Assembly: GCA_024682255.1 (NCBI GenBank)
Contig: GCA_024682255.1_4716.1
Reading direction: 5' to 3' (one strand)
DNA: 64,000 nt
DNA from: a phage
In this document: positions 1-64,000 of the stretch, piece after piece
Layout of the letters: every line of letters begins with the position of its first letter
How positions within the stretch are numbered: position 1 is the first letter of the stretch
Notes under the pieces: generated by a model
Told to the model about the DNA's origin: nothing
Databases searched by the model: none
The model's input: the letters and a program-made list of their open reading frames with translations, nothing else
Made by a program: the position numbers and the translations under genes

Positions 1-78
1 CAGAAGAAACAACCACATCTGAGGAAACGACGACCAACACAACGTCAGAAGACGACACTTCAGGTGACATTGTTTAAA
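1..78 (+). CDS. C-terminal end of a gene starting upstream of the window (partial); Thr/Glu/Asp-rich tail
   Basis: Frame 3 is open from the window edge to TAA at 76-78 (EETTTSEETTTNTTSEDDTSGDIV*), followed by a hairpin at 110-143. Too short to evaluate on its own. Confidence 0.3.
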
Positions 79-109
79 CGGATGTAAAAAAAAAATAACA
101 CATAGTTAA

Positions 110-143
110 CCTTCTCCCCAACCCGATGAGGGAAGGGGAGAAG
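110..143 (-). terminator. Intrinsic terminator hairpin between convergent genes
   Basis: Arms ccttctcccc / ggggagaagg are perfectly complementary. An A10 run at 87-96 on the plus strand becomes a U-tract immediately 3' of the hairpin on the minus-strand RNA, giving a classic rho-independent terminator for the gene at 162-437. Confidence 0.7.
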
Positions 144-161
144 GGCTATGCGCTATTTAAT

Positions 162-437
162 TTATTTCGAGGTTAACCACGATTCAATTGTGGTGAGTTT
201 GCTTCTCAGTACGCGCCAACTAGGGTGTGGTGGGATCACAGCGCCTTTGTCGATTACGGTTAGCTGAACCTGGTACTTCTGTTGCATACGTGCTACCGTG
301 TCGCTTATCGAGAGGAAAAGCTGGTAACGTTCATATGCCGTCAGTTCACTGTCCTGTTGAACTGCGTTGGCCGCTAACGTAATTTCGCGTAAGTCCTTTG
401 CATCCACAGAGACGGTAATGAGTTTATATTGACTCAT
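162..437 (-). CDS. hypothetical protein (91 aa)
   Basis: ATG start at 437 with AAGGAAA Shine-Dalgarno-like site upstream; stop at 162. Confidence 0.6.
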   Translation of the reverse strand: MSQYKLITVSVDAKDLREITLAANAVQQDSELTAYERYQLFLSISDTVARMQQKYQVQLTVIDKGAVIPPHPSWRVLRSKLTTIESWLTSK

Positions 438-456
438 ACGGTTTCCTTATCAACTA

Positions 457-478
457 GGGTATTGCAAATACAATACCC
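457..478 (-). terminator. Stem-loop downstream of the 852-aa gene
   Basis: Perfect 8-bp inverted repeat gggtattg / caataccc with a 6-nt loop, directly after the stop at 499. Confidence 0.45.
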
Positions 479-498
479 GTCGTCGGACGATAAGTTAA

Positions 499-3057
499 TT
501 ACTGCTCATCACGTTCCAGCAGATACTCGGAAGCGGTAATACCGTTTACCGTACGTACTGCTTTCAGACGAGTATCATCACTCAGAATCACAGTAACAGA
601 TTGTAGACCTTTTACTTTGGTTTCGAAGGTCTTGAATACCTGATCCAGCATACGAGCAATGCTTGGGTTGGTTGCAGCCGATGCGTGAGTGTAACCGCTC
701 TGGTTCAGCTTCAGAATCTTGGCGTTGGTCGGTACGCGAACAACAACATGCGGACGCATCGCGAACACGCTGTGATTAAACCAGTAAGCATCGTTGCTAT
801 CTTCGTCGGTAACGATGTCCGGATTAACACGCATATCCTCGATAGCCGCATCCGCCAAACGACGTTCGATTTCGTCAGCATCCAGAGAGCCATCTTTCTC
901 CAGTTCTGCACGATACTCGCTCATGGCAACCAGATGACGTTCACGATTCGCTGCGGATTTTTCGTGAGCTGCTTTCAGGTAGTCATGCATGTTGTACAGT
1001 TCAGCCATGGAAAGACGAATGTTCCACTGACCTTCGCCATCACGATTGCAGTAGAGACACTTCAGCATGTTGACCCAGGTGTAGTAGCAATTGGAGAATT
1101 CATCTTCAATGAACTTCTGGTCCATTTTAAGATCGTGAATCAGCCAACCGGACAGTTCTCCGATATCATCAACGAAGCTAGAGATGGTGGTTTCAGAGAA
1201 GTTCTTCGGTACGATACGTTTGATCAGCTTATTGACGTCTTTGGTCATGCTATCGTTCAGGAAATGCCAAATACGCAGAGGAATGACATCTCGATACTGT
1301 TGCATGATCTGACGATAAGCTTTGATATCGTCGCTACGACCTTTATCAATAGACAACGCATCCAGGAATTCATGGATTGCATCCAGCTCTTTGTCGGTAT
1401 AGGTTCCCAGATAGGAATTGACGGTGGCCAGGAATGCTAATGCGTCGTTTTGGTTAACGTCGGTGTTGGTCTGCTGAATGATCGCCACTGCAGCTTTAGT
1501 TTCAGCATCCTCAACGCTTGACGCTGCGATTGCATCGGTGACGGTAAACAGTTTCATTTCGCGCTGCTCACCGACAACGATTGGCTCACGCTGAACCGGC
1601 TTGTTAAGACTAACACGAACAACTTCTGCTTGCGCGATACGATCCAGTTTTGCCATTTCCTGCTCTGCCATACGACGAGCGGTTGGATCTGATTCAAGTT
1701 CGATGTATTCCACTTCTTCCTCCGTGAGGGATGTAATGTCAACAATGGTTTCATGAAGAATTCCGTTTTCGTCGATACGTGCTCGACGAGCGAAGTGCCT
1801 GAAGTCATACAACGTCGGCCAACGACTATTAGGTGCGTAGTCTTTGGCTTTCAGACGCATCTGCATAAATTCATCATGTTGAACAACACGACCGTAACGC
1901 TTAGCATCTTCGGTCGCATCAATTGGATTAACGGTCTTTGTTGCCGTAGCGGAACGAGCCGTACGAACCGGTTCCGGTTTCACCTGCGCCGGTTCAGGTT
2001 GAACGGGTTTCTGCTGTCCAGCCTTAACATGCCATTCTGGCTCTTCGTACTGTTCAGCAAATTGCTCAGCCGCTGCAAAGATATCGTTGATACCACCAAT
2101 ATCTCCTTCAGGATTTGTCGAGTAAATCCGTGGTTGTGGTGCCTCGTAACGCGGCGCTGTAGCAGCAGGTGCATCATCAACGATAGGATCGTCATCACCA
2201 ACATCATACAAACGGTTGAACGCACAATCCTTCGAATCGATGTACGATGGCGCTTGTGGTTGAACAACCGTCGGCCGAGGTTGTGCGCCGTATCCTGGCG
2301 TTGTTGGAGCCATACCACGCATAACTGCCGGATTAGGCCGGTATTGCGGTTGCGGATAGGTTCCACCATACATGGCGTACGCTGGCTGTTGTGGTTGACC
2401 GTACCCGCCACTAACCATCGCGCTTGCTTGCGGACCACGATAAGTCATCCCCATCTGCATCACCTGCTGCTTCAAACCACGTGACTTCTGAGCGATTTGC
2501 GCCAGGCTCCCACTTTTATTCAGCTGCGTGTACTTATTCGCGGCTTCCGGGTTAATGCGTGATAATTCAATCGCGCGATAATATTCCGGGTACTGATTCG
2601 GTTCAAAGAGCCACGTTACAAGATGATACAGCGCAACTGTGCTCACGGCAGCAGAGACGATCTGGTCGTCGGACGCGTTCTGTGGCATCGGGTTGATGTA
2701 AGAGAACACGTTCCAACAACAGTCTTCAACAAGCGATTCCATCATCATGTCGTTATTGGTATAACGTGCGACGAACTCGGTTTGTATTTTGTCTTGCTGA
2801 GCGAAGTCTTTCAGGACATTAAAGATGGCTTGACGGATTTTGACGATCGTCGCTTCTTGGGTGATGAAGTTATAGTTCTGCTGATATGAGGGTTGTTGGT
2901 ATTGTGGTGGTTGATAGGCGTTATTCGGGTATGCGCCGTACGGCGATTGCTGATACTGTTGCTGACGAACCTGTTCAGCCGTATAATTAACCGTGCTCGT
3001 ATAAGGGTTTTCGCTATAGCCCATTTGTTGATACATGTTGTTACTGCCGTTATACAT
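499..3057 (-). CDS. hypothetical large protein (852 aa) with Gln/Tyr/Pro-rich low-complexity N-terminal region
   Basis: ATG at 3057 with AAAGGAT upstream. The first ~250 aa are compositionally biased (repeated YQQ, PQ, GY motifs). No recognisable catalytic motif. Confidence 0.8.
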   Translation of the reverse strand: MYNGSNNMYQQMGYSENPYTSTVNYTAEQVRQQQYQQSPYGAYPNNAYQPPQYQQPSYQQNYNFITQEATIVKIRQAIFNVLKDFAQQDKIQTEFVARYTNNDMMMESLVEDCCWNVFSYINPMPQNASDDQIVSAAVSTVALYHLVTWLFEPNQYPEYYRAIELSRINPEAANKYTQLNKSGSLAQIAQKSRGLKQQVMQMGMTYRGPQASAMVSGGYGQPQQPAYAMYGGTYPQPQYRPNPAVMRGMAPTTPGYGAQPRPTVVQPQAPSYIDSKDCAFNRLYDVGDDDPIVDDAPAATAPRYEAPQPRIYSTNPEGDIGGINDIFAAAEQFAEQYEEPEWHVKAGQQKPVQPEPAQVKPEPVRTARSATATKTVNPIDATEDAKRYGRVVQHDEFMQMRLKAKDYAPNSRWPTLYDFRHFARRARIDENGILHETIVDITSLTEEEVEYIELESDPTARRMAEQEMAKLDRIAQAEVVRVSLNKPVQREPIVVGEQREMKLFTVTDAIAASSVEDAETKAAVAIIQQTNTDVNQNDALAFLATVNSYLGTYTDKELDAIHEFLDALSIDKGRSDDIKAYRQIMQQYRDVIPLRIWHFLNDSMTKDVNKLIKRIVPKNFSETTISSFVDDIGELSGWLIHDLKMDQKFIEDEFSNCYYTWVNMLKCLYCNRDGEGQWNIRLSMAELYNMHDYLKAAHEKSAANRERHLVAMSEYRAELEKDGSLDADEIERRLADAAIEDMRVNPDIVTDEDSNDAYWFNHSVFAMRPHVVVRVPTNAKILKLNQSGYTHASAATNPSIARMLDQVFKTFETKVKGLQSVTVILSDDTRLKAVRTVNGITASEYLLERDEQ

Positions 3058-3091
3058 TTCTTACGATCCTTTTTATTTATTCGGTTAGGTG

Positions 3092-4888
3092 TCAATCGAT
3101 TATGTCGTGATCGTTAATTTCTACAATTTCTTCATCGAATCGACCGACGTCTTTCTTCAAGCCTGCATTGGTTGCTGCAACGTCATTTGCGATTTGTGGG
3201 GTAATGATTAACCGACCGCGTTCGTCGATAGGTGCGTACATACTGAACTTCTGACGTCCGGTTGGTTCGGAGTGTGGAAGATTCAGATAGCTTGCGCAGA
3301 ACGGGATGGAACCACTAACCAAACGACTCTCGTCAGCCAATGCAGCACCGCCTGCGTTTTGGCTCTGGAGAACAACATGCGTGCTCACTTTGAACAGCAT
3401 GCAATCACCAGGTGACTGAATCGATGTTGCCACTTTCTCACGTTTATCACGATTGCTCTGGATATTGAGAATCGCTTCCGTTGCAACTTGATTTCGCAAC
3501 GCTTTCTGTACATCGCGATTGGTCATCTCTTTACGGTTGTTCTGTCGTTTACCACGTTCTGTGGTTTTAAGATGGAACCCCAGTTTAAAGATGCTCTTAC
3601 GCACATCCTCCATGACATATTCCAACACCATCAATTCCTTACCGAACATCGTCGTGGTATCAACACGACTCATTTCGATAGTAACATTGTCGATCAGATA
3701 CGCCATAAATTCGTAGAAGTCGTCGCAAGGAATATTTTCCTGTTTGAACTTCTTCTGCTGAATCTCGTCAACGTAAAGATCGAGACTGTCGATGTGGTGG
3801 TTTACATCACGCAACAAACGCGCATCCGCATTGTTGTTATTAAAGATAATCAAACCGAGTAATGTACGCCAATGGTCTGGCGCATTCGCGAACTCTTCAA
3901 CCGGATAATCTTCCGGAAAACGATCGTAATAACGGTCGATGAGATACAAGAATGCACCGACAAGGCCAAGAACAATACGTTCCGTGCCTCCGCGTCTTAC
4001 AGCAATTTGAATATCAGGATGTTTGTAACGTACAGCGCTAGCGCTACGACTTTTACCGCTTTTGCTGATACTAAAGCCTTTAGGAATAACCCCCATGGTG
4101 CGATAGATTACCCATTGGTCACGCGGAAAATCGCGTTCAGCAAGGTTCCGTCCGGTTACGGCTTCGACACCCGCAAAACGTCGGAAACACTCACCCACCC
4201 CATACTTCGCAAAGAGATAGTGACCCAGTGTGGTTACGCTGGTGTGGTTGATGTTGTCACCGTTCACTTTACTTTGTTTGGTAAGATGATAGATTTGCGA
4301 CCAGGGTAATGACAGGTAATGACGATAATCGATACCGGTCGGTGTATCATTGCTCAGGAACTGATACGGTGTACGTTTAACCGTGATTTTGTCACGCGGA
4401 AGCATGATGAATGCCATGTCTTTCGTGTAACTGATTACAGGGTCAGCGAGCACCGCGCTGAGAATGAAGTTCGCACCACGTAGACGCATTTTACCACCCT
4501 GACCTACCGCGGGTAATAGGAGAGGATGTCGGATAATGCAGTAGTCCTTTCCGGGTTCACGACGGTCACCTGATTCCATCGCGCCGTACCAGCGGAATTC
4601 TAGCATCACCATAAACACATCGGAAGGCGCAAGGTCGAAGGTCAGCTTACCGCTATCCTTCCCTTTGGTTTTCTTTCCTCCGCTTAAGTAGTGGAACTGT
4701 TCGCGGGCCATACAGCGACGCAGGCCATGATACACCAGATCCTTAGGTAAACTATCTTTGCTGTTCCGCCAAAGACGATCAACATAGGACTCAACATCTT
4801 GCATCTTATCGACGACGATGTTGCGTGCTATCTTCTCGTTCATCTTCGGTGCAAGCTCAGCGACAGCTTTGCAGAATCTAGGATCCAT
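3092..4888 (-). CDS. hypothetical protein (598 aa)
   Basis: The ORF track starts at a GTG at 4891; the adjacent ATG at 4886-4888 with AAAGGAG five nt upstream is the more likely start. Confidence 0.8.
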   Translation of the reverse strand: MDPRFCKAVAELAPKMNEKIARNIVVDKMQDVESYVDRLWRNSKDSLPKDLVYHGLRRCMAREQFHYLSGGKKTKGKDSGKLTFDLAPSDVFMVMLEFRWYGAMESGDRREPGKDYCIIRHPLLLPAVGQGGKMRLRGANFILSAVLADPVISYTKDMAFIMLPRDKITVKRTPYQFLSNDTPTGIDYRHYLSLPWSQIYHLTKQSKVNGDNINHTSVTTLGHYLFAKYGVGECFRRFAGVEAVTGRNLAERDFPRDQWVIYRTMGVIPKGFSISKSGKSRSASAVRYKHPDIQIAVRRGGTERIVLGLVGAFLYLIDRYYDRFPEDYPVEEFANAPDHWRTLLGLIIFNNNNADARLLRDVNHHIDSLDLYVDEIQQKKFKQENIPCDDFYEFMAYLIDNVTIEMSRVDTTTMFGKELMVLEYVMEDVRKSIFKLGFHLKTTERGKRQNNRKEMTNRDVQKALRNQVATEAILNIQSNRDKREKVATSIQSPGDCMLFKVSTHVVLQSQNAGGAALADESRLVSGSIPFCASYLNLPHSEPTGRQKFSMYAPIDERGRLIITPQIANDVAATNAGLKKDVGRFDEEIVEINDHDIID

Positions 4889-4927
4889 CACACACTCCTT
4901 TCAGAAAGTTGCTTAAGCAGATTAAAG

Positions 4928-6364
4928 TTACTTTTTCGATGCCGCTTTCTCAAGAATCTTGAAAAAGGTCATACCTATACCGACAACGGCCGCAGTTATA
5001 CTCGCAGCGGCTTTCCAAACATCGACGTTACGTTGACGTCGCGCTTCTTCCGCCTCACGTTGTCTTTTTGCCTCTTCATCTCGACGACGTAGCTCGGCCG
5101 TGAATTCATCATGCTTACGTTTCGCGTCCTCATCTCGGCGACGCATTTCAGCGATAAATTCATCGTGCTTTCGTTTTGCTTCCTCATCACGACGTTTTAA
5201 ATCAGCTTGATAATCTTCGTGTATTTGTCTACGTAGATCATCTTGACGTTTCATTTCGGCTTGGTGTTGTTCCATCCTACGTTTTTGTTCGTCTTTAAGC
5301 TGATCGAGTTCGGCTTTATGTTGTTCATCACGCAGCTTTGCGTCGGCGCGATGCGCCTCGTGCATCTGTGCGATAACTGCCTTGTGTTCATCCGCCATAC
5401 GTCGCATTTCAGCCATCACCCCTTTAAGGGTTTCTTCTGATGCCTTACGTTCGTAGCTACGTTGGTCGAAATCATTTTTGTAGGCTTCTTTTTGGACGGG
5501 GTCGCGCCAATGCAATGCCGATTCACGTGTCGGAAAAACATTGTACTTCCACATCTCTTTTTCCAAATCTTCGACCGGTACGAAGATGGAGTCATTATTC
5601 CCGAAGGTAACCAACATACCTGGCGCGCCTGCTCCATTCGTTGGTTTTATTTCGAACGCTTTCCCCAGCACGTTAACCCATAAGCTATACGGATTATGAA
5701 AGTCGGGTGGCGTCCAATGGATAGTGAGTTGTGTTCCGAGAATCCGGAAACCCTCTGTTTTTCCCGTCAAGCTCCGCGCGCACGTTGCGATGTAGGGGTG
5801 ATCAATCCCTTTCGTAACGTGGTCTGCGCTTTTGTATTCTCCTTTAACTTTTACGATTGCCACGTTGATTTGCGCGACATAAGCGGGTTGATTAAAGTTC
5901 AACGTGTTGAGGTCAATTTGACATATCTCATCCAGCGTATCGTACCAGTCTTGCTGGTCTAATAGACGCGGCATTTTCTCTGTGTTAACAATACGACGGA
6001 TATGCGGTTTCCTTATCGCGTAACCTGTGCCGTTTTTAACACGGAGTATATCCCGACGTCTACCCGCGTAGACGAAGTTTCTGAATGCACCATTCGCATT
6101 AGATACGTCATGGCTGTCAACTATTACAGGACTACGAAATTTTGAACGTCGTACGATCCTGAATGTATTGCCGTCCTCAACCCTACCAGGAATGTACTGG
6201 AACATATTGTCGGAGGTGATAACCAACACGGTATGGCCAGATTCATTAATACATGCCCATCCTAATTCCAGGTCATATAACGGTTCAGCATAACCGTCAA
6301 TGCGATAAGCGTGCGTACCATCCCACGGTTCGAACGCGGTATCACATATTGGCATGGAGGGCAT
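4928..6364 (-). CDS. hypothetical protein with tandem charged coiled-coil repeats and a C-terminal transmembrane anchor
   Basis: ATG at 6362-6364 with GGAGG upstream (the track's TTG at 6370 is probably not the start). Near the C-terminus the 18-aa unit RRDE[ED]AKRKHDEF[IT]AE[ML]R occurs twice in tandem with a third partial copy, followed by hydrophobic AAASITAAVVGIGMTFF. Confidence 0.8.
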   Translation of the reverse strand: MPSMPICDTAFEPWDGTHAYRIDGYAEPLYDLELGWACINESGHTVLVITSDNMFQYIPGRVEDGNTFRIVRRSKFRSPVIVDSHDVSNANGAFRNFVYAGRRRDILRVKNGTGYAIRKPHIRRIVNTEKMPRLLDQQDWYDTLDEICQIDLNTLNFNQPAYVAQINVAIVKVKGEYKSADHVTKGIDHPYIATCARSLTGKTEGFRILGTQLTIHWTPPDFHNPYSLWVNVLGKAFEIKPTNGAGAPGMLVTFGNNDSIFVPVEDLEKEMWKYNVFPTRESALHWRDPVQKEAYKNDFDQRSYERKASEETLKGVMAEMRRMADEHKAVIAQMHEAHRADAKLRDEQHKAELDQLKDEQKRRMEQHQAEMKRQDDLRRQIHEDYQADLKRRDEEAKRKHDEFIAEMRRRDEDAKRKHDEFTAELRRRDEEAKRQREAEEARRQRNVDVWKAAASITAAVVGIGMTFFKILEKAASKK

Positions 6365-6572
6365 CGTCAACCTCCATCTGATTGAAAACTATCACGCATA
6401 ACGCATTTCCCTTTTCTTGTTCTTATCAATCCGACAGCCGACGGTTTCAGCATCGTTCCTAGCGCGAGAACGACCTTACGTGTTGTCTATGCCTTATTCA
6501 TCGCAGGCGTCTGTCACCTAGGTAATGTAAGCGTCAAATTTTTTCTATTCGCAACGATAAACGGCATAGAAA

Positions 6573-6603
6573 CCTCCCCCAACCCTTACGGGCTGAGGGA
6601 GGC
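6573..6603 (-). terminator. GC-rich hairpin of the dispersed family, downstream of the 740-aa gene
   Basis: cctccc...gggagg arms 100 bp past the stop at 6702; preceded on the plus strand by catag, which is TATG on the minus strand after the hairpin. Confidence 0.55.
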
Positions 6604-6701
6604 TGACTTATGTATCACGGTGCCGGATGAATGTCCGGTGCAATGAAACCATCCGCAACGTTGTCGTCAAGAATATCATCCAACGAAGCAGCTACGGTAG
6701 T

Positions 6702-8924
6702 TCAGTTGGTCTGAACCGGCAGCTTGATGTTTTCAGTGTAGACCTTACGCAGGTTCACAACGTTAATCAGACCCAGCAGCGGGCAGTTGTTAACGAAGCG
6801 GCAGCGCGGCTGAACCATGGTTTCTTTAGAAACCTGACCGTTACGGGTAACCTGAGCAACAGATACCAGTTCCGGTACATACAGGAACATACCGAAGGTC
6901 AGCGGATCCGGAGAACCCTGGATACCACGAGACAGGGTCACGAAGATCTTATCGCGCAGCATGACGTTCGGGTTATCTACAACCACGAAGTTGAAGCTTA
7001 CACCAACGGTACGGAAATCACCATCGGTCTGCAGGAACTGCGGGATGTAGTTGTCAGTTGCTACTACGCAACGCGGTTTCTCATCAGCGTTGGAAGACAG
7101 CAGCTGCAGAGCTGGCTGATAACCAGACTCGGAGTACATGCGGTATGCCATTTCACGAATCACGTTCATGATCGCAGCAGACACTTCAGCACGACGTTCT
7201 GCAGTGGTGGTACCCTGAACAGATTTCTCCAGGTCCAGATTGATTTCTTCGAACCACGGACGGATCAGGTAACGACCGAAACCTTCGATCTGGATGTCGC
7301 CGAACTGACGGAAGCGAGAGGTCGCAACCGCTTTCAGTGCGTCTTTGTAGCTGAACAGTTTCTCAACCATCAGGTTGTCGAAACGTGCGTTAGCAGCTTG
7401 GATCAGAACGTCCAGGTCAGCAGCGTTTTCTTCCCAATCCAGCGGACGAGGAATGGAGAACGGAGCCAGCAGGCCGATTGCGTAACGTTCTTGCTTCATG
7501 TTGAAGTCAAGGTGCTTACCACGCTCACGACGGTTGCTGTTGTTACGGCGGATACGCAGTTCGTAACCAACCAGTTTGAAGCTCAGGTCTTCAGCCAGTT
7601 GTTTGAACTCTTCGCTCTTACGCGGTTGTTCGATGTTGTCCTGATCAACCAGGCGATACAGTTCAGCGTTAGCGCCGTTAACACGCAGACCGGCTTTCTC
7701 TACGTTGGAAGAACCGTAAACTTCGATTGCCAGCTGAGCAGCGGATTTCGCATCGATGATGTCCTGCAGCGCTTCGGCTTTCGCGCCTTTAACGTCAACG
7801 GTGTTCTCATCAACGAAGATGGAGTGGGTGTCGAACGCCAGGGTCATTTTGCGGAAGTCGCCTTCCAGGGATTTCTGGAAACCGTTGGTGATCAGACCAG
7901 ATACGTCGAACGGTACGTAAGAGGTTTTGCTGTGCTTGGTAGATTTGATTTCCACCAGGATTTTGGTCAGCGTGATCTGGGCGTCCAGTGCGTCGGTGTT
8001 GTCGCTGTAACCGTTAGCCAGGATGCTATCGTCTTCAGCAATACCGATCATGTCGATCAGTTTATCAACAGCCAGGTAAGACGTTTTATAAGTTACGCCT
8101 TTAATTTCGATGTCACGCGGAGCAACGATAGTTTTGTCAACGAAGTACTGTGCGTTAGCATCGTCAGCACGATAGATCGGATGCAGATCGGTCACGTCGT
8201 TGGACAGAACGTCGTTGTACATGAACGCATCCAGCAGCGGACGACGTACCCAATCAGCCGGAGTACCGTCAGCGTTACGACGCAGGTGGTTGAACACCAG
8301 CGGACGACGGAAAGATACGTCGTAACCGATCTGGTTCGGAGCCAGAACGATGGTGTTATACAGTTCGTTACCCATGCGGCTCAGACGAGAAGCCTTCACG
8401 TTGAACACAACGGAGTACGGCATCATGTCACGCAGTTCTTTCTGGTCGTAGGACAGCTGAACCAGTTCTTCAGATTCGCAACCGCAGGAATCAGCAGCCA
8501 TCATGACGAAGTTAGAGCTGTCAACTTCACGGCCAGACGGAGTGGTGCTGATGTTCATGGAACGTGCTTGTTTAGCATATTCCACCGGGTTACCATGAGC
8601 CAGCATGATCAGTGCTGCTGCACGAGCCTGCTGTGCGTTCATGGTGAACAGCTGTTCTTCAATACGCTGCTTCTCTTCCGGAGTGGTGGTTTCGAAGCCC
8701 AGCATGGACAGAACCGGTTCTTCGGCTTTACGGATGTCGCTGCTGAAGCTCTTAACATCCATTTCGTTAACCAGTTTGTCCATGGATTTGAAATCAACCT
8801 TAGAAGCAGATTCCATAGACAGGAAGGTGTTCTCCAGACCTTTGTCTGCTGGTTTGCTACCATTAGCGGTCAGGAACTGGCGAGTGGCCGCGACCTGTTG
8901 GCTAAGAAGGGTTTTATCATTCAT
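6702..8924 (-). CDS. abundant virion structural protein, putative major capsid protein (740 aa)
   Basis: ATG at 8924 with AAGGATA upstream. Strong codon bias (CGT, CTG, GAA, AAC preferred) indicates high expression, and the length matches jumbo-phage major capsid proteins. No fold-diagnostic motif is readable, so tail sheath or another abundant protein cannot be excluded. Confidence 0.45.
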   Translation of the reverse strand: MNDKTLLSQQVAATRQFLTANGSKPADKGLENTFLSMESASKVDFKSMDKLVNEMDVKSFSSDIRKAEEPVLSMLGFETTTPEEKQRIEEQLFTMNAQQARAAALIMLAHGNPVEYAKQARSMNISTTPSGREVDSSNFVMMAADSCGCESEELVQLSYDQKELRDMMPYSVVFNVKASRLSRMGNELYNTIVLAPNQIGYDVSFRRPLVFNHLRRNADGTPADWVRRPLLDAFMYNDVLSNDVTDLHPIYRADDANAQYFVDKTIVAPRDIEIKGVTYKTSYLAVDKLIDMIGIAEDDSILANGYSDNTDALDAQITLTKILVEIKSTKHSKTSYVPFDVSGLITNGFQKSLEGDFRKMTLAFDTHSIFVDENTVDVKGAKAEALQDIIDAKSAAQLAIEVYGSSNVEKAGLRVNGANAELYRLVDQDNIEQPRKSEEFKQLAEDLSFKLVGYELRIRRNNSNRRERGKHLDFNMKQERYAIGLLAPFSIPRPLDWEENAADLDVLIQAANARFDNLMVEKLFSYKDALKAVATSRFRQFGDIQIEGFGRYLIRPWFEEINLDLEKSVQGTTTAERRAEVSAAIMNVIREMAYRMYSESGYQPALQLLSSNADEKPRCVVATDNYIPQFLQTDGDFRTVGVSFNFVVVDNPNVMLRDKIFVTLSRGIQGSPDPLTFGMFLYVPELVSVAQVTRNGQVSKETMVQPRCRFVNNCPLLGLINVVNLRKVYTENIKLPVQTN

Positions 8925-9073
8925 TGAAAGTATCCTTTACAGAATTAACTTATATAAGTCGGTCGATAGACCATAGCGTACACGCGTGCATGCGCCACTA
9001 TAGTATCAGTAAACACTTACCGTTATTGAGGTCGTGATACAACACTAAAAATGCCGCATAACTTTTCCCTACG

Positions 9074-9694
9074 TCACAAACGACGCAGGCGATAATGGAT
9101 GGAACGATTGGTGCAATATGAACGGAACAGCGGCAATTGCGCAACTTCCGCAAGACTCATATTAATTCGCAGGTGTTCAATAACGGCGCTGTAGTTATCA
9201 GCAATACGATCGCTCAATAACTCTTCTGCCAATAAAGGAAGACAATCGACAACAATCGCGATCACATCCTCATTAACATAACGCACCCGAACACTCAACG
9301 GACGTTTGTCTGGGCTGTAAGTTGGATCCGCCAAACGACGTTCAATATCACGCGGATAGCTCGTCAGTAAATGGTAATAACCATTGTCATAACGATTGAT
9401 GTACTCACACAGCACATCAACATTCTTCTCTGGCGGCAAACCTGTTTCGTCATAGTGATACGCAAACATACCACCAAGCAGGTTGTTAAGATGAACCGCA
9501 GGGTTCGCTTGTTCGTGTTCTTTCGTGATGAAGAAAGGCACGTTCTGGGCTGCGAAATAAAAACCTACATCATTGGGCGATAGTATGCCGAAAAGACTTT
9601 TAGGATCCAATAACACCTGTAAGTCGTCACGCGCATTTCGAATAATCGCGTGTTCTACCCAATTCGGAACGACGAGATATCGGAGTTCCTTCAT
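9074..9694 (-). CDS. hypothetical protein (206 aa)
   Basis: ATG at 9694; divergent from the helicase-like gene starting 40 bp away. Confidence 0.75.
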   Translation of the reverse strand: MKELRYLVVPNWVEHAIIRNARDDLQVLLDPKSLFGILSPNDVGFYFAAQNVPFFITKEHEQANPAVHLNNLLGGMFAYHYDETGLPPEKNVDVLCEYINRYDNGYYHLLTSYPRDIERRLADPTYSPDKRPLSVRVRYVNEDVIAIVVDCLPLLAEELLSDRIADNYSAVIEHLRINMSLAEVAQLPLFRSYCTNRSIHYRLRRL

Positions 9695-9733
9695 TATGAT
9701 TACCTCTTTGCAAGTATCGAAAGGATTGAGTCG

Positions 9734-11344
9734 ATGGACCCAAAACAGATAGCCATTAAGATTATTACGTTACTGTTTCGTAATGCACAATTGAACCATC
9801 CCGATCCCAGTACGATCGAACATGTTAAATCCGTCTTAGATAAAGTCGAACCCCCGAAAAACCATCTCGCTACAGACGTAGATAGAGAGGTTTTCAACAA
9901 CCTGATGAATACCATTCATTGGATGTTGGAACAACCATTATCGGAACCTTTCGATAAACAACAGTTGTTACAAAGGATACGTTTAGATTGCCTTGAACAA
10001 AGCAACCTTTACGAGATTCTTGCCGACGGACTGTACGATATCGAAGACGACGCTCATATCAGTAAGGTCTGTTCACTCTATTACAACGAATTACGTAATC
10101 TGATTACCCGTCGTCGTGTTTTCGAAACCTTTAGAAACACGTACATGGATATCAGTAACGGGCGACTTGGGGATAAAGAATTTTTCGATGCGATGGCGAA
10201 TTTGAAATTATCGCTAGACAGTATCGAAATGGATACCGAAAATCCCGAAGAGATGTCGTGTATGATTGACGGCTTTATCGCTGACAGTGAAGACGATATC
10301 GAGAAAGTTGAACGTATGTTCGTCAAAGCGATGGAACGTAACAGTCCTGAAGGTGGGTTTGTAACCGGCTGGCAAGGTTTTAATAAAATGTTGGGGTCGG
10401 TCGGCGTTTTACGTCGCGGTACCTTAGGACTGATTGGTGCAATGCAGCACCGGAACAAGTCAGGCGTGTTGTTAAAACTGTTCACACATCTGGCATTGTA
10501 CAATAAACCCCATTTCTTTTTTCCGGAGCGAGCAAAGAAAGCATTACTGATTCATTTGTCGACAGAAAACGAAGTGGAAGAAAACACGCTTCAGATATAC
10601 AAGAACATGCGAGAACAGGAAACGGGCGAATATGTCGATATTCGTAAGATTGACCCTCGCGAGGCATCACGTTATGTGTTGAAGGTGTTCAACGATGCGG
10701 GTTTCTCTGTTTGTATGCGTCGTGTTGATGGGATGAGTTATAAACAACTCGCTAATCTCATCGACCATTTCGAACGCATGGGTTATGAAGTCATGGCGTT
10801 GTTCATTGACTATCTGAAAATGTTCTCATCGGAAGGGTTGGATAGAAATGGGCCGACCGGCGCATGGCTCCAAGAACTCTTCAACAAAGTCCGTAACCTC
10901 TGCAGCGTTAAACGTATTTTAGGTATGACCGTACACCAGCTGTCATCCGATGCGAAGATGCGTGCACGTGATGGTAACGATGAAGAGTTCGTTGACCAGG
11001 TCGCAGGCTTAAGTTACTGGGATGGCTGTAAAGGGATTGACCGTGAGATTGACCTTGAAGTGATTGTTGATATCGTTAAGGAACCCGGCAAACGTCAAAG
11101 CTGGCAGGTCTTTGCATTAGGGAAAGACCGTCAACCGGATAACGGTTCAACGAAACCTGAAGACAAACATTTCGCGATGCCATTCCAAACCATCGGGATG
11201 CTTCCTGATGATTACGGTAAGAAAGCGGTATATTGCCGCAAGGTTGGCGGACAACCTGTCTCCGAGGGAGGTAAAGGTCCGTGGAACAAGTTCGATGAAA
11301 ACGCAGCACCGAGTAATGAATTACAATTTGATTTAGAATTTTAA
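9734..11344 (+). CDS. DnaB-family (RecA-fold) helicase-like protein with non-canonical Walker A
   Basis: The track's start at 9650 is GTG and overlaps the divergent gene; the first in-frame ATG at 9734 has AAGGA upstream. The translation has VMALFIDYLKMF (compare DnaB LIMIDYLQLM), then VHQLSSDAKMRARDG and a segment resembling the DnaB H3/H4 region. The P-loop reads GAMQHRNKSG rather than GxxxxGK[ST]. Confidence 0.6.
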   Translation: MDPKQIAIKIITLLFRNAQLNHPDPSTIEHVKSVLDKVEPPKNHLATDVDREVFNNLMNTIHWMLEQPLSEPFDKQQLLQRIRLDCLEQSNLYEILADGLYDIEDDAHISKVCSLYYNELRNLITRRRVFETFRNTYMDISNGRLGDKEFFDAMANLKLSLDSIEMDTENPEEMSCMIDGFIADSEDDIEKVERMFVKAMERNSPEGGFVTGWQGFNKMLGSVGVLRRGTLGLIGAMQHRNKSGVLLKLFTHLALYNKPHFFFPERAKKALLIHLSTENEVEENTLQIYKNMREQETGEYVDIRKIDPREASRYVLKVFNDAGFSVCMRRVDGMSYKQLANLIDHFERMGYEVMALFIDYLKMFSSEGLDRNGPTGAWLQELFNKVRNLCSVKRILGMTVHQLSSDAKMRARDGNDEEFVDQVAGLSYWDGCKGIDREIDLEVIVDIVKEPGKRQSWQVFALGKDRQPDNGSTKPEDKHFAMPFQTIGMLPDDYGKKAVYCRKVGGQPVSEGGKGPWNKFDENAAPSNELQFDLEF

Positions 11345-11371
11345 ACGCAAAAAAAAAAAGATTGTACGGTT

Positions 11372-11403
11372 CCCTCCTCCAACCCGTAAGGGAAGGAGGA
11401 GGG
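11372..11403 (-). terminator. Hairpin of the dispersed family between convergent genes
   Basis: ccctcctcc aacccgtaa ggaaggagggaggg, with an A11 run at 11348-11358 on the plus strand (U-tract on the minus strand). Confidence 0.6.
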
Positions 11404-11419
11404 GTTATGACCGCTTTGA

Positions 11420-11746
11420 TTAACTTATTGTCATGAATTCATTAGGTGAAAATTTCCAGCCGTTCTCAGTGAGAAGCGTGTTGAGTTTCGCTGCAACGAT
11501 AAGCCATGCGTGCATGGCTGTTACATCGTATTGGCGGTTCACTCGACGTTGGTTTTCGATATTGATTTGCTCCTGTTCAGTGATGTTTGGATAAAGTGCG
11601 ATAGCGCTAGGTTTACCCAGCGCGCTAGTCATCACCGCCGTACATTCACTGATAATGTTGTTTAAGTGGTAGTTATACACCGTTCCACGCATGACGCGAT
11701 GACGGCATTCGATAATAGCGTCGTAAATGATTTCTCGAGTAATCAT
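11420..11746 (-). CDS. hypothetical protein (108 aa)
   Basis: ATG at 11746; compact spacing with the next gene. Confidence 0.7.
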   Translation of the reverse strand: MITREIIYDAIIECRHRVMRGTVYNYHLNNIISECTAVMTSALGKPSAIALYPNITEQEQINIENQRRVNRQYDVTAMHAWLIVAAKLNTLLTENGWKFSPNEFMTIS

Positions 11747-11752
11747 GATAAT

Positions 11753-12154
11753 TTAAAACATACGGTCGTTTTTAGCACGGGCGTTCATTACCAGATCGTA
11801 GATGCCTGCGGTTCGTAAGCACTCTTCGTAGTAACGATGTGCGCCTTCATCAGCCATCCATGATAACCCTCGGCTATCCGCAACAATAACCAGTTTATTA
11901 TTGTTGAACGCACACACCACACGGTAGGTCGCGTTGTTATTCGGATCGCGAGTGATAAGTTCGTAGACGCCGTTAACAGGTTTACTGAATTCACCGTTTA
12001 ACGGGATGAGTTCTGTAGTACCTTCAGCAAACGTTACGTTGATCGGTGATGGATCTTTGGCGATAACAGTATATTCCACATTGTGTTCTTCACTGGTCAT
12101 GATACCGAAGTAAGAACTCACAGGGGAACGTGGTACACTAAGAATATTAAACAT
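11753..12154 (-). CDS. hypothetical protein (133 aa)
   Basis: ATG at 12154 with AAGAGGA upstream. Confidence 0.75.
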   Translation of the reverse strand: MFNILSVPRSPVSSYFGIMTSEEHNVEYTVIAKDPSPINVTFAEGTTELIPLNGEFSKPVNGVYELITRDPNNNATYRVVCAFNNNKLVIVADSRGLSWMADEGAHRYYEECLRTAGIYDLVMNARAKNDRMF

Positions 12155-12223
12155 AGATGTTGTCCTCTTAATTGGATTTAGATTGTTGAGTATGTGATTG
12201 GAAATGAAAACGTTGTTTCGGTT

Positions 12224-12793
12224 TTAGACGATGAGTGACCAGGTGGTAAGCACCCCGCTTGCGAATTCGAGCTTAAGACGTTTACCGATAAGTTGTTGTT
12301 GGATCATCTTCTCGGTGATACGTCGATCATGCTGAACCGCTTTATCAAACGCTTCTTTCGCTTCAGCTTGGTAGAAGTTCGTTTCTTCGTTTTCGTCGAT
12401 CTCTTCGAGAGCATCATCGTCGATGTCAGCAAGTTTCACTCGACCGTTTTCATCAGGTTGTTCTGCAGGTTCATTGTCATACGGCGTGTCTTTTGTTGGT
12501 GCGACACGATGTTGCAACTCGACCTGTGTTAACATGATCTCCATCTCACCATCGATAGGAATGATTTCATCGGCGCTGCCGTTTTCGGTCAGCTCTCGAC
12601 TTTCCAGTAATGTCGTCGTAACAGAGAACACCTCTTCAACAGGAACCTCATCATCGTCGATGGTGTTAACCGTGTTGCTGGTAACTTCGGCAACGACCAT
12701 CAAATCAAATGCGTGAGGATCGCCTGGCATTTTGATTCCTGGAAGTTTGTTGAGGTACCAAGGATCAAGAATCATGATTTCTGGATTAAACAT
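12224..12793 (-). CDS. hypothetical acidic protein (189 aa)
   Basis: ATG at 12793 with AAAGGTAA upstream; Asp/Glu-rich (DDDALEEIDENEE). Confidence 0.75.
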   Translation of the reverse strand: MFNPEIMILDPWYLNKLPGIKMPGDPHAFDLMVVAEVTSNTVNTIDDDEVPVEEVFSVTTTLLESRELTENGSADEIIPIDGEMEIMLTQVELQHRVAPTKDTPYDNEPAEQPDENGRVKLADIDDDALEEIDENEETNFYQAEAKEAFDKAVQHDRRITEKMIQQQLIGKRLKLEFASGVLTTWSLIV

Positions 12794-12869
12794 CGTATTT
12801 TACCTTTCTATGTTAGGTGGATTGCGGATAGAAGAATCAATGCATAAACTAATTTAAGTTTGTTAAGGT

Positions 12870-13772
12870 TTACTTAGTCTTCGAGTTACAAGGACTGACA
12901 TGTTGTTGTACTCGTTGAATTGTATCGTAGTACGGGTTAGATTGGTTGAACATGTTGTTGTGTGGATGATAGCCGTATGGTGCATTTTGCCTTGTTGATG
13001 AGAAACCTTGTTGAGAAGGACGATTTGAATTAACCGCGAGTACGTAGTAAACCAAATTTTGACGGTCGAACGTTCCTTCGTTTTTGAAGGTGTCGGCGTA
13101 GGCTTTTACCGCTGGAGCGAGCCTATCACCATCAGCGGTAATAATTGTACCGTCTGGGTAAACTTCACGAACGACGCACCATGTTCCGATAAGAACGTCT
13201 TTGGGTGGCGTATTGCCGTATCCGGTTGTAACGGTAAGGTAAGTATCGAACCCTTCAGAACAACAAGGATGACGATAGATAGGTCCTGTCATTTCCGTTC
13301 TATCGGTATCATCGCATTTCTCTATTGAGAACGATGATGTGTCGGTTTTGAAATTGTCAAATTCTTTCTTTAAGTCGATTACAGGTTCTTTCGTATAGTA
13401 CTTCTTGATTGCTTTGACGTAAAGATCAGGAACGGTTGTCAGCATTCCGTTATACCTGATTCTCAGGTTTTCGAGTAATCCAAAGATGCTCGCGCATGCC
13501 TGTTCGCGAGGTTTTGTAAGATAAGAGATCCCCCCAGGAACGCTGGGATCTTTGAGAAAGAAGATTGCGTTATTGTCGTTGTGTGACACATTAAAGAAAA
13601 CGATTGATTCGATATATACGGAGCATAGGCTATCGTTGGCGTCGTCAGATAACACCCAGATGCACTCATCGGTCGTCTTGTTTAAAAGTTCTGTTTTGTC
13701 CACCAAACGTTGTTTCATTGCGAGGAAATGTGCCTGTTGTTCAGCGGATAATTCACGATAAATAGTGGTCAT
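12870..13772 (-). CDS. hypothetical protein (300 aa), paralog of the gene at 13858-14632
   Basis: ATG at 13772 with AAGGAG upstream. Shares PIYRHPCCSEGFDTYLTVTTGYG...REVYPDGTIIT with PIYIHPECHTTYDRYLTITGGVA...REIYPDGRIVT in the neighbour. Confidence 0.8.
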   Translation of the reverse strand: MTTIYRELSAEQQAHFLAMKQRLVDKTELLNKTTDECIWVLSDDANDSLCSVYIESIVFFNVSHNDNNAIFFLKDPSVPGGISYLTKPREQACASIFGLLENLRIRYNGMLTTVPDLYVKAIKKYYTKEPVIDLKKEFDNFKTDTSSFSIEKCDDTDRTEMTGPIYRHPCCSEGFDTYLTVTTGYGNTPPKDVLIGTWCVVREVYPDGTIITADGDRLAPAVKAYADTFKNEGTFDRQNLVYYVLAVNSNRPSQQGFSSTRQNAPYGYHPHNNMFNQSNPYYDTIQRVQQHVSPCNSKTK

Positions 13773-13857
13773 GCTCGGCTCCTTGATTACGATAAGGATG
13801 ATTGTGGTTTTGTGATGCTGGTAGGGCTCCTTTGTTTAGGGCCCTACCAATATTGGG

Positions 13858-14632
13858 TTACTCAGGATCGGCGTAGAAATGATGGGGATAGCCGGAGTAC
13901 GATCCTGCGTTACCAGTTATGAATTCTTTCTGGGAATCGACGACGAGTGCGTAGAACTGTCGGGAATTTGTTAGCGTTGAGAAATAAGCGGAAAGGACTT
14001 TTTCATTCAACGCATCGCAAGGTAGACAGGTGCGCCCGCAAAACGTAACGATACGGCCGTCAGGATAGATCTCACGAATCATTCTCCACTCACCGATATC
14101 CACTGGTGATGGCGCTGCTACACCACCTGTTATCGTTAAGTAACGATCGTACGTGGTATGGCATTCAGGATGAATATAGATCGGCTTGTTCGTTTCGACA
14201 GGTTCCGAAGTATCTCGACGACTAAGGAGTTCAACAACTTCAAGATAAATCGTTGGTAGATCGCGGAGAATACCGGTGTTACGACGTTTCTTTGTGATTC
14301 GCGGACGAATCTCGTTAAGAGCGTATTCGAGCTTACGTTCAGCTTCGTACGCATCGAGTTTTATTAGGTGGCCCGGTTCATCGGAATGATCCTGAGTTAT
14401 GTAAACGAAATACGTGTTGTCTTTTGCAGCGCGAAAGATTCGAGCGACCTTAAATGTTTCTACAGTGCGATAACCAAGGCGCGATTGATTTTCCACAGGA
14501 GAAAATATCCAATGTCGTCCTTCGTCCGCCCCAACAATTTCGTTGAAACTATCCGTTTGTTCTGGGACCTGGTAGTCAGCCATTAATGTATCAAGAGCGT
14601 CGTCAGCCAGTTTGGTGTAAATATCTGTCATG
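13858..14632 (-). CDS. hypothetical protein (258 aa), paralog of the gene at 12870-13772
   Basis: The track's ORF runs to 14817 across the intergenic hairpin; the ATG at 14632 (MTDIYTKLADD) has GAGGAT upstream and is the more plausible start. Confidence 0.75.
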
Positions 14633-14687
14633 TTTGTATCCTCGGTTGTTAAGAGAAATTTACAATGATAACAGTAACCGTTGTTAT

Positions 14688-14717
14688 CACCTAGGTAATG
14701 TAGTCGCGAAATAAACT
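14688..14717 (-). promoter_or_regulatory. Conserved leader motif CCTAGGTAATGTAGTCG[C/T]GAAATAAACTG, copy 2 of 3
   Basis: Near-identical to 53449-53473 and partly to 6515-6529; in each case it lies between an upstream hairpin and the next minus-strand start codon. Confidence 0.45.
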
Positions 14718-14735
14718 GGATTAGACAGCATAGAA

Positions 14736-14767
14736 CCCTCTCCCAACCCGTAAGGGAAGGGAGAGGG
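14736..14767 (-). terminator. Hairpin of the dispersed family (core type ccctctccc aacccgtaa gggaagggagaggg)
   Basis: A 12-bp stem with a symmetric AA/AA internal loop and a four-nucleotide loop, sitting between the stop at 14774 and the next gene; catag precedes it on the plus strand. Confidence 0.6.
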
Positions 14768-14773
14768 AATATA

Positions 14774-15407
14774 TCACCAATGATCGAAGGAACCAGGAGT
14801 GTTACGAACGATCTCAACTTGGAAGGTTATTGGTGTTGATGGCAATGAAACATATTCGCGTTGCGATAGCGGGACGTTGTCTTCTCGCTCATCGATGCGA
14901 GCGGAACCTGTCAGAAATTGGAACATAGCGACTTGAAGCTCATCGGTGAAACGGAGGTACTCACCGATGTGTGGTGTTGCATCATATCGAATAAGTACGT
15001 TGCCAAACCGTCGTGCGATATTTGGAGTATCTGTGAACGAAACAGGGAAATCCAAAGTCATTCCCATCGTTTCACCCGGCTTCATTTTCCGAATCGACGC
15101 AATTGGCACGTCGAAGATATTCCATTCTTCTTTCATCGTGTCTGGAAACACACCGCGATACAAGATGGTCTTTTGATGACGATGAACGGGTTGTAAACGG
15201 TCAACCAATATTTTCAAAGGTTTAAGTTCTTCAGCCAACTCATAATCTGCTTGGATGTTCCACTTTGCCGCAAGTTCCATTAGGTTGGGATACGCGCTAT
15301 ATTTATTGACGATAGTCCAGTTAACATTACGCAAATCAATAGGAAGGAATTTGATAATTTCCTTGTTGAATATCCATTGGTTTAATTTCTTAATCTCCGA
15401 AAGCATG
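14774..15407 (-). CDS. hypothetical protein (about 211 aa)
   Basis: Start taken at the ATG at 15405-15407 (MLSEIKK), just after the stop of the upstream gene at 15423; the track's longer ORF would overlap that gene. Confidence 0.6.
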
Positions 15408-15422
15408 ACGTACTCACTACAG

Positions 15423-16790
15423 CTAAACGGTTGGACGAACGGTGTTGTCTTTTTCTGGTGCAAGCCATAACGTGACCGTACCATGGCATGTCCACTGTGG
15501 TTCACGTACAGAAGAACCTGCCATCGTAACAGCACAATCGGTACGCATGATAACCCCGTATGCTTCGCAGAGATTGTTATCCTGCATCCACACAACTTTA
15601 GCAGGCATGCCGGGATACAACAAATCCATGTTTGCGTATTCCCACACCAACTGCATTGTTCTACCGCGTAATCCAGCAGTATTACTTAATTCACGCCATC
15701 GGTTATCGGTTACGCGTCCCATCCCTTTCGCCACCTTCACGTTATCGCTACGTTCTTCAGTTACGTACTCGCTAACGTTTACGGTACGACTGATTATCGT
15801 ATCACCCCCTTTTGATAATGTCATTCCCTGACTCATCTGACTTGCCGAAACAAAACGCCCGCCCGCATTACCTAACAACGAAGCCGCGTTATTGATGTCG
15901 CTTACCGACGCCCCTCTCGTACAGGCAATTTCCACGTATTTGTCACGATTGATCCAGGTCTTGTCCATGCCCGGAAACATATCGGCAGGATAGTTGTAAA
16001 AGATAGCCGTGCGCCGACCGTCAGAGAAACGGGTTTCGTCATAGAGAGGATAAATATACAGATACGGAGATTGGTAATAACAACCGACGTCCGCTGAATA
16101 AATACCGACCTGGTTCTGGATTTTATCTACGAGATCCATTGCGTTGGTACCATGCGGAAGAATAAGCAACTTGAACAGGTTGTCGTTATTCGGTGCAACA
16201 ATATCCACACCCTGCATTTTGAATCCGGTGTCGGCTTCAACCGCAGAAAGTATCTTGCTGAATTCGAGTCGTAACACATCCAGAACTTTCGACCCAGTAT
16301 AGTTTTCACCGGTTTCTGATTGCATGAAGCTTTCAAGAACAGGATCGAACAGTTGAAATTGAAGATCGACCATTTGTTCGTAGTCTTTCTTCGAAGAATC
16401 GGTTGCGGTACGTTCGTCGTTAGCAGACATACGACTGTCTACGGTTGTTAAACAAACCGCTCGGTAGACGTAAGCTTGCGCAGCATCGTCTACGGTTTGG
16501 CGTTGTCCACGCATCAGACTGTACGCCTGCACGATGATGCGCATTTTAAGTTGTTGTTGGTACGGTAGAATGTATTTTCCGTAACTGCCTGGCGGGAACT
16601 TTACAGAGATATAAAGTTCATCTCCTGCGTTACGTTCATAGTCTCGATACGTGTGGACTTGAGTCACTAAAGGAACAGACACCGTCATTGACGGCGTGAT
16701 TAATTCCGCGGTGACTTTATACGCAACAGCAACTGCTTCCTGCGCAAATGTACCGATATACCGTCCTAACGGCGTCTGTTTGTAATCCAT
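15423..16790 (-). CDS. hypothetical protein (455 aa)
   Basis: ATG at 16790; tightly packed with its neighbours as in an operon. Confidence 0.8.
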   Translation of the reverse strand: MDYKQTPLGRYIGTFAQEAVAVAYKVTAELITPSMTVSVPLVTQVHTYRDYERNAGDELYISVKFPPGSYGKYILPYQQQLKMRIIVQAYSLMRGQRQTVDDAAQAYVYRAVCLTTVDSRMSANDERTATDSSKKDYEQMVDLQFQLFDPVLESFMQSETGENYTGSKVLDVLRLEFSKILSAVEADTGFKMQGVDIVAPNNDNLFKLLILPHGTNAMDLVDKIQNQVGIYSADVGCYYQSPYLYIYPLYDETRFSDGRRTAIFYNYPADMFPGMDKTWINRDKYVEIACTRGASVSDINNAASLLGNAGGRFVSASQMSQGMTLSKGGDTIISRTVNVSEYVTEERSDNVKVAKGMGRVTDNRWRELSNTAGLRGRTMQLVWEYANMDLLYPGMPAKVVWMQDNNLCEAYGVIMRTDCAVTMAGSSVREPQWTCHGTVTLWLAPEKDNTVRPTV

Positions 16791-16792
16791 GT

Positions 16793-17398
16793 TTAACGAC
16801 CCCGTTGCTGTTGTTGAATGATGAATTCTTCGATCTTCGTACCACGGAATTCACTGTGACGAACCGCCTGCAGTTGCTCTTCAACGGTTGGGCCTGCATT
16901 GAGACCACCACGACGTGCGCGGTTGATGCCGATTTTACGACGCTGACCGATTTCACGTAAACGTGAAGATAATCCGCTCATTTCGGTTGGGTCTTTAATG
17001 CGACCGCGTGCAACGTTCCACAGACCACCCATGAACTCTTCGAGGATACGGCTGGCTTCGAGAGACGGTACGCGTGCGTTAGGATCGTTTTCGAGATTGT
17101 ATTTAACGTATTCCGTGTGTTCCAGAAGAAGCATGAACATCTTCATGGCGTTCACGTCAGGATTTGCAATACGCATAGGGACACCGCGAGAATGTTTTTC
17201 AGCAGCCTGCGGTACAGTGAGCTGTGCGGGCACCTCTTCGTTCATGGCCATATCGTCGATTTCTGCGACCCCTGAAGAGTAGACACCGCTGACTTCGTTG
17301 GTGTAGTTATCCACCATGAATTTACGGGGAATCCAGAATTCGAATTTACGTTCAAATAGACGTTTGGTTGGGGTATCTTTAACGTGTTGTAGACTCAT
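16793..17398 (-). CDS. hypothetical protein (201 aa)
   Basis: ATG at 17398 overlapping the stop of the upstream gene. Confidence 0.75.
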   Translation of the reverse strand: MSLQHVKDTPTKRLFERKFEFWIPRKFMVDNYTNEVSGVYSSGVAEIDDMAMNEEVPAQLTVPQAAEKHSRGVPMRIANPDVNAMKMFMLLLEHTEYVKYNLENDPNARVPSLEASRILEEFMGGLWNVARGRIKDPTEMSGLSSRLREIGQRRKIGINRARRGGLNAGPTVEEQLQAVRHSEFRGTKIEEFIIQQQQRGR

Positions 17399-18711
17399 GG
17401 TTCAATAGCTCCTGCTCGTAACAGCATAATAACGAACGGTGTGAAATAATAACGATCTAGCGGAGAAAGCAACGGTATTGCGTCAACCATCTGTTTCAGT
17501 GCTGGATGGCTGATCGCTTTCTCATCGACCATATCACGTACCATACTCTCAATAATCGTCATTGGGGCTTGATTGCGGTAGAAAGCCTCTGTGAAAACAT
17601 AGTACGGATCGTCCGCTACCGATGGAAACAACGGAACGCCATCATACTCCATCGATGTAAGGTTGGTCACCAACGGGTTTGTCGGTGGTGTGTTTTCAGG
17701 TACAGCCAACTCTTTACCGACGTCTTCACCGAGCGACGTGGTCGCAGGCCACATACAGAACCGCGCACCACTAAAACGAATCCCACCTGCAGCTGGGTAT
17801 TGATAGAAACGCTTCGTTGACAACAGTGTGAATTTCACCGTTAGCCGTGCTTCGTCTTCCTGACGTCCGTCCATGACCCATTCAAAGACAGAAATCGCAT
17901 TCGCTTCCTGGCTGTCGTCTACGTTAAGGCGTCCGAAGTTCCATGATGGTTTTCCTTCAAGCGACGACCATAATTTCGTAAACGCGTTAACGCACCAGGG
18001 GTCGTAGGTTGCAGCATCTTGACCAGGAACAAGCAGTGTGTTTAATTCACGGCTGTAGAATTCATGGTAATACGCGTGACAAAGTCCTAGTGCACGACGG
18101 AGATAATCATACTTACGATTGTATTTCTCCGTTGCCATTACGGGATGTTTTCCGTGCTTTAACTGGTCTTGGTCGTACAGCGTATCCTCAACGATTTTCG
18201 CTTCCAGTTCGATAAGCTGTTTTTCGTCAAGAATACGCTGGAAGGAAATATCGCATTCGTAAGCCGGTGCTAAGCTGATGTTCTTCGGCGTGATTCGGGT
18301 GATCGTGTAAACCGCAATACGATGATCGAGACCGGAGATTAACAGCATGTTACCTAAAAGAGGAACCGATACCGCCGGAAGTATACATGTACCCTCTGAT
18401 TGAAAACGTGCGGTACCGTTGTCGTACGACGGCGTCAATGACGACATTAACTTGATAGGGTAATGTCTGATGCGACGGTACTGCTGTTCAGCGATGTCGC
18501 GGTTAGCCTGAAAACTGCTTTGTTCATCGTCGCGACCGAGAATCTGTTCGTAATAATCGCATTCTACGGAATAACCGGATGCGTAATTCACTAACCCGAT
18601 TTGACTATTGTATTGCTCATCCACCACCGCAGAACGATAAACATCGTCGCGAGCCTTCGCGGGTTGTTGGGGGTTGATGATGGGTTTCGCGGGCTTCTTA
18701 GCGAGCGCCAT
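17395..18711 (-). CDS. hypothetical protein (438 aa)
   Basis: ATG at 18711. Confidence 0.8.
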   Translation of the reverse strand: MALAKKPAKPIINPQQPAKARDDVYRSAVVDEQYNSQIGLVNYASGYSVECDYYEQILGRDDEQSSFQANRDIAEQQYRRIRHYPIKLMSSLTPSYDNGTARFQSEGTCILPAVSVPLLGNMLLISGLDHRIAVYTITRITPKNISLAPAYECDISFQRILDEKQLIELEAKIVEDTLYDQDQLKHGKHPVMATEKYNRKYDYLRRALGLCHAYYHEFYSRELNTLLVPGQDAATYDPWCVNAFTKLWSSLEGKPSWNFGRLNVDDSQEANAISVFEWVMDGRQEDEARLTVKFTLLSTKRFYQYPAAGGIRFSGARFCMWPATTSLGEDVGKELAVPENTPPTNPLVTNLTSMEYDGVPLFPSVADDPYYVFTEAFYRNQAPMTIIESMVRDMVDEKAISHPALKQMVDAIPLLSPLDRYYFTPFVIMLLRAGAIEP

Positions 18712-20263
18712 AGCGTTTCACTCCTACGATGGTACCGACAAGAATTCTCGGTACGAATAAACTACGATGTTTGAACCATGAAGCGGTTGTTGGGATACGT
18801 TTGATGGCTTCGATAAGCCCGATTAGCGTATAGCACCCCCGACTGTTCTTCTTAGGCCAGTACTTTTTATCTAAACCTAATACCGCAAACAGTTCATCCA
18901 CCAGATTGGGATAACAACACAACGCTTCAAGTGTTTCAACCTGTAACTGACTTAAATCTAACAGTATTGCTAGACGAACGTGGTAATCACTCCGTAAGTC
19001 TAACGGATCTTTCGCTTCAAGATCACCAACGTCGGTTAATGCCCACGCGTCTCTTGCGTAGCGGTATTTACCCTTCCAAACCTCAAGGAAAAAAGGAGAC
19101 TGGTAGTGGCATTTTGACCATTCAGGGTACTCACGGAACCACCGAACAAGATCGGGATGGAATTCACCTTCTTCAGCTAACGAGTCCAACGTCACCAACA
19201 GGTTAGGTTGTTCAGGATCGATAGCAAGCAGCGCGGTGAAAAGCGTGCTTGATGGAAGTTCGGTTTCCATGCTCGATGGAGGCAACCATTCATCCAAATC
19301 GGGATACCGATACGCTTGAAGCGATGCACCTTGTTCCGGCAAGAACGAATCACGAAGAATGTCCTGATACTGCACCACCATACCACCACGACGTGCACGG
19401 GATTTATCGCGCACCGAGAGGCTTGGTTTGTAAAGGTACTCTTCGGGGAGTATCTGTTGATGTACTTGAACAGGATACCGTGCTACGATGTGTGTTGGTG
19501 TGTCGTACGTGTAACGGTAAGAGAAGGTTGCGTTGTACGAAGAACTGTTCTCATTCTTCTCGGGTTTTGGTGCGTCGGTGAAATCAAATTGACCAGAGAT
19601 CTCTTCTTGCATTTCCCTGATAACCAATTTAACGCTCTTACCGTCACCGGCAACTGTCGTCATGGTGGTTGCACGGTTGTCGAACCCGTCTCTAAGGTAT
19701 TCGCTGAACTTATCCCCGTAACCCGCTAATGCTTCTCGGTGTGTGTGAATAACTTTTAACAGCATGAGAAACTGTGTTGGGATCGCATAGCTGTATTCAG
19801 CGCTAAGAAAGGCAGCGACGTGCTGGCTTGTCAGCAAACGTTTCATGTCGTACCACCAACGTTCGGCAGTGACCTGATCTTCGAACCGTTTGGTGATCTG
19901 CATGGTTGCAACCATCGTACTGTAAACAGGTACCAGCGATACGCCAAGGTTACGGTCTTCGAATACGGGAAGACTGTTTCGTTTGTAAACAGTATCGTAC
20001 ATAGACGCCTGTTCTTCAGGGACAATGTTAAGTTCAATTTGGATAAACCCGTCAGCAGGCCCTTTTACATCCTGATCAACAACTTGCGGCGGTTGCTCGT
20101 TCGCAGCGCTCATTTTAGCGTGAAGCGCTTCCCCTCGAAAAAGAATGTTCTCCCGACTATAATCCCACCCGCAAAGCTCGCTGATCTGCCGTAACACCGC
20201 GATTGCAACCGGACGTGTTACCGTCGCGTATACGTCATTGATTTTTCGATCAAGTTTAGGCAT
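18698..20263 (-). CDS. hypothetical protein (about 521 aa)
   Basis: The track's start at 20290 is GTG; the ATG at 20261-20263 with GAGGA upstream overlaps the stop of the next gene and is the likely start. Confidence 0.75.
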   Translation of the reverse strand: MPKLDRKINDVYATVTRPVAIAVLRQISELCGWDYSRENILFRGEALHAKMSAANEQPPQVVDQDVKGPADGFIQIELNIVPEEQASMYDTVYKRNSLPVFEDRNLGVSLVPVYSTMVATMQITKRFEDQVTAERWWYDMKRLLTSQHVAAFLSAEYSYAIPTQFLMLLKVIHTHREALAGYGDKFSEYLRDGFDNRATTMTTVAGDGKSVKLVIREMQEEISGQFDFTDAPKPEKNENSSSYNATFSYRYTYDTPTHIVARYPVQVHQQILPEEYLYKPSLSVRDKSRARRGGMVVQYQDILRDSFLPEQGASLQAYRYPDLDEWLPPSSMETELPSSTLFTALLAIDPEQPNLLVTLDSLAEEGEFHPDLVRWFREYPEWSKCHYQSPFFLEVWKGKYRYARDAWALTDVGDLEAKDPLDLRSDYHVRLAILLDLSQLQVETLEALCCYPNLVDELFAVLGLDKKYWPKKNSRGCYTLIGLIEAIKRIPTTASWFKHRSLFVPRILVGTIVGVKRYGAR

Positions 20264-20639
20264 CGGTGTCGTCCTCGCTAATTTCCTCACCTCCTTGTTG
20301 TCGATATCCGGTATAATGAATCAGACTGCTCTGTAGAAGCTCTTTAACGAGCCCTAGACGCGTTTTATCTGTTTCATTGGACGTTTCCATTAATGTTTCT
20401 ATTTCGTTGTTTAAAACAGCGTATAGCGCTTCTAACGGCAATCCTTGGATGATTGGTTTGTTGGTACCTTCCGGTAGTGCCGCAACAGGAATCTGCACGA
20501 CGGTTTCATGTGCGGTATGTGGGTTGATACGGCAAATATACATACCGGGTACTGAATGTCGCGGGCACGCCGCTACCAAGCATGTCTGTTGCTGCGCACC
20601 GTTAAGTGCGAGTGAAAGAAATTTTGCTTCACGTGTCAT
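20256..20639 (-). CDS. hypothetical protein (127 aa)
   Basis: ATG at 20639. Confidence 0.7.
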   Translation of the reverse strand: MTREAKFLSLALNGAQQQTCLVAACPRHSVPGMYICRINPHTAHETVVQIPVAALPEGTNKPIIQGLPLEALYAVLNNEIETLMETSNETDKTRLGLVKELLQSSLIHYTGYRQQGGEEISEDDTDA

Positions 20640-20690
20640 CGCAGATTCCTGTTTGAAAGATAAGATATCACATGATGGTCGACAGCATAA

Positions 20691-20712
20691 AGCCCACCCC
20701 GAAGGGCGGGCT
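20691..20712 (-). terminator. Intrinsic terminator of the 1128-aa gene
   Basis: On the minus-strand RNA this reads AGCCCGCCC-UUCG-GGGUGGGCU followed by UUUAUGCUG. The stem contains a G-U wobble on the minus-strand RNA but an A-C mismatch on the plus strand, so it is strand-specific. Confidence 0.65.
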
Positions 20713-20727
20713 GTTTATGCTTACGGA

Positions 20728-23700
20728 TTACTTGTAGGCACCGCAATGGGCTTTGATGAGGAAAAGCACTGCTTGCATCGGTTTATTGAACTGTTGCCAT
20801 AACGTCAATGCAGGATGGAACAACCAATCTTCCAGGCCGAGAACAATACCGTAGTTAACGACATTATTAACGTCGTTCTCAATGTTGAGTTCGCTGTCCA
20901 GGAATTTATCGATTGAACGCAGGGTCTGCATGGCATTGTCAGCAATAAGCCAAGCTTCATGCGCTTCACGAGCCGCACGCAGCACTGCTTCCAGTTCGCT
21001 GATAGTAGCTACCGGTAATTCCTCACTGGTAAGGTCGTCAGAAACCGTAAACTGGCGATTGATACCGGTGTAGATCCACTGCATCAGTTTCGCTGCTTCC
21101 TCGTTCGGGTTGTTACGCGTTGTCGCATAAGTCGCGCTCACCTTCACGATGTGCGTTTCACCAAGATACGCTTTGGAACCAACGCCTTTACGATCGCTGT
21201 TTTTCCACGGTTGTACGGTAGCGACCATGAGCTTATCCCATTTCTGAATAGGAATACGCTTCAGACCAACAACCGATCCAGCGGATGTTTCGGACTGGTT
21301 GCTCTTCCGCACTTCGCTGAGTTCACGATCGATAGCAACGATTAATTCGCGTGTCATGTTACCAAGCATTTTGATTTCACCCAACGCAGCGATGAGCTTC
21401 TTCACGTCGGTAACAGGTTCACCACCGATGGTAAGATGACGGATGAAACGTTTCAGAATAATCCGTTCTGCTGCTGGGTTACCACGACGCGCTTTAGCCA
21501 ATGCTTGCTGCGTTTCGGCGAACAGCTTATCCCATGGAGCCGTAGCAGCAGTATAGTAACGATGATTGGTTTCGATCCAATTACCGATACGGTTGACCGC
21601 ACTCTTAACGGTATCCATGAATCCTTCCATCGCAATTTCGGTAGCTTCGACGTTACCCTGGAAGTTATCAGGACCGATCTCACGTGCCGCTACCAGAATA
21701 CCTTCCACAGCACTCACCGCATGGCGACCGATAGCCAGATTTCGCTGTGCTTCTTCAGCACGCTCAACGAATTCCACCACCGCAGGATCATCAACGATTT
21801 CCGCCTCAGCAACAACACGTGTACCGGCATCGCCTTCCAGCGTCTCGATCGTTACAACAGGATCGTTTTCACCAGCAACATCCTGGTACTCTTCCTGTTT
21901 AAGATCACCGTTATCTGCCGCAGCGATAGCGTTCATTATGCGGATGGTGACCTCACCAAGTTCTTGCGAAACGAATCCATAAACGGTGCAAGCAGTCGTT
22001 GCGAAGTTCATCAATGTGCGCGTACGCTGCGTGATGTAACGTGCGCCGGATTCGTTTTCCAGTTTATCGAGATCCCGGATTAACTGCTCGGCTGTTTCTT
22101 GAAGCTGTGTTACCGCCTTCAAGAGATCTTCGTCGAACAGTTTCTTCGATGCATCAACTAACATATCAGCATTGACGTTGGATGGTACCGTATCGCCTTG
22201 CTGTTTCATCTCGCTCAGCTCATCGCGGAACTTACGGATACCTTCTAAAGCGTCGTCAACGGAATATCCGAATGCCTTAACGCCCGCCATTCCGAGAGCT
22301 GCTTTCATATCGCCAGGATGTTGAACTTGCTCGCCTTCCTTGCTGTTCTTTAACTCATCGAAATATTGACGTGATGCGTCCGCAATACGCTTGCTGTCTT
22401 TTACTGCGTTAACGATCTTATCAACCGATTTCGAATCGTTTGCAAGTAACGTGTCAAGCTTGTTCCATGCAACATCAACTTTCTTCCCGTTGTTAGCCTC
22501 GCCCGGCGGTGGAAGCAGCTTCATCACTGGTGTTGTGCGTTGTTCTTTGGTGAGCTTACCAGCTTTCTCTTCGATTTTCTTTTTATTAACACCGAAAAGT
22601 TTTCTTAGGCGCGCCACGATGGCTTTTAAGAACTTCACAACCGCTTCGTAAACCGATTTCAGGATCTGTTTAAAGCGACCGGGTTTCTTGTCACCGTCTT
22701 CCAGATTAAGATCGCTGTTCAGTGCGACATCAAGCTGTTTGTACGATTCCATGATGTATTCGTCTTTGATTTCAGGACGAATCTCGAAGCTTTCCATCGG
22801 ACCTTCAGCCGGACGGAATTCCATTTTCAGTTCGCCTTGCAGGGTAGGGTCGACAATGGCGATCGCTTCACCCTGACCATCAGCGTTAAAGCGTTCAGCG
22901 TAACGAGTACGGCGAACAATAACACTCTTATCCCCATCAAGACGACGTACCACCATGGTACCAGGAATGTATGGTTGTTCTGTTTCAATGACGGTTACAT
23001 CTGCTTCACCTTCGCCGAGAATAACAGATGCACGCTGTTCAACAACAGGAACATCTAATACACCACGGGCTTCCAGCTCTTGATGAATTTCGAACGACTC
23101 TTGTTTCAGATCTTCATCTTCTTCGTTTTCGTCGTCTTCATCATCGTCACCTTTGGTGTTTTCATCACCTTTGGTGGCTGTGGTGTCGGTAGCATCAGCA
23201 TCAGCGTCGGTGTTGGTAGCGTCTTCGGTCGCAGGTTCGGTGGTGTTGTCCTCCGTGGACGACCCGTCAGTGTTATCGACGTCAACATCACCTTGCAGTT
23301 CTGTTTCCTGAGCAACTGCTTCGGCTTTCTGCTCGCCGGTATTACCGTCATTAGCGTCGACAACAGGTTGTTCGTCAGCGACGGTATCTTCAACCTTTTC
23401 TACTTTCTCCACGACACGTTTAATCACGGTGACTTTGATGGGTTCTTCCGTTGTTTTGGTTTCTGGCGTCACCTCGGCTGCCGCAGCCGCTGTTTCAGCA
23501 ACAGGTTCTGCTTTTTCCGGTTCGACGACATTACCTTTAACGCCTTCGGTGGTTTCTGCAGGTTGCGCTGCCTGTTCGATTTGTGCCGGATTGGTTGGAT
23601 CGATGGCGTTAGCTGCATCCTGAATCTTGTTCTTCAGGTTGTCGCGGTCGGCGTTAACGGTCGGGTCATTGGTCACTTTCGGTGCCGGTGTTTCGGTCGG

Positions 23701-24114
23701 TGCGTTTGCCGGATACGGGTTCTTCGGCTCTTCGCCAGGTGCGGTCGGTACCGCGATCAGAACGAACGGTTGAACATCGTTACCGTCTTCCATGGTCACG
23801 CCGCCGTTGCTCGGTGTGAAACGAATTCGCAAGCTACCATCAATAGGACGGGTCACAATAACAGCACGTACGACATCTTCACCGTTTTCATCCGTGCTAC
23901 GAATCACACGAACAGCGTCATCAACAGTAGCCCCTTCCTCGAGCGTATCTGATTCGATCGTCGCTTCGATGCTGTCTGGCCGTGCCGCTGTAGGTAATGC
24001 GATCACTTGCTCTTCTTTATCAGTAGAAAGCGTTGCTTTGACTTCGATAGGTGTATCGCCGCTTTCCAGGTTAAGATGCGACTTACGCATCAGATCAGCT
24101 AACGATTTTTTCAT
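20728..24114 (-). CDS. hypothetical large protein (1128 aa) with acidic low-complexity stretches
   Basis: ATG at 24114. Contains TKGDENTKGDDDEDDENEEDEDLKQ and Ala/Glu/Thr/Pro-rich segments. By position it leads the paralog cluster. Confidence 0.8.
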   Translation of the reverse strand: MKKSLADLMRKSHLNLESGDTPIEVKATLSTDKEEQVIALPTAARPDSIEATIESDTLEEGATVDDAVRVIRSTDENGEDVVRAVIVTRPIDGSLRIRFTPSNGGVTMEDGNDVQPFVLIAVPTAPGEEPKNPYPANAPTETPAPKVTNDPTVNADRDNLKNKIQDAANAIDPTNPAQIEQAAQPAETTEGVKGNVVEPEKAEPVAETAAAAAEVTPETKTTEEPIKVTVIKRVVEKVEKVEDTVADEQPVVDANDGNTGEQKAEAVAQETELQGDVDVDNTDGSSTEDNTTEPATEDATNTDADADATDTTATKGDENTKGDDDEDDENEEDEDLKQESFEIHQELEARGVLDVPVVEQRASVILGEGEADVTVIETEQPYIPGTMVVRRLDGDKSVIVRRTRYAERFNADGQGEAIAIVDPTLQGELKMEFRPAEGPMESFEIRPEIKDEYIMESYKQLDVALNSDLNLEDGDKKPGRFKQILKSVYEAVVKFLKAIVARLRKLFGVNKKKIEEKAGKLTKEQRTTPVMKLLPPPGEANNGKKVDVAWNKLDTLLANDSKSVDKIVNAVKDSKRIADASRQYFDELKNSKEGEQVQHPGDMKAALGMAGVKAFGYSVDDALEGIRKFRDELSEMKQQGDTVPSNVNADMLVDASKKLFDEDLLKAVTQLQETAEQLIRDLDKLENESGARYITQRTRTLMNFATTACTVYGFVSQELGEVTIRIMNAIAAADNGDLKQEEYQDVAGENDPVVTIETLEGDAGTRVVAEAEIVDDPAVVEFVERAEEAQRNLAIGRHAVSAVEGILVAAREIGPDNFQGNVEATEIAMEGFMDTVKSAVNRIGNWIETNHRYYTAATAPWDKLFAETQQALAKARRGNPAAERIILKRFIRHLTIGGEPVTDVKKLIAALGEIKMLGNMTRELIVAIDRELSEVRKSNQSETSAGSVVGLKRIPIQKWDKLMVATVQPWKNSDRKGVGSKAYLGETHIVKVSATYATTRNNPNEEAAKLMQWIYTGINRQFTVSDDLTSEELPVATISELEAVLRAAREAHEAWLIADNAMQTLRSIDKFLDSELNIENDVNNVVNYGIVLGLEDWLFHPALTLWQQFNKPMQAVLFLIKAHCGAYK

Positions 24115-24129
24115 AAAGCGTTATTCCTC

Positions 24130-25236
24130 TTAAAAGTAATATTTCAGCGCCTCGCGAGAGACATCAAGCATAGCCGCCGTTGAATTCGTAAAGAACTCGG
24201 CATAGCCCACAAGCGGCACCTTGATCCACGCGGTATACGCTGTAAGGTATCGAGAAAGGGCTACCATAGCATCATCAGAAGCAGTAGTAACTGACAACTG
24301 ACCTTGTTGACGATAAACGTCGTTAAGTTTTGCTTGTAGATTCCCTGCGATTTCGAGTAACTCGTTGGCGTACTTTTTACGATGGTAACTAACCAGCAAA
24401 TCAACACCCGTATTTACAGACTCGAGTAGCACACCAACTTGTTCTAATGTTGGCATTGTAACCACCATATCCCGTTCAACGGACGGTACATCCTGGACTT
24501 CAAACCGTGCGGATTGAATAGCAAGGGATTGTTGAATTGGACCAGAACCTGAGGCGGTAACCTGATCGAGTCGCAGCACACGGTTGCCCAGTAACGTTAC
24601 GTTGACGAGTCTCGATTCGTTCAGCGTACTGTAGACTTTATGCAATAACGTGTACGCATCACGGTTAATCACATCGATTAATGCGGTATCCGTCTGTTTT
24701 AAGATAATGTCGAGCGCTCTATCTAACGTATTAGCGAACTGCTTGAAATCATCACGGAATGACGAAGACAAGAGATATTCAGCGATTGCTAAATTCTGCT
24801 TGTATAACGTATTCCCGGTCGTGAAATCGAACCCAAAACTGTTTCCATACCGTAGGTGCGGAGCCAGCGTTGACGAAGCTTCGAAGCTTTGCGCGATGGG
24901 TTTACGACCAACGGCTTTTGTGTAATGACGACGGATGTTACTGAGTTCAAGTTGTAGTGCGCGACTACGATCGATAAACCGTGCGATAAACGCGGTGATG
25001 TTTCGCAACGTTGTCCAGATTGCATCGATGATAGCTTTGATGATTTTCATCGCAAGCTGATCGTACGATTCCATTGTGAGGAGATCAGCACTTTCTGTGG
25101 TATAACCGGTCGTCGGAATACCGCCTGCTTGCTGATAAATAAGCTGGTGAATTTGTCGTTGCGTTGCTGTCTCTGGCACAGGTAATGTTTTTAACAAGCT
25201 TAACGCTTGAATCTGTCCATCATAGGTCTGCAGCAT
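24130..25236 (-). CDS. hypothetical protein, member of a tandem paralog family (possible virion internal protein)
   Basis: The track's start at 25287 overlaps the upstream gene; the in-frame ATG at 25236 with GAGGAAA is used. Shares a hydrophobic helix-like core with the next three genes. Confidence 0.6.
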   Translation of the reverse strand: MLQTYDGQIQALSLLKTLPVPETATQRQIHQLIYQQAGGIPTTGYTTESADLLTMESYDQLAMKIIKAIIDAIWTTLRNITAFIARFIDRSRALQLELSNIRRHYTKAVGRKPIAQSFEASSTLAPHLRYGNSFGFDFTTGNTLYKQNLAIAEYLLSSSFRDDFKQFANTLDRALDIILKQTDTALIDVINRDAYTLLHKVYSTLNESRLVNVTLLGNRVLRLDQVTASGSGPIQQSLAIQSARFEVQDVPSVERDMVVTMPTLEQVGVLLESVNTGVDLLVSYHRKKYANELLEIAGNLQAKLNDVYRQQGQLSVTTASDDAMVALSRYLTAYTAWIKVPLVGYAEFFTNSTAAMLDVSREALKYYF

Positions 25237-26521
25237 TGCTGGTTTCCTCAAGTTCGAGATGCGCATCAAGATAATCATTAAGACCATCGATGACGTCGCA
25301 GACAGTTAACAGGAATCGGGCAAAAGCGACCGCCTGGAAGCCGACGACGTTACGCGCGATACCTACACGTTGAACGATAGCGGATGCGGCGGTATCGTTG
25401 TTGTCCATCTGTTGTAGCAAACGCTCGTAAGGTTGAATCCATTCGTCCTGGTCGGCAAGGCTTGCTTCAAGACAACGCTTAAATTCTAACTGTCGCAGCG
25501 TAGACCATAACGTACTTAATGCGTTGATGATTGCGTTGGTTCCGTCGATAACATCGTTTAACGGCAAGAAACGGAATCCGTCTTTTGCTGATTGGAAAGA
25601 TACGGCTTCCCACACAACGCTGAACTGCGTTCCTGTTGCGTCTTCGATGTTGTGTAATTTAAGATAGGAAGCACCAACAGGTACGTCAACGACCAGATCG
25701 TCTGTTCCGGTAGGCGTTAACGGCTTCTCGCATAACGCATCGTTGATGACTTCGAGGATATTCTCCCAACAGGCTTCGTTTTCTGCAGCGATACCTTCTT
25801 TGTTATCCGCTGATGGTGCTTTTAGTAGCTGCATTAATAACGGATCAAGTTGACGATGCCATGCTGCGAGGATTCCTGTGTTCGTTACGATGTTTTCTGC
25901 GGTTTGTCGTAAATCAGCAATACTGCTTACCGCACCGCCTTTCGGATGAAGATACCGCCAGTTATAAGGAAAGTTCTCCCAGAATGCGTTATCTTCATTA
26001 ACGTCGTATTCGGAAATATTTTTCAACGCAGTCGCTTTCTTTAATAACGGCTTCACCTGACGAACGAATCGACGATAACAACGATTGCAGATATCGATCG
26101 CGTAGCGGTACAATTCGTTCATGTAAAGCCATAACGCTCGGGTTGCTTCTTTTGCGGTCTTGTCAAAACTTTCCATGTTCAGGCTCATTCCGCTGGAAGT
26201 TTCCTCTTCCAGACCCTCGATGATGTGGTTTGGGTCCATTCCCATTCCAGCTGCTGCGGTCGATGCGATATGTTTGATGGTGCTGATATCGCGTTCTTCA
26301 ACTTCAGCCATGTTTGGGACAATATCCAGCCTGAGTTTATTTAATGTTTGAAGGTGTTGTTCACCTTCTTTCATCACCGTGTTTGTTTCGTCGATTGAGT
26401 GAAACTGATTCTCAATATTACCGGCATCGAGAATATTGCCAGCGATACCGAACGATTCTACAGGTTCATCATCAATCCCTTGAAACAACGATGTCATGGG
26501 TTGTTGTAACACGTTTTCCAT
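25220..26521 (-). CDS. hypothetical protein, tandem paralog family member (433 aa)
   Basis: ATG at 26521 with AGGAG upstream. Core ISTIKHIASTAAAGMGMD...ATRALWLYMNELYRYAIDI aligns with the neighbours. Confidence 0.8.
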   Translation of the reverse strand: MENVLQQPMTSLFQGIDDEPVESFGIAGNILDAGNIENQFHSIDETNTVMKEGEQHLQTLNKLRLDIVPNMAEVEERDISTIKHIASTAAAGMGMDPNHIIEGLEEETSSGMSLNMESFDKTAKEATRALWLYMNELYRYAIDICNRCYRRFVRQVKPLLKKATALKNISEYDVNEDNAFWENFPYNWRYLHPKGGAVSSIADLRQTAENIVTNTGILAAWHRQLDPLLMQLLKAPSADNKEGIAAENEACWENILEVINDALCEKPLTPTGTDDLVVDVPVGASYLKLHNIEDATGTQFSVVWEAVSFQSAKDGFRFLPLNDVIDGTNAIINALSTLWSTLRQLEFKRCLEASLADQDEWIQPYERLLQQMDNNDTAASAIVQRVGIARNVVGFQAVAFARFLLTVCDVIDGLNDYLDAHLELEETSNAADL

Positions 26522-26628
26522 TTGGGACTCCTACGTAGGAAAATCTTGGCGGGTGATCATGTCCGCCATTTACCTTCTGAACCGTTGATTCAGAAGTCAA
26601 AAGATAACCGGATACCAACGCCATAAAA

Positions 26629-26660
26629 CCTTCCTCCAACCCAACAGGGAAGGAGGAAGG
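26629..26660 (-). terminator. Hairpin of the dispersed family (ccttcctcc variant)
   Basis: Arms ccttcctcc / ggaggaagg carry compensatory changes relative to the core type. Confidence 0.55.
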
Positions 26661-26670
26661 GATATGGTGA

Positions 26671-27960
26671 TTATGCTTTTTCGGTTACAGCATCGAAATA
26701 TTTCGCTGCGGCAAATACAGCATCTGCATATTGACGGTTAGCAACACGGAGAATCTTAGCTGCTAATACCGCGCTCAATCGCGCCATTTCAGAAATGGCG
26801 CTTATATAAGGGCGAACGGTTTCACGATCTGCTTCCGGTAGATTGTCGAGCATACCGTCCCATTTAGTTTTAATTTTCATACCGTTTAGTTTAGCGGTAC
26901 GTTCGACAGTACTCGTTAAACTTTCTGTCTGGCGAAAATACGCGGGGTCAACGACACGAAACGCGTTAAGATACGAAGTCAGTGCGGCTTTCAATTCGTC
27001 GTCGTTATTGAAAATGTTCGCGTTTTCGATACTACCGGTCGCGGTTTCTTCAACTTCGATCTGAATATTCTTCACGAGCGCGCAGGCCTTAATGGTATCT
27101 TTCTCAGCCAAAAGAGCGTCAAGACCTTTAACAACATATCGTTTCCCACCGCTTTCTGGTATTTTGAGTCCTTTTAACGCAGGCTTGATGGCGTAAATAT
27201 AATCGTCCAGAATATCGGCAAGTGTCGTCAAATCGGTTAGTTTATTAACTTTCTTGTTAATGTCGTCAGTTTGGAGTAGTAAAAAAGCGGATGCTTGTGT
27301 GGATGCCGCTAACTGCTCAATATGTTTACGAACCTCCAACGCGTTAACCATTTTTGCGTTAGGGAACATGCTAATCATATTCCCGGTCGGTTTATTTAGT
27401 TGTTTGATGTGACGCTCGCCTTTATTTACAGCGGTTGCAACATCGGTAATTTTTTTATACGCTACCGCAAGGTTTTTGAAAAGCAGCTGAATCAGTTTAC
27501 ATAGCTGTTCAGCCATGTTCGCAATGATTACCCAAACTGCGTATAACGCTTGCGCAGCGCGTTCTTTAAAGCCTTCCAGCACAATAGCTTGCCCTTCCAC
27601 CAAACGATCGTCAGCTTGGAACATGTCTTCATCAGACATCCCCAGGTTAGCTGCTGACGTCGAAGCAATCTGACGGATAAGGGCGACGTCGCTCGCACGT
27701 GCTTCCGAGATCGTTGGTGCGATCATGTACGCTGTATCTTCCAGCGTTGCTGAGGTACGCACTGCAATTTCAGCCAGTTCGCTGGATTCATCGATCGTCT
27801 CGTCGGTGCGTCGAATCACCAACTCAACTTCGTCCTCTTCGATTTCCGCGTTAGGATCATTTTGCTCCGTCGGAATTGCCGCAAGAAGATCTTCGGCGCT
27901 GAGCAATGCGAGTTCGAATGCGTTTTTATTGACGTTATCGAAAAGAGAGATGCGGGCCAT
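26671..27960 (-). CDS. hypothetical protein, tandem paralog family member (429 aa)
   Basis: ATG at 27960 with AAGGAA upstream. Core TISEARASDVALIRQIASTSAANLGM...EGFKERAAQALYAVWVIIANMAEQL. Confidence 0.8.
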   Translation of the reverse strand: MARISLFDNVNKNAFELALLSAEDLLAAIPTEQNDPNAEIEEDEVELVIRRTDETIDESSELAEIAVRTSATLEDTAYMIAPTISEARASDVALIRQIASTSAANLGMSDEDMFQADDRLVEGQAIVLEGFKERAAQALYAVWVIIANMAEQLCKLIQLLFKNLAVAYKKITDVATAVNKGERHIKQLNKPTGNMISMFPNAKMVNALEVRKHIEQLAASTQASAFLLLQTDDINKKVNKLTDLTTLADILDDYIYAIKPALKGLKIPESGGKRYVVKGLDALLAEKDTIKACALVKNIQIEVEETATGSIENANIFNNDDELKAALTSYLNAFRVVDPAYFRQTESLTSTVERTAKLNGMKIKTKWDGMLDNLPEADRETVRPYISAISEMARLSAVLAAKILRVANRQYADAVFAAAKYFDAVTEKA

Positions 27961-27969
27961 GTTAGTTCC

Positions 27970-29286
27970 TTAACCTTTGGTATAAGCTTTAACGAGAGTG
28001 TTGATAAATGAAGTCAGTGCGCGAAGATACTGGTAAGCGAACTGGTTTTGAATACGGTTCTCTTTACCGCAAAGCAGAATCGCGCGCTTAACGAGCTTAG
28101 GATAGATCTCGATGTACGGTTGGTAGCTCGCATCAAAATTCTGCTCGTTGAAGCGTTTCATGGTGATTTCCTGGATGCGCTCCATGGTGCGAATTTTATT
28201 GCGAGAGAACATCTCAGAGAAAGCACGTCCGCGTTTTGTTACCATCAACAGATCTTTCGCGAACGTCAGTTGTCGAACGCTACGCAAATCGTCAGGTGTT
28301 GGTAGGACGTACGTTTCTGGATCGCTATCCCATTCAACATCTTCAACGACAATATCCAAGTCGAGGTAACGTTTAACCGCATCGATGATGTTGTCTTTTG
28401 ATGCGTCGAATTCTTTCAAGAAGACTGCGCCGTTGATGTAACGAATGCGTTTTCCGGAAACCGTTGGGGTGATAACGTCAGTACCTTCCACGGAACCGCG
28501 ATTTTCCAGTGTCGATTTGACAGCGTGCAAGAAAGACAGATAATCAACAGGAAGTTTTTCAACCTTATCTAAATGGAAGTCGATGATGTTTAATCCTAAC
28601 CCATCAATAACCGAATGACCATCCGATTTAAGGAACATCTGATTGAAGGTATCGATGTTGCTTTTCAGCGTGTCTACACCACCGACTTTGTTACGGTTAG
28701 GGAAAAGTGTCCGCCACTCCGCTTTAAACGCAACTTCTTTATTTTCCTCGTATTTGCCTTTAGGCATTTGTTCGAGGGCTGCAACGGCTTTCTGAAAATT
28801 GCGCGTCTCGTCGTAAACAAGACGGGTCAGCTTCTCGAAGGCTGCTGCCAAGGTCAGGGCAATATCAACAATGATATCCCAGATCTTTTTCATGGCTTTT
28901 ACAACGGTGTCCTTAAACCCTTCAACAACCAAAGCTTCTCCAACCTCAACACGATCGGTTGGCGTCAGCAATGCTTCGGAGGGTAGACCCAGAGCAATCG
29001 ACGCGGATTCTTGCACGTTACGAACTAATGCAACGTCACTGTAGTTAGCCGATTCGATAGTCGGAGCAACATCAAAACTGATTTCCCGTAATGCGGCAAC
29101 AGCAGGGAAAGCACGATCAAGTGCATCTTCATGTTCGTCGATTGTCGCCAAACGTAATTCAACGCCATCGGCATCGATGACATCGACTGTAGGCTCCACA
29201 GCAAGCGCCTCAGCAACAATAGGATCTTTTTCAAACGCCTCAAGGCTAATATCGCCTTGGGTCGCAAATAACGGTATGTGTACCAT
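27970..29286 (-). CDS. hypothetical protein, tandem paralog family member (about 438 aa)
   Basis: The track's start at 29310 is TTG; the ATG at 29284-29286 is used. Core TIESANYSDVALVRNVQESASIALGL...EGFKDTVVKAMKKIWDIIVDIALTL. Confidence 0.75.
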   Translation of the reverse strand: MVHIPLFATQGDISLEAFEKDPIVAEALAVEPTVDVIDADGVELRLATIDEHEDALDRAFPAVAALREISFDVAPTIESANYSDVALVRNVQESASIALGLPSEALLTPTDRVEVGEALVVEGFKDTVVKAMKKIWDIIVDIALTLAAAFEKLTRLVYDETRNFQKAVAALEQMPKGKYEENKEVAFKAEWRTLFPNRNKVGGVDTLKSNIDTFNQMFLKSDGHSVIDGLGLNIIDFHLDKVEKLPVDYLSFLHAVKSTLENRGSVEGTDVITPTVSGKRIRYINGAVFLKEFDASKDNIIDAVKRYLDLDIVVEDVEWDSDPETYVLPTPDDLRSVRQLTFAKDLLMVTKRGRAFSEMFSRNKIRTMERIQEITMKRFNEQNFDASYQPYIEIYPKLVKRAILLCGKENRIQNQFAYQYLRALTSFINTLVKAYTKG

Positions 29287-29334
29287 GTGTTGTCTCCAGT
29301 AATGATTCAAAAGATAAACCTGGACGGCATAGAA

Positions 29335-29366
29335 CCCTCTCCCAACCCGTCAGGGAAGGGAGAGGG
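29335..29366 (-). terminator. Hairpin of the dispersed family (core type, loop cccgtcaggg)
   Basis: ccctctccc / gggagaggg arms, preceded by catag on the plus strand. Confidence 0.6.
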
Positions 29367-29388
29367 AATATGTCAGTTTATTAACTGA

Positions 29389-30717
29389 TTACTGCTGTGC
29401 TGCGTCAGCCGGTTTCTCAGCCGCCTGGCCGCCGTACTCTTTCAGCATTTTAGCAACACCATCCAGGACAGCGTTACCTGCCTGAACACCGTATTTCATC
29501 AGACCAGTCTGCGGGTTCACGTAGCAGGAACGTGCGTCTTTCAGTGCAGACAGTACAGCTTGAACACGCTGTTTTTCCTGAGCGGAAACTTCGCCTTTCT
29601 TAGACAGATCGGCTTCCATATCGTCACCGAATTTAACAGCGTCTTTGAAGCCCTGGGATTTCTTACCGATGTTGCCTTTCAGCGCCAGCAGTTTGTCAGC
29701 CAGTACTTCAACACCGCTAACCGCAGCGGCCAGCTGATTCGGAGATAGAACTTTAGCCTCTTGCTGCAGCGCAGTAATGGCGTTAGCACCGCGTTCCCAG
29801 GTTACTTTCCCATCTGTGGTTTTGAATCCCCAATCGTTCGGACCTTTAACGTCAGCGATTGCTGGTGCGTTCAGTTTATCAGTGTATTCGGTGTGGGACT
29901 TAGATTTGACTAACCCAACGAATTTATCAGCACGATCGTCAGCAGCCTTCATTGCTTTCTCGAAGGTGTCAGTGATTTTAGTCGCCGCGGTAACCAGATC
30001 AAGGCCGCCGATATAACCTGTAGCGCTACCCAGTAAAACTTTATCGTTCTTCGGAGTACCTTTACGTTTGGCGATCATTTCTTTCAGTTTAGCAGCACGT
30101 GCTTTCAGTTTGGTCGCGCCGTCGAAGATACGATCCATGAACTTCACGAAGGTTTCCCAGGAAGTTTTCAGGAAGTTCTTGATGGTTGCCCACAGTTTCT
30201 GCCACCATTTTTGTTCTTCCAGGAAGATCATGTTGGTCGCATCGTAACGGGAAGCGGAACCACCGAAGCTTTCGAAGGACGGCATGGTTTCCGGCATTTT
30301 GAAACCGATAGTACCACACAGACGTTTCAGATTACGCATGTGTTCCTGAGCGGTCTGTGCAGACATACCGCCGTCTTTCAGGTAGCTTTCGGTTGCAACA
30401 ACGGTTTCCGTCAGTTCGTCCATGGCTTCATCCATGGCTTCTGCGGTTTCGTCGTCTTTTGCAATTTCGATAACAACAGCATCAACCTGCTCGATATCAC
30501 CACGAACTTCGATAGCCAGTTCGGTTTCAGCTGCGGTATCTTCAGCGATTTCAGCACGTTCGGTCAGCTCAGCCACAACGGTTTCATCCGCTGGTGCAGC
30601 ATCAGCTGCCGGTTCTGCTTCAACGGTTGCCGCTGCATCCGGATCGATCTCAGCAGCCAGTTGAACCAGCTGTGCGTTAGATGGATTTGCGACAAGACGA
30701 TCAAAAATAGAAGGCAT
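29389..30717 (-). CDS. hypothetical highly expressed protein (442 aa), possibly related to the paralog family
   Basis: ATG at 30717 with AAGGAAA upstream; strong codon bias; acidic Ala/Glu-rich N-terminal region. Confidence 0.75.
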   Translation of the reverse strand: MPSIFDRLVANPSNAQLVQLAAEIDPDAAATVEAEPAADAAPADETVVAELTERAEIAEDTAAETELAIEVRGDIEQVDAVVIEIAKDDETAEAMDEAMDELTETVVATESYLKDGGMSAQTAQEHMRNLKRLCGTIGFKMPETMPSFESFGGSASRYDATNMIFLEEQKWWQKLWATIKNFLKTSWETFVKFMDRIFDGATKLKARAAKLKEMIAKRKGTPKNDKVLLGSATGYIGGLDLVTAATKITDTFEKAMKAADDRADKFVGLVKSKSHTEYTDKLNAPAIADVKGPNDWGFKTTDGKVTWERGANAITALQQEAKVLSPNQLAAAVSGVEVLADKLLALKGNIGKKSQGFKDAVKFGDDMEADLSKKGEVSAQEKQRVQAVLSALKDARSCYVNPQTGLMKYGVQAGNAVLDGVAKMLKEYGGQAAEKPADAAQQ

Positions 30718-30781
30718 AATTTGTTTCCTTTACAATAAATTGCACATTAGCTAATGTGGCTTAAGCGAACCGTTAGTCCAC

Positions 30782-31312
30782 TTAAAAGCCCTTAAAACCC
30801 GGTGCCATAGGTTGCCCAAACACCGCATTCAAAGTACATATGATGTCTTGGATGCCATTGTCCCAATGGAGCCAAGTACGCACCATCTCTTCGTCTGACA
30901 ACGTGATATAACTCATAAGTTTACCGCTGCTTTCCAGACGTTGGTGCGAACTTAACGACTGACGATCTGACCAGTTATCAATCAATTGACCCGCAATCTG
31001 AACGTTCGTGTCTCGTCTACCCGTGTGAATGAACCGTAGTGTATCACGGATAAACTCCAGACTGGTGAAGTTCAGATTTGGGTTATGGCTGTTCATTTCC
31101 ACCCAATCGGTGATAGGGTACATCAAACGATAAAGGGTAGAAAGAACCTGACGTTCATATTTCCAGTCATCGAGAGGAGTACCGTCGACCAGACGCTGAT
31201 ACAAACTAACAACGTCACGATCGTAGTTCTCCTGACGTTTTACACCGTTAACCGGGAATCCAAAGAACCCGGTACCGTATAACGTTAAAGGGACGTCACG
31301 AAGTGCATTCAT
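30782..31312 (-). CDS. hypothetical protein (176 aa)
   Basis: ATG at 31312 overlapping the upstream stop. Confidence 0.7.
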   Translation of the reverse strand: MNALRDVPLTLYGTGFFGFPVNGVKRQENYDRDVVSLYQRLVDGTPLDDWKYERQVLSTLYRLMYPITDWVEMNSHNPNLNFTSLEFIRDTLRFIHTGRRDTNVQIAGQLIDNWSDRQSLSSHQRLESSGKLMSYITLSDEEMVRTWLHWDNGIQDIICTLNAVFGQPMAPGFKGF

Positions 31313-32211
31313 ACAGCCGCCTCTTCTTGTCGTTTAATATCATAACGAAGTTTCTTCAGTCGCTCTTCGTGATATTCGATCTGCTGCTGGATTTTTGGAT
31401 CGTTGCCTGCATTCTGCTGTTTTTGCTTCAGTGACAAAATCCAATATTCCAACGCTTGGGCTTCTTCTTTGGCTGCTTGTAACGACGCTTCTTCACGTTC
31501 GCTGCGCCAGATACGGAAACGGTAAACAAGCGTGTCGGTTACATCACCGTTAGCCCACGAGCCCAGACGCATCGGGTCGGTATTACCCGCATTGTACAGT
31601 CCGTTACCAACACCGTCTTCATCAGAAACCACAACATCCGGGATTTTATCCAACCCCGCAAGGATCTGTTGTTTCTGTCCGCACAGCACTTCGGTGGCGA
31701 CAGCAAAACCGTACATGTTGGCGGTCAGGTAAGCGATCTCGTTTTTAGTGAAGAATTCACCAAGCGCTTTATCACCACCCGGCATGCTTTCGCAGATGAC
31801 TGCTGCACGAAGCAGTGTGCGAGAATAGCTAACGTAGAAGCCCAGTGCTTCAACAAGACGTACCAGAGCGGCTTCTTTGAAACTTAGACCGTCGGCAGCA
31901 ACATCGATTTCCAGGTTTTTGTTAACACGTTTAACGATTTCTGGAATCAGGTCAACAGCATTACGTAGCGCTAAGTGAACGTTTTCTACCCAGCTTCCAG
32001 AGCGAACGCGGGTTAAACGCTGGTGCAGATCCTTATCAGCAAGTTTCCATAAGGCGCTTTCACCCTTTTGGAGAAGCGAAGCGGATGTCTCGTAGTAAGG
32101 AATCGCGGTGTTGTTGATTTCGTCACGGATTGATTCAAGTGCGTCAGCAACACCGGTGCGTTTAAAAAGCGGCTTCAAACCGCGAATGAATTCTTTAAAA
32201 TCGATTGCCAT
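31309..32211 (-). CDS. hypothetical protein (300 aa)
   Basis: ATG at 32211. Confidence 0.75.
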   Translation of the reverse strand: MAIDFKEFIRGLKPLFKRTGVADALESIRDEINNTAIPYYETSASLLQKGESALWKLADKDLHQRLTRVRSGSWVENVHLALRNAVDLIPEIVKRVNKNLEIDVAADGLSFKEAALVRLVEALGFYVSYSRTLLRAAVICESMPGGDKALGEFFTKNEIAYLTANMYGFAVATEVLCGQKQQILAGLDKIPDVVVSDEDGVGNGLYNAGNTDPMRLGSWANGDVTDTLVYRFRIWRSEREEASLQAAKEEAQALEYWILSLKQKQQNAGNDPKIQQQIEYHEERLKKLRYDIKRQEEAAV

Positions 32212-32250
32212 GAGTGAGCACCTATGCTATTTCGAAACAGGTTGCGTGTA

Positions 32251-33357
32251 TTAACGAATCTGTGGGACGTTTCCGGTACGGAGCGCCTGGAGGATCGTCA
32301 GAAGATCGGAACCCGAGGTTGACGAACTGTTGGATTTTTCCAGTTGCTTGAAGCTTACGGTGGTCCCTTGATCCAAGCTGTGGAAATAGAAGGTCACCAT
32401 CTCTTCAGCTTCGTCGATGATGATCAACTGCATTGCGAGGGCTTCAGCCATGACTTTCTGACGTGTGGTATAGTCAGATAAACGACGTCCGATCTTACGC
32501 TCGATGGCTTCCTGGTTAGCCTTAGAGATGATATAGGTGGAGGCGATGGCTCCAGAAGAAGGGATCTTTGTGCTCGCTGCAGCTTTTGCGGCATTGATGC
32601 GTGCAGCATTAACAGCCTTGCGGATACCCTCTTTATCCATGCGTGAGATTTGTTTGTGTTCGCGAACCAGATCGCTAAGCAGGATCATATCGCTCCAGAA
32701 AGACAGCTCACCGGCCATCATGCGATGCCAACGTGCTCGCCAGGTGTTCTGTGGACCACCGATCGCTAAAATCGACGCAAGCACTTCCGCTGGTGAACTT
32801 GCGATACGCATGCTGATATTCAGCGGCATTTTCATCGTTGCTTGACCATCGGTCAGCGTCACGGTTAAGAACTTGCCGGTGACCGCGTTCGCATCTTTGT
32901 TCAGCAATTCGATCGCAGCGTCGCTGGCTCCAACATCGGCGATATTTTTTTGTTTCCCCTGCAGGTTGAATCCTTTGTCATCAAGGAAAACAAGGCTTTT
33001 GCTATCCGCGCTTTCCAGCGCTAATTTAACAGCCTTATCCATCAGGTTAACGTTACGGTTTGGGTTCACACGACCCAGCGTTTTATCGACACTGATATTA
33101 CCCACCTGCATGATGGTGTTCAACGCCAGTAAATAGAACCCGGTATACATGTTTTCAGCGGTGCGCATGCAGTTGCCTAACGCATTGCGTGCGTCGCTAT
33201 AATACAACTCACGTTCAAAGATCAACGGCGCGATAACGCGTGAAGGTTGTGAGAGTTCAACCAGCGAACCTGGTTGGATAAGTTTATTAACTTCGTAGAC
33301 TTTAGCGATACCGGACGCAACAACGTTAACAGCGTCGGCAATTTCTGATGCTACCAT
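32251..33357 (-). CDS. hypothetical protein (368 aa)
   Basis: ATG at 33357 with AAGGAT upstream; divergent from the plus-strand gene at 33392. Confidence 0.8.
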   Translation of the reverse strand: MVASEIADAVNVVASGIAKVYEVNKLIQPGSLVELSQPSRVIAPLIFERELYYSDARNALGNCMRTAENMYTGFYLLALNTIMQVGNISVDKTLGRVNPNRNVNLMDKAVKLALESADSKSLVFLDDKGFNLQGKQKNIADVGASDAAIELLNKDANAVTGKFLTVTLTDGQATMKMPLNISMRIASSPAEVLASILAIGGPQNTWRARWHRMMAGELSFWSDMILLSDLVREHKQISRMDKEGIRKAVNAARINAAKAAASTKIPSSGAIASTYIISKANQEAIERKIGRRLSDYTTRQKVMAEALAMQLIIIDEAEEMVTFYFHSLDQGTTVSFKQLEKSNSSSTSGSDLLTILQALRTGNVPQIR

Positions 33358-33391
33358 ATTGAAATCCTTATTTACAAATAAAGGAAAGAAA

Positions 33392-34597
33392 ATGTCTAAT
33401 TACTACGACCAAGCTATTCAAACCATTCAGGAGAATAATGCGTCGTTAACACCCGAAGCTGTGGAGGCAGCGGGCAATGCGGTGTTATTCACTGATTCGG
33501 ATTGGGCAATAGCGCGGAAGAATATTCGTACCAGTGTCGGTCAAGGGACATACGAGGACAGTATCGCCAGACGGTATCGGAATGTGTCACCTATTCCAGG
33601 GAACAGCCCGATTCCGATTAACCGCGATCATGCCGGTATTACCTTCTTTACACGACCTAATTTACATCTTACCGACGCGAACTTAAAACGAGATCGACGT
33701 TTGTGGTCGTTACGCACGGATAACCCTAACAGTATTCAGGCTGTTGTCCGCGACTACTTGGACCCTGTGGGTGCCAGAAAGCGGAACCATCGAGGACGTG
33801 CCATCGTCGATGAGCGCAATCCATTCATAAGTATACTGACGGACAACCTGACGGATATCAGCGGTTTCAATGACATGGAAATGCAGGTCTATCAAGGCAA
33901 ACCGGGATTACGCCAAGAAACCGTTGTGATGGCTGACGGCTCAGTGGATATGTTTCAACCCTATAACCTGAACGCGACGTTCAAGAACATCATGGGTAAC
34001 CCCATCATGTTCCTTCATTATATTTGGTTGATTTACATCGCTGGTGTGCATAATGGCGAACTGACGCCAAGCCCTCAGGCCATCATTGATAATGAAATGG
34101 ATTACTGGACAAGATGTTATCGCATCATCCTGGATCCAACTGGGATGTATGTTCGTTATATCTTCGCACCGACCGCGATGTTTCCTGTCGGGTTACCGAT
34201 CGGTAATATGGCCAACTACAGCATCGATAAACCCTTCACGCAAGATAACGAACGTATCACTATCCCATACCAAGCGGTTGGTAACAACGCATTCGATGAA
34301 ATTCTGAAGGATGAATTCAATCGCCTTGTCCTGATGTTCTATTACGGTGAGAACGATACCCGTACGTTCCTTGAAGATGAGGAGTTGGTACCTATCTCAC
34401 CCTATGAGCGTCGAATCATGTCATATCGTGTCGATATGTATCCATTTATTCATCCGTTGACCTCAGAGCTTCTTTGGTTCGTACCCGCTGATGATTACAA
34501 CGAATTCTATCTGGATCTTGAGCCGTCGGCGTTACCACCGGATACGTTCAGTCGCGATCTTGTCCGAACCACCATTCCGCAAAATTACGAGGGATAA
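33392..34597 (+). CDS. hypothetical protein (401 aa)
   Basis: The track's start at 33359 is TTG; the ATG at 33392 (MSNYYDQ) with AAGGAAAGAAA upstream is used. Confidence 0.75.
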   Translation: MSNYYDQAIQTIQENNASLTPEAVEAAGNAVLFTDSDWAIARKNIRTSVGQGTYEDSIARRYRNVSPIPGNSPIPINRDHAGITFFTRPNLHLTDANLKRDRRLWSLRTDNPNSIQAVVRDYLDPVGARKRNHRGRAIVDERNPFISILTDNLTDISGFNDMEMQVYQGKPGLRQETVVMADGSVDMFQPYNLNATFKNIMGNPIMFLHYIWLIYIAGVHNGELTPSPQAIIDNEMDYWTRCYRIILDPTGMYVRYIFAPTAMFPVGLPIGNMANYSIDKPFTQDNERITIPYQAVGNNAFDEILKDEFNRLVLMFYYGENDTRTFLEDEELVPISPYERRIMSYRVDMYPFIHPLTSELLWFVPADDYNEFYLDLEPSALPPDTFSRDLVRTTIPQNYEG

Positions 34598-34600
34598 TAA

Positions 34601-37594
34601 ATGAGCGTAACCAACAAAGATCTTGCTGAACAGCTCAATCGCTATATGCTTTCACCTATTGAAATGCAGGCTGTTGCAAGCGATATGATCCGTTTGGCCT
34701 CTGATGGCGAGTTAACCCTGGTTGACCCCAGCTGTCCGTTTGTTTATCTGCTGGAGGTTGCAACAGCAACGGCTGCGAACCAGAACGCGCGGGATGAGTC
34801 CCGTGTTCGCGAACTGTATCCGAAGCTTGCAACGAACTGGAACCAGCTCTATCGTTGGATGTATGATGAGTCGTACGTCGGACGTTTCGCAATGCCGGGT
34901 AAAACGGAAATCATTTATTCGTTAGGGTATCAGGAAATCCTCGATCGTGCGGTAGAAATTCCAAACAACGCCACCTCCGATGATTTAAGCCGTTCTTACA
35001 GCCGTAAGTTAGTGATACCACGTACGACGGCGTTTACGGTAGCCGGAATGGATTTCGGATTGCATTATCCCATCGAAATCCAGGTGCAAGCGCACGACCA
35101 GATCCGTGTCGTTTATAACACTGATAACATCAGCCCGCTGCAAACCTTGGAGAGTAACCAAGTTGAGTACGGGGTTGTTCGTGTAAAAGCGGGTAAAGTG
35201 TTGGTGATGCGTATCCCGCTGTTCCAGTTTAAAACGCTGGTAAAAGATGTACCGTTTAACAGCGTTCACGGGATGAACAGCAGCATTACCTTCGAAGATC
35301 AGTTTTACCACTGTCGTGCGTACATGTCGTCGGATAACGATACCTGGACGGAGATAGCGACAACACACAGTCAGCAGATCTACGATCCGTTAACACCAAC
35401 TATCGCGTTACAAGTAGAAGGGAACAAACTTAACTGGCGTGTTCCTGAAATTTATTTGTCTCAAGGTACGATGGATAAAAGCACCATTCGACTCGAGGTG
35501 TTGACGACGAAAGGGAAAATCAGCGTCGACCCGTCTGATTACGACGTGACCGATTGGAAAGATAACTACATCGATTTGTCACCAAAAGCCGAACAGAAAT
35601 ACAGTGCTCCACTAAGCGCGTTCAACATTAAAGGGATTTATAGCGAAGGGGCATTGTCGGGTGGACGATCTGCGTTAACGTTCGAGGAACAACGTGAACG
35701 TGTTATGGCGGGCGTGAACAAAACCAAGGTGCCGATCACAGGAACGCAGGTAGAGCTGGTGCTTCAAGATGCGGGTTATGGGATGGTGACCACCATCGAT
35801 AACGTAACCAATCGTTCGTTCCTGGCAACCCGAGATTTACCGCAATTGAGCGACAGCGTGCCGCAAGCCGGTTCGTTGATGGGGTCTTTCTATACGTCAG
35901 CTGCAGCATTGGTGAAAAGTAAGTTTGTCGCTGATAACGGCGATCGTATTACGATTAAACCGGATTGCTTGTATCGTGACAGTAACGGAAGTATCGCACT
36001 GTTGTCGGACGATGAAATTGACCGTATTAATGCAGGCAACTCCGATGCGAAGTTGAACGCGGTAAACAACGCCATGTTGTTTTACAGTCCGTTTCATTAC
36101 GTATTAGACGCAACAAGCGATTTCGACATCCATGCTTATTACCTGGATGCCCCTAAGATCGGCACACAAGCATTCCTCGACGCGAACGAGACAATCCCGT
36201 TAACCGCTATGGTGACCGGATACCGTCTGGATCGTATCGCTGAAGGATATCGTCTAAGCCTCATTGTAGAAGGTAACGACGCATGGAAGGCGCTCGACGA
36301 TAAAAACGTGCATATCCAGCTGGGGTTCAATCCGCGGGGTGAGGGTGATTATGCGACGATGTTGGCGTCACCGACAACCGATGAACAAGGTCGTCGTTTG
36401 TTCACCTTCGATATCACCACGAATTATGATTTTACGCGGATCCTGGCCGATGATTCCACGGCGTATGAACCGTATATCGCATTGACCTCTTTCTCGATGT
36501 ATGAATCGACACCGCGGGATTATTGGGCATCACTGCAGCAGTACCTGGAAATATTCCATGTGGTGACGGATTACGCACCGGAAGATGTCGACGGTATTTT
36601 ACACAGTGCTTCCGATAATTACCTGGTTAAGAAACTCACGCTTCAAAATGGGTATTGTTTCTACCGTGAACGTCTCACCGCAACCTTTGGTTATGATCTG
36701 GACGGTCTTTGGATGCGCTCTCGTACGGTGGCCTCGGAGATTACGTATAAACGTTACACCGAGAACATCCCGTGGGTGTATGATGAAGATATTCCAGCGA
36801 CGGATGAGACCGGTTCGGTTATCATCGAGCAAGGTGATGATGGTACGTTGTCGGTTAAATATCTACATCGTAAAGGTGACCCGAAATTAAACAGTGATGG
36901 AAGCCAAGCCTATCGTTATCTGAAAGGCGACATCATGAAAGATAATTACGGTAATCCGATCCCTGTCGATGAACGTGAAGTTCTGCGTAACCTGGACATG
37001 TTCTTTATTGATGCGTCGTATCTGCTCGCGAACGATACGGACGTGATTGACTATCGTAACACGATTCCTACTCAGCTTATCGAGTGGATCCAGAACGATA
37101 TCAGCACGTTCAAGAATTTCTGTTATGAGGAAACAGCGATTTCACTGTATCCTAAGCAATCGCTGGGGTATGTGGATGTTATTGTGGAAAACGGATTGGA
37201 AACAACGCTTCCTGCTGCCTTATCGTTCAACGTGACGCTTTACTTACCGGCTAAGCAATACGCAGACTTGGATCTACGTCAAGTCCTTCAAGCGATGGTA
37301 TCGAAAGTCATCAATGAATGTTTAACATCCCGTACAGTGGCTAAAGCAGAAATGATCGCGATGATTCGTGAGGAGGGTGGCGACGACATCCTGAACGTTG
37401 AAATCGATGATTTTGGACCAGGTAAGAACCTCAGTGTTTATACCGCGAAGAACGATGGTGTTCGTTGTGCGGTGAAGAAAGAGCTTTATGTTAAAGCGGA
37501 TGGTATCTTGTCCGTACGCGAAGCGATTGATGTGAATTTTGTGAAACACGCACAAAGCAACAGTTCAGCGCTAGCGGAAGGCCTTCGTGTCTAA
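34601..37594 (+). CDS. hypothetical large protein (997 aa), probably structural
   Basis: ATG at 34601 with GAGGGATAATAA upstream; 4 bp after the previous stop. Confidence 0.8.
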   Translation: MSVTNKDLAEQLNRYMLSPIEMQAVASDMIRLASDGELTLVDPSCPFVYLLEVATATAANQNARDESRVRELYPKLATNWNQLYRWMYDESYVGRFAMPGKTEIIYSLGYQEILDRAVEIPNNATSDDLSRSYSRKLVIPRTTAFTVAGMDFGLHYPIEIQVQAHDQIRVVYNTDNISPLQTLESNQVEYGVVRVKAGKVLVMRIPLFQFKTLVKDVPFNSVHGMNSSITFEDQFYHCRAYMSSDNDTWTEIATTHSQQIYDPLTPTIALQVEGNKLNWRVPEIYLSQGTMDKSTIRLEVLTTKGKISVDPSDYDVTDWKDNYIDLSPKAEQKYSAPLSAFNIKGIYSEGALSGGRSALTFEEQRERVMAGVNKTKVPITGTQVELVLQDAGYGMVTTIDNVTNRSFLATRDLPQLSDSVPQAGSLMGSFYTSAAALVKSKFVADNGDRITIKPDCLYRDSNGSIALLSDDEIDRINAGNSDAKLNAVNNAMLFYSPFHYVLDATSDFDIHAYYLDAPKIGTQAFLDANETIPLTAMVTGYRLDRIAEGYRLSLIVEGNDAWKALDDKNVHIQLGFNPRGEGDYATMLASPTTDEQGRRLFTFDITTNYDFTRILADDSTAYEPYIALTSFSMYESTPRDYWASLQQYLEIFHVVTDYAPEDVDGILHSASDNYLVKKLTLQNGYCFYRERLTATFGYDLDGLWMRSRTVASEITYKRYTENIPWVYDEDIPATDETGSVIIEQGDDGTLSVKYLHRKGDPKLNSDGSQAYRYLKGDIMKDNYGNPIPVDEREVLRNLDMFFIDASYLLANDTDVIDYRNTIPTQLIEWIQNDISTFKNFCYEETAISLYPKQSLGYVDVIVENGLETTLPAALSFNVTLYLPAKQYADLDLRQVLQAMVSKVINECLTSRTVAKAEMIAMIREEGGDDILNVEIDDFGPGKNLSVYTAKNDGVRCAVKKELYVKADGILSVREAIDVNFVKHAQSNSSALAEGLRV

Positions 37595-37616
37595 AACAAA
37601 ATAGCATGAGCATAAC

Positions 37617-37648
37617 CCTCCTCCAACCCAACAGGGAAGGAGGAGGGA
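37617..37648. terminator. Bidirectional hairpin between convergent genes (ccctcctcc variant)
   Basis: Lies between the plus-strand stop at 37594 and the minus-strand stop at 37657. Confidence 0.6.
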
Positions 37649-37656
37649 ATATGCTG

Positions 37657-40600
37657 TTATCTTACGTTATTGCTATTCTGCTGTTCGCTGAACCAACCAT
37701 ACACCTTGAGATCGGTACCGTATTTCAATGCGATATACGCATTCAGCGCAGCACAGAACAAAGACGCGAATGCCCATATCAGCGAAGGATCAACATCTTC
37801 CGTTACCACCTGGAGAGTATTATCCGGTTCCCATGATGGAGAACTGTCCATGAACGTTGCGTACCATCCCCGCCGTTGTTCTTCGGTGGTAAAGTCGCTA
37901 TGAGGTTCCAACGCTTCTTTTGCCAGACGTCGATATTCGAACATATGCGTTGCTAAAGCCGATGAGTTACCAGATTCGCCTTCATAGTTCGGATCCACCG
38001 CATAACAGAGTTCTGTTGAATCTAACAAAGCAACCGCCTGTGTGATGCTGTCGGCAGTACCTGCACCATAGAGCTCGATAGACCGCGAAAGCTTTTCACA
38101 GAACGTATTTAACGCGGCAGGATTGGACACCTGAAGGTCAAGGCCTAATGTCCACGGATAGTTACTGAACACACCCGTGAACCGCGGCATAACACCCAAC
38201 AGATGCTGACCGATTACGGCACGGTTATAAACAGCCCGGTTATAGACTTGAAACGCAGCCTCCAAGGCTTGGTTATAATGACGACGAAGTTCATCACGTG
38301 AGTTGCGGAATCTGTTTGCCGCAAGACTCGTGGCTGCGACGCTACAAACATCGTAATTGGTGGACGAAAGCACAACCTCGTTAAGATCGAACGCTTCCTG
38401 TTTCAATGTTCCGCTAACAGCCGCCGCTTCGCTGTTCGCTTTATCGACAACAGTACTCAAGGCGTTGATGTAACGTTTAGCTCGGACTTCCAGCCACTGT
38501 GCGATGCCGAGAATATCCACCGCAGCTTTAGCAAGATCGCGTGCATTCACGATTTCGTTCTTCAACGCCCCTAAACCTTTATTCTCAGGCGAAGAGGCTT
38601 GTTGGCGAATCATGCTGTTCAACATGGTAAGCAGATTATCCAACTCATGTCCACTGACCTTGTTACGCGCATCGGTAATCGGCCCTTGCAGGAATTTACG
38701 GCAACCGTCGTTGTATCGAATCAGTTTATCCACATCGATAGATTCGTTCGTGGATTCCTTGAACTGATCCTTCAATTCTTCACGGTAGTCGTGGATTTCA
38801 CTTGCGAGATTGTCGATAGTGATACCATCATGTCCAAGAAGAACTTTATCGAAGTTACCTTTCTCGAATGCCAGAGCAAGACCTTCACGAATCTTAGCGA
38901 GTTTATCTTGATCGAGTTCACGCCCGTTCGATAGCTCTTTCACTTCCGAACTGATTAGTGCCGCAACGTTACCCAGATTGTCGGTAACGCCTTTGAACGC
39001 TCCCGACCAGATCGTTCCTGCTTCAGCGTATTTCGCAATGGTCTGAATACCGACGGTGTGCAACGACGCTAAACGTTTCTTCGTGCCTTCGGTAAGCAGA
39101 GCGTCTTTAGCTCGTGTAAGCTGACTGTTATTGGCTTCCGCCTGCTGAATCGCTGCTTTCGCACTTCCATTACGCCAGCTCTTAACCAGCCAATCGACCA
39201 AACGTTTTAGAATGTTGACGGTGTATTCCATCGTCCGCCGTAACGTTTCCCACGCGCTTTCTGCGGTATAGATGCCGTACCCTTCCATCTTCAACGCTTT
39301 CAAGCTTGTTTGACGTGCCAACCATTCTACCGTTGCAGAACAAACGTTTACTAATGCTTCTAGGTAGTTGTAATAGACGTCTGTTGCAGCCGTTTCGTTG
39401 AGCTTTGAATGCAGATAAAACTGATCGTAAAGTTCGTCGTCATCGCCGAAGGCATCGTAGTTCCACAGCTCAGTATCGCAGCCTGTGCCGCAGAAGACGT
39501 CTGCTGTTGTAAACTCTTTAAGCGCTTTAGCCGCATCATTCGTCAGGAATTTACCTGTTTCAACTACATCATCGACGTTAAGCTTGGGGAGTTCATCGGT
39601 AACTGGCTCTTGCAACATTAACGTGTTGAAGAATGCGCTGTACTTGTATCCGAGCCATTTTGGATAACTGCTTTCAGGTATCGTAGACAACGGCTTGATT
39701 TTCTTGGCTTCAGCCAGCGTGTCTTTTGCAACCTGATATTGGTTTTCCCCAGCCTTGATGCGTCGTAACGCTTTTTCTTCCAACTGCTGGAGTTTGGCAT
39801 GCCGTGCTTGTGCTGGAGCTTCAACGAGTTTTTGTACCGACTGCATTGCTGAAATCGCTTCTTTTAATACGATCATCGGCATACGAACTTTGCCGTCGTC
39901 AAAACTAAGAGCACGAGCGACACGCTTACTTACGACAGGTTTGTCGTGGATATTTCGTTCCACCCACGATTTGTTTGCGTAAGTTTGAGCGATTTGCTGT
40001 TGGATATTTTCAAGGTATTTCCAGCTTTTGGATGCCTTGCTATCCAAAAGCGGATTCGGTCCCTTCTTATCGAAAAGTTTCAGAATCGGATCAAAGAAAC
40101 CTTCCTGTACAAGATCGATACGTGTATATCCGTCAGCCGCTTCGATTTCTTCTTGGGTTTTATCCCAAAGCTCTTCGCTACGGATAGCAGTAGCGGTTTC
40201 AGATACCGACATAACAAGCTCAGCAACAGCTTCAGCGTAAGTCAGTACGGTACGCACACATTGCACTAACATGCGCTGGTAAACGATACGTGCGTTTTGC
40301 AGACGTGCGATAACCGCTAAATATCCGATGTTGTCAAGATTTTCATCGGCTTGAGCGGATTCAACGCGTTCTAACAGTTGTTTAACTAGCGCCGCTGTTT
40401 CTGGGTAATCGTTCACGACGTCACGCATGATTCGTGATGCGAAAACCGCGGTACCTAAAACGGTGAGAAGTGTTTTACCGTCCCATTCTTTCGGTGCTGC
40501 TACCGATTCAGTAGGGATGAGATTTCCCGCTTGGTCGAAGTACGGCATAAGGACATTGATATCAGTCGACGGAACAGCAGTAACTGCGTTGTACTCTTCA

Positions 40601-41262
40601 TCCGCGCCATCGTTGCCAGACGGCTGTAAAGCAAGTGCTTGCTCAAGGATTTTGCGGTCAACGGCATAAAGCGCCGACAGAGCTTGCGTTACCGCAACCA
40701 GATCAACAATCGGTGACCAGAGCTGTGCGAGCTTACCTTCGTATTTCTGTACAGCGATAGCAAGGTCTTCTTTTACGTCTGGATGATCGATCAAACCACC
40801 CAACGTTTCATGGATGGCAGAAAAACGTTCAGAATGTGCCTGAGTCAATGCGGTAAAATCGTCAACGTAAGACGCATTTTCTTCAAGGCGTGTAAGTTCC
40901 TGCTCCAGAAGATCTTTTACCTGCGTGGTAGAGGCGTTTCTCAACTGTTCCCCGATAATCGCGATGGCTTTATCGACAACACGGCAGGCTTCATTGAAAC
41001 CGGTTGTTGAAGGTAACTCGGTCCATAATGCCAGCGGCTTACCTTCCATTGCGTCAGGAAGGGAATATGACAGCATTGTTAGTTGTTGACGTGATACCTG
41101 TTTGTCACGATGCAATGTTTCTTTCAACGCCAGAAGCTCATCAAGACCCACACTGCTAGGGATCGTGGGATGTGATACAGCGTTGATATTTTCTGTCAAT
41201 GACTCAAGAACCAATAAACCATTTTCAGCGGAAGATAACCCTGCTTTAAGGTATTTGTTCAT
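37657..41262 (-). CDS. hypothetical very large protein (1201 aa), probably virion-associated
   Basis: ATG at 41262 with GGAG upstream; predicted mostly helical. No catalytic motif recognised. Confidence 0.8.
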   Translation of the reverse strand: MNKYLKAGLSSAENGLLVLESLTENINAVSHPTIPSSVGLDELLALKETLHRDKQVSRQQLTMLSYSLPDAMEGKPLALWTELPSTTGFNEACRVVDKAIAIIGEQLRNASTTQVKDLLEQELTRLEENASYVDDFTALTQAHSERFSAIHETLGGLIDHPDVKEDLAIAVQKYEGKLAQLWSPIVDLVAVTQALSALYAVDRKILEQALALQPSGNDGADEEYNAVTAVPSTDINVLMPYFDQAGNLIPTESVAAPKEWDGKTLLTVLGTAVFASRIMRDVVNDYPETAALVKQLLERVESAQADENLDNIGYLAVIARLQNARIVYQRMLVQCVRTVLTYAEAVAELVMSVSETATAIRSEELWDKTQEEIEAADGYTRIDLVQEGFFDPILKLFDKKGPNPLLDSKASKSWKYLENIQQQIAQTYANKSWVERNIHDKPVVSKRVARALSFDDGKVRMPMIVLKEAISAMQSVQKLVEAPAQARHAKLQQLEEKALRRIKAGENQYQVAKDTLAEAKKIKPLSTIPESSYPKWLGYKYSAFFNTLMLQEPVTDELPKLNVDDVVETGKFLTNDAAKALKEFTTADVFCGTGCDTELWNYDAFGDDDELYDQFYLHSKLNETAATDVYYNYLEALVNVCSATVEWLARQTSLKALKMEGYGIYTAESAWETLRRTMEYTVNILKRLVDWLVKSWRNGSAKAAIQQAEANNSQLTRAKDALLTEGTKKRLASLHTVGIQTIAKYAEAGTIWSGAFKGVTDNLGNVAALISSEVKELSNGRELDQDKLAKIREGLALAFEKGNFDKVLLGHDGITIDNLASEIHDYREELKDQFKESTNESIDVDKLIRYNDGCRKFLQGPITDARNKVSGHELDNLLTMLNSMIRQQASSPENKGLGALKNEIVNARDLAKAAVDILGIAQWLEVRAKRYINALSTVVDKANSEAAAVSGTLKQEAFDLNEVVLSSTNYDVCSVAATSLAANRFRNSRDELRRHYNQALEAAFQVYNRAVYNRAVIGQHLLGVMPRFTGVFSNYPWTLGLDLQVSNPAALNTFCEKLSRSIELYGAGTADSITQAVALLDSTELCYAVDPNYEGESGNSSALATHMFEYRRLAKEALEPHSDFTTEEQRRGWYATFMDSSPSWEPDNTLQVVTEDVDPSLIWAFASLFCAALNAYIALKYGTDLKVYGWFSEQQNSNNVR

Positions 41263-41277
41263 AAAACACTCCGTTGA

Positions 41278-41308
41278 CCTAGGTGGAGGTTATTGGCCTC
41301 CACCTAGG
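41278..41308 (-). terminator. Hairpin with 12-bp perfect stem
   Basis: cctaggtggagg-ttattgg-cctccacctagg, between the stop at 41344 and the next start at 41262. Confidence 0.55.
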
Positions 41309-41343
41309 GTTGAACAACGCGTACGGTTATACGGTACGCACGA

Positions 41344-44139
41344 TTACGCTAATTTACCGAAACCGGCTTTCTGTAGTTTCTCGTTGATCAGTTTTGCTTC
41401 CGCGAAAACATAATCACGATACGCAGTCACTAACCCGTCCACCCGTGAGCGCAAGGCTTCTTCGAAGCTATACCACGCAGCGATTTCACGAATCTGTGCG
41501 TTGATATAATCAACGGTTGAGCGAAGCTCGGTTGCGTTTTCTTGCGGGATGGCTTTCACCTGGCGAGCAACGTCATTTAAACGACGGAACTGTGTTTCGA
41601 TTTCTTTAAACTTACTGTCCGCAAGTTTGCTGAATTCGTCACCGGAACGGGTGAATAACAGATAGCTGTTGCCGTCAAGTGCGGTTGCTAACTGCTGAAG
41701 TACGTTGGTGTCCGGATACACAGGAGTACCGCTTTGCAGTACTTTCTCACCGAATTCCGCGAAGTCCTTCGGTGGTAAGTGTGCAGACGTTGTCAACTCG
41801 TTGAAACGGAAAGTCAGCGAATTATCATACAGCATCCGGTACGCTTCCATACCCTGTTTCATGGTACCGGCCAGGTTAGCCAGACGCGGAGCAATCTCGC
41901 CTTCTTTAGCGCGTTTCTGGTCTTCTAACGCCCCTTCGAGTTCTTTACACTGGTCGTTCAGATACACGATACGATCGGGACGCAGACGACGCATCTCACG
42001 AAGAATAGTATCCAGCTTACCTTCCTGGAAATAACCTAACGTTAAAGACGTACACGCTTGCTGAAGACGATCGAACACCGGTAAGGTCACCATCTCCTTA
42101 CGGATACCATCAACAATCGCAGAAACAGCCGAAAGTTTCTGTTCTGTCGTTAATGGAACATCAGAGACCGACTTGCTGGGCGCACCAACAACGTTACGCA
42201 TTGCGTCGGTATCCTCGGTTTTATCAACCTCTTTACGAACATGCTCATCAGGAACATAAACGTTCGCGTTACGTTTCGCCTGCTTGATGGCGTCGTTGGC
42301 CGCTTTTTCGGTGGCCGCTACGCTATCGGCACGTTTCTTCAAGAGTTCAATAATCCAGAGCAACAGACGACGAATCGCTGTATAGGCGGTCGTGATGATG
42401 ACACCGATAACAGCCATCTTCATGATACCGAACGATTCCATGGTCGGCTCTAACGCCTGGTCCGGCATATACCGTTCACGCAGCTCCAGATAGATCTGCT
42501 CATCTGGTTTGCTGACCTCACCACGATGTGAAGTCCGATAGATGGCTTCGTCAATCTCAACAAGATCTTTGCGTGCCTGGCGATCGGATTCTGTTAAGTA
42601 AGCACAACCGGATACGTCGTCTTCGAAGCTTAAGAATTTGAAAAAGTCGCTGACATCGACGTTGACCTTCTTCGCTTCATTGTCAACGTTAATGAAATCC
42701 GTTTTACGAGACTGCTGTTGAATCTTAATATCCTTTATCGGTTTAAGCGCTTTGTCTTTTAATGCCTGCATGATCTGTTTCCAGCTGGCATCGCGTTCAA
42801 GAACAAGGAAATAGTTCTTGAGTTCGAATGCGCGATAGCGGGCAACAAGTTGTTCTACCTGAACATGAGCGAGTTGTACGTCCATCAGCCAACGCGACAT
42901 TGCCGAGATCAAACGGCTATAAGCAAGCAGCGTCTGATACGTCAGCTTCATGTGTTTCTCGTACAGCTCAATATCGCCGTCTTGAATATCAGCCGTTGGG
43001 TTCATTTCCTTCGTTGCTTTGAAGATTTGTTCGGCTTCATTTAACGTTTGTTCGAATTTGACTTCATTAAACGTGTCAAACGGTTCGGCCAACTCTACCA
43101 TTCGATCGTGAAGTTCACGAACCCAGGCTTCTTTATTGTTGCGAATAGCTGCGTCATCGTGAAGTTCAGTTTGATGTTTCTGTACCCATTCTTCGACGAT
43201 ATCAGCGGCGGCAACAATTCCTGTACCATCGGAAACTAACGGAACAACTCCAGCAAGTACGCCTACACATGCTGGGGTTTTCCAATAATCGTTCAAAGCG
43301 TTTCTGAATTCAACGATGGATTGTACGTTTGGTACTGTGTCCAAAAACGTACTGCCGTTACGGCTCATTGTCGTTACGATATCAGCGAATTCCTTCTGCT
43401 TAGCGGTAACAAAAGGAACCAGGACCATAAGCCATTCAGCAACCGATTTCGCTTTTTCTTTCAGGTTCTTGTCAGCGATTTCTTTAAGGTTTATCGCACC
43501 ACCGTAACCTGCAAGCTCTTTATATACGTCGCTAAGGGTCATCTGTTTATCCAACATTTCTTTGAAACGTGGATAATCAGCACCTAACGCATCGATAATA
43601 TCGTTGATTACGTCATCGGTTGTTGCAATAAACTTCTTCGTATCAACGTTTGAATATTTCCAGACGTACCGTACGGCTTTCTTGATTCCCGCAAAGATAA
43701 ACGCCCAAATACGCTTGATGAGTTCCCAGACTTTCTTCGCACCGTCGACAAACAGTTTAGAGACCTTGGCAACGAATCCTTCCTGTACCAACTCAACGCC
43801 GTTCCGTGATGGGATTTCGGTGAAGAAAGCATCTGGCAGTTGTTTCGGGAATGCGTCACCAAGACGCATACGCAGTTCCGGTACATCAGCACGAGAAATG
43901 CCGCGTGTTACTAACTGTTCGTGAAGACGAACGTTTTCTTCGCCAGAGGTCACGAATTCGTCAACATCGAAGGAGACCATTGCTTCCTGATCTTCGGTGG
44001 TAACGACGCTTGAACCGTCGCTGGTTTGGATGTCCTCGTCAGGGAACGCCATGAGCATACCGTGACGCATTTCAACCACTCCGTAATCGGTTGCTAAACC
44101 GAATTCGTTGTGATCGGGGGTAATAACCGGGATACTCAT
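41344..44139 (-). CDS. hypothetical large protein (931 aa) with one internal hydrophobic segment
   Basis: ATG at 44139 overlapping the upstream stop; hydrophobic MAVIGVIITTAYTAIRRLLLWIIELL in mid-protein. Confidence 0.8.
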   Translation of the reverse strand: MSIPVITPDHNEFGLATDYGVVEMRHGMLMAFPDEDIQTSDGSSVVTTEDQEAMVSFDVDEFVTSGEENVRLHEQLVTRGISRADVPELRMRLGDAFPKQLPDAFFTEIPSRNGVELVQEGFVAKVSKLFVDGAKKVWELIKRIWAFIFAGIKKAVRYVWKYSNVDTKKFIATTDDVINDIIDALGADYPRFKEMLDKQMTLSDVYKELAGYGGAINLKEIADKNLKEKAKSVAEWLMVLVPFVTAKQKEFADIVTTMSRNGSTFLDTVPNVQSIVEFRNALNDYWKTPACVGVLAGVVPLVSDGTGIVAAADIVEEWVQKHQTELHDDAAIRNNKEAWVRELHDRMVELAEPFDTFNEVKFEQTLNEAEQIFKATKEMNPTADIQDGDIELYEKHMKLTYQTLLAYSRLISAMSRWLMDVQLAHVQVEQLVARYRAFELKNYFLVLERDASWKQIMQALKDKALKPIKDIKIQQQSRKTDFINVDNEAKKVNVDVSDFFKFLSFEDDVSGCAYLTESDRQARKDLVEIDEAIYRTSHRGEVSKPDEQIYLELRERYMPDQALEPTMESFGIMKMAVIGVIITTAYTAIRRLLLWIIELLKKRADSVAATEKAANDAIKQAKRNANVYVPDEHVRKEVDKTEDTDAMRNVVGAPSKSVSDVPLTTEQKLSAVSAIVDGIRKEMVTLPVFDRLQQACTSLTLGYFQEGKLDTILREMRRLRPDRIVYLNDQCKELEGALEDQKRAKEGEIAPRLANLAGTMKQGMEAYRMLYDNSLTFRFNELTTSAHLPPKDFAEFGEKVLQSGTPVYPDTNVLQQLATALDGNSYLLFTRSGDEFSKLADSKFKEIETQFRRLNDVARQVKAIPQENATELRSTVDYINAQIREIAAWYSFEEALRSRVDGLVTAYRDYVFAEAKLINEKLQKAGFGKLA

Positions 44140-44576
44140 GCATTCTCTCCTTGCAGTGCGTTAGCGAAAGCTGTTGCAAGTTGTGCGACCAGTTTCGGGT
44201 CAACGCCTTCGATAACGTCAGGCAGCCCTGCGGTTTCTTGGTCACGAACAGCGGAGGCTAATAACAGCATGGTTTCAGGTGCAGTTGGCTCATGCACCAT
44301 GCGGTAACGCAGGCACCAGAAGTAGCGAGCAACGTCTAACGCATCAGCTAACCCGATAACCAGTACCTTGTTCAGCTTATCCAGCCCTTCACGGATTTTA
44401 GGGAGATGTTCGCGAACGAAAATGCTATCTGCGGTCAGATCTTCTTTTTCAGCGAATACGGGCATGCTGTAACCAGCAATGTAACCAGCGGCAATACTTA
44501 ACGCACGGGTCTGTTGTTCGGCCGGGAAATCACGAACCAGGTCTTTCAGCTGAACGGCGAAATCAGAAATATTCAT
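44136..44576 (-). CDS. hypothetical protein (146 aa)
   Basis: ATG at 44576 with AAAGGAA upstream. Confidence 0.75.
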   Translation of the reverse strand: MNISDFAVQLKDLVRDFPAEQQTRALSIAAGYIAGYSMPVFAEKEDLTADSIFVREHLPKIREGLDKLNKVLVIGLADALDVARYFWCLRYRMVHEPTAPETMLLLASAVRDQETAGLPDVIEGVDPKLVAQLATAFANALQGENA

Positions 44577-44608
44577 GTTAAATTCCTTTATAGTAAAAAT
44601 AGAAGAGA

Positions 44609-45919
44609 TTAGGCGATAATGGAATCAAGAGTCGCTGCGGTTTTGAACAGATCGCTGTTCATTGTAGAAGAAAGGGCTTGCTGAATTTCTTCCTGTTTAA
44701 CCGCCTTACGAACCCCAGGACGAAGGGCGATAGTCACCATTTGCATGAACGTACGGTTGTTGTTCATTTCTTTCAGTGTATCATCGATTGTTTTAATCGT
44801 GTCTAGCGTAGTTGAACGGATATCGTTAGGGAGATCGCGATCTTTCAGGCGTATAATCAGATCCTGTTTGATCTTACGGAATCGTTCCATATCGTTATCG
44901 TAAATGTTGTATGTTGGATCTAACCAAACTGCAAGCGCCATAGCGGCAACAAATATTGCCATACCGAGAATATTAACCGAGGTGAAGCTGATTGCAATCA
45001 GAATAGCCACGGCGGCATCTTTAATGAAGGAGAGCCAGAACATCGTTTTGGACTTCATGGAGTCTTTGCTATAATACCGATACATTTTAGCAAGCCCGCT
45101 AACGAGATACTCCCCACCACCATGACGTGTAGCGAACTGATCAGCCATGAATTCGGAAGCAACGTCGGTATATCGTCCAGCGTTGTTTACATTTCGTAAT
45201 TGCATCGCTTTGTTAGATACGTAAACCGTGTACCAGACACTACCATCGTCTGAATCACTGATTTTGTCTACGTCGACGTTGGTATCCAGCGTTTTGTTTA
45301 ACGCTTTCGCCAGTTCGATACGTTTTACCTTATCGGTTGTCCCCAACAGTTCACGCTGCACGGTCATGATTGAGGCTTCGACACGAACCGTTTCCGACAA
45401 TGTTTCGAGGAAAGTAAACGCATGACCGATTTCATGCAGCATTATGGCCGCTTTTTCTTCCGGAAGAAAGGGTTCTGTCGCTGCTAGCAGTTCATACGTG
45501 ATGGCAGAACGAATCTTCAACTCCTCAAAGATACCGTAAACACGACCTTTTTCTAAATCGACGTAACCGACAGGCGTATCTTTAATCTTCTTAAGGAGCG
45601 TAACACCATCAGCACCACGCATCCATAACCGATGATAGTCTGCCAAGATCGTGTTGTTTGTCGAAATATCCGGCGGGTACACGTAGGCATTCATCTGGCC
45701 CATTTTCACGTCGACCGAGAATTCGATGTTCAACCCCGTATAGCGTTTAACCATCTCGGTTAAACGACCGTCCTTGAAAACGTTTAAAACATCTTTTTTA
45801 TCCAGTCCCTGTTTGCTTCTGAAGAACTCGGTCATTTCCTTGAACAAGGAACCATCCTGAAACTTGATGGCTTCCATCGTTAATTCGTCATGACCATACA
45901 CGCGTTGTAGTAATGACAT
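44609..45919 (-). CDS. putative membrane-associated zinc metallopeptidase (HEXXH motif)
   Basis: ATG at 45919. The translation contains AAIMLHEIGHAF (HEIGH zincin signature) and, further C-terminal, a run of about 45 hydrophobic residues consistent with two transmembrane helices. Confidence 0.5.
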   Translation of the reverse strand: MSLLQRVYGHDELTMEAIKFQDGSLFKEMTEFFRSKQGLDKKDVLNVFKDGRLTEMVKRYTGLNIEFSVDVKMGQMNAYVYPPDISTNNTILADYHRLWMRGADGVTLLKKIKDTPVGYVDLEKGRVYGIFEELKIRSAITYELLAATEPFLPEEKAAIMLHEIGHAFTFLETLSETVRVEASIMTVQRELLGTTDKVKRIELAKALNKTLDTNVDVDKISDSDDGSVWYTVYVSNKAMQLRNVNNAGRYTDVASEFMADQFATRHGGGEYLVSGLAKMYRYYSKDSMKSKTMFWLSFIKDAAVAILIAISFTSVNILGMAIFVAAMALAVWLDPTYNIYDNDMERFRKIKQDLIIRLKDRDLPNDIRSTTLDTIKTIDDTLKEMNNNRTFMQMVTIALRPGVRKAVKQEEIQQALSSTMNSDLFKTAATLDSIIA

Positions 45920-45930
45920 TGTACACTCTC

Positions 45931-45948
45931 TAAATTTACGTAAATTTA
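45931..45948. promoter_or_regulatory. 18-bp perfect palindrome in a divergent intergenic region
   Basis: taaatttacgtaaattta equals its own reverse complement; it sits 12 nt upstream of the metallopeptidase start codon, overlapping its leader. Confidence 0.5.
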
Positions 45949-46140
45949 AGGGCTAATGGATCGGCTGGCCGCACCAATCACAATGTGTCCGCTGCTATGC
46001 AACGGCATTCATAGAAATACCTTTTGACGGTAACATCACCCATCACACCCCAAGCAATAAGAGTGGTCGGTTAAAAACAACAGAACGTGGGGATGATATA
46101 GAAAATCACCTTTTAACACTTATTACGAGTTTATCAAGCC

Positions 46141-47640
46141 ATGAGCGAACAAGAACGAAAACCTAAGAAGAAACTGCTCGGTATTCAATGTCGACACATC
46201 AGCTATAACGAAGCGAACGATGGCAGCAAGAACGACCTCATGATCGCAAAAGAGATCATGTTCTTTGATGATAATACGCAAGCGACGAACCTTCGCTTCT
46301 TCGAGAATTACAAACGTCCGTTTTGGGTGACGGTAGAGAGTAAACGTAAGAACAAATATAAAAAGGAAAGCGAGAAGCTCTCGCACGTACGTCGCTATGA
46401 TGTCCGTCAAAGTGAACTGGTTGAAAAGATCAGTTCGGTGCTTTATAAAAGACGTGCTGATGATAACACCCGTTTACAGCAGCTTGCACGGAGTCCATAC
46501 CTCTATGGAACGGACGTTAGCGCTAGCTGTTATTTAAAAACCCAATACAATACAAAATGGCCGGAATACGTCGATAAATTACCCGCTTCCATCGCCTGTT
46601 TCGATATCGAAACCGACGTTGTCCATGGACACGGTAAGATCGTCTGTATGTCTATTACAATGGGATACAATGCGATCCTTTGCTATACCAAGGACTTCGT
46701 TGGTCATATTCCGAATGCGATTGAGAAAACCCATGAGAAGATTCGATATTACCTGGCCGAACGTCTAAACACCAAAGAAGATCCGCACGCATTTGAAAAA
46801 TATCAGTACGATGTGCGAATCGTAGAAAGTCCGGCACAAGCGGTCATCCAATGCATGCAGAAGGTTCACGAATGGCAGCCGGATTATCTCCTTGGCTGGA
46901 ATATCGCGTTCGATATTCCGCGCATGCTCCAGGCACTGAACGAAGAAGGGTATCGTCCCGAGGATGTTTTCTCCGATCCCCGTGTACCACCTAAGTATCG
47001 TATTGCTCGCTGGGTACCACCGAAGACCGACAAGGTATCTGCTTCAGGGCGTAAAACCAACCTTACCCTTGAGCAAACCTGGCCGATGTTTTATACGATG
47101 GCTACGTATCAGGTTATGGATGCGATGTGTGGTTATAAGTTCGTTCGTTTAGGAAGACCGGATGAGGGACGTTATTCACTCGATGCGGTATTAGAGCGAA
47201 ATAAATGCCATACGAAATTAAAAGCAATTCCTGGTACAGAAGGGTTCACAGAGCTTGCGTGGCACGAAGAGATGCAAACGAACCATCAAATCGACTACGG
47301 TGTATATAACCTTTGGGATAACCAAGGCATCGAGGCGTTGGACCAGAAAACAAAAGACTATTCGATGACCATCCCTATCCGTTTAGCGGCGTCGGATTTG
47401 AAAGATTTCAGTTCTAACCCTAAACGTATCTGCGATAAACTTTTCTTCGTTTATCTTAACCGTGGGGAAGTCATGGGCTGCACTGCCGACGACATGACCC
47501 AGGAAGAAGATAAGTGGGTTATCTCACGAACCGGACATATCGTCACATTGCCGTGCGATCTCATGGCGGACAACGGCATCCATCTCTTCTGGGATATGCC
47601 GAACCTGAGAAGTTATATTAGATTATTTGTTGCGGATTAA
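46141..47640 (+). CDS. DNA polymerase N-terminal/3'-5' exonuclease domain protein (499 aa as annotated; the C-terminus may be spliced)
   Basis: ATG at 46141. Exo I ACFDIETD, Exo II GWNIAFDIP and Exo III YGVYNLWD are present at family-B-like spacing. No polymerase motifs A, B or C are present, consistent with a split polymerase. Confidence 0.6.
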   Translation: MSEQERKPKKKLLGIQCRHISYNEANDGSKNDLMIAKEIMFFDDNTQATNLRFFENYKRPFWVTVESKRKNKYKKESEKLSHVRRYDVRQSELVEKISSVLYKRRADDNTRLQQLARSPYLYGTDVSASCYLKTQYNTKWPEYVDKLPASIACFDIETDVVHGHGKIVCMSITMGYNAILCYTKDFVGHIPNAIEKTHEKIRYYLAERLNTKEDPHAFEKYQYDVRIVESPAQAVIQCMQKVHEWQPDYLLGWNIAFDIPRMLQALNEEGYRPEDVFSDPRVPPKYRIARWVPPKTDKVSASGRKTNLTLEQTWPMFYTMATYQVMDAMCGYKFVRLGRPDEGRYSLDAVLERNKCHTKLKAIPGTEGFTELAWHEEMQTNHQIDYGVYNLWDNQGIEALDQKTKDYSMTIPIRLAASDLKDFSSNPKRICDKLFFVYLNRGEVMGCTADDMTQEEDKWVISRTGHIVTLPCDLMADNGIHLFWDMPNLRSYIRLFVAD

Positions 47641-47707
47641 GAAATAAATCGGTTAAGTTTTACCTCCTTTCTCGATAAGTATGATACTAAGCGAGCAAGG
47701 AGTTGAT

Positions 47708-48814
47708 ATGTCGAGTAGTTATGAGTATCCAAAGATTACTGAATGTGTTGTTTCCGAAGAAGGTATCTTCGACCTCGATATGAAGCCGTTACCACTTACC
47801 GTGGAAGATGGAATATCGTACGTCAAACTTGACTGGTACCGTGGTCCCGGTCTGTATGACGCAGGTCTTGTGGTAATGCGTAAACTGCATGCTATCAACA
47901 TATACGAAGATCTGTTAGACGAAGCACATTCGTTGTATATCGATGGGAACCCAGAAAACATCAAACGTGAGAACTTGCTTTATCGTTTCAAGAACGGTAA
48001 GTTGGAACACAAGGGTTATCCGGGCTATTACTACGTCCCTTTCTTTACACACTACGTGATAAACGAGCAAGGCGAAGTGATCAGTCTTTTAACCGGGCAA
48101 AAGAAATCATGGACACGGTCGAAAGGGGATCCGAAACGAAATAAGCGTGCTGGGTACTTATATCAGCGCGTCGTTAATGATAATGGTTTCACAGCCCAAA
48201 TGTTTCAACATCGTGCGATGGGTTACGTGTTCCTGGAATACGGTGCCGACGTGATGACAAAGATCATCAACCACATAAACGGCATCAAATGGGATAATCG
48301 TCCATGCAACATTGAATGGACAACCTATTCTGAGAACAACAAGCATGCGATTGATAGCGGTCTTCGTACAGAAGGCTTACATCCTGTTAAGGTTAAGGAT
48401 TACAACACCGGTGAGGTTAGGGTATTCCCAACAATCGCTGCGTGCTGTGCTGCTTATCCATGCTTGGAACGTAAACGTGTTTGGTATTGGATGACGCGTA
48501 AAACGAAATTCATGCCAGCCTGCAATCTGTATTTCAAAGAAGTCGATGATGATACTCCGTGGCCAGATTGGCAAATCGGACAGCACCGTCGTCTTCAGGA
48601 ATACGATATGGGCCACCCTATCGCAGCTATCGATAAGCAAACCGGTAAACGTTATGTGTTTGCATCAATTGCTCACGCACAACGAGAGACGGGTGTTTCT
48701 AACGTGACTATCACGAAGTACTGTCGTAATAGACTTACAGAAGGTCGTTCTCCATTCATCTTCCGCTATTTTGAAGATGTTAGTTCGATGCCTGTAGGCC
48801 TTAACGACGCTTAA
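47708..48814 (+). CDS. HNH homing endonuclease
   Basis: ATG at 47708 with AAGGAG seven nt upstream (an alternative ATG at 47681 exists). HNH motif INHINGIKWDNRPCNIEWTTYSENNKHA and a C-terminal helix-turn-helix-like segment GKRYVFASIAHAQRETGVSNVTITKYC typical of phage homing endonucleases. Confidence 0.8.
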   Translation: MSSSYEYPKITECVVSEEGIFDLDMKPLPLTVEDGISYVKLDWYRGPGLYDAGLVVMRKLHAINIYEDLLDEAHSLYIDGNPENIKRENLLYRFKNGKLEHKGYPGYYYVPFFTHYVINEQGEVISLLTGQKKSWTRSKGDPKRNKRAGYLYQRVVNDNGFTAQMFQHRAMGYVFLEYGADVMTKIINHINGIKWDNRPCNIEWTTYSENNKHAIDSGLRTEGLHPVKVKDYNTGEVRVFPTIAACCAAYPCLERKRVWYWMTRKTKFMPACNLYFKEVDDDTPWPDWQIGQHRRLQEYDMGHPIAAIDKQTGKRYVFASIAHAQRETGVSNVTITKYCRNRLTEGRSPFIFRYFEDVSSMPVGLNDA

Positions 48815-48899
48815 CCGATTTTAGGTCCCGGTGGGGATAACGCCCCCACCGGATTCCCGTTAATTGCTGGAACCCCCTAAAGCCTTTCGACCACAGCGG

Positions 48900-49200
48900 A
48901 TTCTGAAAAGAAAAACGCGATGGTTAGAAAACAGAAAGGATGTTCGTAAGGAAGCGATAAATGGGCAATCAGCAGCGAAGCTTCTAAGGGCGTGCGTTAG
49001 CAATAAGACCTAAGAAGAACGTTCAACGACTATCCGGTCGCGCGGAGTAAGGGACAAGCGTCCCCAAACACGGGAGGGGTGCGAAAGCATTCCATGATAT
49101 AGTCTGCTCCTAAGTGAAAGCTTAGGCGGGTGGCACACACCGGCATAAGAGTTGCGTCTTATGTGGACAATGGCTTGACATCTCCTCGTCCTACCCGAAT
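48900..49200 (+). ncRNA. putative group I intron catalytic core (boundaries approximate)
   Basis: Non-coding, GC-rich stretch after the endonuclease gene. P7-like pairing GACUA (49028-49032) with UAGUC (49100-49104), a candidate P8 hairpin gggac-aagc-gtccc (49051-49064) between them, and a P9-like hairpin cctaag-tgaaag-cttagg (49109-49126) directly after, in the canonical order. Confidence 0.45.
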
Positions 49201-49475
49201 GGGCAGATCCTGTTGAATCTATCCAGAGCATGTGTTTTTCGTGAGCTCTCACGCATTGAGGGCGTCTCTGACTATCAATTCAGGAAGTTAGGTATCAACT
49301 TTATTACCGGAGGTAAAACGAACGCTGTAGACTTCTGTAGAATCGTTTATAAAGCACCGTCGATGTTTGAACTTTTAGAACATTTCGATGCGACGCGTCC
49401 AAAAGAGGAAGCACGGACCATCGAATGAATCAAGTATGTTGATCCTCGTTTAACAAAAAAGAAAACGCATGCGAA

Positions 49476-49513
49476 GCCCCTCCCCCTGGCGGAAGCCGGA
49501 GGGAGGGGTGGGG
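49476..49513. terminator. Bidirectional hairpin between convergent transcription units
   Basis: cccctcccc...gggagggg arms with a 15-nt loop, preceded by an A-rich stretch. Confidence 0.55.
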
Positions 49514-49514
49514 T

Positions 49515-50000
49515 TTATGTGTGTTCGTTGCCAACTTTCACTTTGTAATCAGCATCGGTTAAGAAAATAGACAGGAATCCATGTTCTTTGCAAATCTGAC
49601 TAAGGATGTCAGCAATGATTTCGTTGATCATCGGTTTGTTTGCAAGGGCATAGATGTACCCGGGTGTAAAAGAAAGTGCATGATTGATCATAGGCTCATG
49701 AGAAGCCAAGATAAGGATCACGTGATGCTTCCCATCGTCGGTAACGACCGCTTGCGTAGACACGAAGAAATCAGTGAAGCAGCAGCGATCACAGGCTTTA
49801 GGTATATACAAATCACCCAGAGCTTCGTCACGTGCTTTTACGTGTGTTTCAGGGGTAATGCTGCTAAGTTGATCTTCAGCGAGATCCAAGACATCCTCAA
49901 TCGTTTTAAGAATAGCGTTGCGGAAATCCTCGCGGTAGAATGGGATGATATCACGATCGTTCATGTAATCGCCGGATTCGATAGTAAAGTTGATGTTCAT
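49515..50000 (-). CDS. hypothetical small protein (161 aa), member 1 of a nine-gene array
   Basis: ATG at 50000 with AGGAG upstream. Confidence 0.75.
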   Translation of the reverse strand: MNINFTIESGDYMNDRDIIPFYREDFRNAILKTIEDVLDLAEDQLSSITPETHVKARDEALGDLYIPKACDRCCFTDFFVSTQAVVTDDGKHHVILILASHEPMINHALSFTPGYIYALANKPMINEIIADILSQICKEHGFLSIFLTDADYKVKVGNEHT

Positions 50001-50050
50001 TGAATGCTCCTAGTGGTTATGTCGATTGATTGATGTATTGATTTATGTTT

Positions 50051-50069
50051 GAAGGTGTTGTTCACCTTC
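50051..50069 (-). terminator. Hairpin gaaggtg-ttgtt-caccttc adjacent to a stop codon
   Basis: 7-bp stem immediately after the stop at 50071; part of the exact 25-nt repeat also found at 26344-26368. Confidence 0.5.
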
Positions 50070-50070
50070 G

Positions 50071-50511
50071 TTAGATATCATCATCCGTGGTGCCGTAGGA
50101 CATATGCTGAATTAATTTTCTCGGCTCGATGAAAATACGACATGTGATAAACACATCGGGATCGTATTGCTCCACGCAACGTCCGAAGGCTTGTTTTGCG
50201 GCTTGACGCACCGATGTTATTTCCTGATCGTTCATCGCATTATCGAATTCGATGTTGATCGTGATTTTATCGGGAAATAAATAGATAAAGTAATCGCCAC
50301 TGATACCACCATCATCAAAGTGACGTTCATTGTAACACTGGACGAGCTTACCTTCACGTTCTTTCTGATACCATCCAAGGATACTATTAAGACCTCTGTC
50401 CACGCATTCGAATGCTTGAGTAATAACATCCTCAACGACGGAGGCTGCCGTGGGACCATTGAATAGACGATCTAAGCGCTTTTTCATCGATTTGTCGGTT
50501 TTCATGTTCAT
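50071..50511 (-). CDS. hypothetical small protein (about 146 aa), array member 2
   Basis: The track's start at 50538 abuts the hairpin at 50543-50573 with no ribosome-binding site; the internal ATG at 50511 (MNMKTDK) with AGGAAAAG upstream is preferred. Start is uncertain. Confidence 0.6.
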   Translation of the reverse strand: MNMKTDKSMKKRLDRLFNGPTAASVVEDVITQAFECVDRGLNSILGWYQKEREGKLVQCYNERHFDDGGISGDYFIYLFPDKITINIEFDNAMNDQEITSVRQAAKQAFGRCVEQYDPDVFITCRIFIEPRKLIQHMSYGTTDDDI

Positions 50512-50542
50512 TGTTTCTTTTCCTGTTATAGTCAACATATAG

Positions 50543-50573
50543 CCCTTCCCCGGCCTTGACGGCTAGGGAAGGG
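50543..50573 (-). terminator. Hairpin of the dispersed family (cccttccc variant)
   Basis: cccttccc...gggaaggg arms; catatag precedes it on the plus strand. Confidence 0.5.
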
Positions 50574-50588
50574 TATGTTTACGTATAT

Positions 50589-50984
50589 TTACTCTTTGAC
50601 GTCAGTTGTCGTTTCGACATGCTTCTCACTACTGACGTACCAGAGCAGGTACGCTGGGAAAAGATTGACCTCTAAGCTAAATGGGATATTGTATTTCTCT
50701 TCCATTTTACAGAGATGTTCTTTAAGTAAATTTCTCGCGTCTCTGTCACCACGAACAGAGTGCCAGTCTAGTTCTTTGTTCTCCTTTACCAGGACCTCTA
50801 CGATGATACGTTGCTCGTGAACCTCGGTTTTCACAGTGAAAAGTAAATCGCTGCTATCAAAACGGGTAAAACGAATGTATGAACCTGGTGTTTTTTCTTG
50901 TTTAATAATATCGATCATGGTAGAAATGCGCGGATGATCGATGTTGTCGTTAACAGCTTTAACGATGGATTCTACAATGCTCAT
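50589..50984 (-). CDS. hypothetical small protein (131 aa), array member 3
   Basis: ATG at 50984 with AAGGAT upstream; AT-rich region upstream. Confidence 0.75.
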   Translation of the reverse strand: MSIVESIVKAVNDNIDHPRISTMIDIIKQEKTPGSYIRFTRFDSSDLLFTVKTEVHEQRIIVEVLVKENKELDWHSVRGDRDARNLLKEHLCKMEEKYNIPFSLEVNLFPAYLLWYVSSEKHVETTTDVKE

Positions 50985-51141
50985 TTTTTATCCTTAATGT
51001 TATCGATTTAGAAATATTACTTAATTACTGTTTTATTTATCGATGGTTGTTACCCATGATGGGAAAGCCGGATGGAAACAGAGCGTGAACGTAACCTTCG
51101 TATCGTATTTAATCGCTGAACTTTATCTTTGATAGACATGA

Positions 51142-51600
51142 TTACCCCTTAGCTCCTTCTTCGTCTGGAGAGTATTCCATCGTGTAGAATTCATAACCAT
51201 CGGAAAACTTGAGTGTTAATGTAATAGGGAAATCGCACGGCATAGCTGATTTCGTAAATGCGTTATTAGCAACATCAGCCAACCGACGTATAGCATCGGT
51301 CCCGCTGACGCTGAACGGTAGTTGTATGTTGATAAGGATACGACGCTTGTAAACATAGAAAACAACGGTACTGTCGAGATAAACGCTATGGAACGGTATT
51401 GTTGGGATGCGTTCCACAATGGTAAAATACGTCCCGTCATTATCGCTATGCCCCATCGACCAAATATCGGATTTGCGTAGATTTTGTTTGAGGGATTCGA
51501 TACTTCGAGTGACGGTCTCAGCAACAGGCGTGACGTAAGTGTCTCTATGCGAGTCGAAAAGTTCGTTGACGTTAGATTCGAATGAATACATTGTTGCCAT
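51142..51600 (-). CDS. hypothetical small protein (152 aa), array member 4
   Basis: ATG at 51600 with GAGGTAG upstream. Confidence 0.75.
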   Translation of the reverse strand: MATMYSFESNVNELFDSHRDTYVTPVAETVTRSIESLKQNLRKSDIWSMGHSDNDGTYFTIVERIPTIPFHSVYLDSTVVFYVYKRRILINIQLPFSVSGTDAIRRLADVANNAFTKSAMPCDFPITLTLKFSDGYEFYTMEYSPDEEGAKG

Positions 51601-51626
51601 TTTCTACCTCAATAGTTTAACCGGCA

Positions 51627-51652
51627 CGTGTCCCCACCTAACAAGGGACACG
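51627..51652 (-). terminator. Hairpin cgtgtccc-loop-gggacacg
   Basis: 8-bp stem between array members. Confidence 0.45.
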
Positions 51653-51666
51653 ATATCATCGATTAA

Positions 51667-52161
51667 TTACTCTTCTGTGTTTTCATTGTCAGGATCGTAG
51701 TGGAATTCGAACAGCCCTGAACCGTCGTGCCCGTTGATTGTTAGTATAACGGGCATATCGAATCCTCGGACGCGCGAATGAAAACACTGTGCTAATTTGA
51801 GTTTGGCGTATGCCACTATTTCATTGACGGCAATGCACGACTCACCTGTTATACTCAGTATAACGTCGATACTAACAATGTTGTCGTGCAACGCAAAACG
51901 CCAGCGATCGATACGATTATTATCTTTAGCAGGTGTCTCGTTTACGAGATAGACTTTATCGTCAACCGACAAAGCGGGACTCCAGCAACGTTCGTTTATT
52001 AAATTCGCCTGGAGTTTTAGTATCGTCTGATCAATAATATCCCAACACGCAACCAGCGTGGCGTCAGACACTGAATTGAGAAGGGTGAGTACTTTATCCT
52101 TTATTTTAAGTGCTTCCGCAGGACGCCCGCAAATACCATGCATTTCAACTTTCTTATTCAT
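51667..52161 (-). CDS. hypothetical small protein (about 164 aa), array member 5
   Basis: The track's start at 52167 is GTG; the ATG at 52159-52161 is used. Confidence 0.65.
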   Translation of the reverse strand: MNKKVEMHGICGRPAEALKIKDKVLTLLNSVSDATLVACWDIIDQTILKLQANLINERCWSPALSVDDKVYLVNETPAKDNNRIDRWRFALHDNIVSIDVILSITGESCIAVNEIVAYAKLKLAQCFHSRVRGFDMPVILTINGHDGSGLFEFHYDPDNENTEE

Positions 52162-52206
52162 ATTCACTTCTTTCTTAATCTAAATGTTAGTTGGGGGATG
52201 GGATGC

Positions 52207-52809
52207 TTACATGCTTTCTAGCATATTGACGATCATGGAACCCATACCGAAACTCGGTCTCTCACCGATATACTCAGCAAGTTGACGGTGTACGTCTTTT
52301 GGATTTCCTTCTTCACCGTCAGCATCGATGTAGACCGAAAAAGAAACCGAATCGGAATCCACGCTGATAACCAGACGACGTTCATTGCGTTCCTTGAGCG
52401 TGTCGACGATAGATGCTTTCAGTACCGGGATCGCATTCATCGCGTGCAAGATATCTCCATCAGGTCTCGCCAGATCGATCTTTTCTTTCAGGTCGATATT
52501 GATGTTGGTTACAATTGGGTTGAGGTCGACCTTGACATAATCGTTGGGATACATGCGAATAATCGCACGATCGATATCTGAACCGTAAAAGTCAACACGT
52601 GGCTTTAACACCTCTTTGTTTGGATCCATGTTTTCATCCATACCCGCCTGCAAGAAACGTTCTACGTTATCCAGTTCACGATAAACTGACGCTTCGATTT
52701 CTTTCAGATAGTTGGCTGCGGTTTCATGTTCTTTACGTAGCTCGTCTTTAAGGAGCTGTACGGTGGTTTCACTGGAACGAATGCTGTTCGCGAATTGGGT
52801 AATTGACAT
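52207..52809 (-). CDS. hypothetical small protein (about 200 aa), array member 6
   Basis: The track's start at 52839 is TTG; the ATG at 52807-52809 (MSITQF) with AAGGAA upstream is used. Confidence 0.65.
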   Translation of the reverse strand: MSITQFANSIRSSETTVQLLKDELRKEHETAANYLKEIEASVYRELDNVERFLQAGMDENMDPNKEVLKPRVDFYGSDIDRAIIRMYPNDYVKVDLNPIVTNINIDLKEKIDLARPDGDILHAMNAIPVLKASIVDTLKERNERRLVISVDSDSVSFSVYIDADGEEGNPKDVHRQLAEYIGERPSFGMGSMIVNMLESM

Positions 52810-52863
52810 ATCGAATTCCTTAAATTCTCTTGAGTTCAATTGATGATGAAAAGCTGTAAAAAA

Positions 52864-52881
52864 GGTGGGGCGAACCCCACC
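52864..52881 (-). terminator. Classic intrinsic terminator
   Basis: On the minus strand: GGUGGGG-UUCG-CCCCACC followed by UUUUUU, directly after the stop at 52907. Confidence 0.7.
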
Positions 52882-52906
52882 AAAACGTCAGACACACGCA
52901 GGAAAA

Positions 52907-53332
52907 TTAATTCAGTGACGCATATAAGGCATAACGACTGTAGATTTCAACCGCCGGTCCGTTATGCGTTAACAGACCATCCCGGTTGTAATACTGGAAA
53001 AATGAATAACGTTTGTCGAAGTGATAAACAAAAGCAATGTCTTTGCCGTCAAAACCTGTGATGCGTGGTCTGTTTTTATCTAGCAATGCTTTAACTTTTA
53101 ACAGTGTTGCCGCACGTGCTTTAACGTTAGGGATCAAGCCATCACAATCGATATAAACAGTGTAACCTGTTTCAGATGTTGCGACGGTCGTATTGCGATT
53201 GACGCGGAAGATTTTTGTTTCGTATGTACTATCTTCAAGAATTGGGTTTTGTTTTTCGTATTTTCGTTTACGCAGAAATTCTACAACGGTGATATAGTTA
53301 GCGGTAATATGCCCGGTTATAGCTTGTAACAT
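52907..53332 (-). CDS. hypothetical small protein (141 aa), array member 7
   Basis: ATG at 53332 with AAAGGATG upstream. Confidence 0.75.
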   Translation of the reverse strand: MLQAITGHITANYITVVEFLRKRKYEKQNPILEDSTYETKIFRVNRNTTVATSETGYTVYIDCDGLIPNVKARAATLLKVKALLDKNRPRITGFDGKDIAFVYHFDKRYSFFQYYNRDGLLTHNGPAVEIYSRYALYASLN

Positions 53333-53448
53333 CTCGACATCCTTTTATATTGGATTGATTGCAATTGTCTTAAATAGATGATAAGATATTTTGCTCTTAT
53401 CACTAAGGTAACGCTTACGCGTCGCGTTCATGATGCATGGCATCATGA

Positions 53449-53473
53449 AGGTAATGTAGTCGTGAAATAAACT
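53449..53473 (-). promoter_or_regulatory. Conserved leader motif, copy 3 of 3, with adjacent inverted repeat
   Basis: aggtaatgtagtcgtgaaataaact matches 14692-14716 at 20 of 21 positions; an inverted repeat ttcatgatg-catgg-catcatgaa lies at 53427-53449. Confidence 0.45.
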
Positions 53474-53504
53474 GCGTTAACACGAAATAAAAAACAGCAT
53501 AGAA

Positions 53505-53536
53505 CCCTCTCCCAACCCGTAAGGGAAGGGAGAGGG
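53505..53536 (-). terminator. Hairpin of the dispersed family (core type)
   Basis: Identical core to 14736-14767 and 60673-60704; an A-run and catag precede it on the plus strand. Confidence 0.6.
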
Positions 53537-53549
53537 AATATTAAAATTG

Positions 53550-54005
53550 TCACTTTATATTGAACGCTTTTCGCAACGCATTAAGAACTAAATTAATTTC
53601 TTGCGCTTGTAACTTTAATCCCTGTGCTGAGCCATCAAACCCAAGCCAACGCCATACAAGGCATTTTACAGGTTTGTTGCTATCGTCGATACTATATGTG
53701 ATCTCCAGTGTACTTTGATACGCGTAGTCACCATGTGTTTTCAGTGACTGATTGAAATAAATATCAAATGCTTCTTCTATAGCCTGTTTACCGCGATCGT
53801 TACAAACAAACGCGATGTATCCGTCGGAATATCCAACTTCCTCTGGATGTCCTTGGCAGGAGAAAATACTGATGGCGTCTTGCTGAGCAAGATTGAACAC
53901 CGTGAAGAAATCACCAAATAAAGGATCGAGATTTAATGCGTTGTTATCGATAAGGTTCCTTACCGCTTTACGGTATTCTCCCAGACTATTGTTCGCTGTA
54001 AACAT
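53550..54005 (-). CDS. hypothetical small protein (151 aa), array member 8
   Basis: ATG at 54005 with AAAGGTAA upstream. Confidence 0.75.
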   Translation of the reverse strand: MFTANNSLGEYRKAVRNLIDNNALNLDPLFGDFFTVFNLAQQDAISIFSCQGHPEEVGYSDGYIAFVCNDRGKQAIEEAFDIYFNQSLKTHGDYAYQSTLEITYSIDDSNKPVKCLVWRWLGFDGSAQGLKLQAQEINLVLNALRKAFNIK

Positions 54006-54015
54006 TCTTTTACCT

Positions 54016-54417
54016 TTAAATATCGTGGATAGCGGTGCCGTTTAGCCAACAATACAACTTAATGCGACACGGATAGCGATTCGTAGCCAAGAGCAGTTCA
54101 TCGCGTAAACGCTGGTAGATTTCATCCTGGTGTTCGCGATCAATGGGGTAATCGGCCCAACATTCGATCATGACGTCACCATTCGTCAGAATCGTCGTAC
54201 GCATCCTGTCCTGGATACGGCGGTCTTTCCCGGCATTAGGGAAATACATTCCTTCGGTACGAATAAGGTCGCCGCAGGGCATGACTAACCATTCGTTCGT
54301 TTTGCCGGTATTCTTATAATCCATTACAGCTTGCATTGCGGTGTCAACGCTAAAAGAAACATAATTCCAAACGGATGTCCAACGATAGATTGCGGGTTGT
54401 TCGAGTGTTTCGTTCAT
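54016..54417 (-). CDS. hypothetical small protein (133 aa), array member 9
   Basis: ATG at 54417. Confidence 0.7.
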   Translation of the reverse strand: MNETLEQPAIYRWTSVWNYVSFSVDTAMQAVMDYKNTGKTNEWLVMPCGDLIRTEGMYFPNAGKDRRIQDRMRTTILTNGDVMIECWADYPIDREHQDEIYQRLRDELLLATNRYPCRIKLYCWLNGTAIHDI

Positions 54418-54471
54418 GGAGTGCTTGTCCTATTTTTATTTTCTGCACAGGATAAATTCAACGGCATAAAG

Positions 54472-54510
54472 CCCTTCCCTGCCCTTATATGGGGCGGGAA
54501 GAGTTTATGA
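54472..54510 (-). terminator. Hairpin of the dispersed family (cccttccc variant with longer loop)
   Basis: cccttccctgccc-ttatat-ggggcgggaagag; cataa precedes it on the plus strand. Confidence 0.5.
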
Positions 54511-54631
54511 CCGCAATGAGAATCTCTCACGACAAGCTCACGACGATTATCGCATCACCCCGCGAGTGAGGGAGATCAGGATCACCTCCTACGTCGTAAC
54601 GACAGTAATCCCGTTAACGCCACCTTAGGCA

Positions 54632-55258
54632 TTATGCAAAGCGACGCATGTAACCTGCCAGATAGTTACGCGTATCGAAGTAAGCAATTTCAGGAATTGC
54701 GATGTTAAGGTCGATAGCGCGGATTTCAACTTGGCGACGGCTTTCATCATAGATCGCATCCATCAGACGCAGTACTGTCAGGAAAGCCATGCGGGTATGG
54801 TAGTCCAGCGGCATGTTGTCGATACCGCGATACAGATAACGGTTTGCGTTAAATGCCCCTTCGCTGTTATCTTTCCAGATCTTCAGAATATCAGCAAAGG
54901 CGGTGCGGAAAACCTCAGGATTATCCACATCCAGTAACGCACGGAAGGCAGACATTAAAGACCGCTGATGGCGGATCAACGACTGCGGCGTTTGCGGCAT
55001 GGTTGGACCCATTTCTTCCGCATATTTCTGGAACGGGGCAACCAGGGTTGCGGCACGAGAAGCCACGATAGAAACAGCAGGCGATTCTTTCACCGCTGGT
55101 TTCGCAGGCTTTTCTTCAACAACGGTTTCCTTCTTCTCAACAGCGACCGTTTCCGGCTGTGCTACAACATCACTAACCGGAGCATCTGCAACGGTGGTTT
55201 CTACCGCAGTAATCTCCTCGTCCATTTTTGCAGAACGTTGGTCTTTATTCTTGCTCAT
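54632..55258 (-). CDS. hypothetical protein (208 aa) with Ala/Glu/Val/Pro-rich N-terminal region
   Basis: ATG at 55258 with AAAGGAAA upstream. Confidence 0.75.
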   Translation of the reverse strand: MSKNKDQRSAKMDEEITAVETTVADAPVSDVVAQPETVAVEKKETVVEEKPAKPAVKESPAVSIVASRAATLVAPFQKYAEEMGPTMPQTPQSLIRHQRSLMSAFRALLDVDNPEVFRTAFADILKIWKDNSEGAFNANRYLYRGIDNMPLDYHTRMAFLTVLRLMDAIYDESRRQVEIRAIDLNIAIPEIAYFDTRNYLAGYMRRFA

Positions 55259-55283
55259 GTTTATTTCCTTTTGTTTAACAAGG

Positions 55284-56585
55284 TTAACTAATATAAAGTT
55301 CAGGATCGTAAGGCGCTAACGATACACTGGCGTTATGCATTGCTTTCATCATAGTGTTCATGAAAACGTTGTTTACACCGGTGATCTCTGCCCCGATCGC
55401 ATCTGGGGTTGGAGCCATCGCGTTACCGCAACAGGTAGCACAGTATTCCAATGGGCCTGCTTTACAACGTTGAGGATCACGTAACTTGATGGTCTGTCCT
55501 TCCAAGGAAGCGAGTAATTCAGCATCAATAAGTTTAAGCGCCGCGCCGTCGATCATGTAACGGCCGACAAGCAGCTTATCTTTGATGTGGTCGCGGTTTA
55601 CCGTGAACAGAATATGTTCGTGGGTACCACAGTCGTCCATCGTGATTTTAAGGTTCTGTGTCGCACGTTGCGATTCTTTCGCCGTCTGTCCAGCTAAAGC
55701 GGTCAACGCACCACGTGAGAACGAACCAGCACGTGCGCTGTTGTTGTACTCCGCCCAATGGTCGACACGCATCCCTTCAGCCAGGCTGTGTGTGATAACG
55801 TTACGTTTACCGGGGTCAACGAAGTCGGCTTCAACCCCCATCATGATGTGCGTTTTCTTTCGAGTATTACCGAAACTCTTGCCTGGGTTAATATAGAACC
55901 CTTCCGATTCATCGCCCTTAAAGGATTCCTTATCCATTTTGGTTAGCGTGGCTTCGAGTTTGATCAGTTCTTCAGGCGTGAACTTACCTTCCTCTTGTAA
56001 GCGTGCTAACTCTTTATCGCGATAGGCAATAATATCATCATCGACCGTTAACGCTTTATCGCTCATCGATGGGACAATTAAACGGTTGATAGCGGTTAAC
56101 GCACTGATATTGTTGGTGAATTTCTTCACTTCGCTTGCGTACAGCGGGCCAATAGGACGTTCGTTAGGATCGGGTATTCCCTCTTCGGGATCGTCAGCTA
56201 CGCGTGGCGCAATCAGTGACTCCAGTGTGCCGCTGGTCAACCGTCCTGCCTGGTATTCAATCTGAATACCGAAAGCATCATAAAGGACGTACATATTGAA
56301 CAGAGCTTCGCCGAAGGTTGTGGTGGTTGTGTTCTTAACCGACGGTAGATCGCCAGGTGCGAGCTCCAATGGCTCCCAGAAACTCAACAAGGGTTTTGTT
56401 GGCTCGGTTTCCCATTGGTGTTCTTCACCGTCGATGGTAACCGTAACGACGTTACCTTGACGACGTAATTTAGGCTGATACTTCTCAGCGCCGCCTTCCG
56501 TAAAAGCAAATGCGTCGTTAATCCATTCAAGATAACGGTAGTGCCCTTCACGCATCGCGTAAAGGAAATATTCACGAGGTGTCAT
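55284..56585 (-). CDS. multisubunit RNA polymerase beta-prime subunit, C-terminal fragment (bridge helix and trigger-loop region)
   Basis: ATG at 56585 with AAAGGAG upstream. The translation contains TMDDCGTHEHILF (bacterial beta-prime EDDCGTHEG), a preceding bridge-helix-like SRGALTALAGQTAKESQRATQNL, and a downstream CATCCG / AIGAEITG segment paralleling CAHCYG / GEAIGVIAAQSIGEPGTQ. The NADFDGD catalytic motif is absent, so the subunit is split. Confidence 0.8.
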   Translation of the reverse strand: MTPREYFLYAMREGHYRYLEWINDAFAFTEGGAEKYQPKLRRQGNVVTVTIDGEEHQWETEPTKPLLSFWEPLELAPGDLPSVKNTTTTTFGEALFNMYVLYDAFGIQIEYQAGRLTSGTLESLIAPRVADDPEEGIPDPNERPIGPLYASEVKKFTNNISALTAINRLIVPSMSDKALTVDDDIIAYRDKELARLQEEGKFTPEELIKLEATLTKMDKESFKGDESEGFYINPGKSFGNTRKKTHIMMGVEADFVDPGKRNVITHSLAEGMRVDHWAEYNNSARAGSFSRGALTALAGQTAKESQRATQNLKITMDDCGTHEHILFTVNRDHIKDKLLVGRYMIDGAALKLIDAELLASLEGQTIKLRDPQRCKAGPLEYCATCCGNAMAPTPDAIGAEITGVNNVFMNTMMKAMHNASVSLAPYDPELYIS

Positions 56586-56598
56586 GTAACAACTCCTT

Positions 56599-57471
56599 TT
56601 AAACCCGGGTCAGGTCACCGTGACGTGAAACGAACTCTGATAACGCTCGGGTTGCTTCTTTGGATTCTTCAGCCATCGGGAAGTTTGCGGTAATAAGTTC
56701 TCGTAAGACAGGGACGAGTTCGTTATCTTCGAGATCAGAAGCTAAAGCGAATGCAATCAGTTCTTGGGTGTATGCATACGGTTGCTGACGTAATGCAGTA
56801 AGCTGATCCCGACACTGCGACATTAGCAGGTCCAGTGGAACCGCTATCGTACCCCCTTCATCAATATACTGGCTGAACACCGGTGGGAACGCATCGCTGA
56901 TGACACGAATACGTCGACGAATATGATCCGGAATCTGGACGTTTTCTTCGTCGACGACGTTTTCGCTATCTTTCTCCAGCTTCTTGGTCAGTACCTGTTG
57001 AATGCGTGGGAGTAAGCTTGAATGTACGAAACCGATTAATGGGGTTACATTCGCAGCATCGACGCCGTAAATGTGACGCGTACATTCTGCTAACGCTTCA
57101 GCTGCGGTGTAGTCTTCATCTTCAACGATAGCAAGTAGAAAAGCGGTATCGTCGTGTGTTTCCAGGTCTAATAACGTAGACGCTAGCGCATGAAGATATT
57201 TCAGGCTATCCAGCGATAGCTGTCCTTCGTTAATTCGGATCCCGAAGGCAAGCAATTGTTGTTTATAAAGTTCGATACATCCGTTTGTTAAAATGATGTC
57301 TAATTCGTTTAAATCGTATTGTTCCCCAGCACCTGACAACATCGTACTGCAGAACGTTTCCAGTTGTTCACATTTAAAATCTTGGTATAAACGATGCGTG
57401 CAGTGCTGTAACAGCGTACGCCTTGTTTCAGGGATCTTACCTTCTAACAAAGCCAAGACGGAATCAATCAT
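56599..57471 (-). CDS. hypothetical protein (about 290 aa)
   Basis: The track's start at 57477 is GTG; the ATG at 57469-57471 with GGAG upstream is used. Confidence 0.7.
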   Translation of the reverse strand: MIDSVLALLEGKIPETRRTLLQHCTHRLYQDFKCEQLETFCSTMLSGAGEQYDLNELDIILTNGCIELYKQQLLAFGIRINEGQLSLDSLKYLHALASTLLDLETHDDTAFLLAIVEDEDYTAAEALAECTRHIYGVDAANVTPLIGFVHSSLLPRIQQVLTKKLEKDSENVVDEENVQIPDHIRRRIRVISDAFPPVFSQYIDEGGTIAVPLDLLMSQCRDQLTALRQQPYAYTQELIAFALASDLEDNELVPVLRELITANFPMAEESKEATRALSEFVSRHGDLTRV

Positions 57472-57567
57472 ATCCACTCCGATGCGGTAAATGTCTACTA
57501 GCTCTCATAATCTATTGAAGAAACTACCAGCTTACGCCAACTTAGATTAATCAGGAGTAACCATCCC

Positions 57568-58041
57568 ATGCCAGTTTCATCCAAACCAAGAAAAAAATCC
57601 GTAGGAAACCCTAAAGCTCAGGAAACAACAGCAATTCGTTGGGACGAGTTACGTGAACCTATCGAAAACTGCGAATTGTTATTAGGTACCCTGGGTGCGG
57701 CTATTTACCAAGCGACGCAGCCCTGTCGTTTACGATTAACCCAAAACAAACGTGATGAGTTCGTTGCGTTATCAACAAGCACGAATAAAGATCTGACCGA
57801 ACTTCAAACCGAATTGACGACGATCAAGAACTCCATTACGCCGATGTACGGTAAAGAAGTTGATGAACAAAGTATTCTGTTACAGTACAACTACGGGATG
57901 TCGTTAATGAACATCCTGGAACGCGCATCCGATATTCTGCGTCCTGACGTTGCACGCCTGAGCCAACTGCGTGTTGAAGGGATGGAGAACCAGATCCGAT
58001 TCGCTAACAGCGTTAAATCTCAAGGAGCCACCGAAGCATGA
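57568..58041 (+). CDS. hypothetical protein (157 aa)
   Basis: ATG at 57568; divergent from the gene at 56599-57471; the stop overlaps the next start (ATGA). Confidence 0.7.
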   Translation: MPVSSKPRKKSVGNPKAQETTAIRWDELREPIENCELLLGTLGAAIYQATQPCRLRLTQNKRDEFVALSTSTNKDLTELQTELTTIKNSITPMYGKEVDEQSILLQYNYGMSLMNILERASDILRPDVARLSQLRVEGMENQIRFANSVKSQGATEA

Positions 58042-59723
58042 GCGAACAAGAAAAAGAAGTCGTGACGAATCAGGAAGCCGTTGAGCGTTCAGAGTCGTCT
58101 GTTGAAACAACGATTCCGGCAAGTTCCGAGCCTGTTGGTTCCGTACAGCAGGAAAGTAAAGACGAAGTCAACACTACTAAAGAAGATGTAGTGGCTCCAG
58201 AAGCAACCCGTGAAGAAGAACCGTCACATCCACCGCTAATCGATTTCTCGAAGGCGACGATACGTTTCCAATGCGAAGACATTCGTCCTAAGAGTCCGAA
58301 GAAAACAAAACGTCAGCCGTTGGTGTTACCGTTATATTCTCCGCGTGTGCAGACAACGTATTACCGGGAATACATCAACGAAGCAATGGATACCGTGCAA
58401 GCCATTGTCGCTCAACGCGGTAAACCGACAGACGAACAGTTTGATAAATTCAGTAAAGCGGTGGTGCAATCGGTTGCTGATGGACAATATCATCCGCGTG
58501 GTCCAGCTCACGATCGCGCGTTGGAACGTAAAGGCAGTCAGTGGACTAACGTACCCGTAGACTCATCGGGTGTTGGTCGCGTTATTCCTGGCATTCCGCA
58601 ACCGAACCATATTCCTGATGATGTCGAAGCGCCGCTGACAGGAACCGATGCGATCTATTTTGCTATCCGTAATACGAAATCAGGCGCACCTGCGGTAATG
58701 CCGTTATGGCATAGCGGTATTAAGCTGCAGTTCAATCCGCCGTCAAATGAACGTGTTGCAATTATGCACGAACGTATTGCACGCGATAAAATCCTGGGTG
58801 GTCGTGATAGCACCGGTTTCCTGTTTTCGGCAACCTCGATTATCACCATGAAGCACGCAATCGAATTAGCGTTAGAATGCTGTTACATGGCCAACGTACC
58901 GAACCTGGATATCCAGCGTTTGAAAGACATTATTCCGGTTACCGATGTTCCGGCGTTGTTGTTGAACGTGCTGGTAACCATGTATCCGTACGGGTATCCT
59001 TACGTACAGACCTGCTATCAGAATCCAGAAACCTGCGACTATCGTGTCGAAGATACCGTAAGCTTTGCGAAGCTCTATCAAGTTGACAACAGCGCAATTA
59101 CCAAACGTATGCGACAGATCATGACCGAAGGTCCGGTCATGACAGATGAACTTTTGCGTGAGTATGCGAACGAGCTGGGTGAAACGAACTCCCGTACGCT
59201 GGATCTGTCCGACAACGGTTCTGTTATCATTGAACTCGAAGTACCGAAGATCTCACGACAAATCGCCATGGGTGAACGTTGGTTAAGCGATACGCTGGAA
59301 GATCTGCGTGATATTCTATCGCGTCCGTCGATGACCGAAGAAGAGCGTGATCGTGTTATTCGTGAACGTCAGTTCTATAGCTGGATGCGTCAGTATGATG
59401 CGTGGATCAAATCGATGCATGTGTCGGTAAACGGTACCATGCGTCGTGTAAGCGATGCAGATACGGCAACGGTATTAGCACAGCTGTCTCGTGACAGCGA
59501 CCTTCGTGAACGCTATATCGATGGGCTGATGCAATTCATCGGTGATTCGACGATTGCGCTCGCAGCGATGCCTGCCTGGAAATGTCCGAAATGTAATGCC
59601 GATATTGCTGACAATCTGCGTGACCAGAAATACTACGATCTGATTGCTTTGGATGTACCCCAGCTTTTTTTTACCCTAAACTCCGTCCAATCTCTTCAGG
59701 AGGGGATGGACGCGGTATTCTAA
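58038..59723 (+). CDS. hypothetical protein (561 aa) with C-terminal CxxC element
   Basis: ATG at 58038 with AAGGAG upstream; WKCPKCN near the C-terminus. Confidence 0.8.
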   Translation: MSEQEKEVVTNQEAVERSESSVETTIPASSEPVGSVQQESKDEVNTTKEDVVAPEATREEEPSHPPLIDFSKATIRFQCEDIRPKSPKKTKRQPLVLPLYSPRVQTTYYREYINEAMDTVQAIVAQRGKPTDEQFDKFSKAVVQSVADGQYHPRGPAHDRALERKGSQWTNVPVDSSGVGRVIPGIPQPNHIPDDVEAPLTGTDAIYFAIRNTKSGAPAVMPLWHSGIKLQFNPPSNERVAIMHERIARDKILGGRDSTGFLFSATSIITMKHAIELALECCYMANVPNLDIQRLKDIIPVTDVPALLLNVLVTMYPYGYPYVQTCYQNPETCDYRVEDTVSFAKLYQVDNSAITKRMRQIMTEGPVMTDELLREYANELGETNSRTLDLSDNGSVIIELEVPKISRQIAMGERWLSDTLEDLRDILSRPSMTEEERDRVIRERQFYSWMRQYDAWIKSMHVSVNGTMRRVSDADTATVLAQLSRDSDLRERYIDGLMQFIGDSTIALAAMPAWKCPKCNADIADNLRDQKYYDLIALDVPQLFFTLNSVQSLQEGMDAVF

Positions 59724-59815
59724 TCGATCCGCGATACGGGTTACATGACGGACAACTTGTTCGTAATGATGAAAAAATCTGGGAATTGCTGTTAGCGCGT
59801 AAAGGCGATGGTGGC

Positions 59816-60145
59816 ATGAAACTGAACATCGAAATGGGTATAGCGTACGATACCATGTTTGGTTTGTACGACCGCGTTAACGAATGGACACCGTTGAAAT
59901 GGGTGGCTCAGCATCCCGCTGAAGATCCCTGGGACAGATTAGGGATTAAACCCTTAATCGAGGATTATGTTCGATTCGGTATTAAAGAGTTCATGACGCT
60001 GGATGCGTTTTTAAAAGCACCGTATCCTTACGCGCAAACGGTACTCAAAATCGCACAAGACGAACTGCGGAAACGTAGTGCGGTACTGGACGACGATGAG
60101 GACAAGTTACGACGAGAAGAAGAACGTTTACGAAACGGAAAATAA
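59816..60145 (+). CDS. hypothetical small protein (about 109 aa)
   Basis: The track's start at 59786 is TTG; the first in-frame ATG is at 59816. Start uncertain. The stop lies 1 nt before the next start. Confidence 0.5.
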   Translation: MKLNIEMGIAYDTMFGLYDRVNEWTPLKWVAQHPAEDPWDRLGIKPLIEDYVRFGIKEFMTLDAFLKAPYPYAQTVLKIAQDELRKRSAVLDDDEDKLRREEERLRNGK

Positions 60146-60146
60146 A

Positions 60147-60656
60147 ATGGCGAGATTTACCAGTTTGATTGGGTTGGATATTTGGGAAACACCGGCTGAC
60201 GTTCGGGTTATTCCTGTTAACACCGTCGGTGTGATGGGACGTGGTCTTGCTAAGCAGGCAGCCGATCGTGTGCCCGGTCTTCTTGAAGCGTACCGTAAGC
60301 AATGTCAAGATGGGTTTAAGGTGGGAGAAGTCGTGTCATATCAACACGGTGATAACGATCAACTCACTTACGTGCTGTTTCCATCAAAATCGGATTGGCG
60401 TGAAAGAACACGACGCGAGTATATCGTTAACGGTTTACTGGCGTTAAAAGCGTGGTTATTGGAGCTTCAGTTCGAAAGAGACGGCTTCTCATATCGGCGT
60501 CCGGCTGAACCGCTGATCGTTGCAATTCCTCCGGTTGGTTCTGGCTGCGGTAATATCGGCTACGGACAATCCGAAACAATCCAGCCTCAATGGGTACGCG
60601 CACAAATCAAACAGTATCTTGCCACCGTGCCAAACGTTCATTTCTACTTGTTCTAA
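60147..60656 (+). CDS. macro-domain-like (ADP-ribose binding or processing) protein
   Basis: ATG at 60147. DVRVIPVNTVGVMGRGLAKQAADR resembles the macro-domain VNAAN...GGGV...A motif, and LIVAIPPVGSGCGNIGYG resembles the hAhPxIGTGxxG motif. Confidence 0.5.
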   Translation: MARFTSLIGLDIWETPADVRVIPVNTVGVMGRGLAKQAADRVPGLLEAYRKQCQDGFKVGEVVSYQHGDNDQLTYVLFPSKSDWRERTRREYIVNGLLALKAWLLELQFERDGFSYRRPAEPLIVAIPPVGSGCGNIGYGQSETIQPQWVRAQIKQYLATVPNVHFYLF

Positions 60657-60672
60657 TGTAAAGGTAACATAA

Positions 60673-60704
60673 CCCTCTCCCAACCCGTAAGGGAAGGGAG
60701 AGGG
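60673..60704. terminator. Bidirectional hairpin of the dispersed family (core type) between convergent genes
   Basis: Lies between the plus-strand stop at 60656 and the minus-strand stop at 60722. Confidence 0.6.
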
Positions 60705-60721
60705 CTTATGCTGTTATGCTG

Positions 60722-61096
60722 TTAATCTTCGTTCCAGATGGCATCTTCCGGTGGAACAATAGGATCTTTCTTCGGCATTGATGGCACTTCATGACGATGC
60801 TTACGGAACTGCCTATCAATAACCTCACGAAGCCGGTACGCATCAACCCATGTTGATTTATTGAACAGCTCCAACGTCACAGTTAGCCGTGTTCTCGACA
60901 TTGAATAGCTTTTCTTTGCAATCAAATTGGGATAATTCAGTTGAGCGAACCACGCACGTATTTGTGCTTCGGTAAAAGCGATGCTGTAATAACTAAGTTT
61001 ACCGTCATTAAAATCGTGCGCGTGGGTGTAGCGTCCAGCGTAACGCCAGACAAGATGCACATTCAGATCGATCCATGGTGGGGTGGTATCAGCCAT
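60722..61096 (-). CDS. hypothetical protein (124 aa)
   Basis: ATG at 61096 with GAGGGTAA upstream. Confidence 0.7.
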   Translation of the reverse strand: MADTTPPWIDLNVHLVWRYAGRYTHAHDFNDGKLSYYSIAFTEAQIRAWFAQLNYPNLIAKKSYSMSRTRLTVTLELFNKSTWVDAYRLREVIDRQFRKHRHEVPSMPKKDPIVPPEDAIWNED

Positions 61097-61105
61097 GTGT
61101 TACCC

Positions 61106-61675
61106 TCAACGATTCTTCATCACTTTACCTAGGCTTTCGATATTATCCCAAAAGCGATTTTTACTTGGCGCATCACCGACGATAACCGACATCAAATCAC
61201 GACGTTCACGACTGATGATGCCTTGTGATTTCCAGATCACCATCGTCCAGCAAGCTGCCAGAACGAACAGATGGTTAATGCTTGGTTTGGTTTGCGCAAT
61301 GAACGCAAGCCATGCCCAGATACCGGTGTATACTATCGTCACTAAAAAGAGCGAGATTGTTGCAACGACAACAACGAAGTTTTGGACAGCGGGTTGATTC
61401 GCGTTATCATGAATAGCGGTAAGATCAGGAAGGTTACCTTCAACTGAACTCGTTTCATCGATTTCCAATTCTTCGATTTCTTTTCGTGTGTCAGGAGCTA
61501 ATCCAGCATCATCGAGATGCTTTTTTAACCGCTGTATGCTTAATCGTTGACCGACAGGAATGTTGATGTTGTCGTAACTATTAAGCGCATCGACCAGGGA
61601 GCGTCCGTCAACGAGAACCAAGCTCGCGGTACCCATCGTTTGCGGTTTTATTTTGTAAAGGTCTTTTACTTTCAT
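61106..61675 (-). CDS. hypothetical membrane protein (189 aa, two predicted transmembrane helices)
   Basis: ATG at 61675 with GGAGGTG upstream; hydrophobic VVVVATISLFLVTIVYTGIWAWLAFI and LFVLAACWTMVIW. Confidence 0.7.
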   Translation of the reverse strand: MKVKDLYKIKPQTMGTASLVLVDGRSLVDALNSYDNINIPVGQRLSIQRLKKHLDDAGLAPDTRKEIEELEIDETSSVEGNLPDLTAIHDNANQPAVQNFVVVVATISLFLVTIVYTGIWAWLAFIAQTKPSINHLFVLAACWTMVIWKSQGIISRERRDLMSVIVGDAPSKNRFWDNIESLGKVMKNR

Positions 61676-61696
61676 GTAGACACCACCTCCAACGTG

Positions 61697-64000
61697 TTAA
61701 GCGTCCGGCGTAAAATCAAAAGGAATGTCCGTACGAATGATATCATAACGTTTTCCGAGGAAATAGAACTCTTCGGGAACCTGGCCTGGAATGATGCTAT
61801 CACCGATGAACTGCGGATACGCCCAGATGTACTGGGTGAGTCCTTCGAACATATCCAGGTTATTTGCGTGGTTGCCCATGATACGTTTCCAGAGTTCGCG
61901 TTTATACGGCGTTTTAACATCGAACCCATAAAGCGGTGCGAGGTCTTCACCAGGAACAAATCCCAGGTAATAGTGGATCTGACTAACTGGGAAACCAAGG
62001 GTATCTCGCGGAATGGTGATCGCTTGCTCAGCCTTGGTGACATGCGTCTCAATAATCCAGTCATAGCACTCTGAATAGAACCGATCGAATTTCTCTGGAT
62101 TATACCACGCTTTGGGAAGATTGAGTTTCTCCGTGAACGCGTTCGACATGATCGTCGGCAAGAACGGAAGAACGCCGGTTTTGATCTGCGTGTATTTCGA
62201 TTTTACCCGGTTAACGAGATTCCAGCAACTGTATCCTAACTGTTCGTTACAAAACTCAACATAGAGATCGTAGTCACCACCGGATAACGGGTTGTTAATA
62301 TCACCGATGTCTGCGGCGTATTTGTTGGGATATCGGTTATTGAAAGCCAGTTTGGTTTGGTAGTCGTAGATACACGGTTTGTTGTTCGCTGTATTGATCC
62401 ACCACCAGGGTTCACCTACTTGTACACAAATGTCCTGGACATGAGGGTAAATGATATCAGCAAACGCGGTTAACACATCCCCTAACCACGTCATCGCCTG
62501 TTGGTTACATGGAGACAACAACCAAGACGGTGGCGTATATCCGGTTGCTGCGATGTTTCCTTCCCAATCCTGCTGCGCCCACTCGAACGGGCATGCGGTA
62601 CTCATCAATTCGTAACTTAAACTGATGGTGACGGAGAAATGGTGTTTTGCAGCATATGCGGCGAAAGCTTCATGCCACGCGATACAGGCCGGATTTAATA
62701 CATCCGTGGTGTTCACCAGTAACTTACCCGCACTTGGCGTCCAGACAGTATCGTAGAAATGCGACATCCCAACATAATGCACTAATTCATCTTGATACCC
62801 CGCATAAACCAGGTTCTCAAATACGCGCTCCGGCGTGATGTTGTAATGGTCATCATAAGCGGTTATCGCACGAAGTTCGTGTGGCGTACAGTGGTGGCGA
62901 CTAACCGTCATTTCCTGATACACCCCATCGATAGGAAGAATCTCGATGGTTAAACCGAGGTCGATTGGCGTTTCCAGATAGGTCGTTTCAGTCGCATCTT
63001 CCTTATAATGTCGAGAACTCATGCTGAACATCAACGACGTTACCGATTCGAGTTCGATGGGTTCGTCAGCATAGAACCCCGCCATTGCGTCATTGAAATC
63101 GATCGTCACGATTGCGCTTCTACCGTCTTCAGAGACATCGGTCGCATATCGGGTTAATGAGATATACTGACGGCTATCGTCTTTGTGTACGACGGTTAAA
63201 ACCGGCGGGTGTTCGGTATCTGCAAAGTTACGCTGATCGCCAGTAAACGTGACCTTCGCTTTAAAGATCAAACCGAGTAACGATGTCATGGGATCATACG
63301 CAATACATCCGTGATCCAGCGTATCCGTTGTCCGCCATTCTATCCCGACCAACCCGTTAGCGGTATGACATCGCATATACGCATTAAGTGTCATGTCCTC
63401 ACTGACAACCGCGAAGTTCTCTGTTGACTGACCGTTGATAATCCAATACATCGGTTGCCAGAGGTTACGCGTACCTTTTGCGTAGCGGTAGGTTGGTGCG
63501 CCTTTGGGGTTGCCATTATTAAGATGGAATACGGCAGTACCTTGATAATGGTCGTTCGTATTAATCGGAACACTGTAAGCATCGCCGAGGTCCGTACGTT
63601 CCACCTTCGTGACTGTCGCGTTTTCAAATAACCCACGTAGCGCGGGTAAACCGATATCTTCCGGCGCGTTTTCTCGACGAATCGCATCCGCGATGCGGTG
63701 GGCTAAGGCGGGGTAAATGACCTCACCCTGTTGTAGGTTTGCAAGACCTACAAAGCGATCGGGAGCGATACCAGCAATCAATAACTCGACATCACCCTTC
63801 GTTCTATCGTCGTTAAGATATTTCAGTCCGGTAAGGTCAAGATGCTGAATAAGCGACAACAGGTTGTATTTACGGTTTTCAACAGTTAGTACAAGATCGC
63901 CCGCCCAAACCAAACTTCCCTCATCCGCTGTTACTTTAACGGATTGTCGGCCCGTGGTAGACGTTGTTGTCGTTTTATTTAATTGTCCTTGTAGGAAGTC
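61697..64000 (-). CDS. hypothetical large protein, N-terminus outside the window (more than 768 aa)
   Basis: The track's start at 63913 is a TTG, and the same frame stays open with no stop to the window edge, so the gene continues upstream. Confidence 0.75.
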   Translation of the reverse strand, partial: DFLQGQLNKTTTTSTTGRQSVKVTADEGSLVWAGDLVLTVENRKYNLLSLIQHLDLTGLKYLNDDRTKGDVELLIAGIAPDRFVGLANLQQGEVIYPALAHRIADAIRRENAPEDIGLPALRGLFENATVTKVERTDLGDAYSVPINTNDHYQGTAVFHLNNGNPKGAPTYRYAKGTRNLWQPMYWIINGQSTENFAVVSEDMTLNAYMRCHTANGLVGIEWRTTDTLDHGCIAYDPMTSLLGLIFKAKVTFTGDQRNFADTEHPPVLTVVHKDDSRQYISLTRYATDVSEDGRSAIVTIDFNDAMAGFYADEPIELESVTSLMFSMSSRHYKEDATETTYLETPIDLGLTIEILPIDGVYQEMTVSRHHCTPHELRAITAYDDHYNITPERVFENLVYAGYQDELVHYVGMSHFYDTVWTPSAGKLLVNTTDVLNPACIAWHEAFAAYAAKHHFSVTISLSYELMSTACPFEWAQQDWEGNIAATGYTPPSWLLSPCNQQAMTWLGDVLTAFADIIYPHVQDICVQVGEPWWWINTANNKPCIYDYQTKLAFNNRYPNKYAADIGDINNPLSGGDYDLYVEFCNEQLGYSCWNLVNRVKSKYTQIKTGVLPFLPTIMSNAFTEKLNLPKAWYNPEKFDRFYSECYDWIIETHVTKAEQAITIPRDTLGFPVSQIHYYLGFVPGEDLAPLYGFDVKTPYKRELWKRIMGNHANNLDMFEGLTQYIWAYPQFIGDSIIPGQVPEEFYFLGKRYDIIRTDIPFDFTPDA

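Follow-up and report, generated by a model that had tools for sequence, protein, structure and literature searches.

What do the stable hairpins scattered through the gaps between genes do for the phage that carries them? The question is raised by a stretch of phage DNA of 64,000 nucleotides (the window; contig GCA_024682255.1_4716.1), for which a sequence-only reading had proposed a single dispersed family of about 17 hairpins acting as terminators. Our analysis indicates, with a probability of about 0.8, that the hairpins are transcription terminators of a Goslar-like chimallivirus, of the class represented by the conserved phiKZ terminator motif. Selection on pairing, the position 3' of genes and the match to the phiKZ motif speak for the proposed terminator role; the classic intrinsic type that had been assumed does not stand.

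Escherichia phage Goslar, a nucleus-forming jumbo phage of E. coli, is a relative of the window phage (identity ~92-98%). Intergenic DNA makes up 6.2% of the window and 7% of the Goslar genome. The phage carrying the hairpins encodes phiKZ-like multisubunit RNA polymerases: a beta subunit gene of the phiKZ beta-like type lies at 55284-56585 (PHROG 2962 match, E 6e-106), and the Goslar record lists several genes for RNA polymerase subunits. No Rfam family matched the hairpins at gathering score in the whole window, where the sole match was a group I intron at 48801-49126, and no transcript 3'-end data for Goslar or the window phage were found in the searched literature.

Hairpins were present at all 17 cited coordinates, every one of them outside genes and within the small intergenic fraction. 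Thirteen sites (110, 11372, 14736, 20691, 26629, 29335, 37617, 41278, 49476, 50543, 53505, 54472 and 60673) ranked with the most stable local structures when the + strand was folded in sliding 50-nt segments from end to end of the window (mean -8.6 kcal/mol, 0.1 percentile -26.7). Site 6573 fell below the cut in this + strand scan; its hairpin (6561..6602) forms a continuous 13-14 bp stem only on the - strand, via two G.U pairs, and folds alone at -26.5 kcal/mol in the sense (-) and -17.4 kcal/mol in the antisense orientation, reaching -31.3 kcal/mol with flanks. Taken alone, the very stable hairpins fold at -20 to -27 kcal/mol. Eight strands were compared with dinucleotide shuffles; z was -4.5 to -7.1, and 0 of 200 shuffles folded equally well. 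Most sites lie 6-22 nt from the upstream stop codon, which is where canonical terminators place a GC-rich hairpin; 41278 (35 nt), 6573 (99 nt) and 54472 (128 nt) are farther away. Strong hairpins of the Goslar genome are likewise intergenic in 61 of 132 cases, a ~6.5-fold enrichment overall (p = 1e-34).

The earlier observation that the two arms change together was confirmed. The count covered 34 distinct copies, drawn from the window, Goslar and IMG/VR contigs with the same hairpin, two more Goslar-like genomes being among these contigs. Of all cells, 98.3% pair, and both sides change in 5 of the 12 pairs (45 cells). The observed covariation score was reached by 0 of 500 shuffles, and sliding the 3' partner lowered pairing to 53-70%. 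Since the copies are paralogs and their arms come in only about 6 variants, independent compensatory events are few. Site 41278 differs from its Goslar ortholog by two compensatory double substitutions. The hairpins are under selection for structure, and in 14 of 18 cases the sense strand folded more stably (p = 0.04), which speaks for structure in RNA rather than in DNA.

This bias and the G.U pairs argue against palindromic repeats acting at the DNA level, which would have spread by recombination or gene conversion, serve as crossover points for cassette swaps in the manner of REP or PeSL-like repeats, and play only a secondary role as RNA. Such spread would fit the near-identical 32-nt cores at 8 window and 22 Goslar sites, the exchange of arm variants between orthologous sites, and three breakpoints of gene-sized indels against Goslar, at 14772 (adjoining hairpin 14725..14767), 50591 (near 50532..50573) and 53513 (at 53494..53536). 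However, in gaps this short, chance alone will bring intergenic indels close to hairpins, the flanking box described below is strand-specific relative to transcription, and recombinational spread is compatible with terminator function. Goslar counterparts exist for 14 of 14 window sites compared, and site 53505, outside this comparison, stands opposite a degenerate hairpin in Goslar. Between window and Goslar, no element-only insertion was seen, nor any transposase or target-site duplications, the duplications being looked for unsystematically. We consider a mainly DNA-level role highly improbable.

The proposal of one family of 17 was not borne out, and at least three kinds of hairpin are mixed in the set. 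Eight sites (110, 11372, 14736, 26629, 29335, 37617, 53505 and 60673) are close copies by covariance model (E <= 3e-10), with a near-identical two-tier design, in which an AA/AA internal loop separates the pyrimidine/purine stem of 9-10 bp from a CCC/GGG mini-stem capped by a tetraloop. Sites 50543, 54472, 6573, 49476 and 20691 are looser relatives (E about 1e-3 to 3), while 457, 41278, 51627 and 52864 are unrelated to the family in sequence. The family-defining feature is a conserved box, TATG-Y-Y-G-T, 1-5 nt past the stem, and the post-stem logo reads TATG, C/T, C/T, G, T in the window (n = 16), Goslar (n = 50) and phiKZ (n = 41). This box had been overlooked before. Arms in the window include CCCTCTCCC, CCCTCCTCC and CCTTCCTCC, with pyrimidines in the 5' arm and purines in the 3' arm; the 5' arm is 97% pyrimidine in window hairpins with TATG vs 53% in other hairpins, and more generally 89-97% in TATG-followed hairpins vs ~50% in the rest.

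Four of the two-tier hairpins lie between convergent genes and face both strands. The one at 98..154 (stem 110-144, 10-bp arms CCTTCTCCCC/GGGGAGAAGG; E 2.8e-10) has a TATG box on each strand and is identical in Goslar. At 11372..11413 (E 1.2e-18), the stem is followed by TTATGACCG on the + strand, and on the - strand a T11 run begins 12 nt past it. The hairpin at 37606..37657 carries the boxes AATATGCTGT (+) and TTATGCTCAT (-), with z of -7.1 and -5.8, and that at 60663..60714 (E 7e-21) again has a box on each strand; the Goslar ortholog of the latter (93445-93476) is annotated as a putative terminator. The other four are on the - strand: 14725..14767, then TTCTATGCTGT, 6 nt past an ORF stop on that strand (E 8e-21); 26618..26660, arms CCTTCCTCC/GGAGGAAGG, then TTTTATGGCGT (E 1e-20); 29324..29366, then TTCTATGCCGT, 22 nt past the stop codon (E 1.5e-21, z -4.5); and 53494..53536, then TTCTATGCTGT and a T-run, 13 nt past the stop codon (E 3e-21, z -4.6).

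Among the looser members, the - strand hairpin at 6561..6602 (z -6.2) follows the major head protein gene (6702-8924, - strand) and is itself followed by TTTCTATGCCGT; the CATAG-hairpin-TTTATGTTGT layout recurs in the terminator after the major head gene of phiKZ. The hairpin at 49477..49523 (arms opening with CCCCTCCC and closing with GGGAGGGG, inner GGC/GCC stem; E 0.9) lies between exon 2 of the DNA polymerase gene (+) and the gene at 49515-50000 (-), with TTTATGTGTG on the + strand 5 nt past the stem. On the - strand, 54461..54503 (z -5.8) is followed by CTTTATGCCGT, and pairing of CATAAA with TTTATG lengthens its stem. A second two-tier subfamily is represented on the same strand by 50532..50573 (E 9e-4), with the inner motif CG-GCC-TTGAC-GGC-TA, present at three other Goslar sites, and then CTATATG. 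The hairpin at 20682..20712 (-; GCCCGCCC-TTCG-GGGTGGGC, then TTTATGCTGT; z -7.0) resembles a short phiKZ terminator; it fits the full published phiKZ motif with 3 mismatches, and its Goslar ortholog (55080-55101) is annotated as a putative terminator.

The hairpins outside the family are all on the - strand. Three are simple: a unique, perfect 12-bp hairpin at 41278..41308 without a TATG box adjoining the stem (z -6.1); an 8-bp hairpin at 51627..51652, 14 nt past a stop codon, without TATG box or T-run; and a weak AT-rich hairpin (about -10 to -11 kcal/mol) at 457..478, 20 nt past a stop codon, also without either and of uncertain function. The fourth, at 52858..52881, is a classic intrinsic terminator by its layout, GGTGGGG-TTCG-CCCCACC then TTTTTT, with the purine arm first and without a TATG box; its ortholog is marked as a putative terminator in the Goslar record. 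An extra 9-bp intergenic hairpin at 13819..13849, 8 nt past the stop of the - strand ORF whose coordinates begin at 13858, was missing from the earlier list.

The box follows the direction of transcription. In Goslar, TATG occurred within 6 nt on the sense strand in 18 of 41 co-directional gaps, vs a background of 4-5% (p = 5e-13); in such gaps it was sense-only in 16 and antisense-only in 1 (p = 3e-4). The suggestion that copies between convergent genes serve both strands also agrees with the Goslar data, in which TATG was present on both strands in 8 of 17 convergent vs 2 of 41 co-directional gaps (p = 4e-4). Mapped phiKZ terminators are likewise downstream of genes, sense-oriented and bidirectional at convergent pairs. 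The signature was absent in samples of three other chimalliviruses, SPN3US, EL and Ea35-70, and so is not family-wide.

The U-tract fared differently. A scan for hairpins with a U-tract (at least 5 T within 8 nt, beginning 0-2 nt past the stem) gave 24 sites overall vs 19.6 expected; in 44-64 kb, 52864 was the only cited site with a U-tract directly after the stem. Such a T-run followed only 17% of the window hairpins with the pyrimidine arm first, and the T-rich sequence of the family comes beyond the intervening TATGYYGT box. The missing stem-adjoining U-tract, which canonical intrinsic termination requires, counts against the terminator reading. Together with the great stability of the hairpins, it would fit a role in protecting or processing RNA 3' ends: transcription would stop elsewhere or diffusely, and 3'-to-5' exonucleases would trim back to the hairpin, so that mRNA ends are defined and stabilised. 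The phiKZ evidence, too, consists of steady-state 3' ends, and the ends mapped there by ONT-cappable-seq could in part be exonuclease-trimmed and not true release sites. Yet processing leaves a conserved, strand-specific downstream DNA box unexplained because trimming would remove it. Furthermore, eight selected terminators of 201phi2-1 blocked a downstream reporter in a terminator trap, the multi-motif ones most strongly; the eight carry various motifs, and the excerpted text of that report does not specify the motif of each (PMC11512511). We therefore judge processing alone unlikely.

TATG is also the core of phiKZ late promoters, where it is necessary and bound by the beta-like subunit of the nvRNAP (Yakunina et al. 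2015, PMC4666361; PMC12809450). The promoter core and the hairpin box share this identical tetranucleotide on the non-template strand, with a pyrimidine-then-G junction, and in every case the box precedes the next gene. Hence the box might be a late promoter with its start at the G of TATG, the hairpin being an upstream promoter element or insulator. However, the model late promoter P119L lacks a hairpin upstream of its TATG, and phiKZ late promoters are unconserved past TATG (PMC4666361), whereas YYGT is kept in the hairpin boxes. The elements follow the upstream stop codon (median distance 13.5 nt) and not the next start codon (2-806 nt), the box points into the 3' end of the opposing gene at convergent pairs, and long gaps hold a separate promoter-like motif, ACATTACCT, ~45 nt further downstream. 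TATG at a roughly fixed, short distance before a late gene was thus not the pattern seen. A promoter function appears very unlikely.

In a translational reading, the GGAGG-like purine 3' arm would be a Shine-Dalgarno sequence sequestered in the hairpin, and the ATG within TATG would start the next gene or a mini-ORF. GGAGG and ATG are 4-7 nt apart, and the ATG of the box is the annotated start of four Goslar genes (166924, 152272, 117666 and 49772) and, after hairpin 50532..50573, the first in-frame start of window ORF 50071-50538. But the ORFs opened by it have a median of 12 codons and unconserved peptides, YYGT conservation is common to phiKZ irrespective of coding, and where such starts are annotated, which is rare, the Shine-Dalgarno-like arm may have misled the gene caller. 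Translational control is thus barely credible here.

In the preferred terminator reading, the unit consists of a GC-rich RNA hairpin, pyrimidine in its 5' arm, purine in its 3' arm and usually two-tier in the Goslar lineage, then 1-5 residues, mostly T, and then the TATG-Y-Y-G-T box, often with more T-rich sequence after it. The phage's own multisubunit RNA polymerase would read past the stop codon, and the nascent transcript would fold into the hairpin; the U/A-rich hybrid over UUCUAU, which is weak, and the pyrimidine-then-G junction between TAT and G may then cause the polymerase to pause and release. That termination occurs in the window phage we infer by homology, and the RNA 3' ends at the hairpins, the polymerase involved and the pausing role of the box are to be taken as predictions of the same kind.

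Promoter-early stem-loop (PeSL) repeats of T4-type phages and REP-like palindromes are dispersed, near-identical intergenic stem-loops that coincide with the boundaries of gene cassettes. The window hairpins are like them, by general description, in dispersal and cassette-boundary position. They differ from PeSL in having no attached sigma-70 promoter, such promoters being depleted (15 found vs 36 expected), and from both in their clear directional tie to transcription. With canonical Rho-independent terminators they share a GC-rich hairpin near the stop codon, U/A-rich first nucleotides after the stem (UUCUAU) and distal T-runs at several sites, 52864 being fully canonical. In contrast to these, the family has a conserved non-U box in place of at least 5 T in the 8 nt after the stem, its hairpins far exceed those of typical intrinsic terminators in length and stability, and the presumed polymerase is a non-canonical phage enzyme inside the phage nucleus.

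The nearest system is that of phiKZ, whose terminator motif, BCCYCCCCHWWDGGGRRGGBYTTATKYYGT, is the mark of 61 transcript 3' ends mapped by experiment (Putzeys et al. 2024, PMC10914365); motif A of 201phi2-1 (n = 59) strongly resembles this motif (PMC11512511). At the sequence level the window hairpins have the same design: pyrimidine 5' and purine 3' arms (CCYCCCC / GGGRRGG), TTATG-YYGT 1-3 nt past the hairpin in keeping with YTTATKYYGT, a frequent upstream CATAA able to lengthen the stem, and a site just past genes with two-way use at convergent pairs. Both systems belong to nucleus-forming jumbo phages with their own multisubunit RNA polymerases. The dominant form in the Goslar lineage, whose host is E. 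coli, is longer and two-tiered, with an outer stem of 9-10 bp, the AA/AA internal loop (UU/UU in the sense strand), the CCC/GGG mini-stem and a tetraloop that varies, whereas the phiKZ form is a single 7-8 bp stem. In the Goslar lineage the spacer preceding TATG also varies more (1-5 nt). The hairpins are thus probably a known, phiKZ-type kind of element, and the finding is sound and largely ordinary.

The sequence-only reading had described about 17 intergenic hairpins, named here by their window coordinates, as one covarying terminator family. All 17 of the cited coordinates hold a hairpin. Intergenic DNA makes up 6.2% of the window and contains all of them, most at 6-22 nt past the stop codon of the upstream gene. 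When the whole window was folded in sliding segments of 50 nt (window mean -8.6 kcal/mol, 0.1 percentile -26.7 kcal/mol), 13 cited sites were among the most stable local structures. Site 6573 fell below the cut in the + strand scan; its - strand forms a stable hairpin, the stem being made continuous by two G.U pairs (hairpin alone, -26.5 kcal/mol on the - strand versus -17.4). Against dinucleotide shuffles, z-scores of the eight tested strands were -4.5 to -7.1, and 0 of 200 shuffles were equally stable. A further intergenic hairpin at 13819 was missing from the original list. Rfam at gathering thresholds contained no family for the hairpins.

The sites proved heterogeneous, and a single family of 17 could not be maintained. 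Eight of them (110, 11372, 14736, 26629, 29335, 37617, 53505 and 60673) follow a nearly invariant two-tier design, which on the + strand consists of a pyrimidine arm (9-10 nt), AA, CCC, a tetraloop, GGG, AA and a purine arm, and a covariance model of 34 distinct copies found exactly these eight at E <= 3e-10. Sites 50543, 54472, 6573, 49476 and 20691 have the architecture and flanks in common and little sequence (E 1e-3 to 3). Because these looser members score near noise, one covariance model does not define the class, which was scanned by a custom stem-plus-box search instead. Site 50543 represents a second two-tier subfamily (inner part CG-GCC-TTGAC-GGC-TA), with three more copies in the comparison genome, Escherichia phage vB_EcoM_Goslar (Goslar). 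Site 52864 is a classic terminator, a hairpin followed by T6, and 457, 41278 and 51627 are simple, unrelated hairpins. The two-tier elements lie the same way round in the genome (with AA...AA on the + strand) at 8/8 sites in the window and 20/22 in Goslar, irrespective of the direction of the flanking genes.

Goslar is a nucleus-forming jumbo phage of 237 kb, genus Goslarvirus. A 6-kb piece of the window is 92% identical to it, and BLAST of the whole window showed collinearity with Goslar 36.7-96.8 kb at 87-98% identity, a few gene-sized indels excepted; divergence is about 2-13%, depending on the segment. Most window genes lie on the - strand, and the gene content includes a phiKZ-type RNA polymerase beta-like subunit, the major head protein and DNA polymerase. 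Sigma-70-type promoter-like sites are depleted in 44001-64000 (15 found versus 36.4 +/- 6.9 in shuffles), consistent with a phage independent of host RNA polymerase. The structural-region gene 37657-41262 (-) is large, encoding 1201 aa versus 930 aa in the Goslar ortholog, and its central domain is variable, as nothing in Goslar matches its segment 39292-40964. The DNA polymerase gene (46141-49428, +) is split. Of the 576 positions in the DNA polymerase PHROG, ORF 46141-47640 spans just 5-494; next come an endonuclease ORF of HNH/NUMOD type (47681-48814) and the core of a group I intron (Rfam RF00028, 48801-49126, 68.7 bits). A peptide at about 49171-49428 can be aligned to SPN3US DNA polymerase residues 508-576 (E 1e-9), and the alignment takes in a D-x-x-S-x-Y-P motif. 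The Goslar counterpart of this stretch, 82469-83289, carries no annotation.

Relative to Goslar, the window has gene-sized insertions at 12846-14627, 14773-15423, 50591-51156 and 53513-54016, all with small ORFs that have no PHROG match. Three insertion breakpoints (14772, 50591 and 53513) fall 0-20 nt from a terminator hairpin, which suggests that the hairpin repeats are places where gene cassettes come and go. The same adjoining breakpoints, together with the near-identity of copies, suggest that the hairpins act as recombination repeats at the DNA level; this is better taken as the way in which the terminators spread than as their function.

Compensatory covariation of the arms, as proposed from the sequence, is real. 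In the 34-copy alignment 98.3% of cells are standard pairs, 5 of 12 pairs changed on both sides (45 cells), the observed covariation score was reached by 0/500 shuffles, and sliding the 3' partner lowered pairing to 53-70%. The copies are paralogs with only about six arm variants, and these variants are exchanged between orthologous sites of different genomes (the site after the macro-domain gene has CCCTCTCCC in the window and Goslar versus CCCTCCTCC in an IMG/VR relative), so gene conversion among copies may account for part of what looks like covariation. In the single-copy hairpin 41278, two double substitutions, both compensatory, separate the window from Goslar, and these are independent support for selection on pairing.

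Between the window and Goslar, the tetraloop is changed at four of the eight two-tier orthologs (26629, 29335, 37617 and 60673; 10/32 loop nt), and the stems of the eight show 0/192 changes. Over four genomes the loops comprise GTAA, GTGA, GTCA, AACA, AGCA, ATCA, GATGA and GTAAT; gene conversion, a mutational hotspot or selection may cause these changes. An IMG/VR pattern search with CCAACCCNNNNGGGAAGG was unspecific, listing mostly unrelated contigs, and among the matches listed were at least two further Goslar-like genomes, neither identical to the window, and several shorter contigs with the same hairpin. Outside the Goslar-like set, 17 IMG/VR loci among the matches listed carry the same two-tier design, CCCCCC-AA-CCC-NAAA-GGG-AA-GGGGGG, in one copy each; their flanks are A-rich, so the opposite strand has the look of a hairpin plus T-run terminator.

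The sequence-only reading overlooked a box, TATG-YYGT, that comes after the stem. TATG lies 1-5 nt past the stem in every member of the family, usually with YYGT next (for example TTCTATGCTGT, TTCTATGCCGT, TTTTATGGCGT and CTTTATGCTGT). The strand preference of the box was quantified in the whole Goslar genome (247 annotated genes) using strong stems (>= 7 bp with >= 5 G-C pairs), which replaced an earlier lax rule (6 bp, G.U allowed) with 4.5% background and little contrast. Results showed that 61/132 strong hairpins lie in the 7% of the genome that is intergenic (p = 1e-34), a median of 13.5 nt from the upstream stop codon and 2-806 nt from the next start codon. Of 41 co-directional gaps, 18 have TATG after the stem on the transcribed strand (background 4-5%, p = 5e-13) and 3 have it on the antisense strand; 16 gaps are sense-only and 1 is antisense-only (p = 3e-4). 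The box occurs on both strands in 8/17 convergent but 2/41 co-directional gaps (p = 4e-4), in agreement with the earlier suggestion that copies between convergent genes serve both strands. The 5' arm is 89-97% pyrimidine in TATG-followed hairpins and about 50% in others.

All co-directional orthologs (8/8) have the sense-side box in the window and in Goslar alike, and its antisense near-copy differs at 3/8 (14736, 26629 and 50543). On this difference and the rarity of antisense TATG in co-directional gaps, the idea that the CATA...TATG flanks serve solely as an extension of the stem was rejected. The sense strand is the more stable in 14/18 cases (p = 0.04), which favours RNA rather than DNA structure. 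The U-tract that had been proposed for several copies was not borne out: within 44-64 kb, 52864 was the sole cited site with >= 5 T in 8 nt after a stem, and the stem plus T-run scan gave no overall enrichment (24 found versus 19.6 expected). T-rich sequence does come after the box (about 50-60% T, +7 to +15), which explains that impression. The box, rather than a U-tract, is the conserved directional part, and the family is not one of canonical intrinsic terminators.

The box could be taken for a phiKZ late promoter: these promoters depend on TATG as their core, which is bound in a pocket of the beta-like subunit and whose G is the start site. This reading was rejected: the model promoter P119L has no hairpin, phiKZ late promoters are not conserved past TATG, the elements track stop codons rather than start codons, and long gaps contain a distinct promoter-like motif, ACATTACCT, about 45 nt downstream of the hairpin. 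The window has five copies of ACATTACCT versus 0.34 expected, at 6520-6528, 14693-14701, 25180-25188 and 53449-53457 (-) and 23528-23536 (+). Three of them follow hairpins 6573, 14736 and 53505 at that distance in the sense direction, within a longer common string, TTTCaCGACTACATTACCTTCATGAT, that Goslar has as well. ACATTACCT is similar to AAanTTACc, an element of phiKZ middle promoters; it is a candidate promoter of the phage.

Nor does the ATG of the box open genes or mini-ORFs as a rule, a reading that the Shine-Dalgarno-like purine arm 4-7 nt from the ATG would favour; it too was rejected, since the ORFs so opened have a median of 12 codons and the ATG is an annotated Goslar start just four times, where gene callers were possibly drawn by the arm. 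The four are Goslar_00047, _00111, _00167 and _00183 (MK327938 49772, 117666, 152272 and 166924), and at window 50538 the box ATG is the first in-frame start of ORF 50071-50538. Such starts may be real uses of the purine arm as a ribosome-binding site or gene-caller artefacts; two very short ORFs there (31 and 62 codons) are doubtful. That the hairpins protect RNA ends and release no polymerase is unlikely, as it leaves the conserved downstream box unexplained.

The best-supported reading on the present analysis is that the multisubunit RNA polymerase of the phage itself terminates in a hairpin-dependent manner, and the earlier terminator interpretation holds in substance, without its U-tract and single-family details. 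Multisubunit polymerases are prone to pause at a pyrimidine 3' end with an incoming G. The box would do for the phage enzyme what the U-tract does in bacteria: the U/A-rich UUCUAU after the stem would form a weak hybrid, and at TAT|G the RNA would end in a pyrimidine with G as the next nucleotide, favouring a pause. We consider it unlikely that a single non-template-strand pocket (phiKZ gp123 beta-lobe, non-virion RNA polymerase) recognises TATG at terminators and late promoters alike; a terminator TATG so recognised would take the place of the U-tract by retaining the elongating enzyme a few nucleotides beyond the hairpin. If true, one 4-nt signal would serve both start and stop, termination would be sequence-specific and polymerase-encoded, which is unprecedented in cellular multisubunit polymerases, and the presence of the signature in phiKZ and Goslar-like phages and its absence from the SPN3US, EL and Ea35-70 samples would be accounted for.

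For hairpin-dependent termination at the box, the practical consequence in Goslar-like phages would be an annotation rule: a pyrimidine-first hairpin followed by TATGYYGT marks a transcription-unit end on the box-bearing strand. These phages are E. coli model systems for phage-nucleus biology, and the searched literature held no transcript map and no description of transcript ends or terminators for Goslar. The Goslar GenBank record labels the orthologs of 20691, 52864 and 60673, plus several family members elsewhere, as putative terminators, and most orthologs of window elements are unannotated.

In phiKZ, ONT-cappable-seq mapped 133 termination regions, 61 of which have the motif 5'-BCCYCCCCHWWDGGGRRGGBYTTATKYYGT-3', in which a TTAT region comes after a stem-loop (PMC10914365). 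Motif A of phage 201phi2-1 (n=59) is strongly like it and is often joined with a second, stem-elongating motif; eight strong 201phi2-1 terminators were functional in a terminator trap, motif combinations being the strongest (PMC11512511). Site 20691 has 3 mismatches to the published phiKZ motif. The same stem finder recovered 41 TATG-followed hairpins in 128 kb of phiKZ, whose logo, TATG-Y-Y-G-T-T, hardly differs from that of the window and Goslar hairpins, and the terminator after the phiKZ major head gene, CATAG-GCCCTCCC-TTCG-GGGAGGGC-TTTATGTTGT, is laid out like the GCATAGAA-hairpin-...TATG units of the window. TATG follows pyrimidine-first hairpins at fractions of 0.62 in the window, 0.50 in Goslar and 0.61 in phiKZ, but 0/14 in the SPN3US sample (T-runs instead), 1/19 in the EL sample (often TAT without G) and 0/2 in 40 kb of Ea35-70, which has few such hairpins. 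The signature is therefore common to two distant chimallivirus genera and not universal; these samples rule out a family-wide signal. The comparison sharpens two questions, how non-canonical phage RNA polymerases terminate and whether the presence of TATG in both these elements and late promoters is coincidental. With it, the terminator design of phiKZ reaches a distant genus that infects another host: the combination of hairpin and box is of the kind already known from phiKZ, and its two-tier elaboration is lineage-specific.

Follow-up and report, generated by a model that had tools for sequence, protein, structure and literature searches.

A terminator motif of phage phiKZ, 5'-BCCYCCCCHWWDGGGRRGGBYTTATKYYGT-3', has been derived from the mapped transcript ends of 61 terminator regions (Putzeys et al. 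2024, PMC10914365), and a similar motif, motif A (n = 59), is known from phage 201phi2-1 (PMC11512511). In a terminator trap, six of eight 201phi2-1 terminators equalled or surpassed the lambda T0 control, and the 201phi2-1 terminators are active also in uninfected cells, where the phage polymerases are absent (PMC11512511). The late promoters of phiKZ have the core 5'-TATG-3' with G as position +1; this core is needed for initiation by the non-virion RNA polymerase, and the sequence downstream of it matters as well (PMC4666361). The TATG of the non-template strand is read by the beta-like subunit, for which there is structural evidence of a TATG-binding pocket (PMC12809450), and late-promoter logos display no conservation upstream of TATG (PMC4666361; PMC7598289). 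Early promoters, according to reviews, carry conserved AT-rich motifs centred near -10 (PMC7598289; PMC11512511).

The DNA analysed here, henceforth the window, is a stretch of 64,000 nucleotides from a phage (GCA_024682255.1), which by its sequence is closely related to Escherichia phage Goslar (Chimalliviridae), a phiKZ-like nucleus-forming jumbo phage. Window positions 14000-22000 are 96% identical to Goslar, Goslar 36.7-96.8 kb is collinear with the window, and relatives with 99%-identical head proteins were found in IMG/VR. We computed sequence, structure, enrichment, orientation to genes and cross-phage conservation; the location of the hairpin motifs at mapped RNA 3' ends and the early timing of the promoters are both taken from relatives (PMC10914365, PMC11512511, PMC7598289). 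The full genome comparison for indels and hairpin exchanges covered two genomes, those of the window phage and Goslar.

On the minus strand, T(C/T)TATGC(C/T)GT occurs 1-5 nt 3' of GC-rich hairpins at gene ends. The original prediction had placed TATG right after hairpins at seven minus-strand sites, all of which do have it, and further sites could be added. The minus-strand elements, with one contrasting terminator listed last, are:

6561..6608, minus strand: probable terminator downstream of the major head gene (8924..6702); hairpin 6568-6608, core 6571-6604, tail TTTCTATGCCGT, TATG at 6568..6565; -31.3 kcal/mol, z -6.2
9057..9089, minus strand: weaker hairpin 9068-9089 overlapping the end of gene 9694..9074, then GAAAAGTTATGCGGCA, TATG at 9060..9057; upstream of the major head gene
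14725..14767, minus strand: probable terminator, nested hairpin CCCTCTCCC-TTCCCTTACGGGTT-GGGAGAGGG at 14736-14767 plus TTCTATGCTGT, TATG at 14732..14729
20682..20721, minus strand: probable terminator, hairpin core 20691-20712 (AGCCCGCCC/GGGTGGGCT), tail TTTATGCTGT, TATG at 20689..20686
26618..26660, minus strand: probable terminator, nested hairpin 26629-26660 plus TTTTATGGCGT, TATG at 26625..26622
29324..29366, minus strand: probable terminator, nested hairpin 29335-29366 plus TTCTATGCCGT, TATG at 29331..29328
50536..50572, minus strand: hairpin 50541-50572 plus TATATGTTGAC, TATG at 50539..50536
53494..53536, minus strand: probable terminator, nested hairpin 53505-53536, identical to 14736-14767, plus TTCTATGCTGT, TATG at 53501..53498
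54461..54508, minus strand: probable terminator, hairpin core 54474-54501 plus GGCTTTATGCCGT, TATG at 54468..54465
52858..52881, minus strand: classical hairpin and T-run terminator without TATG, for contrast; annotated as a terminator in Goslar (86155-86172)

The strong hairpins have RNAfold energies of -25 to -34 kcal/mol (z -3.6 to -7.2). A nested 32-mer, CCYTCYYCC-TTCCC-NNNN-GGGTT-GGRRGARGG, recurs at seven loci of the window and 14 of Goslar, the other loci having simpler stems. Stem variants are compensatory (CCCTCTCCC/GGGAGAGGG, CCCTCCTCC/GGAGGAGGG, CCTTCCTCC/GGAGGAAGG), and it is in the loops that the hairpins of the window and Goslar differ. In the predicted RNA folds UAUG is often paired with an upstream CAUA, as at 6561..6608; the stem at 20682..20721, whose Goslar counterpart is annotated as a putative terminator (55080-55101), is lengthened by GCAUAAA/UUUAUGC pairing. 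Erwinia phage RAY and phiKZ bear the same tails as the window.

TATGCYGT has 14 copies in the window, whereas shuffles give 3.42 +/- 1.98 and none of 100 reached 14. Eight copies stand directly 3' of a hairpin, and a ninth (60715-60722) repeats in tandem the hairpin-adjacent one at 60707-60714; TCTATGC by itself is not enriched in the window (8 versus 5.8). The signal of the TATG tail is positional. TATG occurs at the hairpin 3' foot on 22 of 38 intergenic strong-hairpin strands of the window, compared with 5 of 99 intragenic hairpins, and on 52/85 terminator-position strands of Goslar, compared with 26/368 in coding sequence (p = 2e-26); the corresponding Goslar counts for TATGYYG are 27/85 and 5/368. 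All 19 hairpin-linked TATGCYGT copies are preceded by a same-strand gene end. Across the Goslar genome the extended motif is almost absent from intergenic DNA lacking a hairpin, the one or two hairpin-less intergenic copies of TATGCYGT are no denser than in coding DNA, and intergenic TATG unlinked to a hairpin has no sense-strand enrichment, a tetranucleotide being too short to assess.

Hairpins between convergent genes had been said mostly to lack TATG. This was not confirmed. The only one devoid of it (48828-48852) is located within a group I intron, and the others carry it on one or both strands:

101..150, both strands: two-way hairpin 110-144 with TATG at 104..101 (minus) and 147..150 (plus)
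11371..11409, unstranded: convergent-gene hairpin 11371-11404; plus-strand tail GTTATGACCGC, which has TATG; minus-strand tail a T-run without TATG
37611..37657, both strands: probable palindromic two-way terminator of convergent genes, hairpin 37616-37647; CATA-hairpin-TATG on both strands, with the full TATGCTGT at 37650-37657 on the plus strand; -33.8 and -31.1 kcal/mol
60668..60722, both strands: probable palindromic two-way terminator of convergent genes, hairpin 60673-60704; TATG at 60671..60668 on the minus strand and TATGCTGT twice in tandem at 60707-60722 on the plus strand

Goslar has the TATG tail at 26/48 tandem and 26/37 convergent sites (p = 0.18), often on both strands, and the antisense strand of tandem sites bears it in 10 of 42 cases. 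Per strand, TATGYYG is more frequent at tandem (20/48) than at convergent sites (7/37; p = 0.035), which, like the presence of the late-promoter core within the tail, sits less easily with a reading of these elements as terminators only.

These elements closely resemble the phiKZ terminators. Their stems have a pyrimidine-rich 5' arm and a purine-rich 3' arm (CCYCCCC...GGGRRGG), the tail YTTATKYYGT is exact in CTTTATGCTGT (20686) and CTTTATGCCGT (54465) and off by one base at the TTCTATGCYGT sites, and they are placed just downstream of the 3' end of a coding-strand gene. With the phiKZ terminators and 201phi2-1 motif A they share a CCYCC.../...GGRGG stem-loop followed directly by YTTATKYYGT, a gene-end location with a two-way form at convergent pairs, and a copy number of dozens per genome. 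They differ in host and genus (E. coli, Goslarvirus), in having many longer, nested 32-nt hairpins, in a spacer that is often TTC rather than TT, and in a near-invariant G at the K position of the phiKZ motif. Bacterial bidirectional intrinsic terminators likewise form a palindrome between convergent genes with a hairpin and tail on both strands, but are flanked by A- and U-tracts in place of the specific CATA and TATG seen here.

Hairpin plus YTTATKYYGT has been described before, as the conserved terminator motif of phiKZ (PMC10914365), and the hairpin-TATG elements most likely correspond to the terminators that have been mapped in phiKZ-like jumbo phages, so that the finding is real but mostly ordinary. 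Based on these similarities, we hypothesize, with a probability of about 0.72, that two separate signals are present, namely phiKZ-type hairpin-TATG terminators and early promoters of the virion polymerase. The terminator would consist of a hairpin and (T)T(C)TATG(C-Y-G-T), in which a GC-rich stem-loop forms in the nascent RNA and is followed by a short, weak U/A hybrid (UUCUAU or UUUAU), where the phage multisubunit RNA polymerase would release the transcript. Since UAUG is often predicted to pair with the upstream CAUA, the element would be palindromic and able to act both ways at convergent gene pairs. By analogy with the relatives, we infer that the elements work in the same manner in this phage and that the conserved UAUG has a role in them. 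For a classical intrinsic terminator a plain U-tract suffices, and a model of hairpin plus U does not explain why C-Y-G-U, and A and G in UAUG, are so strictly conserved.

The second signal is a separate family of about 44 nt, tTTCACGnC-TAYATTAC-cTnnGTGA, represented three times in the window and 14 times in Goslar. When the window is scanned with a position weight matrix derived from the Goslar copies, exactly three sites stand out at 44-46 bits, the best shuffle score being 16.6:

6510..6553, minus strand: early-promoter-type motif, core TACATTAC at 6529..6522, then CTAGGTGA; 44.1 bits; 165 nt upstream of gene 6364..4928
14683..14726, minus strand: early-promoter-type motif, core TACATTAC at 14702..14695; 45.4 bits; followed by a small leader hairpin and gene 14631..13858
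53439..53482, minus strand: early-promoter-type motif, core TACATTAC at 53458..53451; 45.6 bits; followed by a 43-nt two-hairpin insert absent from Goslar

A leader motif shared by these three places had been proposed from the outset. The matrix does recover all three, and the 26-nt leader string recurs with at most three mismatches at 14693-14718 and 53449-53474 (0 expected), but the leader at 6515-6529 shares just about 15 nt with the other two. All early-type copies are on the minus strand, directed at a gene and 39-219 nt upstream of the next same-strand gene, and 13 of the 14 Goslar copies are intergenic, the other lying within a dubious small ORF (gp047). Among the genes preceded by a Goslar copy are gp246 (nuclear shell) and gp165 (RNA polymerase beta); the RAY shell gene also has the early-promoter core upstream, early regions of phiKZ, including that upstream of gene 54, bear TATATTAC...TGA, and TATATTAT is annotated as 'early promoter' in the AR9 GenBank record. 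The family thus has the AT-rich core TA(T/C)ATTAC with ...TGA, and stands before hallmark early genes. With the early promoters of phiKZ, 201phi2-1 and AR9 it shares the core TATATTAC (TATATTAT in AR9), the downstream TGA, T/A-rich upstream blocks, and an intergenic, gene-directed position, which in phiKZ, RAY and Goslar includes the region ahead of the nuclear-shell gene. What sets the family apart is TACATTAC in its three window copies and a Goslar-specific upstream block (TTTCACGAC). Five early-type copies, including all three of the window, have TACATTAC in place of TATATTAC and could constitute a different temporal class.

Judged by these sequence features, the leader motif is most likely a virion-RNA-polymerase early promoter of the phiKZ/AR9 type and the promoter of the three cassettes. 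The terminator-promoter cassettes originally suggested accordingly stand at three loci, but with the leader motif, and probably not TATG, as their promoter. The early promoter for the virion-packaged polymerase would comprise a T-rich upstream part, the core TA(T/C)ATTAC and, surrounding the likely start, CTnnGTGA. It follows the terminator by 28-40 nt at 6.5, 14.7 and 53.5 kb, and the pair would therefore close the upstream unit and open an early one. The same arrangement as at 6.5 kb occurs in phiKZ, where a hairpin, CTTTATGTTGT and then TATATTAC come directly after the major head gene. As a hairpin precedes only three of the 14 Goslar early-type copies, the terminator and early-promoter elements are independent.

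An unlikely alternative is that the element is dual, the hairpin terminating one gene and the adjacent TATG (G = +1) serving as a late promoter of the non-virion polymerase for the next, with GCYGU as a favoured initial transcribed sequence. The original prediction had rightly pointed to a TATG late-promoter core in phiKZ, TATG with a G start being necessary for initiation by the non-virion polymerase (PMC4666361) and read by the beta-like subunit (PMC12809450), and Goslar encodes homologous polymerase subunits; a 4-nt match, however, discriminates little. Several gaps between hairpin and next start codon (at 20686, 26622, 29328 and 54465) have no second TATG, TATGYYG is in excess at tandem sites, and gp219, in the TATG-rich divergent region at the Goslar tail sheath, is preceded at 24 nt by a single hairpin-less TATGCCGT. 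The context does not support a late promoter, as the tail tracks terminator position and not a gene to transcribe: TATG is equally frequent on strands with no same-strand gene ahead (26/37 at convergent sites), seven full TATGCYGT copies point at a convergent gene, and TATG on both strands of convergent sites would drive antisense transcription into the facing genes. Moreover, hairpin-less intergenic TATGCYGT is no denser than coding copies and hairpin-less TATG is not sense-enriched, and it was mapped 3' ends that yielded this motif in phiKZ (PMC10914365). No hairpin stands upstream of the phiKZ late promoter P119L, and promoters of its kind, which share the tetranucleotide (PMC4666361, PMC12809450), have no conserved flanks, whereas TATG here is tied to hairpins, on both strands and also where no gene follows.

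Still less probable is a promoter-like pause terminator, in which the TATG pocket of the polymerase would capture the non-template TATG in the elongating complex as soon as the hairpin has emerged; the pause would perhaps be helped by a Y-G step some 10 nt beyond the stem, and the short-U hairpin would then terminate. This would refine the preferred terminator explanation and not replace it. It agrees with the structural evidence for the pocket in the beta-like subunit (PMC12809450), with the presence of the tail wherever termination is needed, on both strands, and with conservation of UAUG(CYGU) in phiKZ, RAY and Goslar despite about 25% protein identity. Some plus-strand tails at gene ends also lack any U stretch (GGGAATATGCTGT). 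Against it, the 201phi2-1 terminators worked in uninfected cells without phage polymerases (PMC11512511), and the frequent pairing of UAUG in predicted RNA folds could explain part of its conservation. The idea, moreover, draws on analogy to pausing by bacterial polymerase. That enzyme makes sigma-dependent and consensus elemental pauses.

T4-like phages have promoter-early stem-loop (PeSL) repeats, repeated promoter/stem-loop modules beside variable accessory genes. That the repeats of the window are mainly recombination or mobility modules of this kind, bounding gene cassettes with a secondary role in transcription, is very improbable. In its favour, the 12.8-15.4 and 53.5-54.0 kb regions hold three large insertions that Goslar lacks, each adjoining a hairpin and promoter cassette, the 53505-53536 hairpin is exchanged relative to Goslar with tail and promoter retained, and the 32-mer is multiplied over the two genomes; against it, gene-end position, strand bias and conservation in distant phages fit a transcription signal. 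Unlike in PeSL repeats, the order here is stem-loop then promoter, and no sign of excision or mini-circle formation was seen. Terminator repeats serve as recombination substrates even if they are not mobile.

The minus-strand positions singled out by the original prediction each carry a strong GC-rich hairpin with TATG 1-5 nt after it, and further such sites were found. These TATG-containing sequences at the 3' foot of hairpins (tails) are listed here together with the predicted early-type promoter motifs.

Hairpin-linked TATG tails and predicted early-type promoter motifs in the window
6565 and 29328, minus strand: tail TTCTATGCCGT
14729 and 53498, minus strand: tail TTCTATGCTGT
20686, minus strand: tail CTTTATGCTGT
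26622, minus strand: tail TTTTATGGCGT
54465, minus strand: tail CTTTATGCCGT
50536: additional hairpin with TATG
9057: additional TATG, 3' of a weaker hairpin; the site lies upstream of the major head gene
6553-6510, minus strand: predicted early-type promoter motif
14726-14683, minus strand: predicted early-type promoter motif
53482-53439, minus strand: predicted early-type promoter motif

The hairpins are far more stable than shuffled sequences (fold energies of -25 to -34 kcal/mol, z of -3.6 to -7.2). TATG stands at the 3' foot of 22 of the 38 intergenic strong-hairpin strands of the window versus 5 of 99 intragenic hairpins, and the extended form TATGCYGT occurs 14 times against 3.4 +/- 2.0 expected, a count reached by no shuffle; eight of these copies lie directly 3' of a hairpin, and one of the eight is repeated in tandem to give a ninth. 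TCTATGC alone is not enriched in the window. The association of hairpin and TATG is real and far beyond chance. A terminator scan requiring at least 5 T in 8 nt missed these elements, and an Rfam search of the window found a group I intron only and no known RNA family for the hairpins. The original prediction held that hairpins between convergent genes mostly lack TATG. This is wrong: those at 110-144, 37616-37647 and 60673-60704 carry TATG on both strands, and beside the latter two the plus strand has the complete TATGCTGT, at 37650 and 60707; the hairpin at 11371-11404 carries TATG on the plus strand. The sole convergent hairpin devoid of TATG (48828-48852) lies within the group I intron (Rfam RF00028, 48801-49126), which removes it from the terminator candidates. 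One putative two-way terminator has a tandem duplication of TATGCTGT (TATGCTGTTATGCTGT, 60707-60722) on its plus-strand side.

The stretch from 14000 to 22000 of the window is 96% identical by megablast to Escherichia phage vB_EcoM_Goslar, a nucleus-forming jumbo phage, and blastn of the whole window shows collinearity with Goslar 36,738-96,772, interrupted by a few insertions or replacements. A search for more distant relatives in IMG/VR via the head protein returned only contigs with 99%-identical head proteins. A nested 32-mer, CCYTCYYCC-TTCCC-NNNN-GGGTT-GGRRGARGG, is common to seven loci of the window and 14 of Goslar. Differences between the two phages in this 32-mer are located in the 4-nt loop, and the stems display compensatory variants (CCCTCTCCC/GGGAGAGGG, CCCTCCTCC/GGAGGAGGG and CCTTCCTCC/GGAGGAAGG). 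In 7/9 predicted folds UAUG pairs with an upstream CAUA, which lengthens the stem and renders the element palindromic, as would fit use in both directions.

The element matches the terminator motif of phiKZ, for which transcript ends have been mapped and the majority of predicted intrinsic terminators have 5'-BCCYCCCCHWWDGGGRRGGBYTTATKYYGT-3' in common (61 regions, E = 1.7e-212; Putzeys et al. 2024, PMC10914365). A similar motif A (n = 59), along with elongated-stem variants, is reported for phage 201phi2-1; of eight of its terminators assayed in uninfected host cells with a terminator trap, six equalled or exceeded a lambda T0 control (PMC11512511). The phiKZ sequence contains TATG tails at convergent as well as tandem sites (hairpins followed by a facing and a same-strand gene, respectively), including CATA...TATG on both strands, and Erwinia phage RAY has the tails TTATGCCG and TTTATGCTG. 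Phage AR9, examined for tails co-varying with its different late promoter, has few hairpins in 50 kb.

Since the sites in the window alone are too few for context statistics, the full Goslar genome (237,307 bp, 247 annotated genes) was taken as the test genome. All stem-loops of -15 kcal/mol or lower were collected with a sliding-window RNAfold scan, and TATG was scored if located -8 to +16 nt from the 3' foot. TATG is present at 52 of the 85 intergenic strands located after the end of a same-strand gene versus 26/368 intragenic hairpins (odds ratio 21, p = 2e-26). Its frequencies at tandem (26/48) and convergent sites (26/37) do not differ significantly (p = 0.18), and it is found on the antisense strand of tandem sites in 10 of 42 cases. 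Goslar has 40 copies of TATGCYGT, 20 of them within the intergenic 7% of the genome. A strong hairpin stands directly before 19 copies (18 intergenic and one at a gene 3' end); all 19 are downstream of a same-strand gene end and seven face a convergent gene. Only 1-2 intergenic copies are hairpin-less, a density no higher than in coding DNA. Intergenic TATG without a hairpin shows no detectable enrichment upstream of Goslar genes, the counts of 65 sense and 43 antisense being within the range of other permutations of T, A, T and G. Thus, the tandem and convergent frequencies, the hairpin linkage and the lack of a sense-strand excess indicate that the tail tracks the position of the terminator and not the need for a downstream gene.

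These data bear on the proposal that each hairpin is a terminator whose TATG doubles as a late promoter. The phiKZ late promoter invoked for it is correct, with a core of 5'-TATG-3' and G as +1 (PMC4666361), and the tail is identical to this core; in addition, the longer TATGYYG is biased to tandem over convergent strands in Goslar (20/48 versus 7/37, p = 0.035), and several downstream genes have no other TATG before them. TATG is nevertheless present at convergent sites and on both strands, which leaves the dual role rather unlikely. In phiKZ late promoters TATG is necessary but not sufficient, as the downstream sequence matters (PMC4666361). Unlike the hairpin-linked TATG of the window, the model late promoter P119L of phiKZ has no upstream hairpin, and late-promoter logos show no conservation upstream of TATG (PMC4666361, PMC7598289). 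The original interpretation was half right.

The leader said to be shared by three sites comprises two near-identical copies of a 26-nt string and a third, partial copy. TATATTA and ATATTAC are the k-mers most enriched upstream of Goslar genes, and alignment of intergenic TA(T/C)ATTAC sites yields a family of ~44 nt, tAaT.cAaaa..tTTcAcGnC-TAtATTAC-cTa.gTGA. A matrix derived from 13 Goslar sites with the exact core matches the window exactly three times, at 44-46 bits against a shuffle maximum of 16.6. Its 14 Goslar matches are all on the minus strand and gene-directed, with the next same-strand gene 39-219 nt downstream; 13 are intergenic and one lies within the dubious small ORF gp047. Among the 14 are matches that precede the nuclear-shell gene gp246 and an RNA polymerase beta gene. 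The phiKZ early regions contain TTCAAAC..TTTAAACAG-TATATTAC-tAAcTTGA, and TTTATATTACTAAATTGA is found upstream of phiKZ gene 54, where the early promoter P54E has been placed (Yakunina et al., PMC4666361). RAY has CAAGTC-TATATTAC-GTATGTG upstream of its shell gene, and in the AR9 GenBank record AAnTATATATTAT, likewise followed by ..TGA, is annotated 'early promoter'. Early promoters used by the injected virion polymerase are described as having conserved AT-rich motifs centred near -10 and more conservation at -20 and -30 (PMC7598289, PMC11512511). Because its core matches those of phiKZ, RAY and AR9 as well as this description, the leader is read as a predicted early-type promoter. The TATG tail was also considered as a part of this promoter and rejected: only 3/14 early-type promoters of Goslar follow a hairpin, with spacing varying from 28 to 40 nt, and terminator and promoter are therefore independent modules that happen to adjoin at three window loci. 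An identical arrangement is seen in phiKZ, where the major head gene is directly followed by a hairpin, CTTTATGTTGT and then TATATTAC, the window counterpart being at 6510-6608.

Both elements belong to known Chimalliviridae signal classes. Their conservation from Pseudomonas to Erwinia and E. coli family members suggests that they are recognised by polymerases encoded by the phage itself. The analysis itself demonstrates their sequence, structure, positional statistics and conservation across phages. By analogy with published work on relatives, where homologous motifs coincide with RNA 3' ends and with early starts, we infer that in this phage the hairpin and its UAUG-containing tail would end transcription by phage polymerases, in both directions at convergent pairs, and that the 44-nt motif would start early transcription; at the three loci where they meet, the pair would end one transcription unit and begin the following one. 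A speculative refinement, which we regard as decidedly unlikely, is that a promoter-like pause at TATG aids termination, which would account for a sequence-specific tail. That the elements are purely recombination modules is very improbable, even though insertions relative to Goslar adjoin the cassettes in which a terminator is followed by a promoter.

Promoter/terminator motifs for Goslar-type phages were not found in the literature searched. For Goslar-type E. coli jumbo phages, a main phage-nucleus model, the analysis provides a transcription map based on sequence, with 14 promoters of the early type and some 50 hairpin sites that carry a TATG tail. The remaining interest lies in the identity of terminator tail and late-promoter core, an overlap that is a testable hypothesis relevant to promoter recognition by the non-virion polymerase, which is still called puzzling (PMC4666361, PMC12809450). 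TATG is read on the non-template strand by the beta-like subunit of this enzyme (PMC12809450). Although this is rather unlikely, the tail in nucleus-forming jumbo phages may be more than a weak hybrid, its invariant TATG being the tetranucleotide that this subunit reads; one protein-DNA contact would then set the start at promoters and trigger pause and release, or an instant restart, at hairpins. A multisubunit polymerase would in that case terminate in a sequence-specific manner, and the idea could help explain why a genome of 240 kb tolerates a promoter core of 4 nt.

Among candidate locations of stand-alone late promoters, the best is Goslar 197079-197221, a divergent region between the gp219 and tail-sheath genes with three TATG per strand within 143 nt, including a hairpin-less TATGCCGT 24 nt before gp219. 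Full TATGCYGT tails at convergent sites of Goslar (e.g. 27741-27783, 71985-72027 and 93440-93482) are on the plus strand in 7/7 cases, preceded by AA or CT with no U-rich spacer, and the minus side has TATG without the extension. The tail AUG with the GGAGG-like 3' arm was rejected as a translation start, as ORFs from it have medians of 18 and 9 codons and only 4/52 are true gene starts. The map also flags small annotated ORFs that probably reflect only such an AUG: Goslar gp047 (49584-49772), which also harbours an early-type promoter, and gp167 (152177-152272) begin exactly at a tail AUG after a GGAGG-like arm and are probably miscalled genes.

Four window genes without a Goslar counterpart (15406..14774, 14631..13858, 13772..12870 and 54005..53550) directly adjoin the terminator and early-promoter cassettes, in the regions 12847-15423 and 53514-54015; they have no Pfam match, and in PHROGs only one of them has a match, a weak one to a family of unknown function. 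At 53407-53545 the terminator hairpin is swapped for a different one relative to Goslar, with the TATG tail and promoter kept, and right after TACATTACC comes a 43-nt two-hairpin insert bounded by TTACCTT direct repeats; Goslar has a comparable CTTCATGATG...CATGAAG hairpin at 226695, after another early-type promoter. The group I intron (68.7 bits, plus strand) comes directly after an HNH/NUMOD1 endonuclease ORF (47708-48814) that shares no more than 41% identity with Goslar gp069 and has a DNA polymerase ORF (46141-47640) upstream; two other group I introns are annotated in Goslar, neither of them at the corresponding position. In the 1201-aa gene at 37657-41262, only the C-terminal 544 residues match Goslar gp064 (930 aa); the N-terminal 657 have no Goslar or Pfam match, and just a marginal one to a PHROG whose function is unknown. 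In window 1-20000, the host sigma-70 promoter consensus is matched less often than in shuffles (12 versus 29.9 +/- 5.8).

What the first reader, a model, noticed from the sequence alone, without database searches (positions are those of the whole stretch)
9734..11344. DnaB-family helicase-like protein with a non-canonical Walker A
The C-terminal half matches DnaB motifs (IDYL Walker B-like, H3- and H4-like segments), but the P-loop reads GAMQHRNKSG instead of GxxxxGK[ST]. This could be a lineage-specific variant or an ATPase-impaired helicase-like protein with a loader or structural role. The N-terminal 280 residues do not obviously match a DnaB N-domain or a primase.
Basis: partly seen in the sequence, partly recalled or inferred. 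Interest (0 to 1): 0.5.

Follow-up and report, generated by a model that had tools for sequence, protein, structure and literature searches.

The report
Jumbo-phage DnaB-like helicase, altered P-loop
This gene is the already catalogued DnaB-like replication helicase of a Goslar-type nucleus-forming jumbo phage. Its odd ATP-binding loop is a conserved hallmark of the whole phage family, not an error or a sign of a dead enzyme.

Summary
ORF 9734-11344 (+) encodes a 536-aa protein whose P-loop reads GAMQHRNKSG, with Asn where canonical Walker A has Gly before Lys.

The gene is ordinary and already known. It is 534/536 identical to Escherichia phage Goslar gp043, which RefSeq annotates as a DnaB-like replicative helicase. 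It matches Pfam PF20307, 'Divergent DnaB-like ATPase', at E=1e-120. Iyer et al. 2021 described that family for PhiKZ-type jumbo phages, including a modified nucleotide-binding motif.

In 168 family representatives the pre-Lys residue is:
- Phe, Tyr, Trp or His in 83%
- Asn in 12.5%
- Gly in 3.6%

The Walker A Lys and Ser/Thr, catalytic Glu278, Walker B Asp359-Tyr360, H3 Gln402 and arginine finger Arg466 are invariant. Against Goslar, 35 of the 37 differing codons are synonymous. A degenerate ATPase or a pure loader role is therefore unlikely.

The full-length model hits only DnaB-type helicases (E=7e-14). The N-terminal domain resembles the DnaB N-domain only weakly.

One point seems new. A Gly at Lys+2 replaces the lost Gly at Lys-1, and the two covary (Fisher 6e-8). 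This suggests a remodelled, not broken, P-loop.

The parts
9734..11344 (+). Complete gene for the divergent DnaB-like helicase (536 aa plus stop). Orthologue of Goslar gp043, PhiKZ gp118, PhiPA3 gp134+gp131 and 201phi2-1 gp197.
   Evidence: ORF. 97.6% nt and 534/536 aa identity to Goslar gp043. PF20307 at 402.7 bits against a cut-off of 26. phrog_3213 at E=1.2e-122. Orthologue names come from the record annotations.
9720..9725 (+). Shine-Dalgarno-like AAAGGA, 8 nt upstream of ATG 9734
   Evidence: Read directly from the sequence.
9734..10234 (+). N-terminal all-helical domain (residues 1-167). Five short helices form a head (H3-19, 25-35, 48-66, 75-85, 90-99), followed by a long helical hairpin (H106-142 and H147-167).
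10235..10348 (+). Linker (residues 168-205): a low-confidence acidic loop at 169-180, then the linker helix H186-203
   Evidence: AF2 secondary structure and pLDDT. hhalign starts aligning to E. coli DnaB residue 175 here.
10349..11233 (+). RecA-like ATPase (motor) domain, residues 206-500
   Evidence: Alternating strand/helix pattern in the model. Foldseek against solved structures returns DnaB at E=7e-14. hhalign covers profile columns 180-468 (query residues 168-470) against DnaB 175-444.
10436..10465 (+). Non-canonical Walker A / P-loop, GAMQHRNKSG (residues 235-244). A236-x4-N241-K242-S243, then G244.
   Evidence: Sequence. Aligned to DnaB A-R-P-x-M-G-K-T. Family counts at 241: F66, Y65, N21, G6, W6, H2, C1, D1. 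K242 is 168/168, S/T243 is 168/168, G244 is 155/168. Positions 241 and 244 covary, Fisher 6e-8.
10565..10567 (+). Glu278 (in LSTEN), equivalent to the DnaB catalytic Glu in FSLEM
   Evidence: 168/168 invariant. Aligned to FSLEM of E. coli and Aquifex DnaB.
10793..10816 (+). Walker B strand MALFIDYL (residues 354-361) with Asp359-Tyr360
   Evidence: D359 and Y360 are 168/168. Aligned to (M/V)IDYLQL of DnaB.
10928..10945 (+). Motif H3-like TVHQLS (residues 399-404) with Gln402
   Evidence: Q402 is 161/161 of sequences covering it, H401 is 149, S404 is 147. Aligned to LSQLNR/LAQLSR of DnaB.
11036..11062 (+). Motif H4-like IDREIDLEV (residues 435-443) with Asp440
   Evidence: D440 is 158/161. Aligned to IEQDADLIM of E. 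coli DnaB.
11120..11131 (+). GKDR (residues 463-466): Lys464 and Arg466, equivalent to GKQR of DnaB (arginine finger)
   Evidence: R466 is 161/161 and K464 is 158/161. Aligned to GKQRNG of E. coli DnaB. Assigning the DnaB Arg as the trans-acting finger rests on established DnaB structural literature, from my own knowledge.
11234..11341 (+). Disordered Gly-rich C-terminal tail (residues 501-536) with aromatic residues (GPWNKF ... QFDLEF)
   Evidence: pLDDT 32-40. A Gly-rich tail ending in an aromatic pair recurs in 94/161 family members.

Best explanation
**What it is.** This is the phage's own replicative ring helicase, the chimallivirus 'divergent DnaB'. It has the full DnaB layout: an N-terminal helical head with a hairpin, a linker helix, and a C-terminal RecA-like motor.

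**How it most likely works (inferred, not shown here).** It probably forms hexamers inside the phage nucleus. It would burn NTP at subunit interfaces and translocate on single-stranded DNA to open the fork for the phage's split B-family DNA polymerase. The residues involved would be Lys242 and Ser243 in cis, Glu278 and Asp359 for water and Mg2+, Gln402 as sensor, and Arg466 and Lys464 in trans.

**The P-loop.** It is remodelled, not disabled. The Gly that normally precedes the Lys is replaced by Asn here and by Phe or Tyr in most relatives. A Gly three residues later (Lys+2) is fixed instead.

In the model, helix alpha-1 begins three residues before the Lys. Residues 241 and 244 would then lie one helical turn apart, so the missing side chain at 244 could make room for the bulky residue at 241.

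**Shown versus inferred.** Shown: family membership, motif conservation, the covariation, purifying selection and the fold. Inferred: hexamer formation, NTPase and unwinding activity, polarity, and the exact phosphate-binding geometry.
For: **Identity**
- 534/536 aa identical to Goslar gp043.
- PF20307 at E=1.4e-120 covering 3-355 of 356 profile positions.
- phrog_3213 'DnaB-like replicative helicase' at E=1.2e-122.

**Homology to DnaB**
- Family profile against solved structures finds Aquifex and Geobacillus DnaB at E=4.8e-6 to 4.4e-5.
- hhalign against E. coli DnaB gives probability 87% and E=3.7e-6, with all motifs in register.
- The full-length AF2 model (pLDDT 76) gives DnaB, T4 gp41 or G40P for all 50 top Foldseek hits, best E=7e-14.

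**Active-site conservation in 168 representatives**
- K242, S/T243, E278, D359 and Y360 are 168/168.
- Q402 and R466 are 161/161.
- H239 is 143/168.

**Purifying selection**
- 38 nt differences from Goslar give 35 synonymous and 2 non-synonymous codons.

**Remodelling of the P-loop**
- G at Lys-1 comes with non-G at Lys+2 in 6/6 cases. Non-G at Lys-1 comes with G at Lys+2 in 155/162 cases. Fisher p=6e-8.
- The six G-bearers are only 28-39% identical to each other and each has Phe/Tyr-bearing nearest neighbours.
- The model's helix starts at residue 239.

**Biology from papers**
- The gene is a core chimallivirus gene in the capsid block, and the RAY orthologue gp315 localises inside the phage nucleus (10.1101/2023.02.24.529968).
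- PhiPA3 gp131 and gp134 are nuclear (PMC10643120).
- Chimalliviruses are described as having 'a DnaB-like replicative helicase' and no identified primase or clamp (PMC13648687).
- Iyer et al. judged the divergent DnaB catalytically active (PMC7824862).
Against: - No biochemical assay of any member turned up in the paper library.
- The canonical pre-Lys Gly is regarded as important for P-loop backbone geometry. This is established knowledge of Walker A motifs, recalled from my own knowledge. A Phe, Tyr or Asn there could reduce or alter nucleotide binding.
- This protein does not hit Pfam DnaB_C or the DnaB N-terminal model even at E up to 10.
- The Fisher test on the covariation is not corrected for phylogeny.
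- The helix-start inference rests on an unrelaxed, ligand-free AF2 model whose coordinates I could not inspect.
Confidence: 0.8

Rival explanations
1. ATPase-impaired DnaB-like protein. It would act as a helicase loader, a scaffold or a structural component of the replisome or nucleus, not as the motor.
For: - The P-loop lacks the canonical Gly.
- No loader or primase has been identified in chimalliviruses (PMC13648687), so some replication roles remain unassigned.
- The N-domain is highly divergent.
Against: - Inactive P-loop proteins usually lose the Lys, Ser/Thr, Walker B Asp, catalytic Glu or Arg finger. This is general knowledge of pseudo-ATPases, from my own knowledge. Here all of them are invariant in 161-168 representatives at no more than 50% identity to each other.
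- The P-loop is among the best-conserved segments: A236 148/168, L/M237 160/168, H239 143/168, K242 168/168.
- It is the only DnaB-like helicase named in the chimallivirus replication repertoire. If it were only a loader, there would be no known helicase to load.
Confidence: 0.07
2. An active hexameric RecA-family translocase whose job is not fork unwinding. Examples would be branch migration or recombination-dependent replication restart, or movement of nucleic acid in connection with the phage nucleus.
For: - Nuclear localisation is compatible with any DNA transaction.
- No primase partner is known.
- The gene sits in a conserved block with the major capsid protein and a virion protein, not with the polymerase genes.
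Against: - The full-length architecture and every top structural neighbour are replicative helicases: DnaB, T4 gp41 and SPP1 G40P.
- Its tree is congruent with that of the DNA polymerase and with the whole-genome tree.
- Iyer et al. tie its divergence to that of the polymerase.
Confidence: 0.12
3. The Asn is a sequencing error or a strain-specific mutation in an otherwise canonical GK[ST] helicase.
For: Six of 168 relatives do carry GK[ST].
Against: - The same peptide occurs in Goslar, with two synonymous differences within the P-loop codons.
- It also occurs in two 74%-identical relatives.
- 162/168 representatives lack the Gly.
- PhiKZ reads GGLQHQYKSG.
Confidence: 0.01

Closest known systems
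Escherichia phage vB_EcoM_Goslar gp043 (YP_009820728.1), annotated 'DnaB-like replicative helicase'
   Same: - 534/536 residues identical and 97.6% nt identity.
- Same neighbours: major head protein, then gp042, then the divergently transcribed helicase, then gp044-046.
   Different: - Two conservative substitutions, N55S and R134K, both in the N-domain.
- About 1.5 kb downstream, the window carries a roughly 2.3 kb insertion that Goslar lacks.
Pfam PF20307 divDNAB ('Divergent DnaB-like ATPase'): the group-1 jumbo-phage DnaB of Iyer et al. 2021, for example PhiKZ gp118, 201phi2-1 gp197 and PhiPA3 gp134/gp131
   Same: - Full-length profile match.
- Same x-K-[ST]-G P-loop. PhiKZ reads GGLQHQYKSG.
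- Same synteny next to gp119-like and major capsid genes.
- Homologues found in 282 phage records; every record listed is a 210-310 kb jumbo phage.
   Different: - The Goslar clade has Asn, not the usual Phe or Tyr, before the Lys, and Met, not Leu, at 237.
- It has a longer acidic insert in the linker.
- It has a C-terminal extension of about 20 residues ending in DLEF.
Bacterial DnaB and its phage relatives T4 gp41 and SPP1 G40P (Pfam DnaB_C PF03796 plus the DnaB N-terminal domain)
   Same: - Same domain order and RecA-like motor.
- Walker B IDYL, catalytic Glu, H3 Gln, H4 Asp and the GK.R arginine finger all align.
- These are the best structural neighbours.
   Different: - 10-15% identity.
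- No Pfam DnaB_C or DnaB N-terminal hit for this protein.
- Walker A reads A-x4-[N/F/Y]-K-[ST]-G, not A-x4-G-K-[ST]-x.
- The N-domain is only marginally recognisable.
- There is an extra invariant N257-x-P259 after helix alpha-1.
T7 gp4 helicase-primase (C-terminal tail only; a functional analogy recalled from memory, not tested)
   Same: A flexible acidic C-terminal tail that ends in an aromatic residue. In T7 such a tail docks the helicase onto the DNA polymerase.
   Different: - No primase domain here.
- No sequence similarity between the tails.
- No interaction has been tested.

Membership tests
Pfam PF20307 divDNAB (jumbo-phage divergent DnaB-like ATPase) | Score above the curated gathering threshold over essentially the whole profile | tested here: met
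   402.7 bits against a cut-off of 26, E=1.4e-120, profile positions 3-355 of 356. All 23 aligned relatives also match.
Pfam PF20307 divDNAB (jumbo-phage divergent DnaB-like ATPase) | Modified nucleotide-binding loop with intact Mg2+/catalytic site, the feature named by Iyer et al. 2021 | tested here: met
   N241 replaces the P-loop Gly. K242, S243, E278 and D359 are present and invariant in the family. It says 'Walker B'. I read that as Walker A, because Walker B is canonical here.
Pfam PF20307 divDNAB (jumbo-phage divergent DnaB-like ATPase) | Occurrence in PhiKZ-type (group 1 / chimallivirus) jumbo phages, in the conserved block with the major capsid protein | tested here: met
   The window is Goslar-like. 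A phrog_3231 major head protein lies at 6702-8924. The same gene order is seen in PhiKZ and PhiPA3. Block 5 of the core genome is described.
DnaB-family replicative helicase (bacterial DnaB, T4 gp41, G40P) | Canonical Walker A [AG]-x4-G-K-[ST] | tested here: not met
   It reads A-M-Q-H-R-N-K-S. The Gly before Lys is Asn, while Lys and Ser are kept.
DnaB-family replicative helicase (bacterial DnaB, T4 gp41, G40P) | Walker B hhhhDY(L), catalytic Glu after strand 2, H3 Gln, H4 acidic motif and arginine finger in G-K-x-R | tested here: met
   All five align residue for residue with E. coli and Aquifex DnaB and are invariant or nearly so.
DnaB-family replicative helicase (bacterial DnaB, T4 gp41, G40P) | RecA-like fold of the C-terminal domain | tested here: met
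   The AF2 model has pLDDT of about 80-90 in the core. All 50 best Foldseek matches are DnaB-type helicases, E=7e-14 to 8e-10.
DnaB-family replicative helicase (bacterial DnaB, T4 gp41, G40P) | N-terminal helical domain (globular head plus helical hairpin) joined by a linker helix | tested here: inconclusive
DnaB-family replicative helicase (bacterial DnaB, T4 gp41, G40P) | Match to Pfam DnaB_C (PF03796) at the curated threshold | tested here: not met
   No PF03796 hit for this protein at E up to 10. Seven of 23 relatives hit it, best E=2.9e-7.
DnaB-family replicative helicase (bacterial DnaB, T4 gp41, G40P) | Hexameric ring, NTP-driven 5'->3' translocation on ssDNA, requirement for DNA replication | not testable with these tools
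   Needs biochemistry, cryo-EM or genetics. No such data were found in the paper library.

The most novel reading that the evidence does not exclude
The chimallivirus helicases may use a different phosphate-binding loop from the one in other DnaB/RecA-family motors. The obligatory Gly has moved from Lys-1 to Lys+2. Helix alpha-1 is extended by about one turn. A near-invariant Gln-His-Asn triplet plus an aromatic or Asn residue lines the site. This could change nucleotide preference, affinity or regulation in a helicase that works inside the phage nucleus without a known loader or primase. The -1/+2 glycine covariation supporting this did not turn up in the papers I searched.
Probability: 0.4. 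Interest if true: 0.45.

Novelty: already known. Interest (0 to 1): 0.22.

Why it matters
As a scan finding it matters little. The gene is annotated in RefSeq, sits in a curated Pfam family, and its altered nucleotide-binding motif was noted in print in 2021.

The residual value is mechanistic. This is the only replicative-type helicase named in nucleus-forming jumbo phages, and none has been characterised biochemically in the literature I could search.

The family offers a natural experiment: about 700 diverged sequences in which the 'essential' P-loop Gly is replaced while every other catalytic residue is kept, with an apparent compensating Gly one helical turn later. That makes a simple, testable question of how much Walker A geometry a RecA-type motor can tolerate. 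It also marks residues 238-244 as a family-specific pocket.

Tried and rejected
- **Single-sequence phmmer against solved structures.** It gave only noise, E>=0.12. The family profile was needed.
- **Second word-indexed homologue search, using the alignment.** It returned the same 22 proteins. The exhaustive representative search supplied the depth: 700 hits, of which 150 were used.
- **hhalign against a single E. coli DnaB sequence.** It did not extend into the N-domain.
- **Functional data on the PhiKZ orthologue gp118 in the antisense-oligomer screen.** Neither gp118 nor DnaB appears in the main text.
- **Literature searches.** Searches for PF20307/divDNAB and for chimallivirus helicase Walker A found no biochemical study.
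- **Neighbouring ORFs.** Pfam found nothing for the six ORFs scanned (9074-9694, 3092-4891, 4928-6370 and three ORFs in 12870-15595). PHROGs found nothing for 9074-9694, 11420-11746, 11753-12154 and 12224-12793, and only marginal unknown-function hits for two of the 12870-15595 ORFs. No loader or primase candidate was recognised next to the helicase.
- **Sigma-70 promoter and terminator scan of 9000-11800.** It found fewer sites than shuffled sequence does. This is uninformative, since these phages use their own RNA polymerases.
- **The longer GTG 9650 start.** Considered and rejected (see the observation check).
- **A sequencing error.** Considered and rejected.
Full report
**1. What is in the sequence**

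The + strand carries an ORF ending at TAA 11342-11344. The mechanical ORF list begins it at GTG 9650.
- It is the start annotated for the Goslar orthologue.
- All 22 homologues begin at the equivalent 'MD.K'.
- AAAGGA lies 8 nt upstream.
- The GTG extension would overlap the divergently transcribed gene 9074-9694.

The pre-motor region is about 205 residues, not 280.

**2. Whose gene it is**

The DNA is 97.6% identical to Escherichia phage vB_EcoM_Goslar at 46471-48081. This is gp043, annotated in RefSeq as 'DnaB-like replicative helicase'. The protein is 534/536 identical.

The neighbours match Goslar. The major head protein (phrog_3231, E=9e-164) lies at 6702-8924 on the minus strand, followed by a 206-aa gene and then the helicase transcribed divergently. 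PhiKZ (gp120, gp119, gp118) and PhiPA3 have the same arrangement.

**3. Family**

- Pfam PF20307 'Divergent DnaB-like ATPase' matches at E=1.4e-120, 402.7 bits against a cut-off of 26, over 3-355 of 356 positions.
- PHROG 3213 'DnaB-like replicative helicase' matches end to end at E=1.2e-122.
- An exhaustive search of 1.84 billion representatives found 700 relatives at E<=0.001.
- tblastn found homologues in 282 phage records; every record listed is a 210-310 kb jumbo phage.

The literature already covers the gene:
- Iyer et al. [quoted passage not shown] - Walker B is canonical here and Walker A is not. I therefore read their 'Walker B' as a slip for Walker A.
- Prichard et al. list the replicative helicase among core chimallivirus genes. 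They showed the RAY orthologue inside the phage nucleus.
- The two PhiPA3 helicase fragments are nuclear as well.

**4. Is it really DnaB-like?**

The single sequence finds nothing among solved structures and does not hit Pfam DnaB_C. The relationship is remote but real:
- A 23-sequence family profile finds Aquifex, Geobacillus kaustophilus and G. stearothermophilus DnaB at E=4.8e-6 to 4.4e-5.
- hhalign against E. coli DnaB gives probability 87% and E=3.7e-6 over 255 columns.
- Seven of 23 relatives hit DnaB_C directly.

The alignments put every motif in register:

| This family | DnaB | Role |
|---|---|---|
| ALQHNFKSGF | ARPSMGKTTF | Walker A |
| S.EN | FSLEM | catalytic Glu |
| IDYL.M | IDYLQLM | Walker B |
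| PHQLSS | LSQLNR | H3 |
| DQEVDLEI | EQDADLIM | H4 |
| GKHR | GKQR | arginine finger |

An AlphaFold2 model built on the family alignment has mean pLDDT 76 and 80-90 in the motor core. Its 50 best Foldseek matches among solved structures are all DnaB, T4 gp41 or SPP1 G40P, with E=7e-14 to 8e-10 and 450-530 alignment columns.

**5. The P-loop across the family**

I aligned 168 sequences: the query plus hits of at least 380 aa from the two searches. Most are cluster representatives at no more than 50% mutual identity.

Residue at the position before the Lys:

| Residue | Count |
|---|---|
| Phe | 66 |
| Tyr | 65 |
| Asn | 21 |
| Gly | 6 |
| Trp | 6 |
| His | 2 |
| Cys | 1 |
| Asp | 1 |

Conservation of other positions:
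- 168/168: Lys242, Ser/Thr243, Glu278, Asp359, Tyr360 and Asn257.
- 161/161 of the sequences that reach them: Gln402 and Arg466.
- 158/161: Lys464.
- 143/168: His239.
- 148/168: Ala236.

The family signature is A-[LM]-Q-H-N-[FYN]-K-[ST]-G. PhiKZ reads GGLQHQYKSG.

The absence of Gly is what is conserved.

**6. A compensating glycine**

All six representatives with the canonical Gly before Lys lack the Gly at Lys+2. They read GKST, GKSL three times, GKTT and GKSI. By contrast, 155 of the 162 without the canonical Gly have Gly at Lys+2 (Fisher exact p=6e-8).

The six are only 28-39% identical to each other and each is closer to Phe/Tyr-bearing sequences. The change has therefore probably happened several times, although I did not run a phylogeny-corrected test.

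In the model, helix alpha-1 starts at His239, three residues before the Lys. Canonical P-loops start the helix at about the Lys, which I state from my own knowledge of Walker A structures. With that extension, positions 241 and 244 are i and i+3 on one helix face, so a Gly at 244 could make room for the bulky residue at 241.

This is inference from a ligand-free model whose coordinates I could not examine. It does fit a remodelled, selected nucleotide site better than a decaying one.

**7. Active or impaired?**

The 38 nucleotide differences from Goslar fall in 37 codons. Of these, 35 are synonymous and 2 conservative (N55S, R134K). Two synonymous changes lie inside the P-loop codons. This rules out a sequencing artefact and shows purifying selection.

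Together with the invariant catalytic set, this argues strongly against a dead ATPase acting only as a loader or scaffold. No biochemical test exists in the library I could search, so activity remains inferred.

**8. The N-terminal region**

The models show the following elements:
- five short helices
- a long hairpin, H106-142 and H147-167
- a disordered acidic loop
- a linker helix, H186-203

This is the DnaB layout. A model of residues 1-206 alone (pLDDT 80) gave DnaB N-domains (M. tuberculosis, G. stearothermophilus and others) or the homologous DnaG helicase-binding domain as 16 of its 20 best Foldseek hits. The best E-value was only 0.03.

**9. Verdict**

The family call and the 'lineage-specific variant' reading are right. 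The 'impaired, loader or structural' reading is unlikely.

The feature is already known: it has a RefSeq annotation, a Pfam family and a 2021 paper. The -1/+2 glycine covariation and the residue census are small additions.

Noticed in passing
window 12870-15400 (minus-strand ORFs 12870-13772, 13858-14817, 14774-15595): A stretch of about 2.3 kb with two or three ORFs that Goslar lacks. Only 16% of 12700-15600 matches Goslar, where the equivalent gap between gp046 and gp048 is 299 bp. There are no Pfam hits and only marginal PHROG hits of unknown function. It looks like a strain-specific insertion inside an otherwise conserved core block.
   Followed up: partly
window 11349-11403: A strong hairpin lies between the convergent helicase gene and gene 11420-11746. 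Read on the minus strand, it is followed by a run of 11 U (A-run 11349-11359 on the + strand). Folding gives -30.3 kcal/mol, z=-4.5 against shuffles. It looks like an intrinsic terminator for the minus-strand gene, and the simple consensus scan missed it.
   Followed up: partly
window 11234-11341 (helicase residues 501-536) and family-wide: The helicase ends in a disordered Gly-rich tail carrying aromatic residues. Here it reads GGKGPWNKF...QFDLEF. In 94/161 relatives the tail carries an aromatic pair such as WF, WW or FW. It resembles the acidic/aromatic docking tails of T7 gp4 and SSB proteins (from memory) and may be a partner-binding motif.
   Followed up: partly
L005 (PhiPA3 NC_028999.1) 3492-6817: The PhiPA3 orthologue is annotated as two genes: gp134 (N-terminal, about 389 aa) and gp131 (C-terminal, 104 aa). 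They are separated by about 1.8 kb that contains a putative endonuclease, gp133. The break falls between Walker B and motif H3. Both pieces were reported inside the phage nucleus. The cause is probably an intron or homing-endonuclease insertion, which I did not examine.
   Followed up: partly
window 9695-9733: Only 39 bp separate the start codons of the divergent genes 9074-9694 (minus strand; positional counterpart of PhiKZ gp119) and the helicase. Any promoters for the two genes must overlap or lie within coding sequence. The sigma-70 scan is uninformative for this phage.
   Followed up: no
window 6627-8927 (+ strand): A 766-codon open frame runs antisense across the whole major head protein gene (6702-8924, minus strand). 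It is almost certainly a non-coding shadow frame of the capsid gene. I mention it only so that it is not mistaken for a gene.
   Followed up: no
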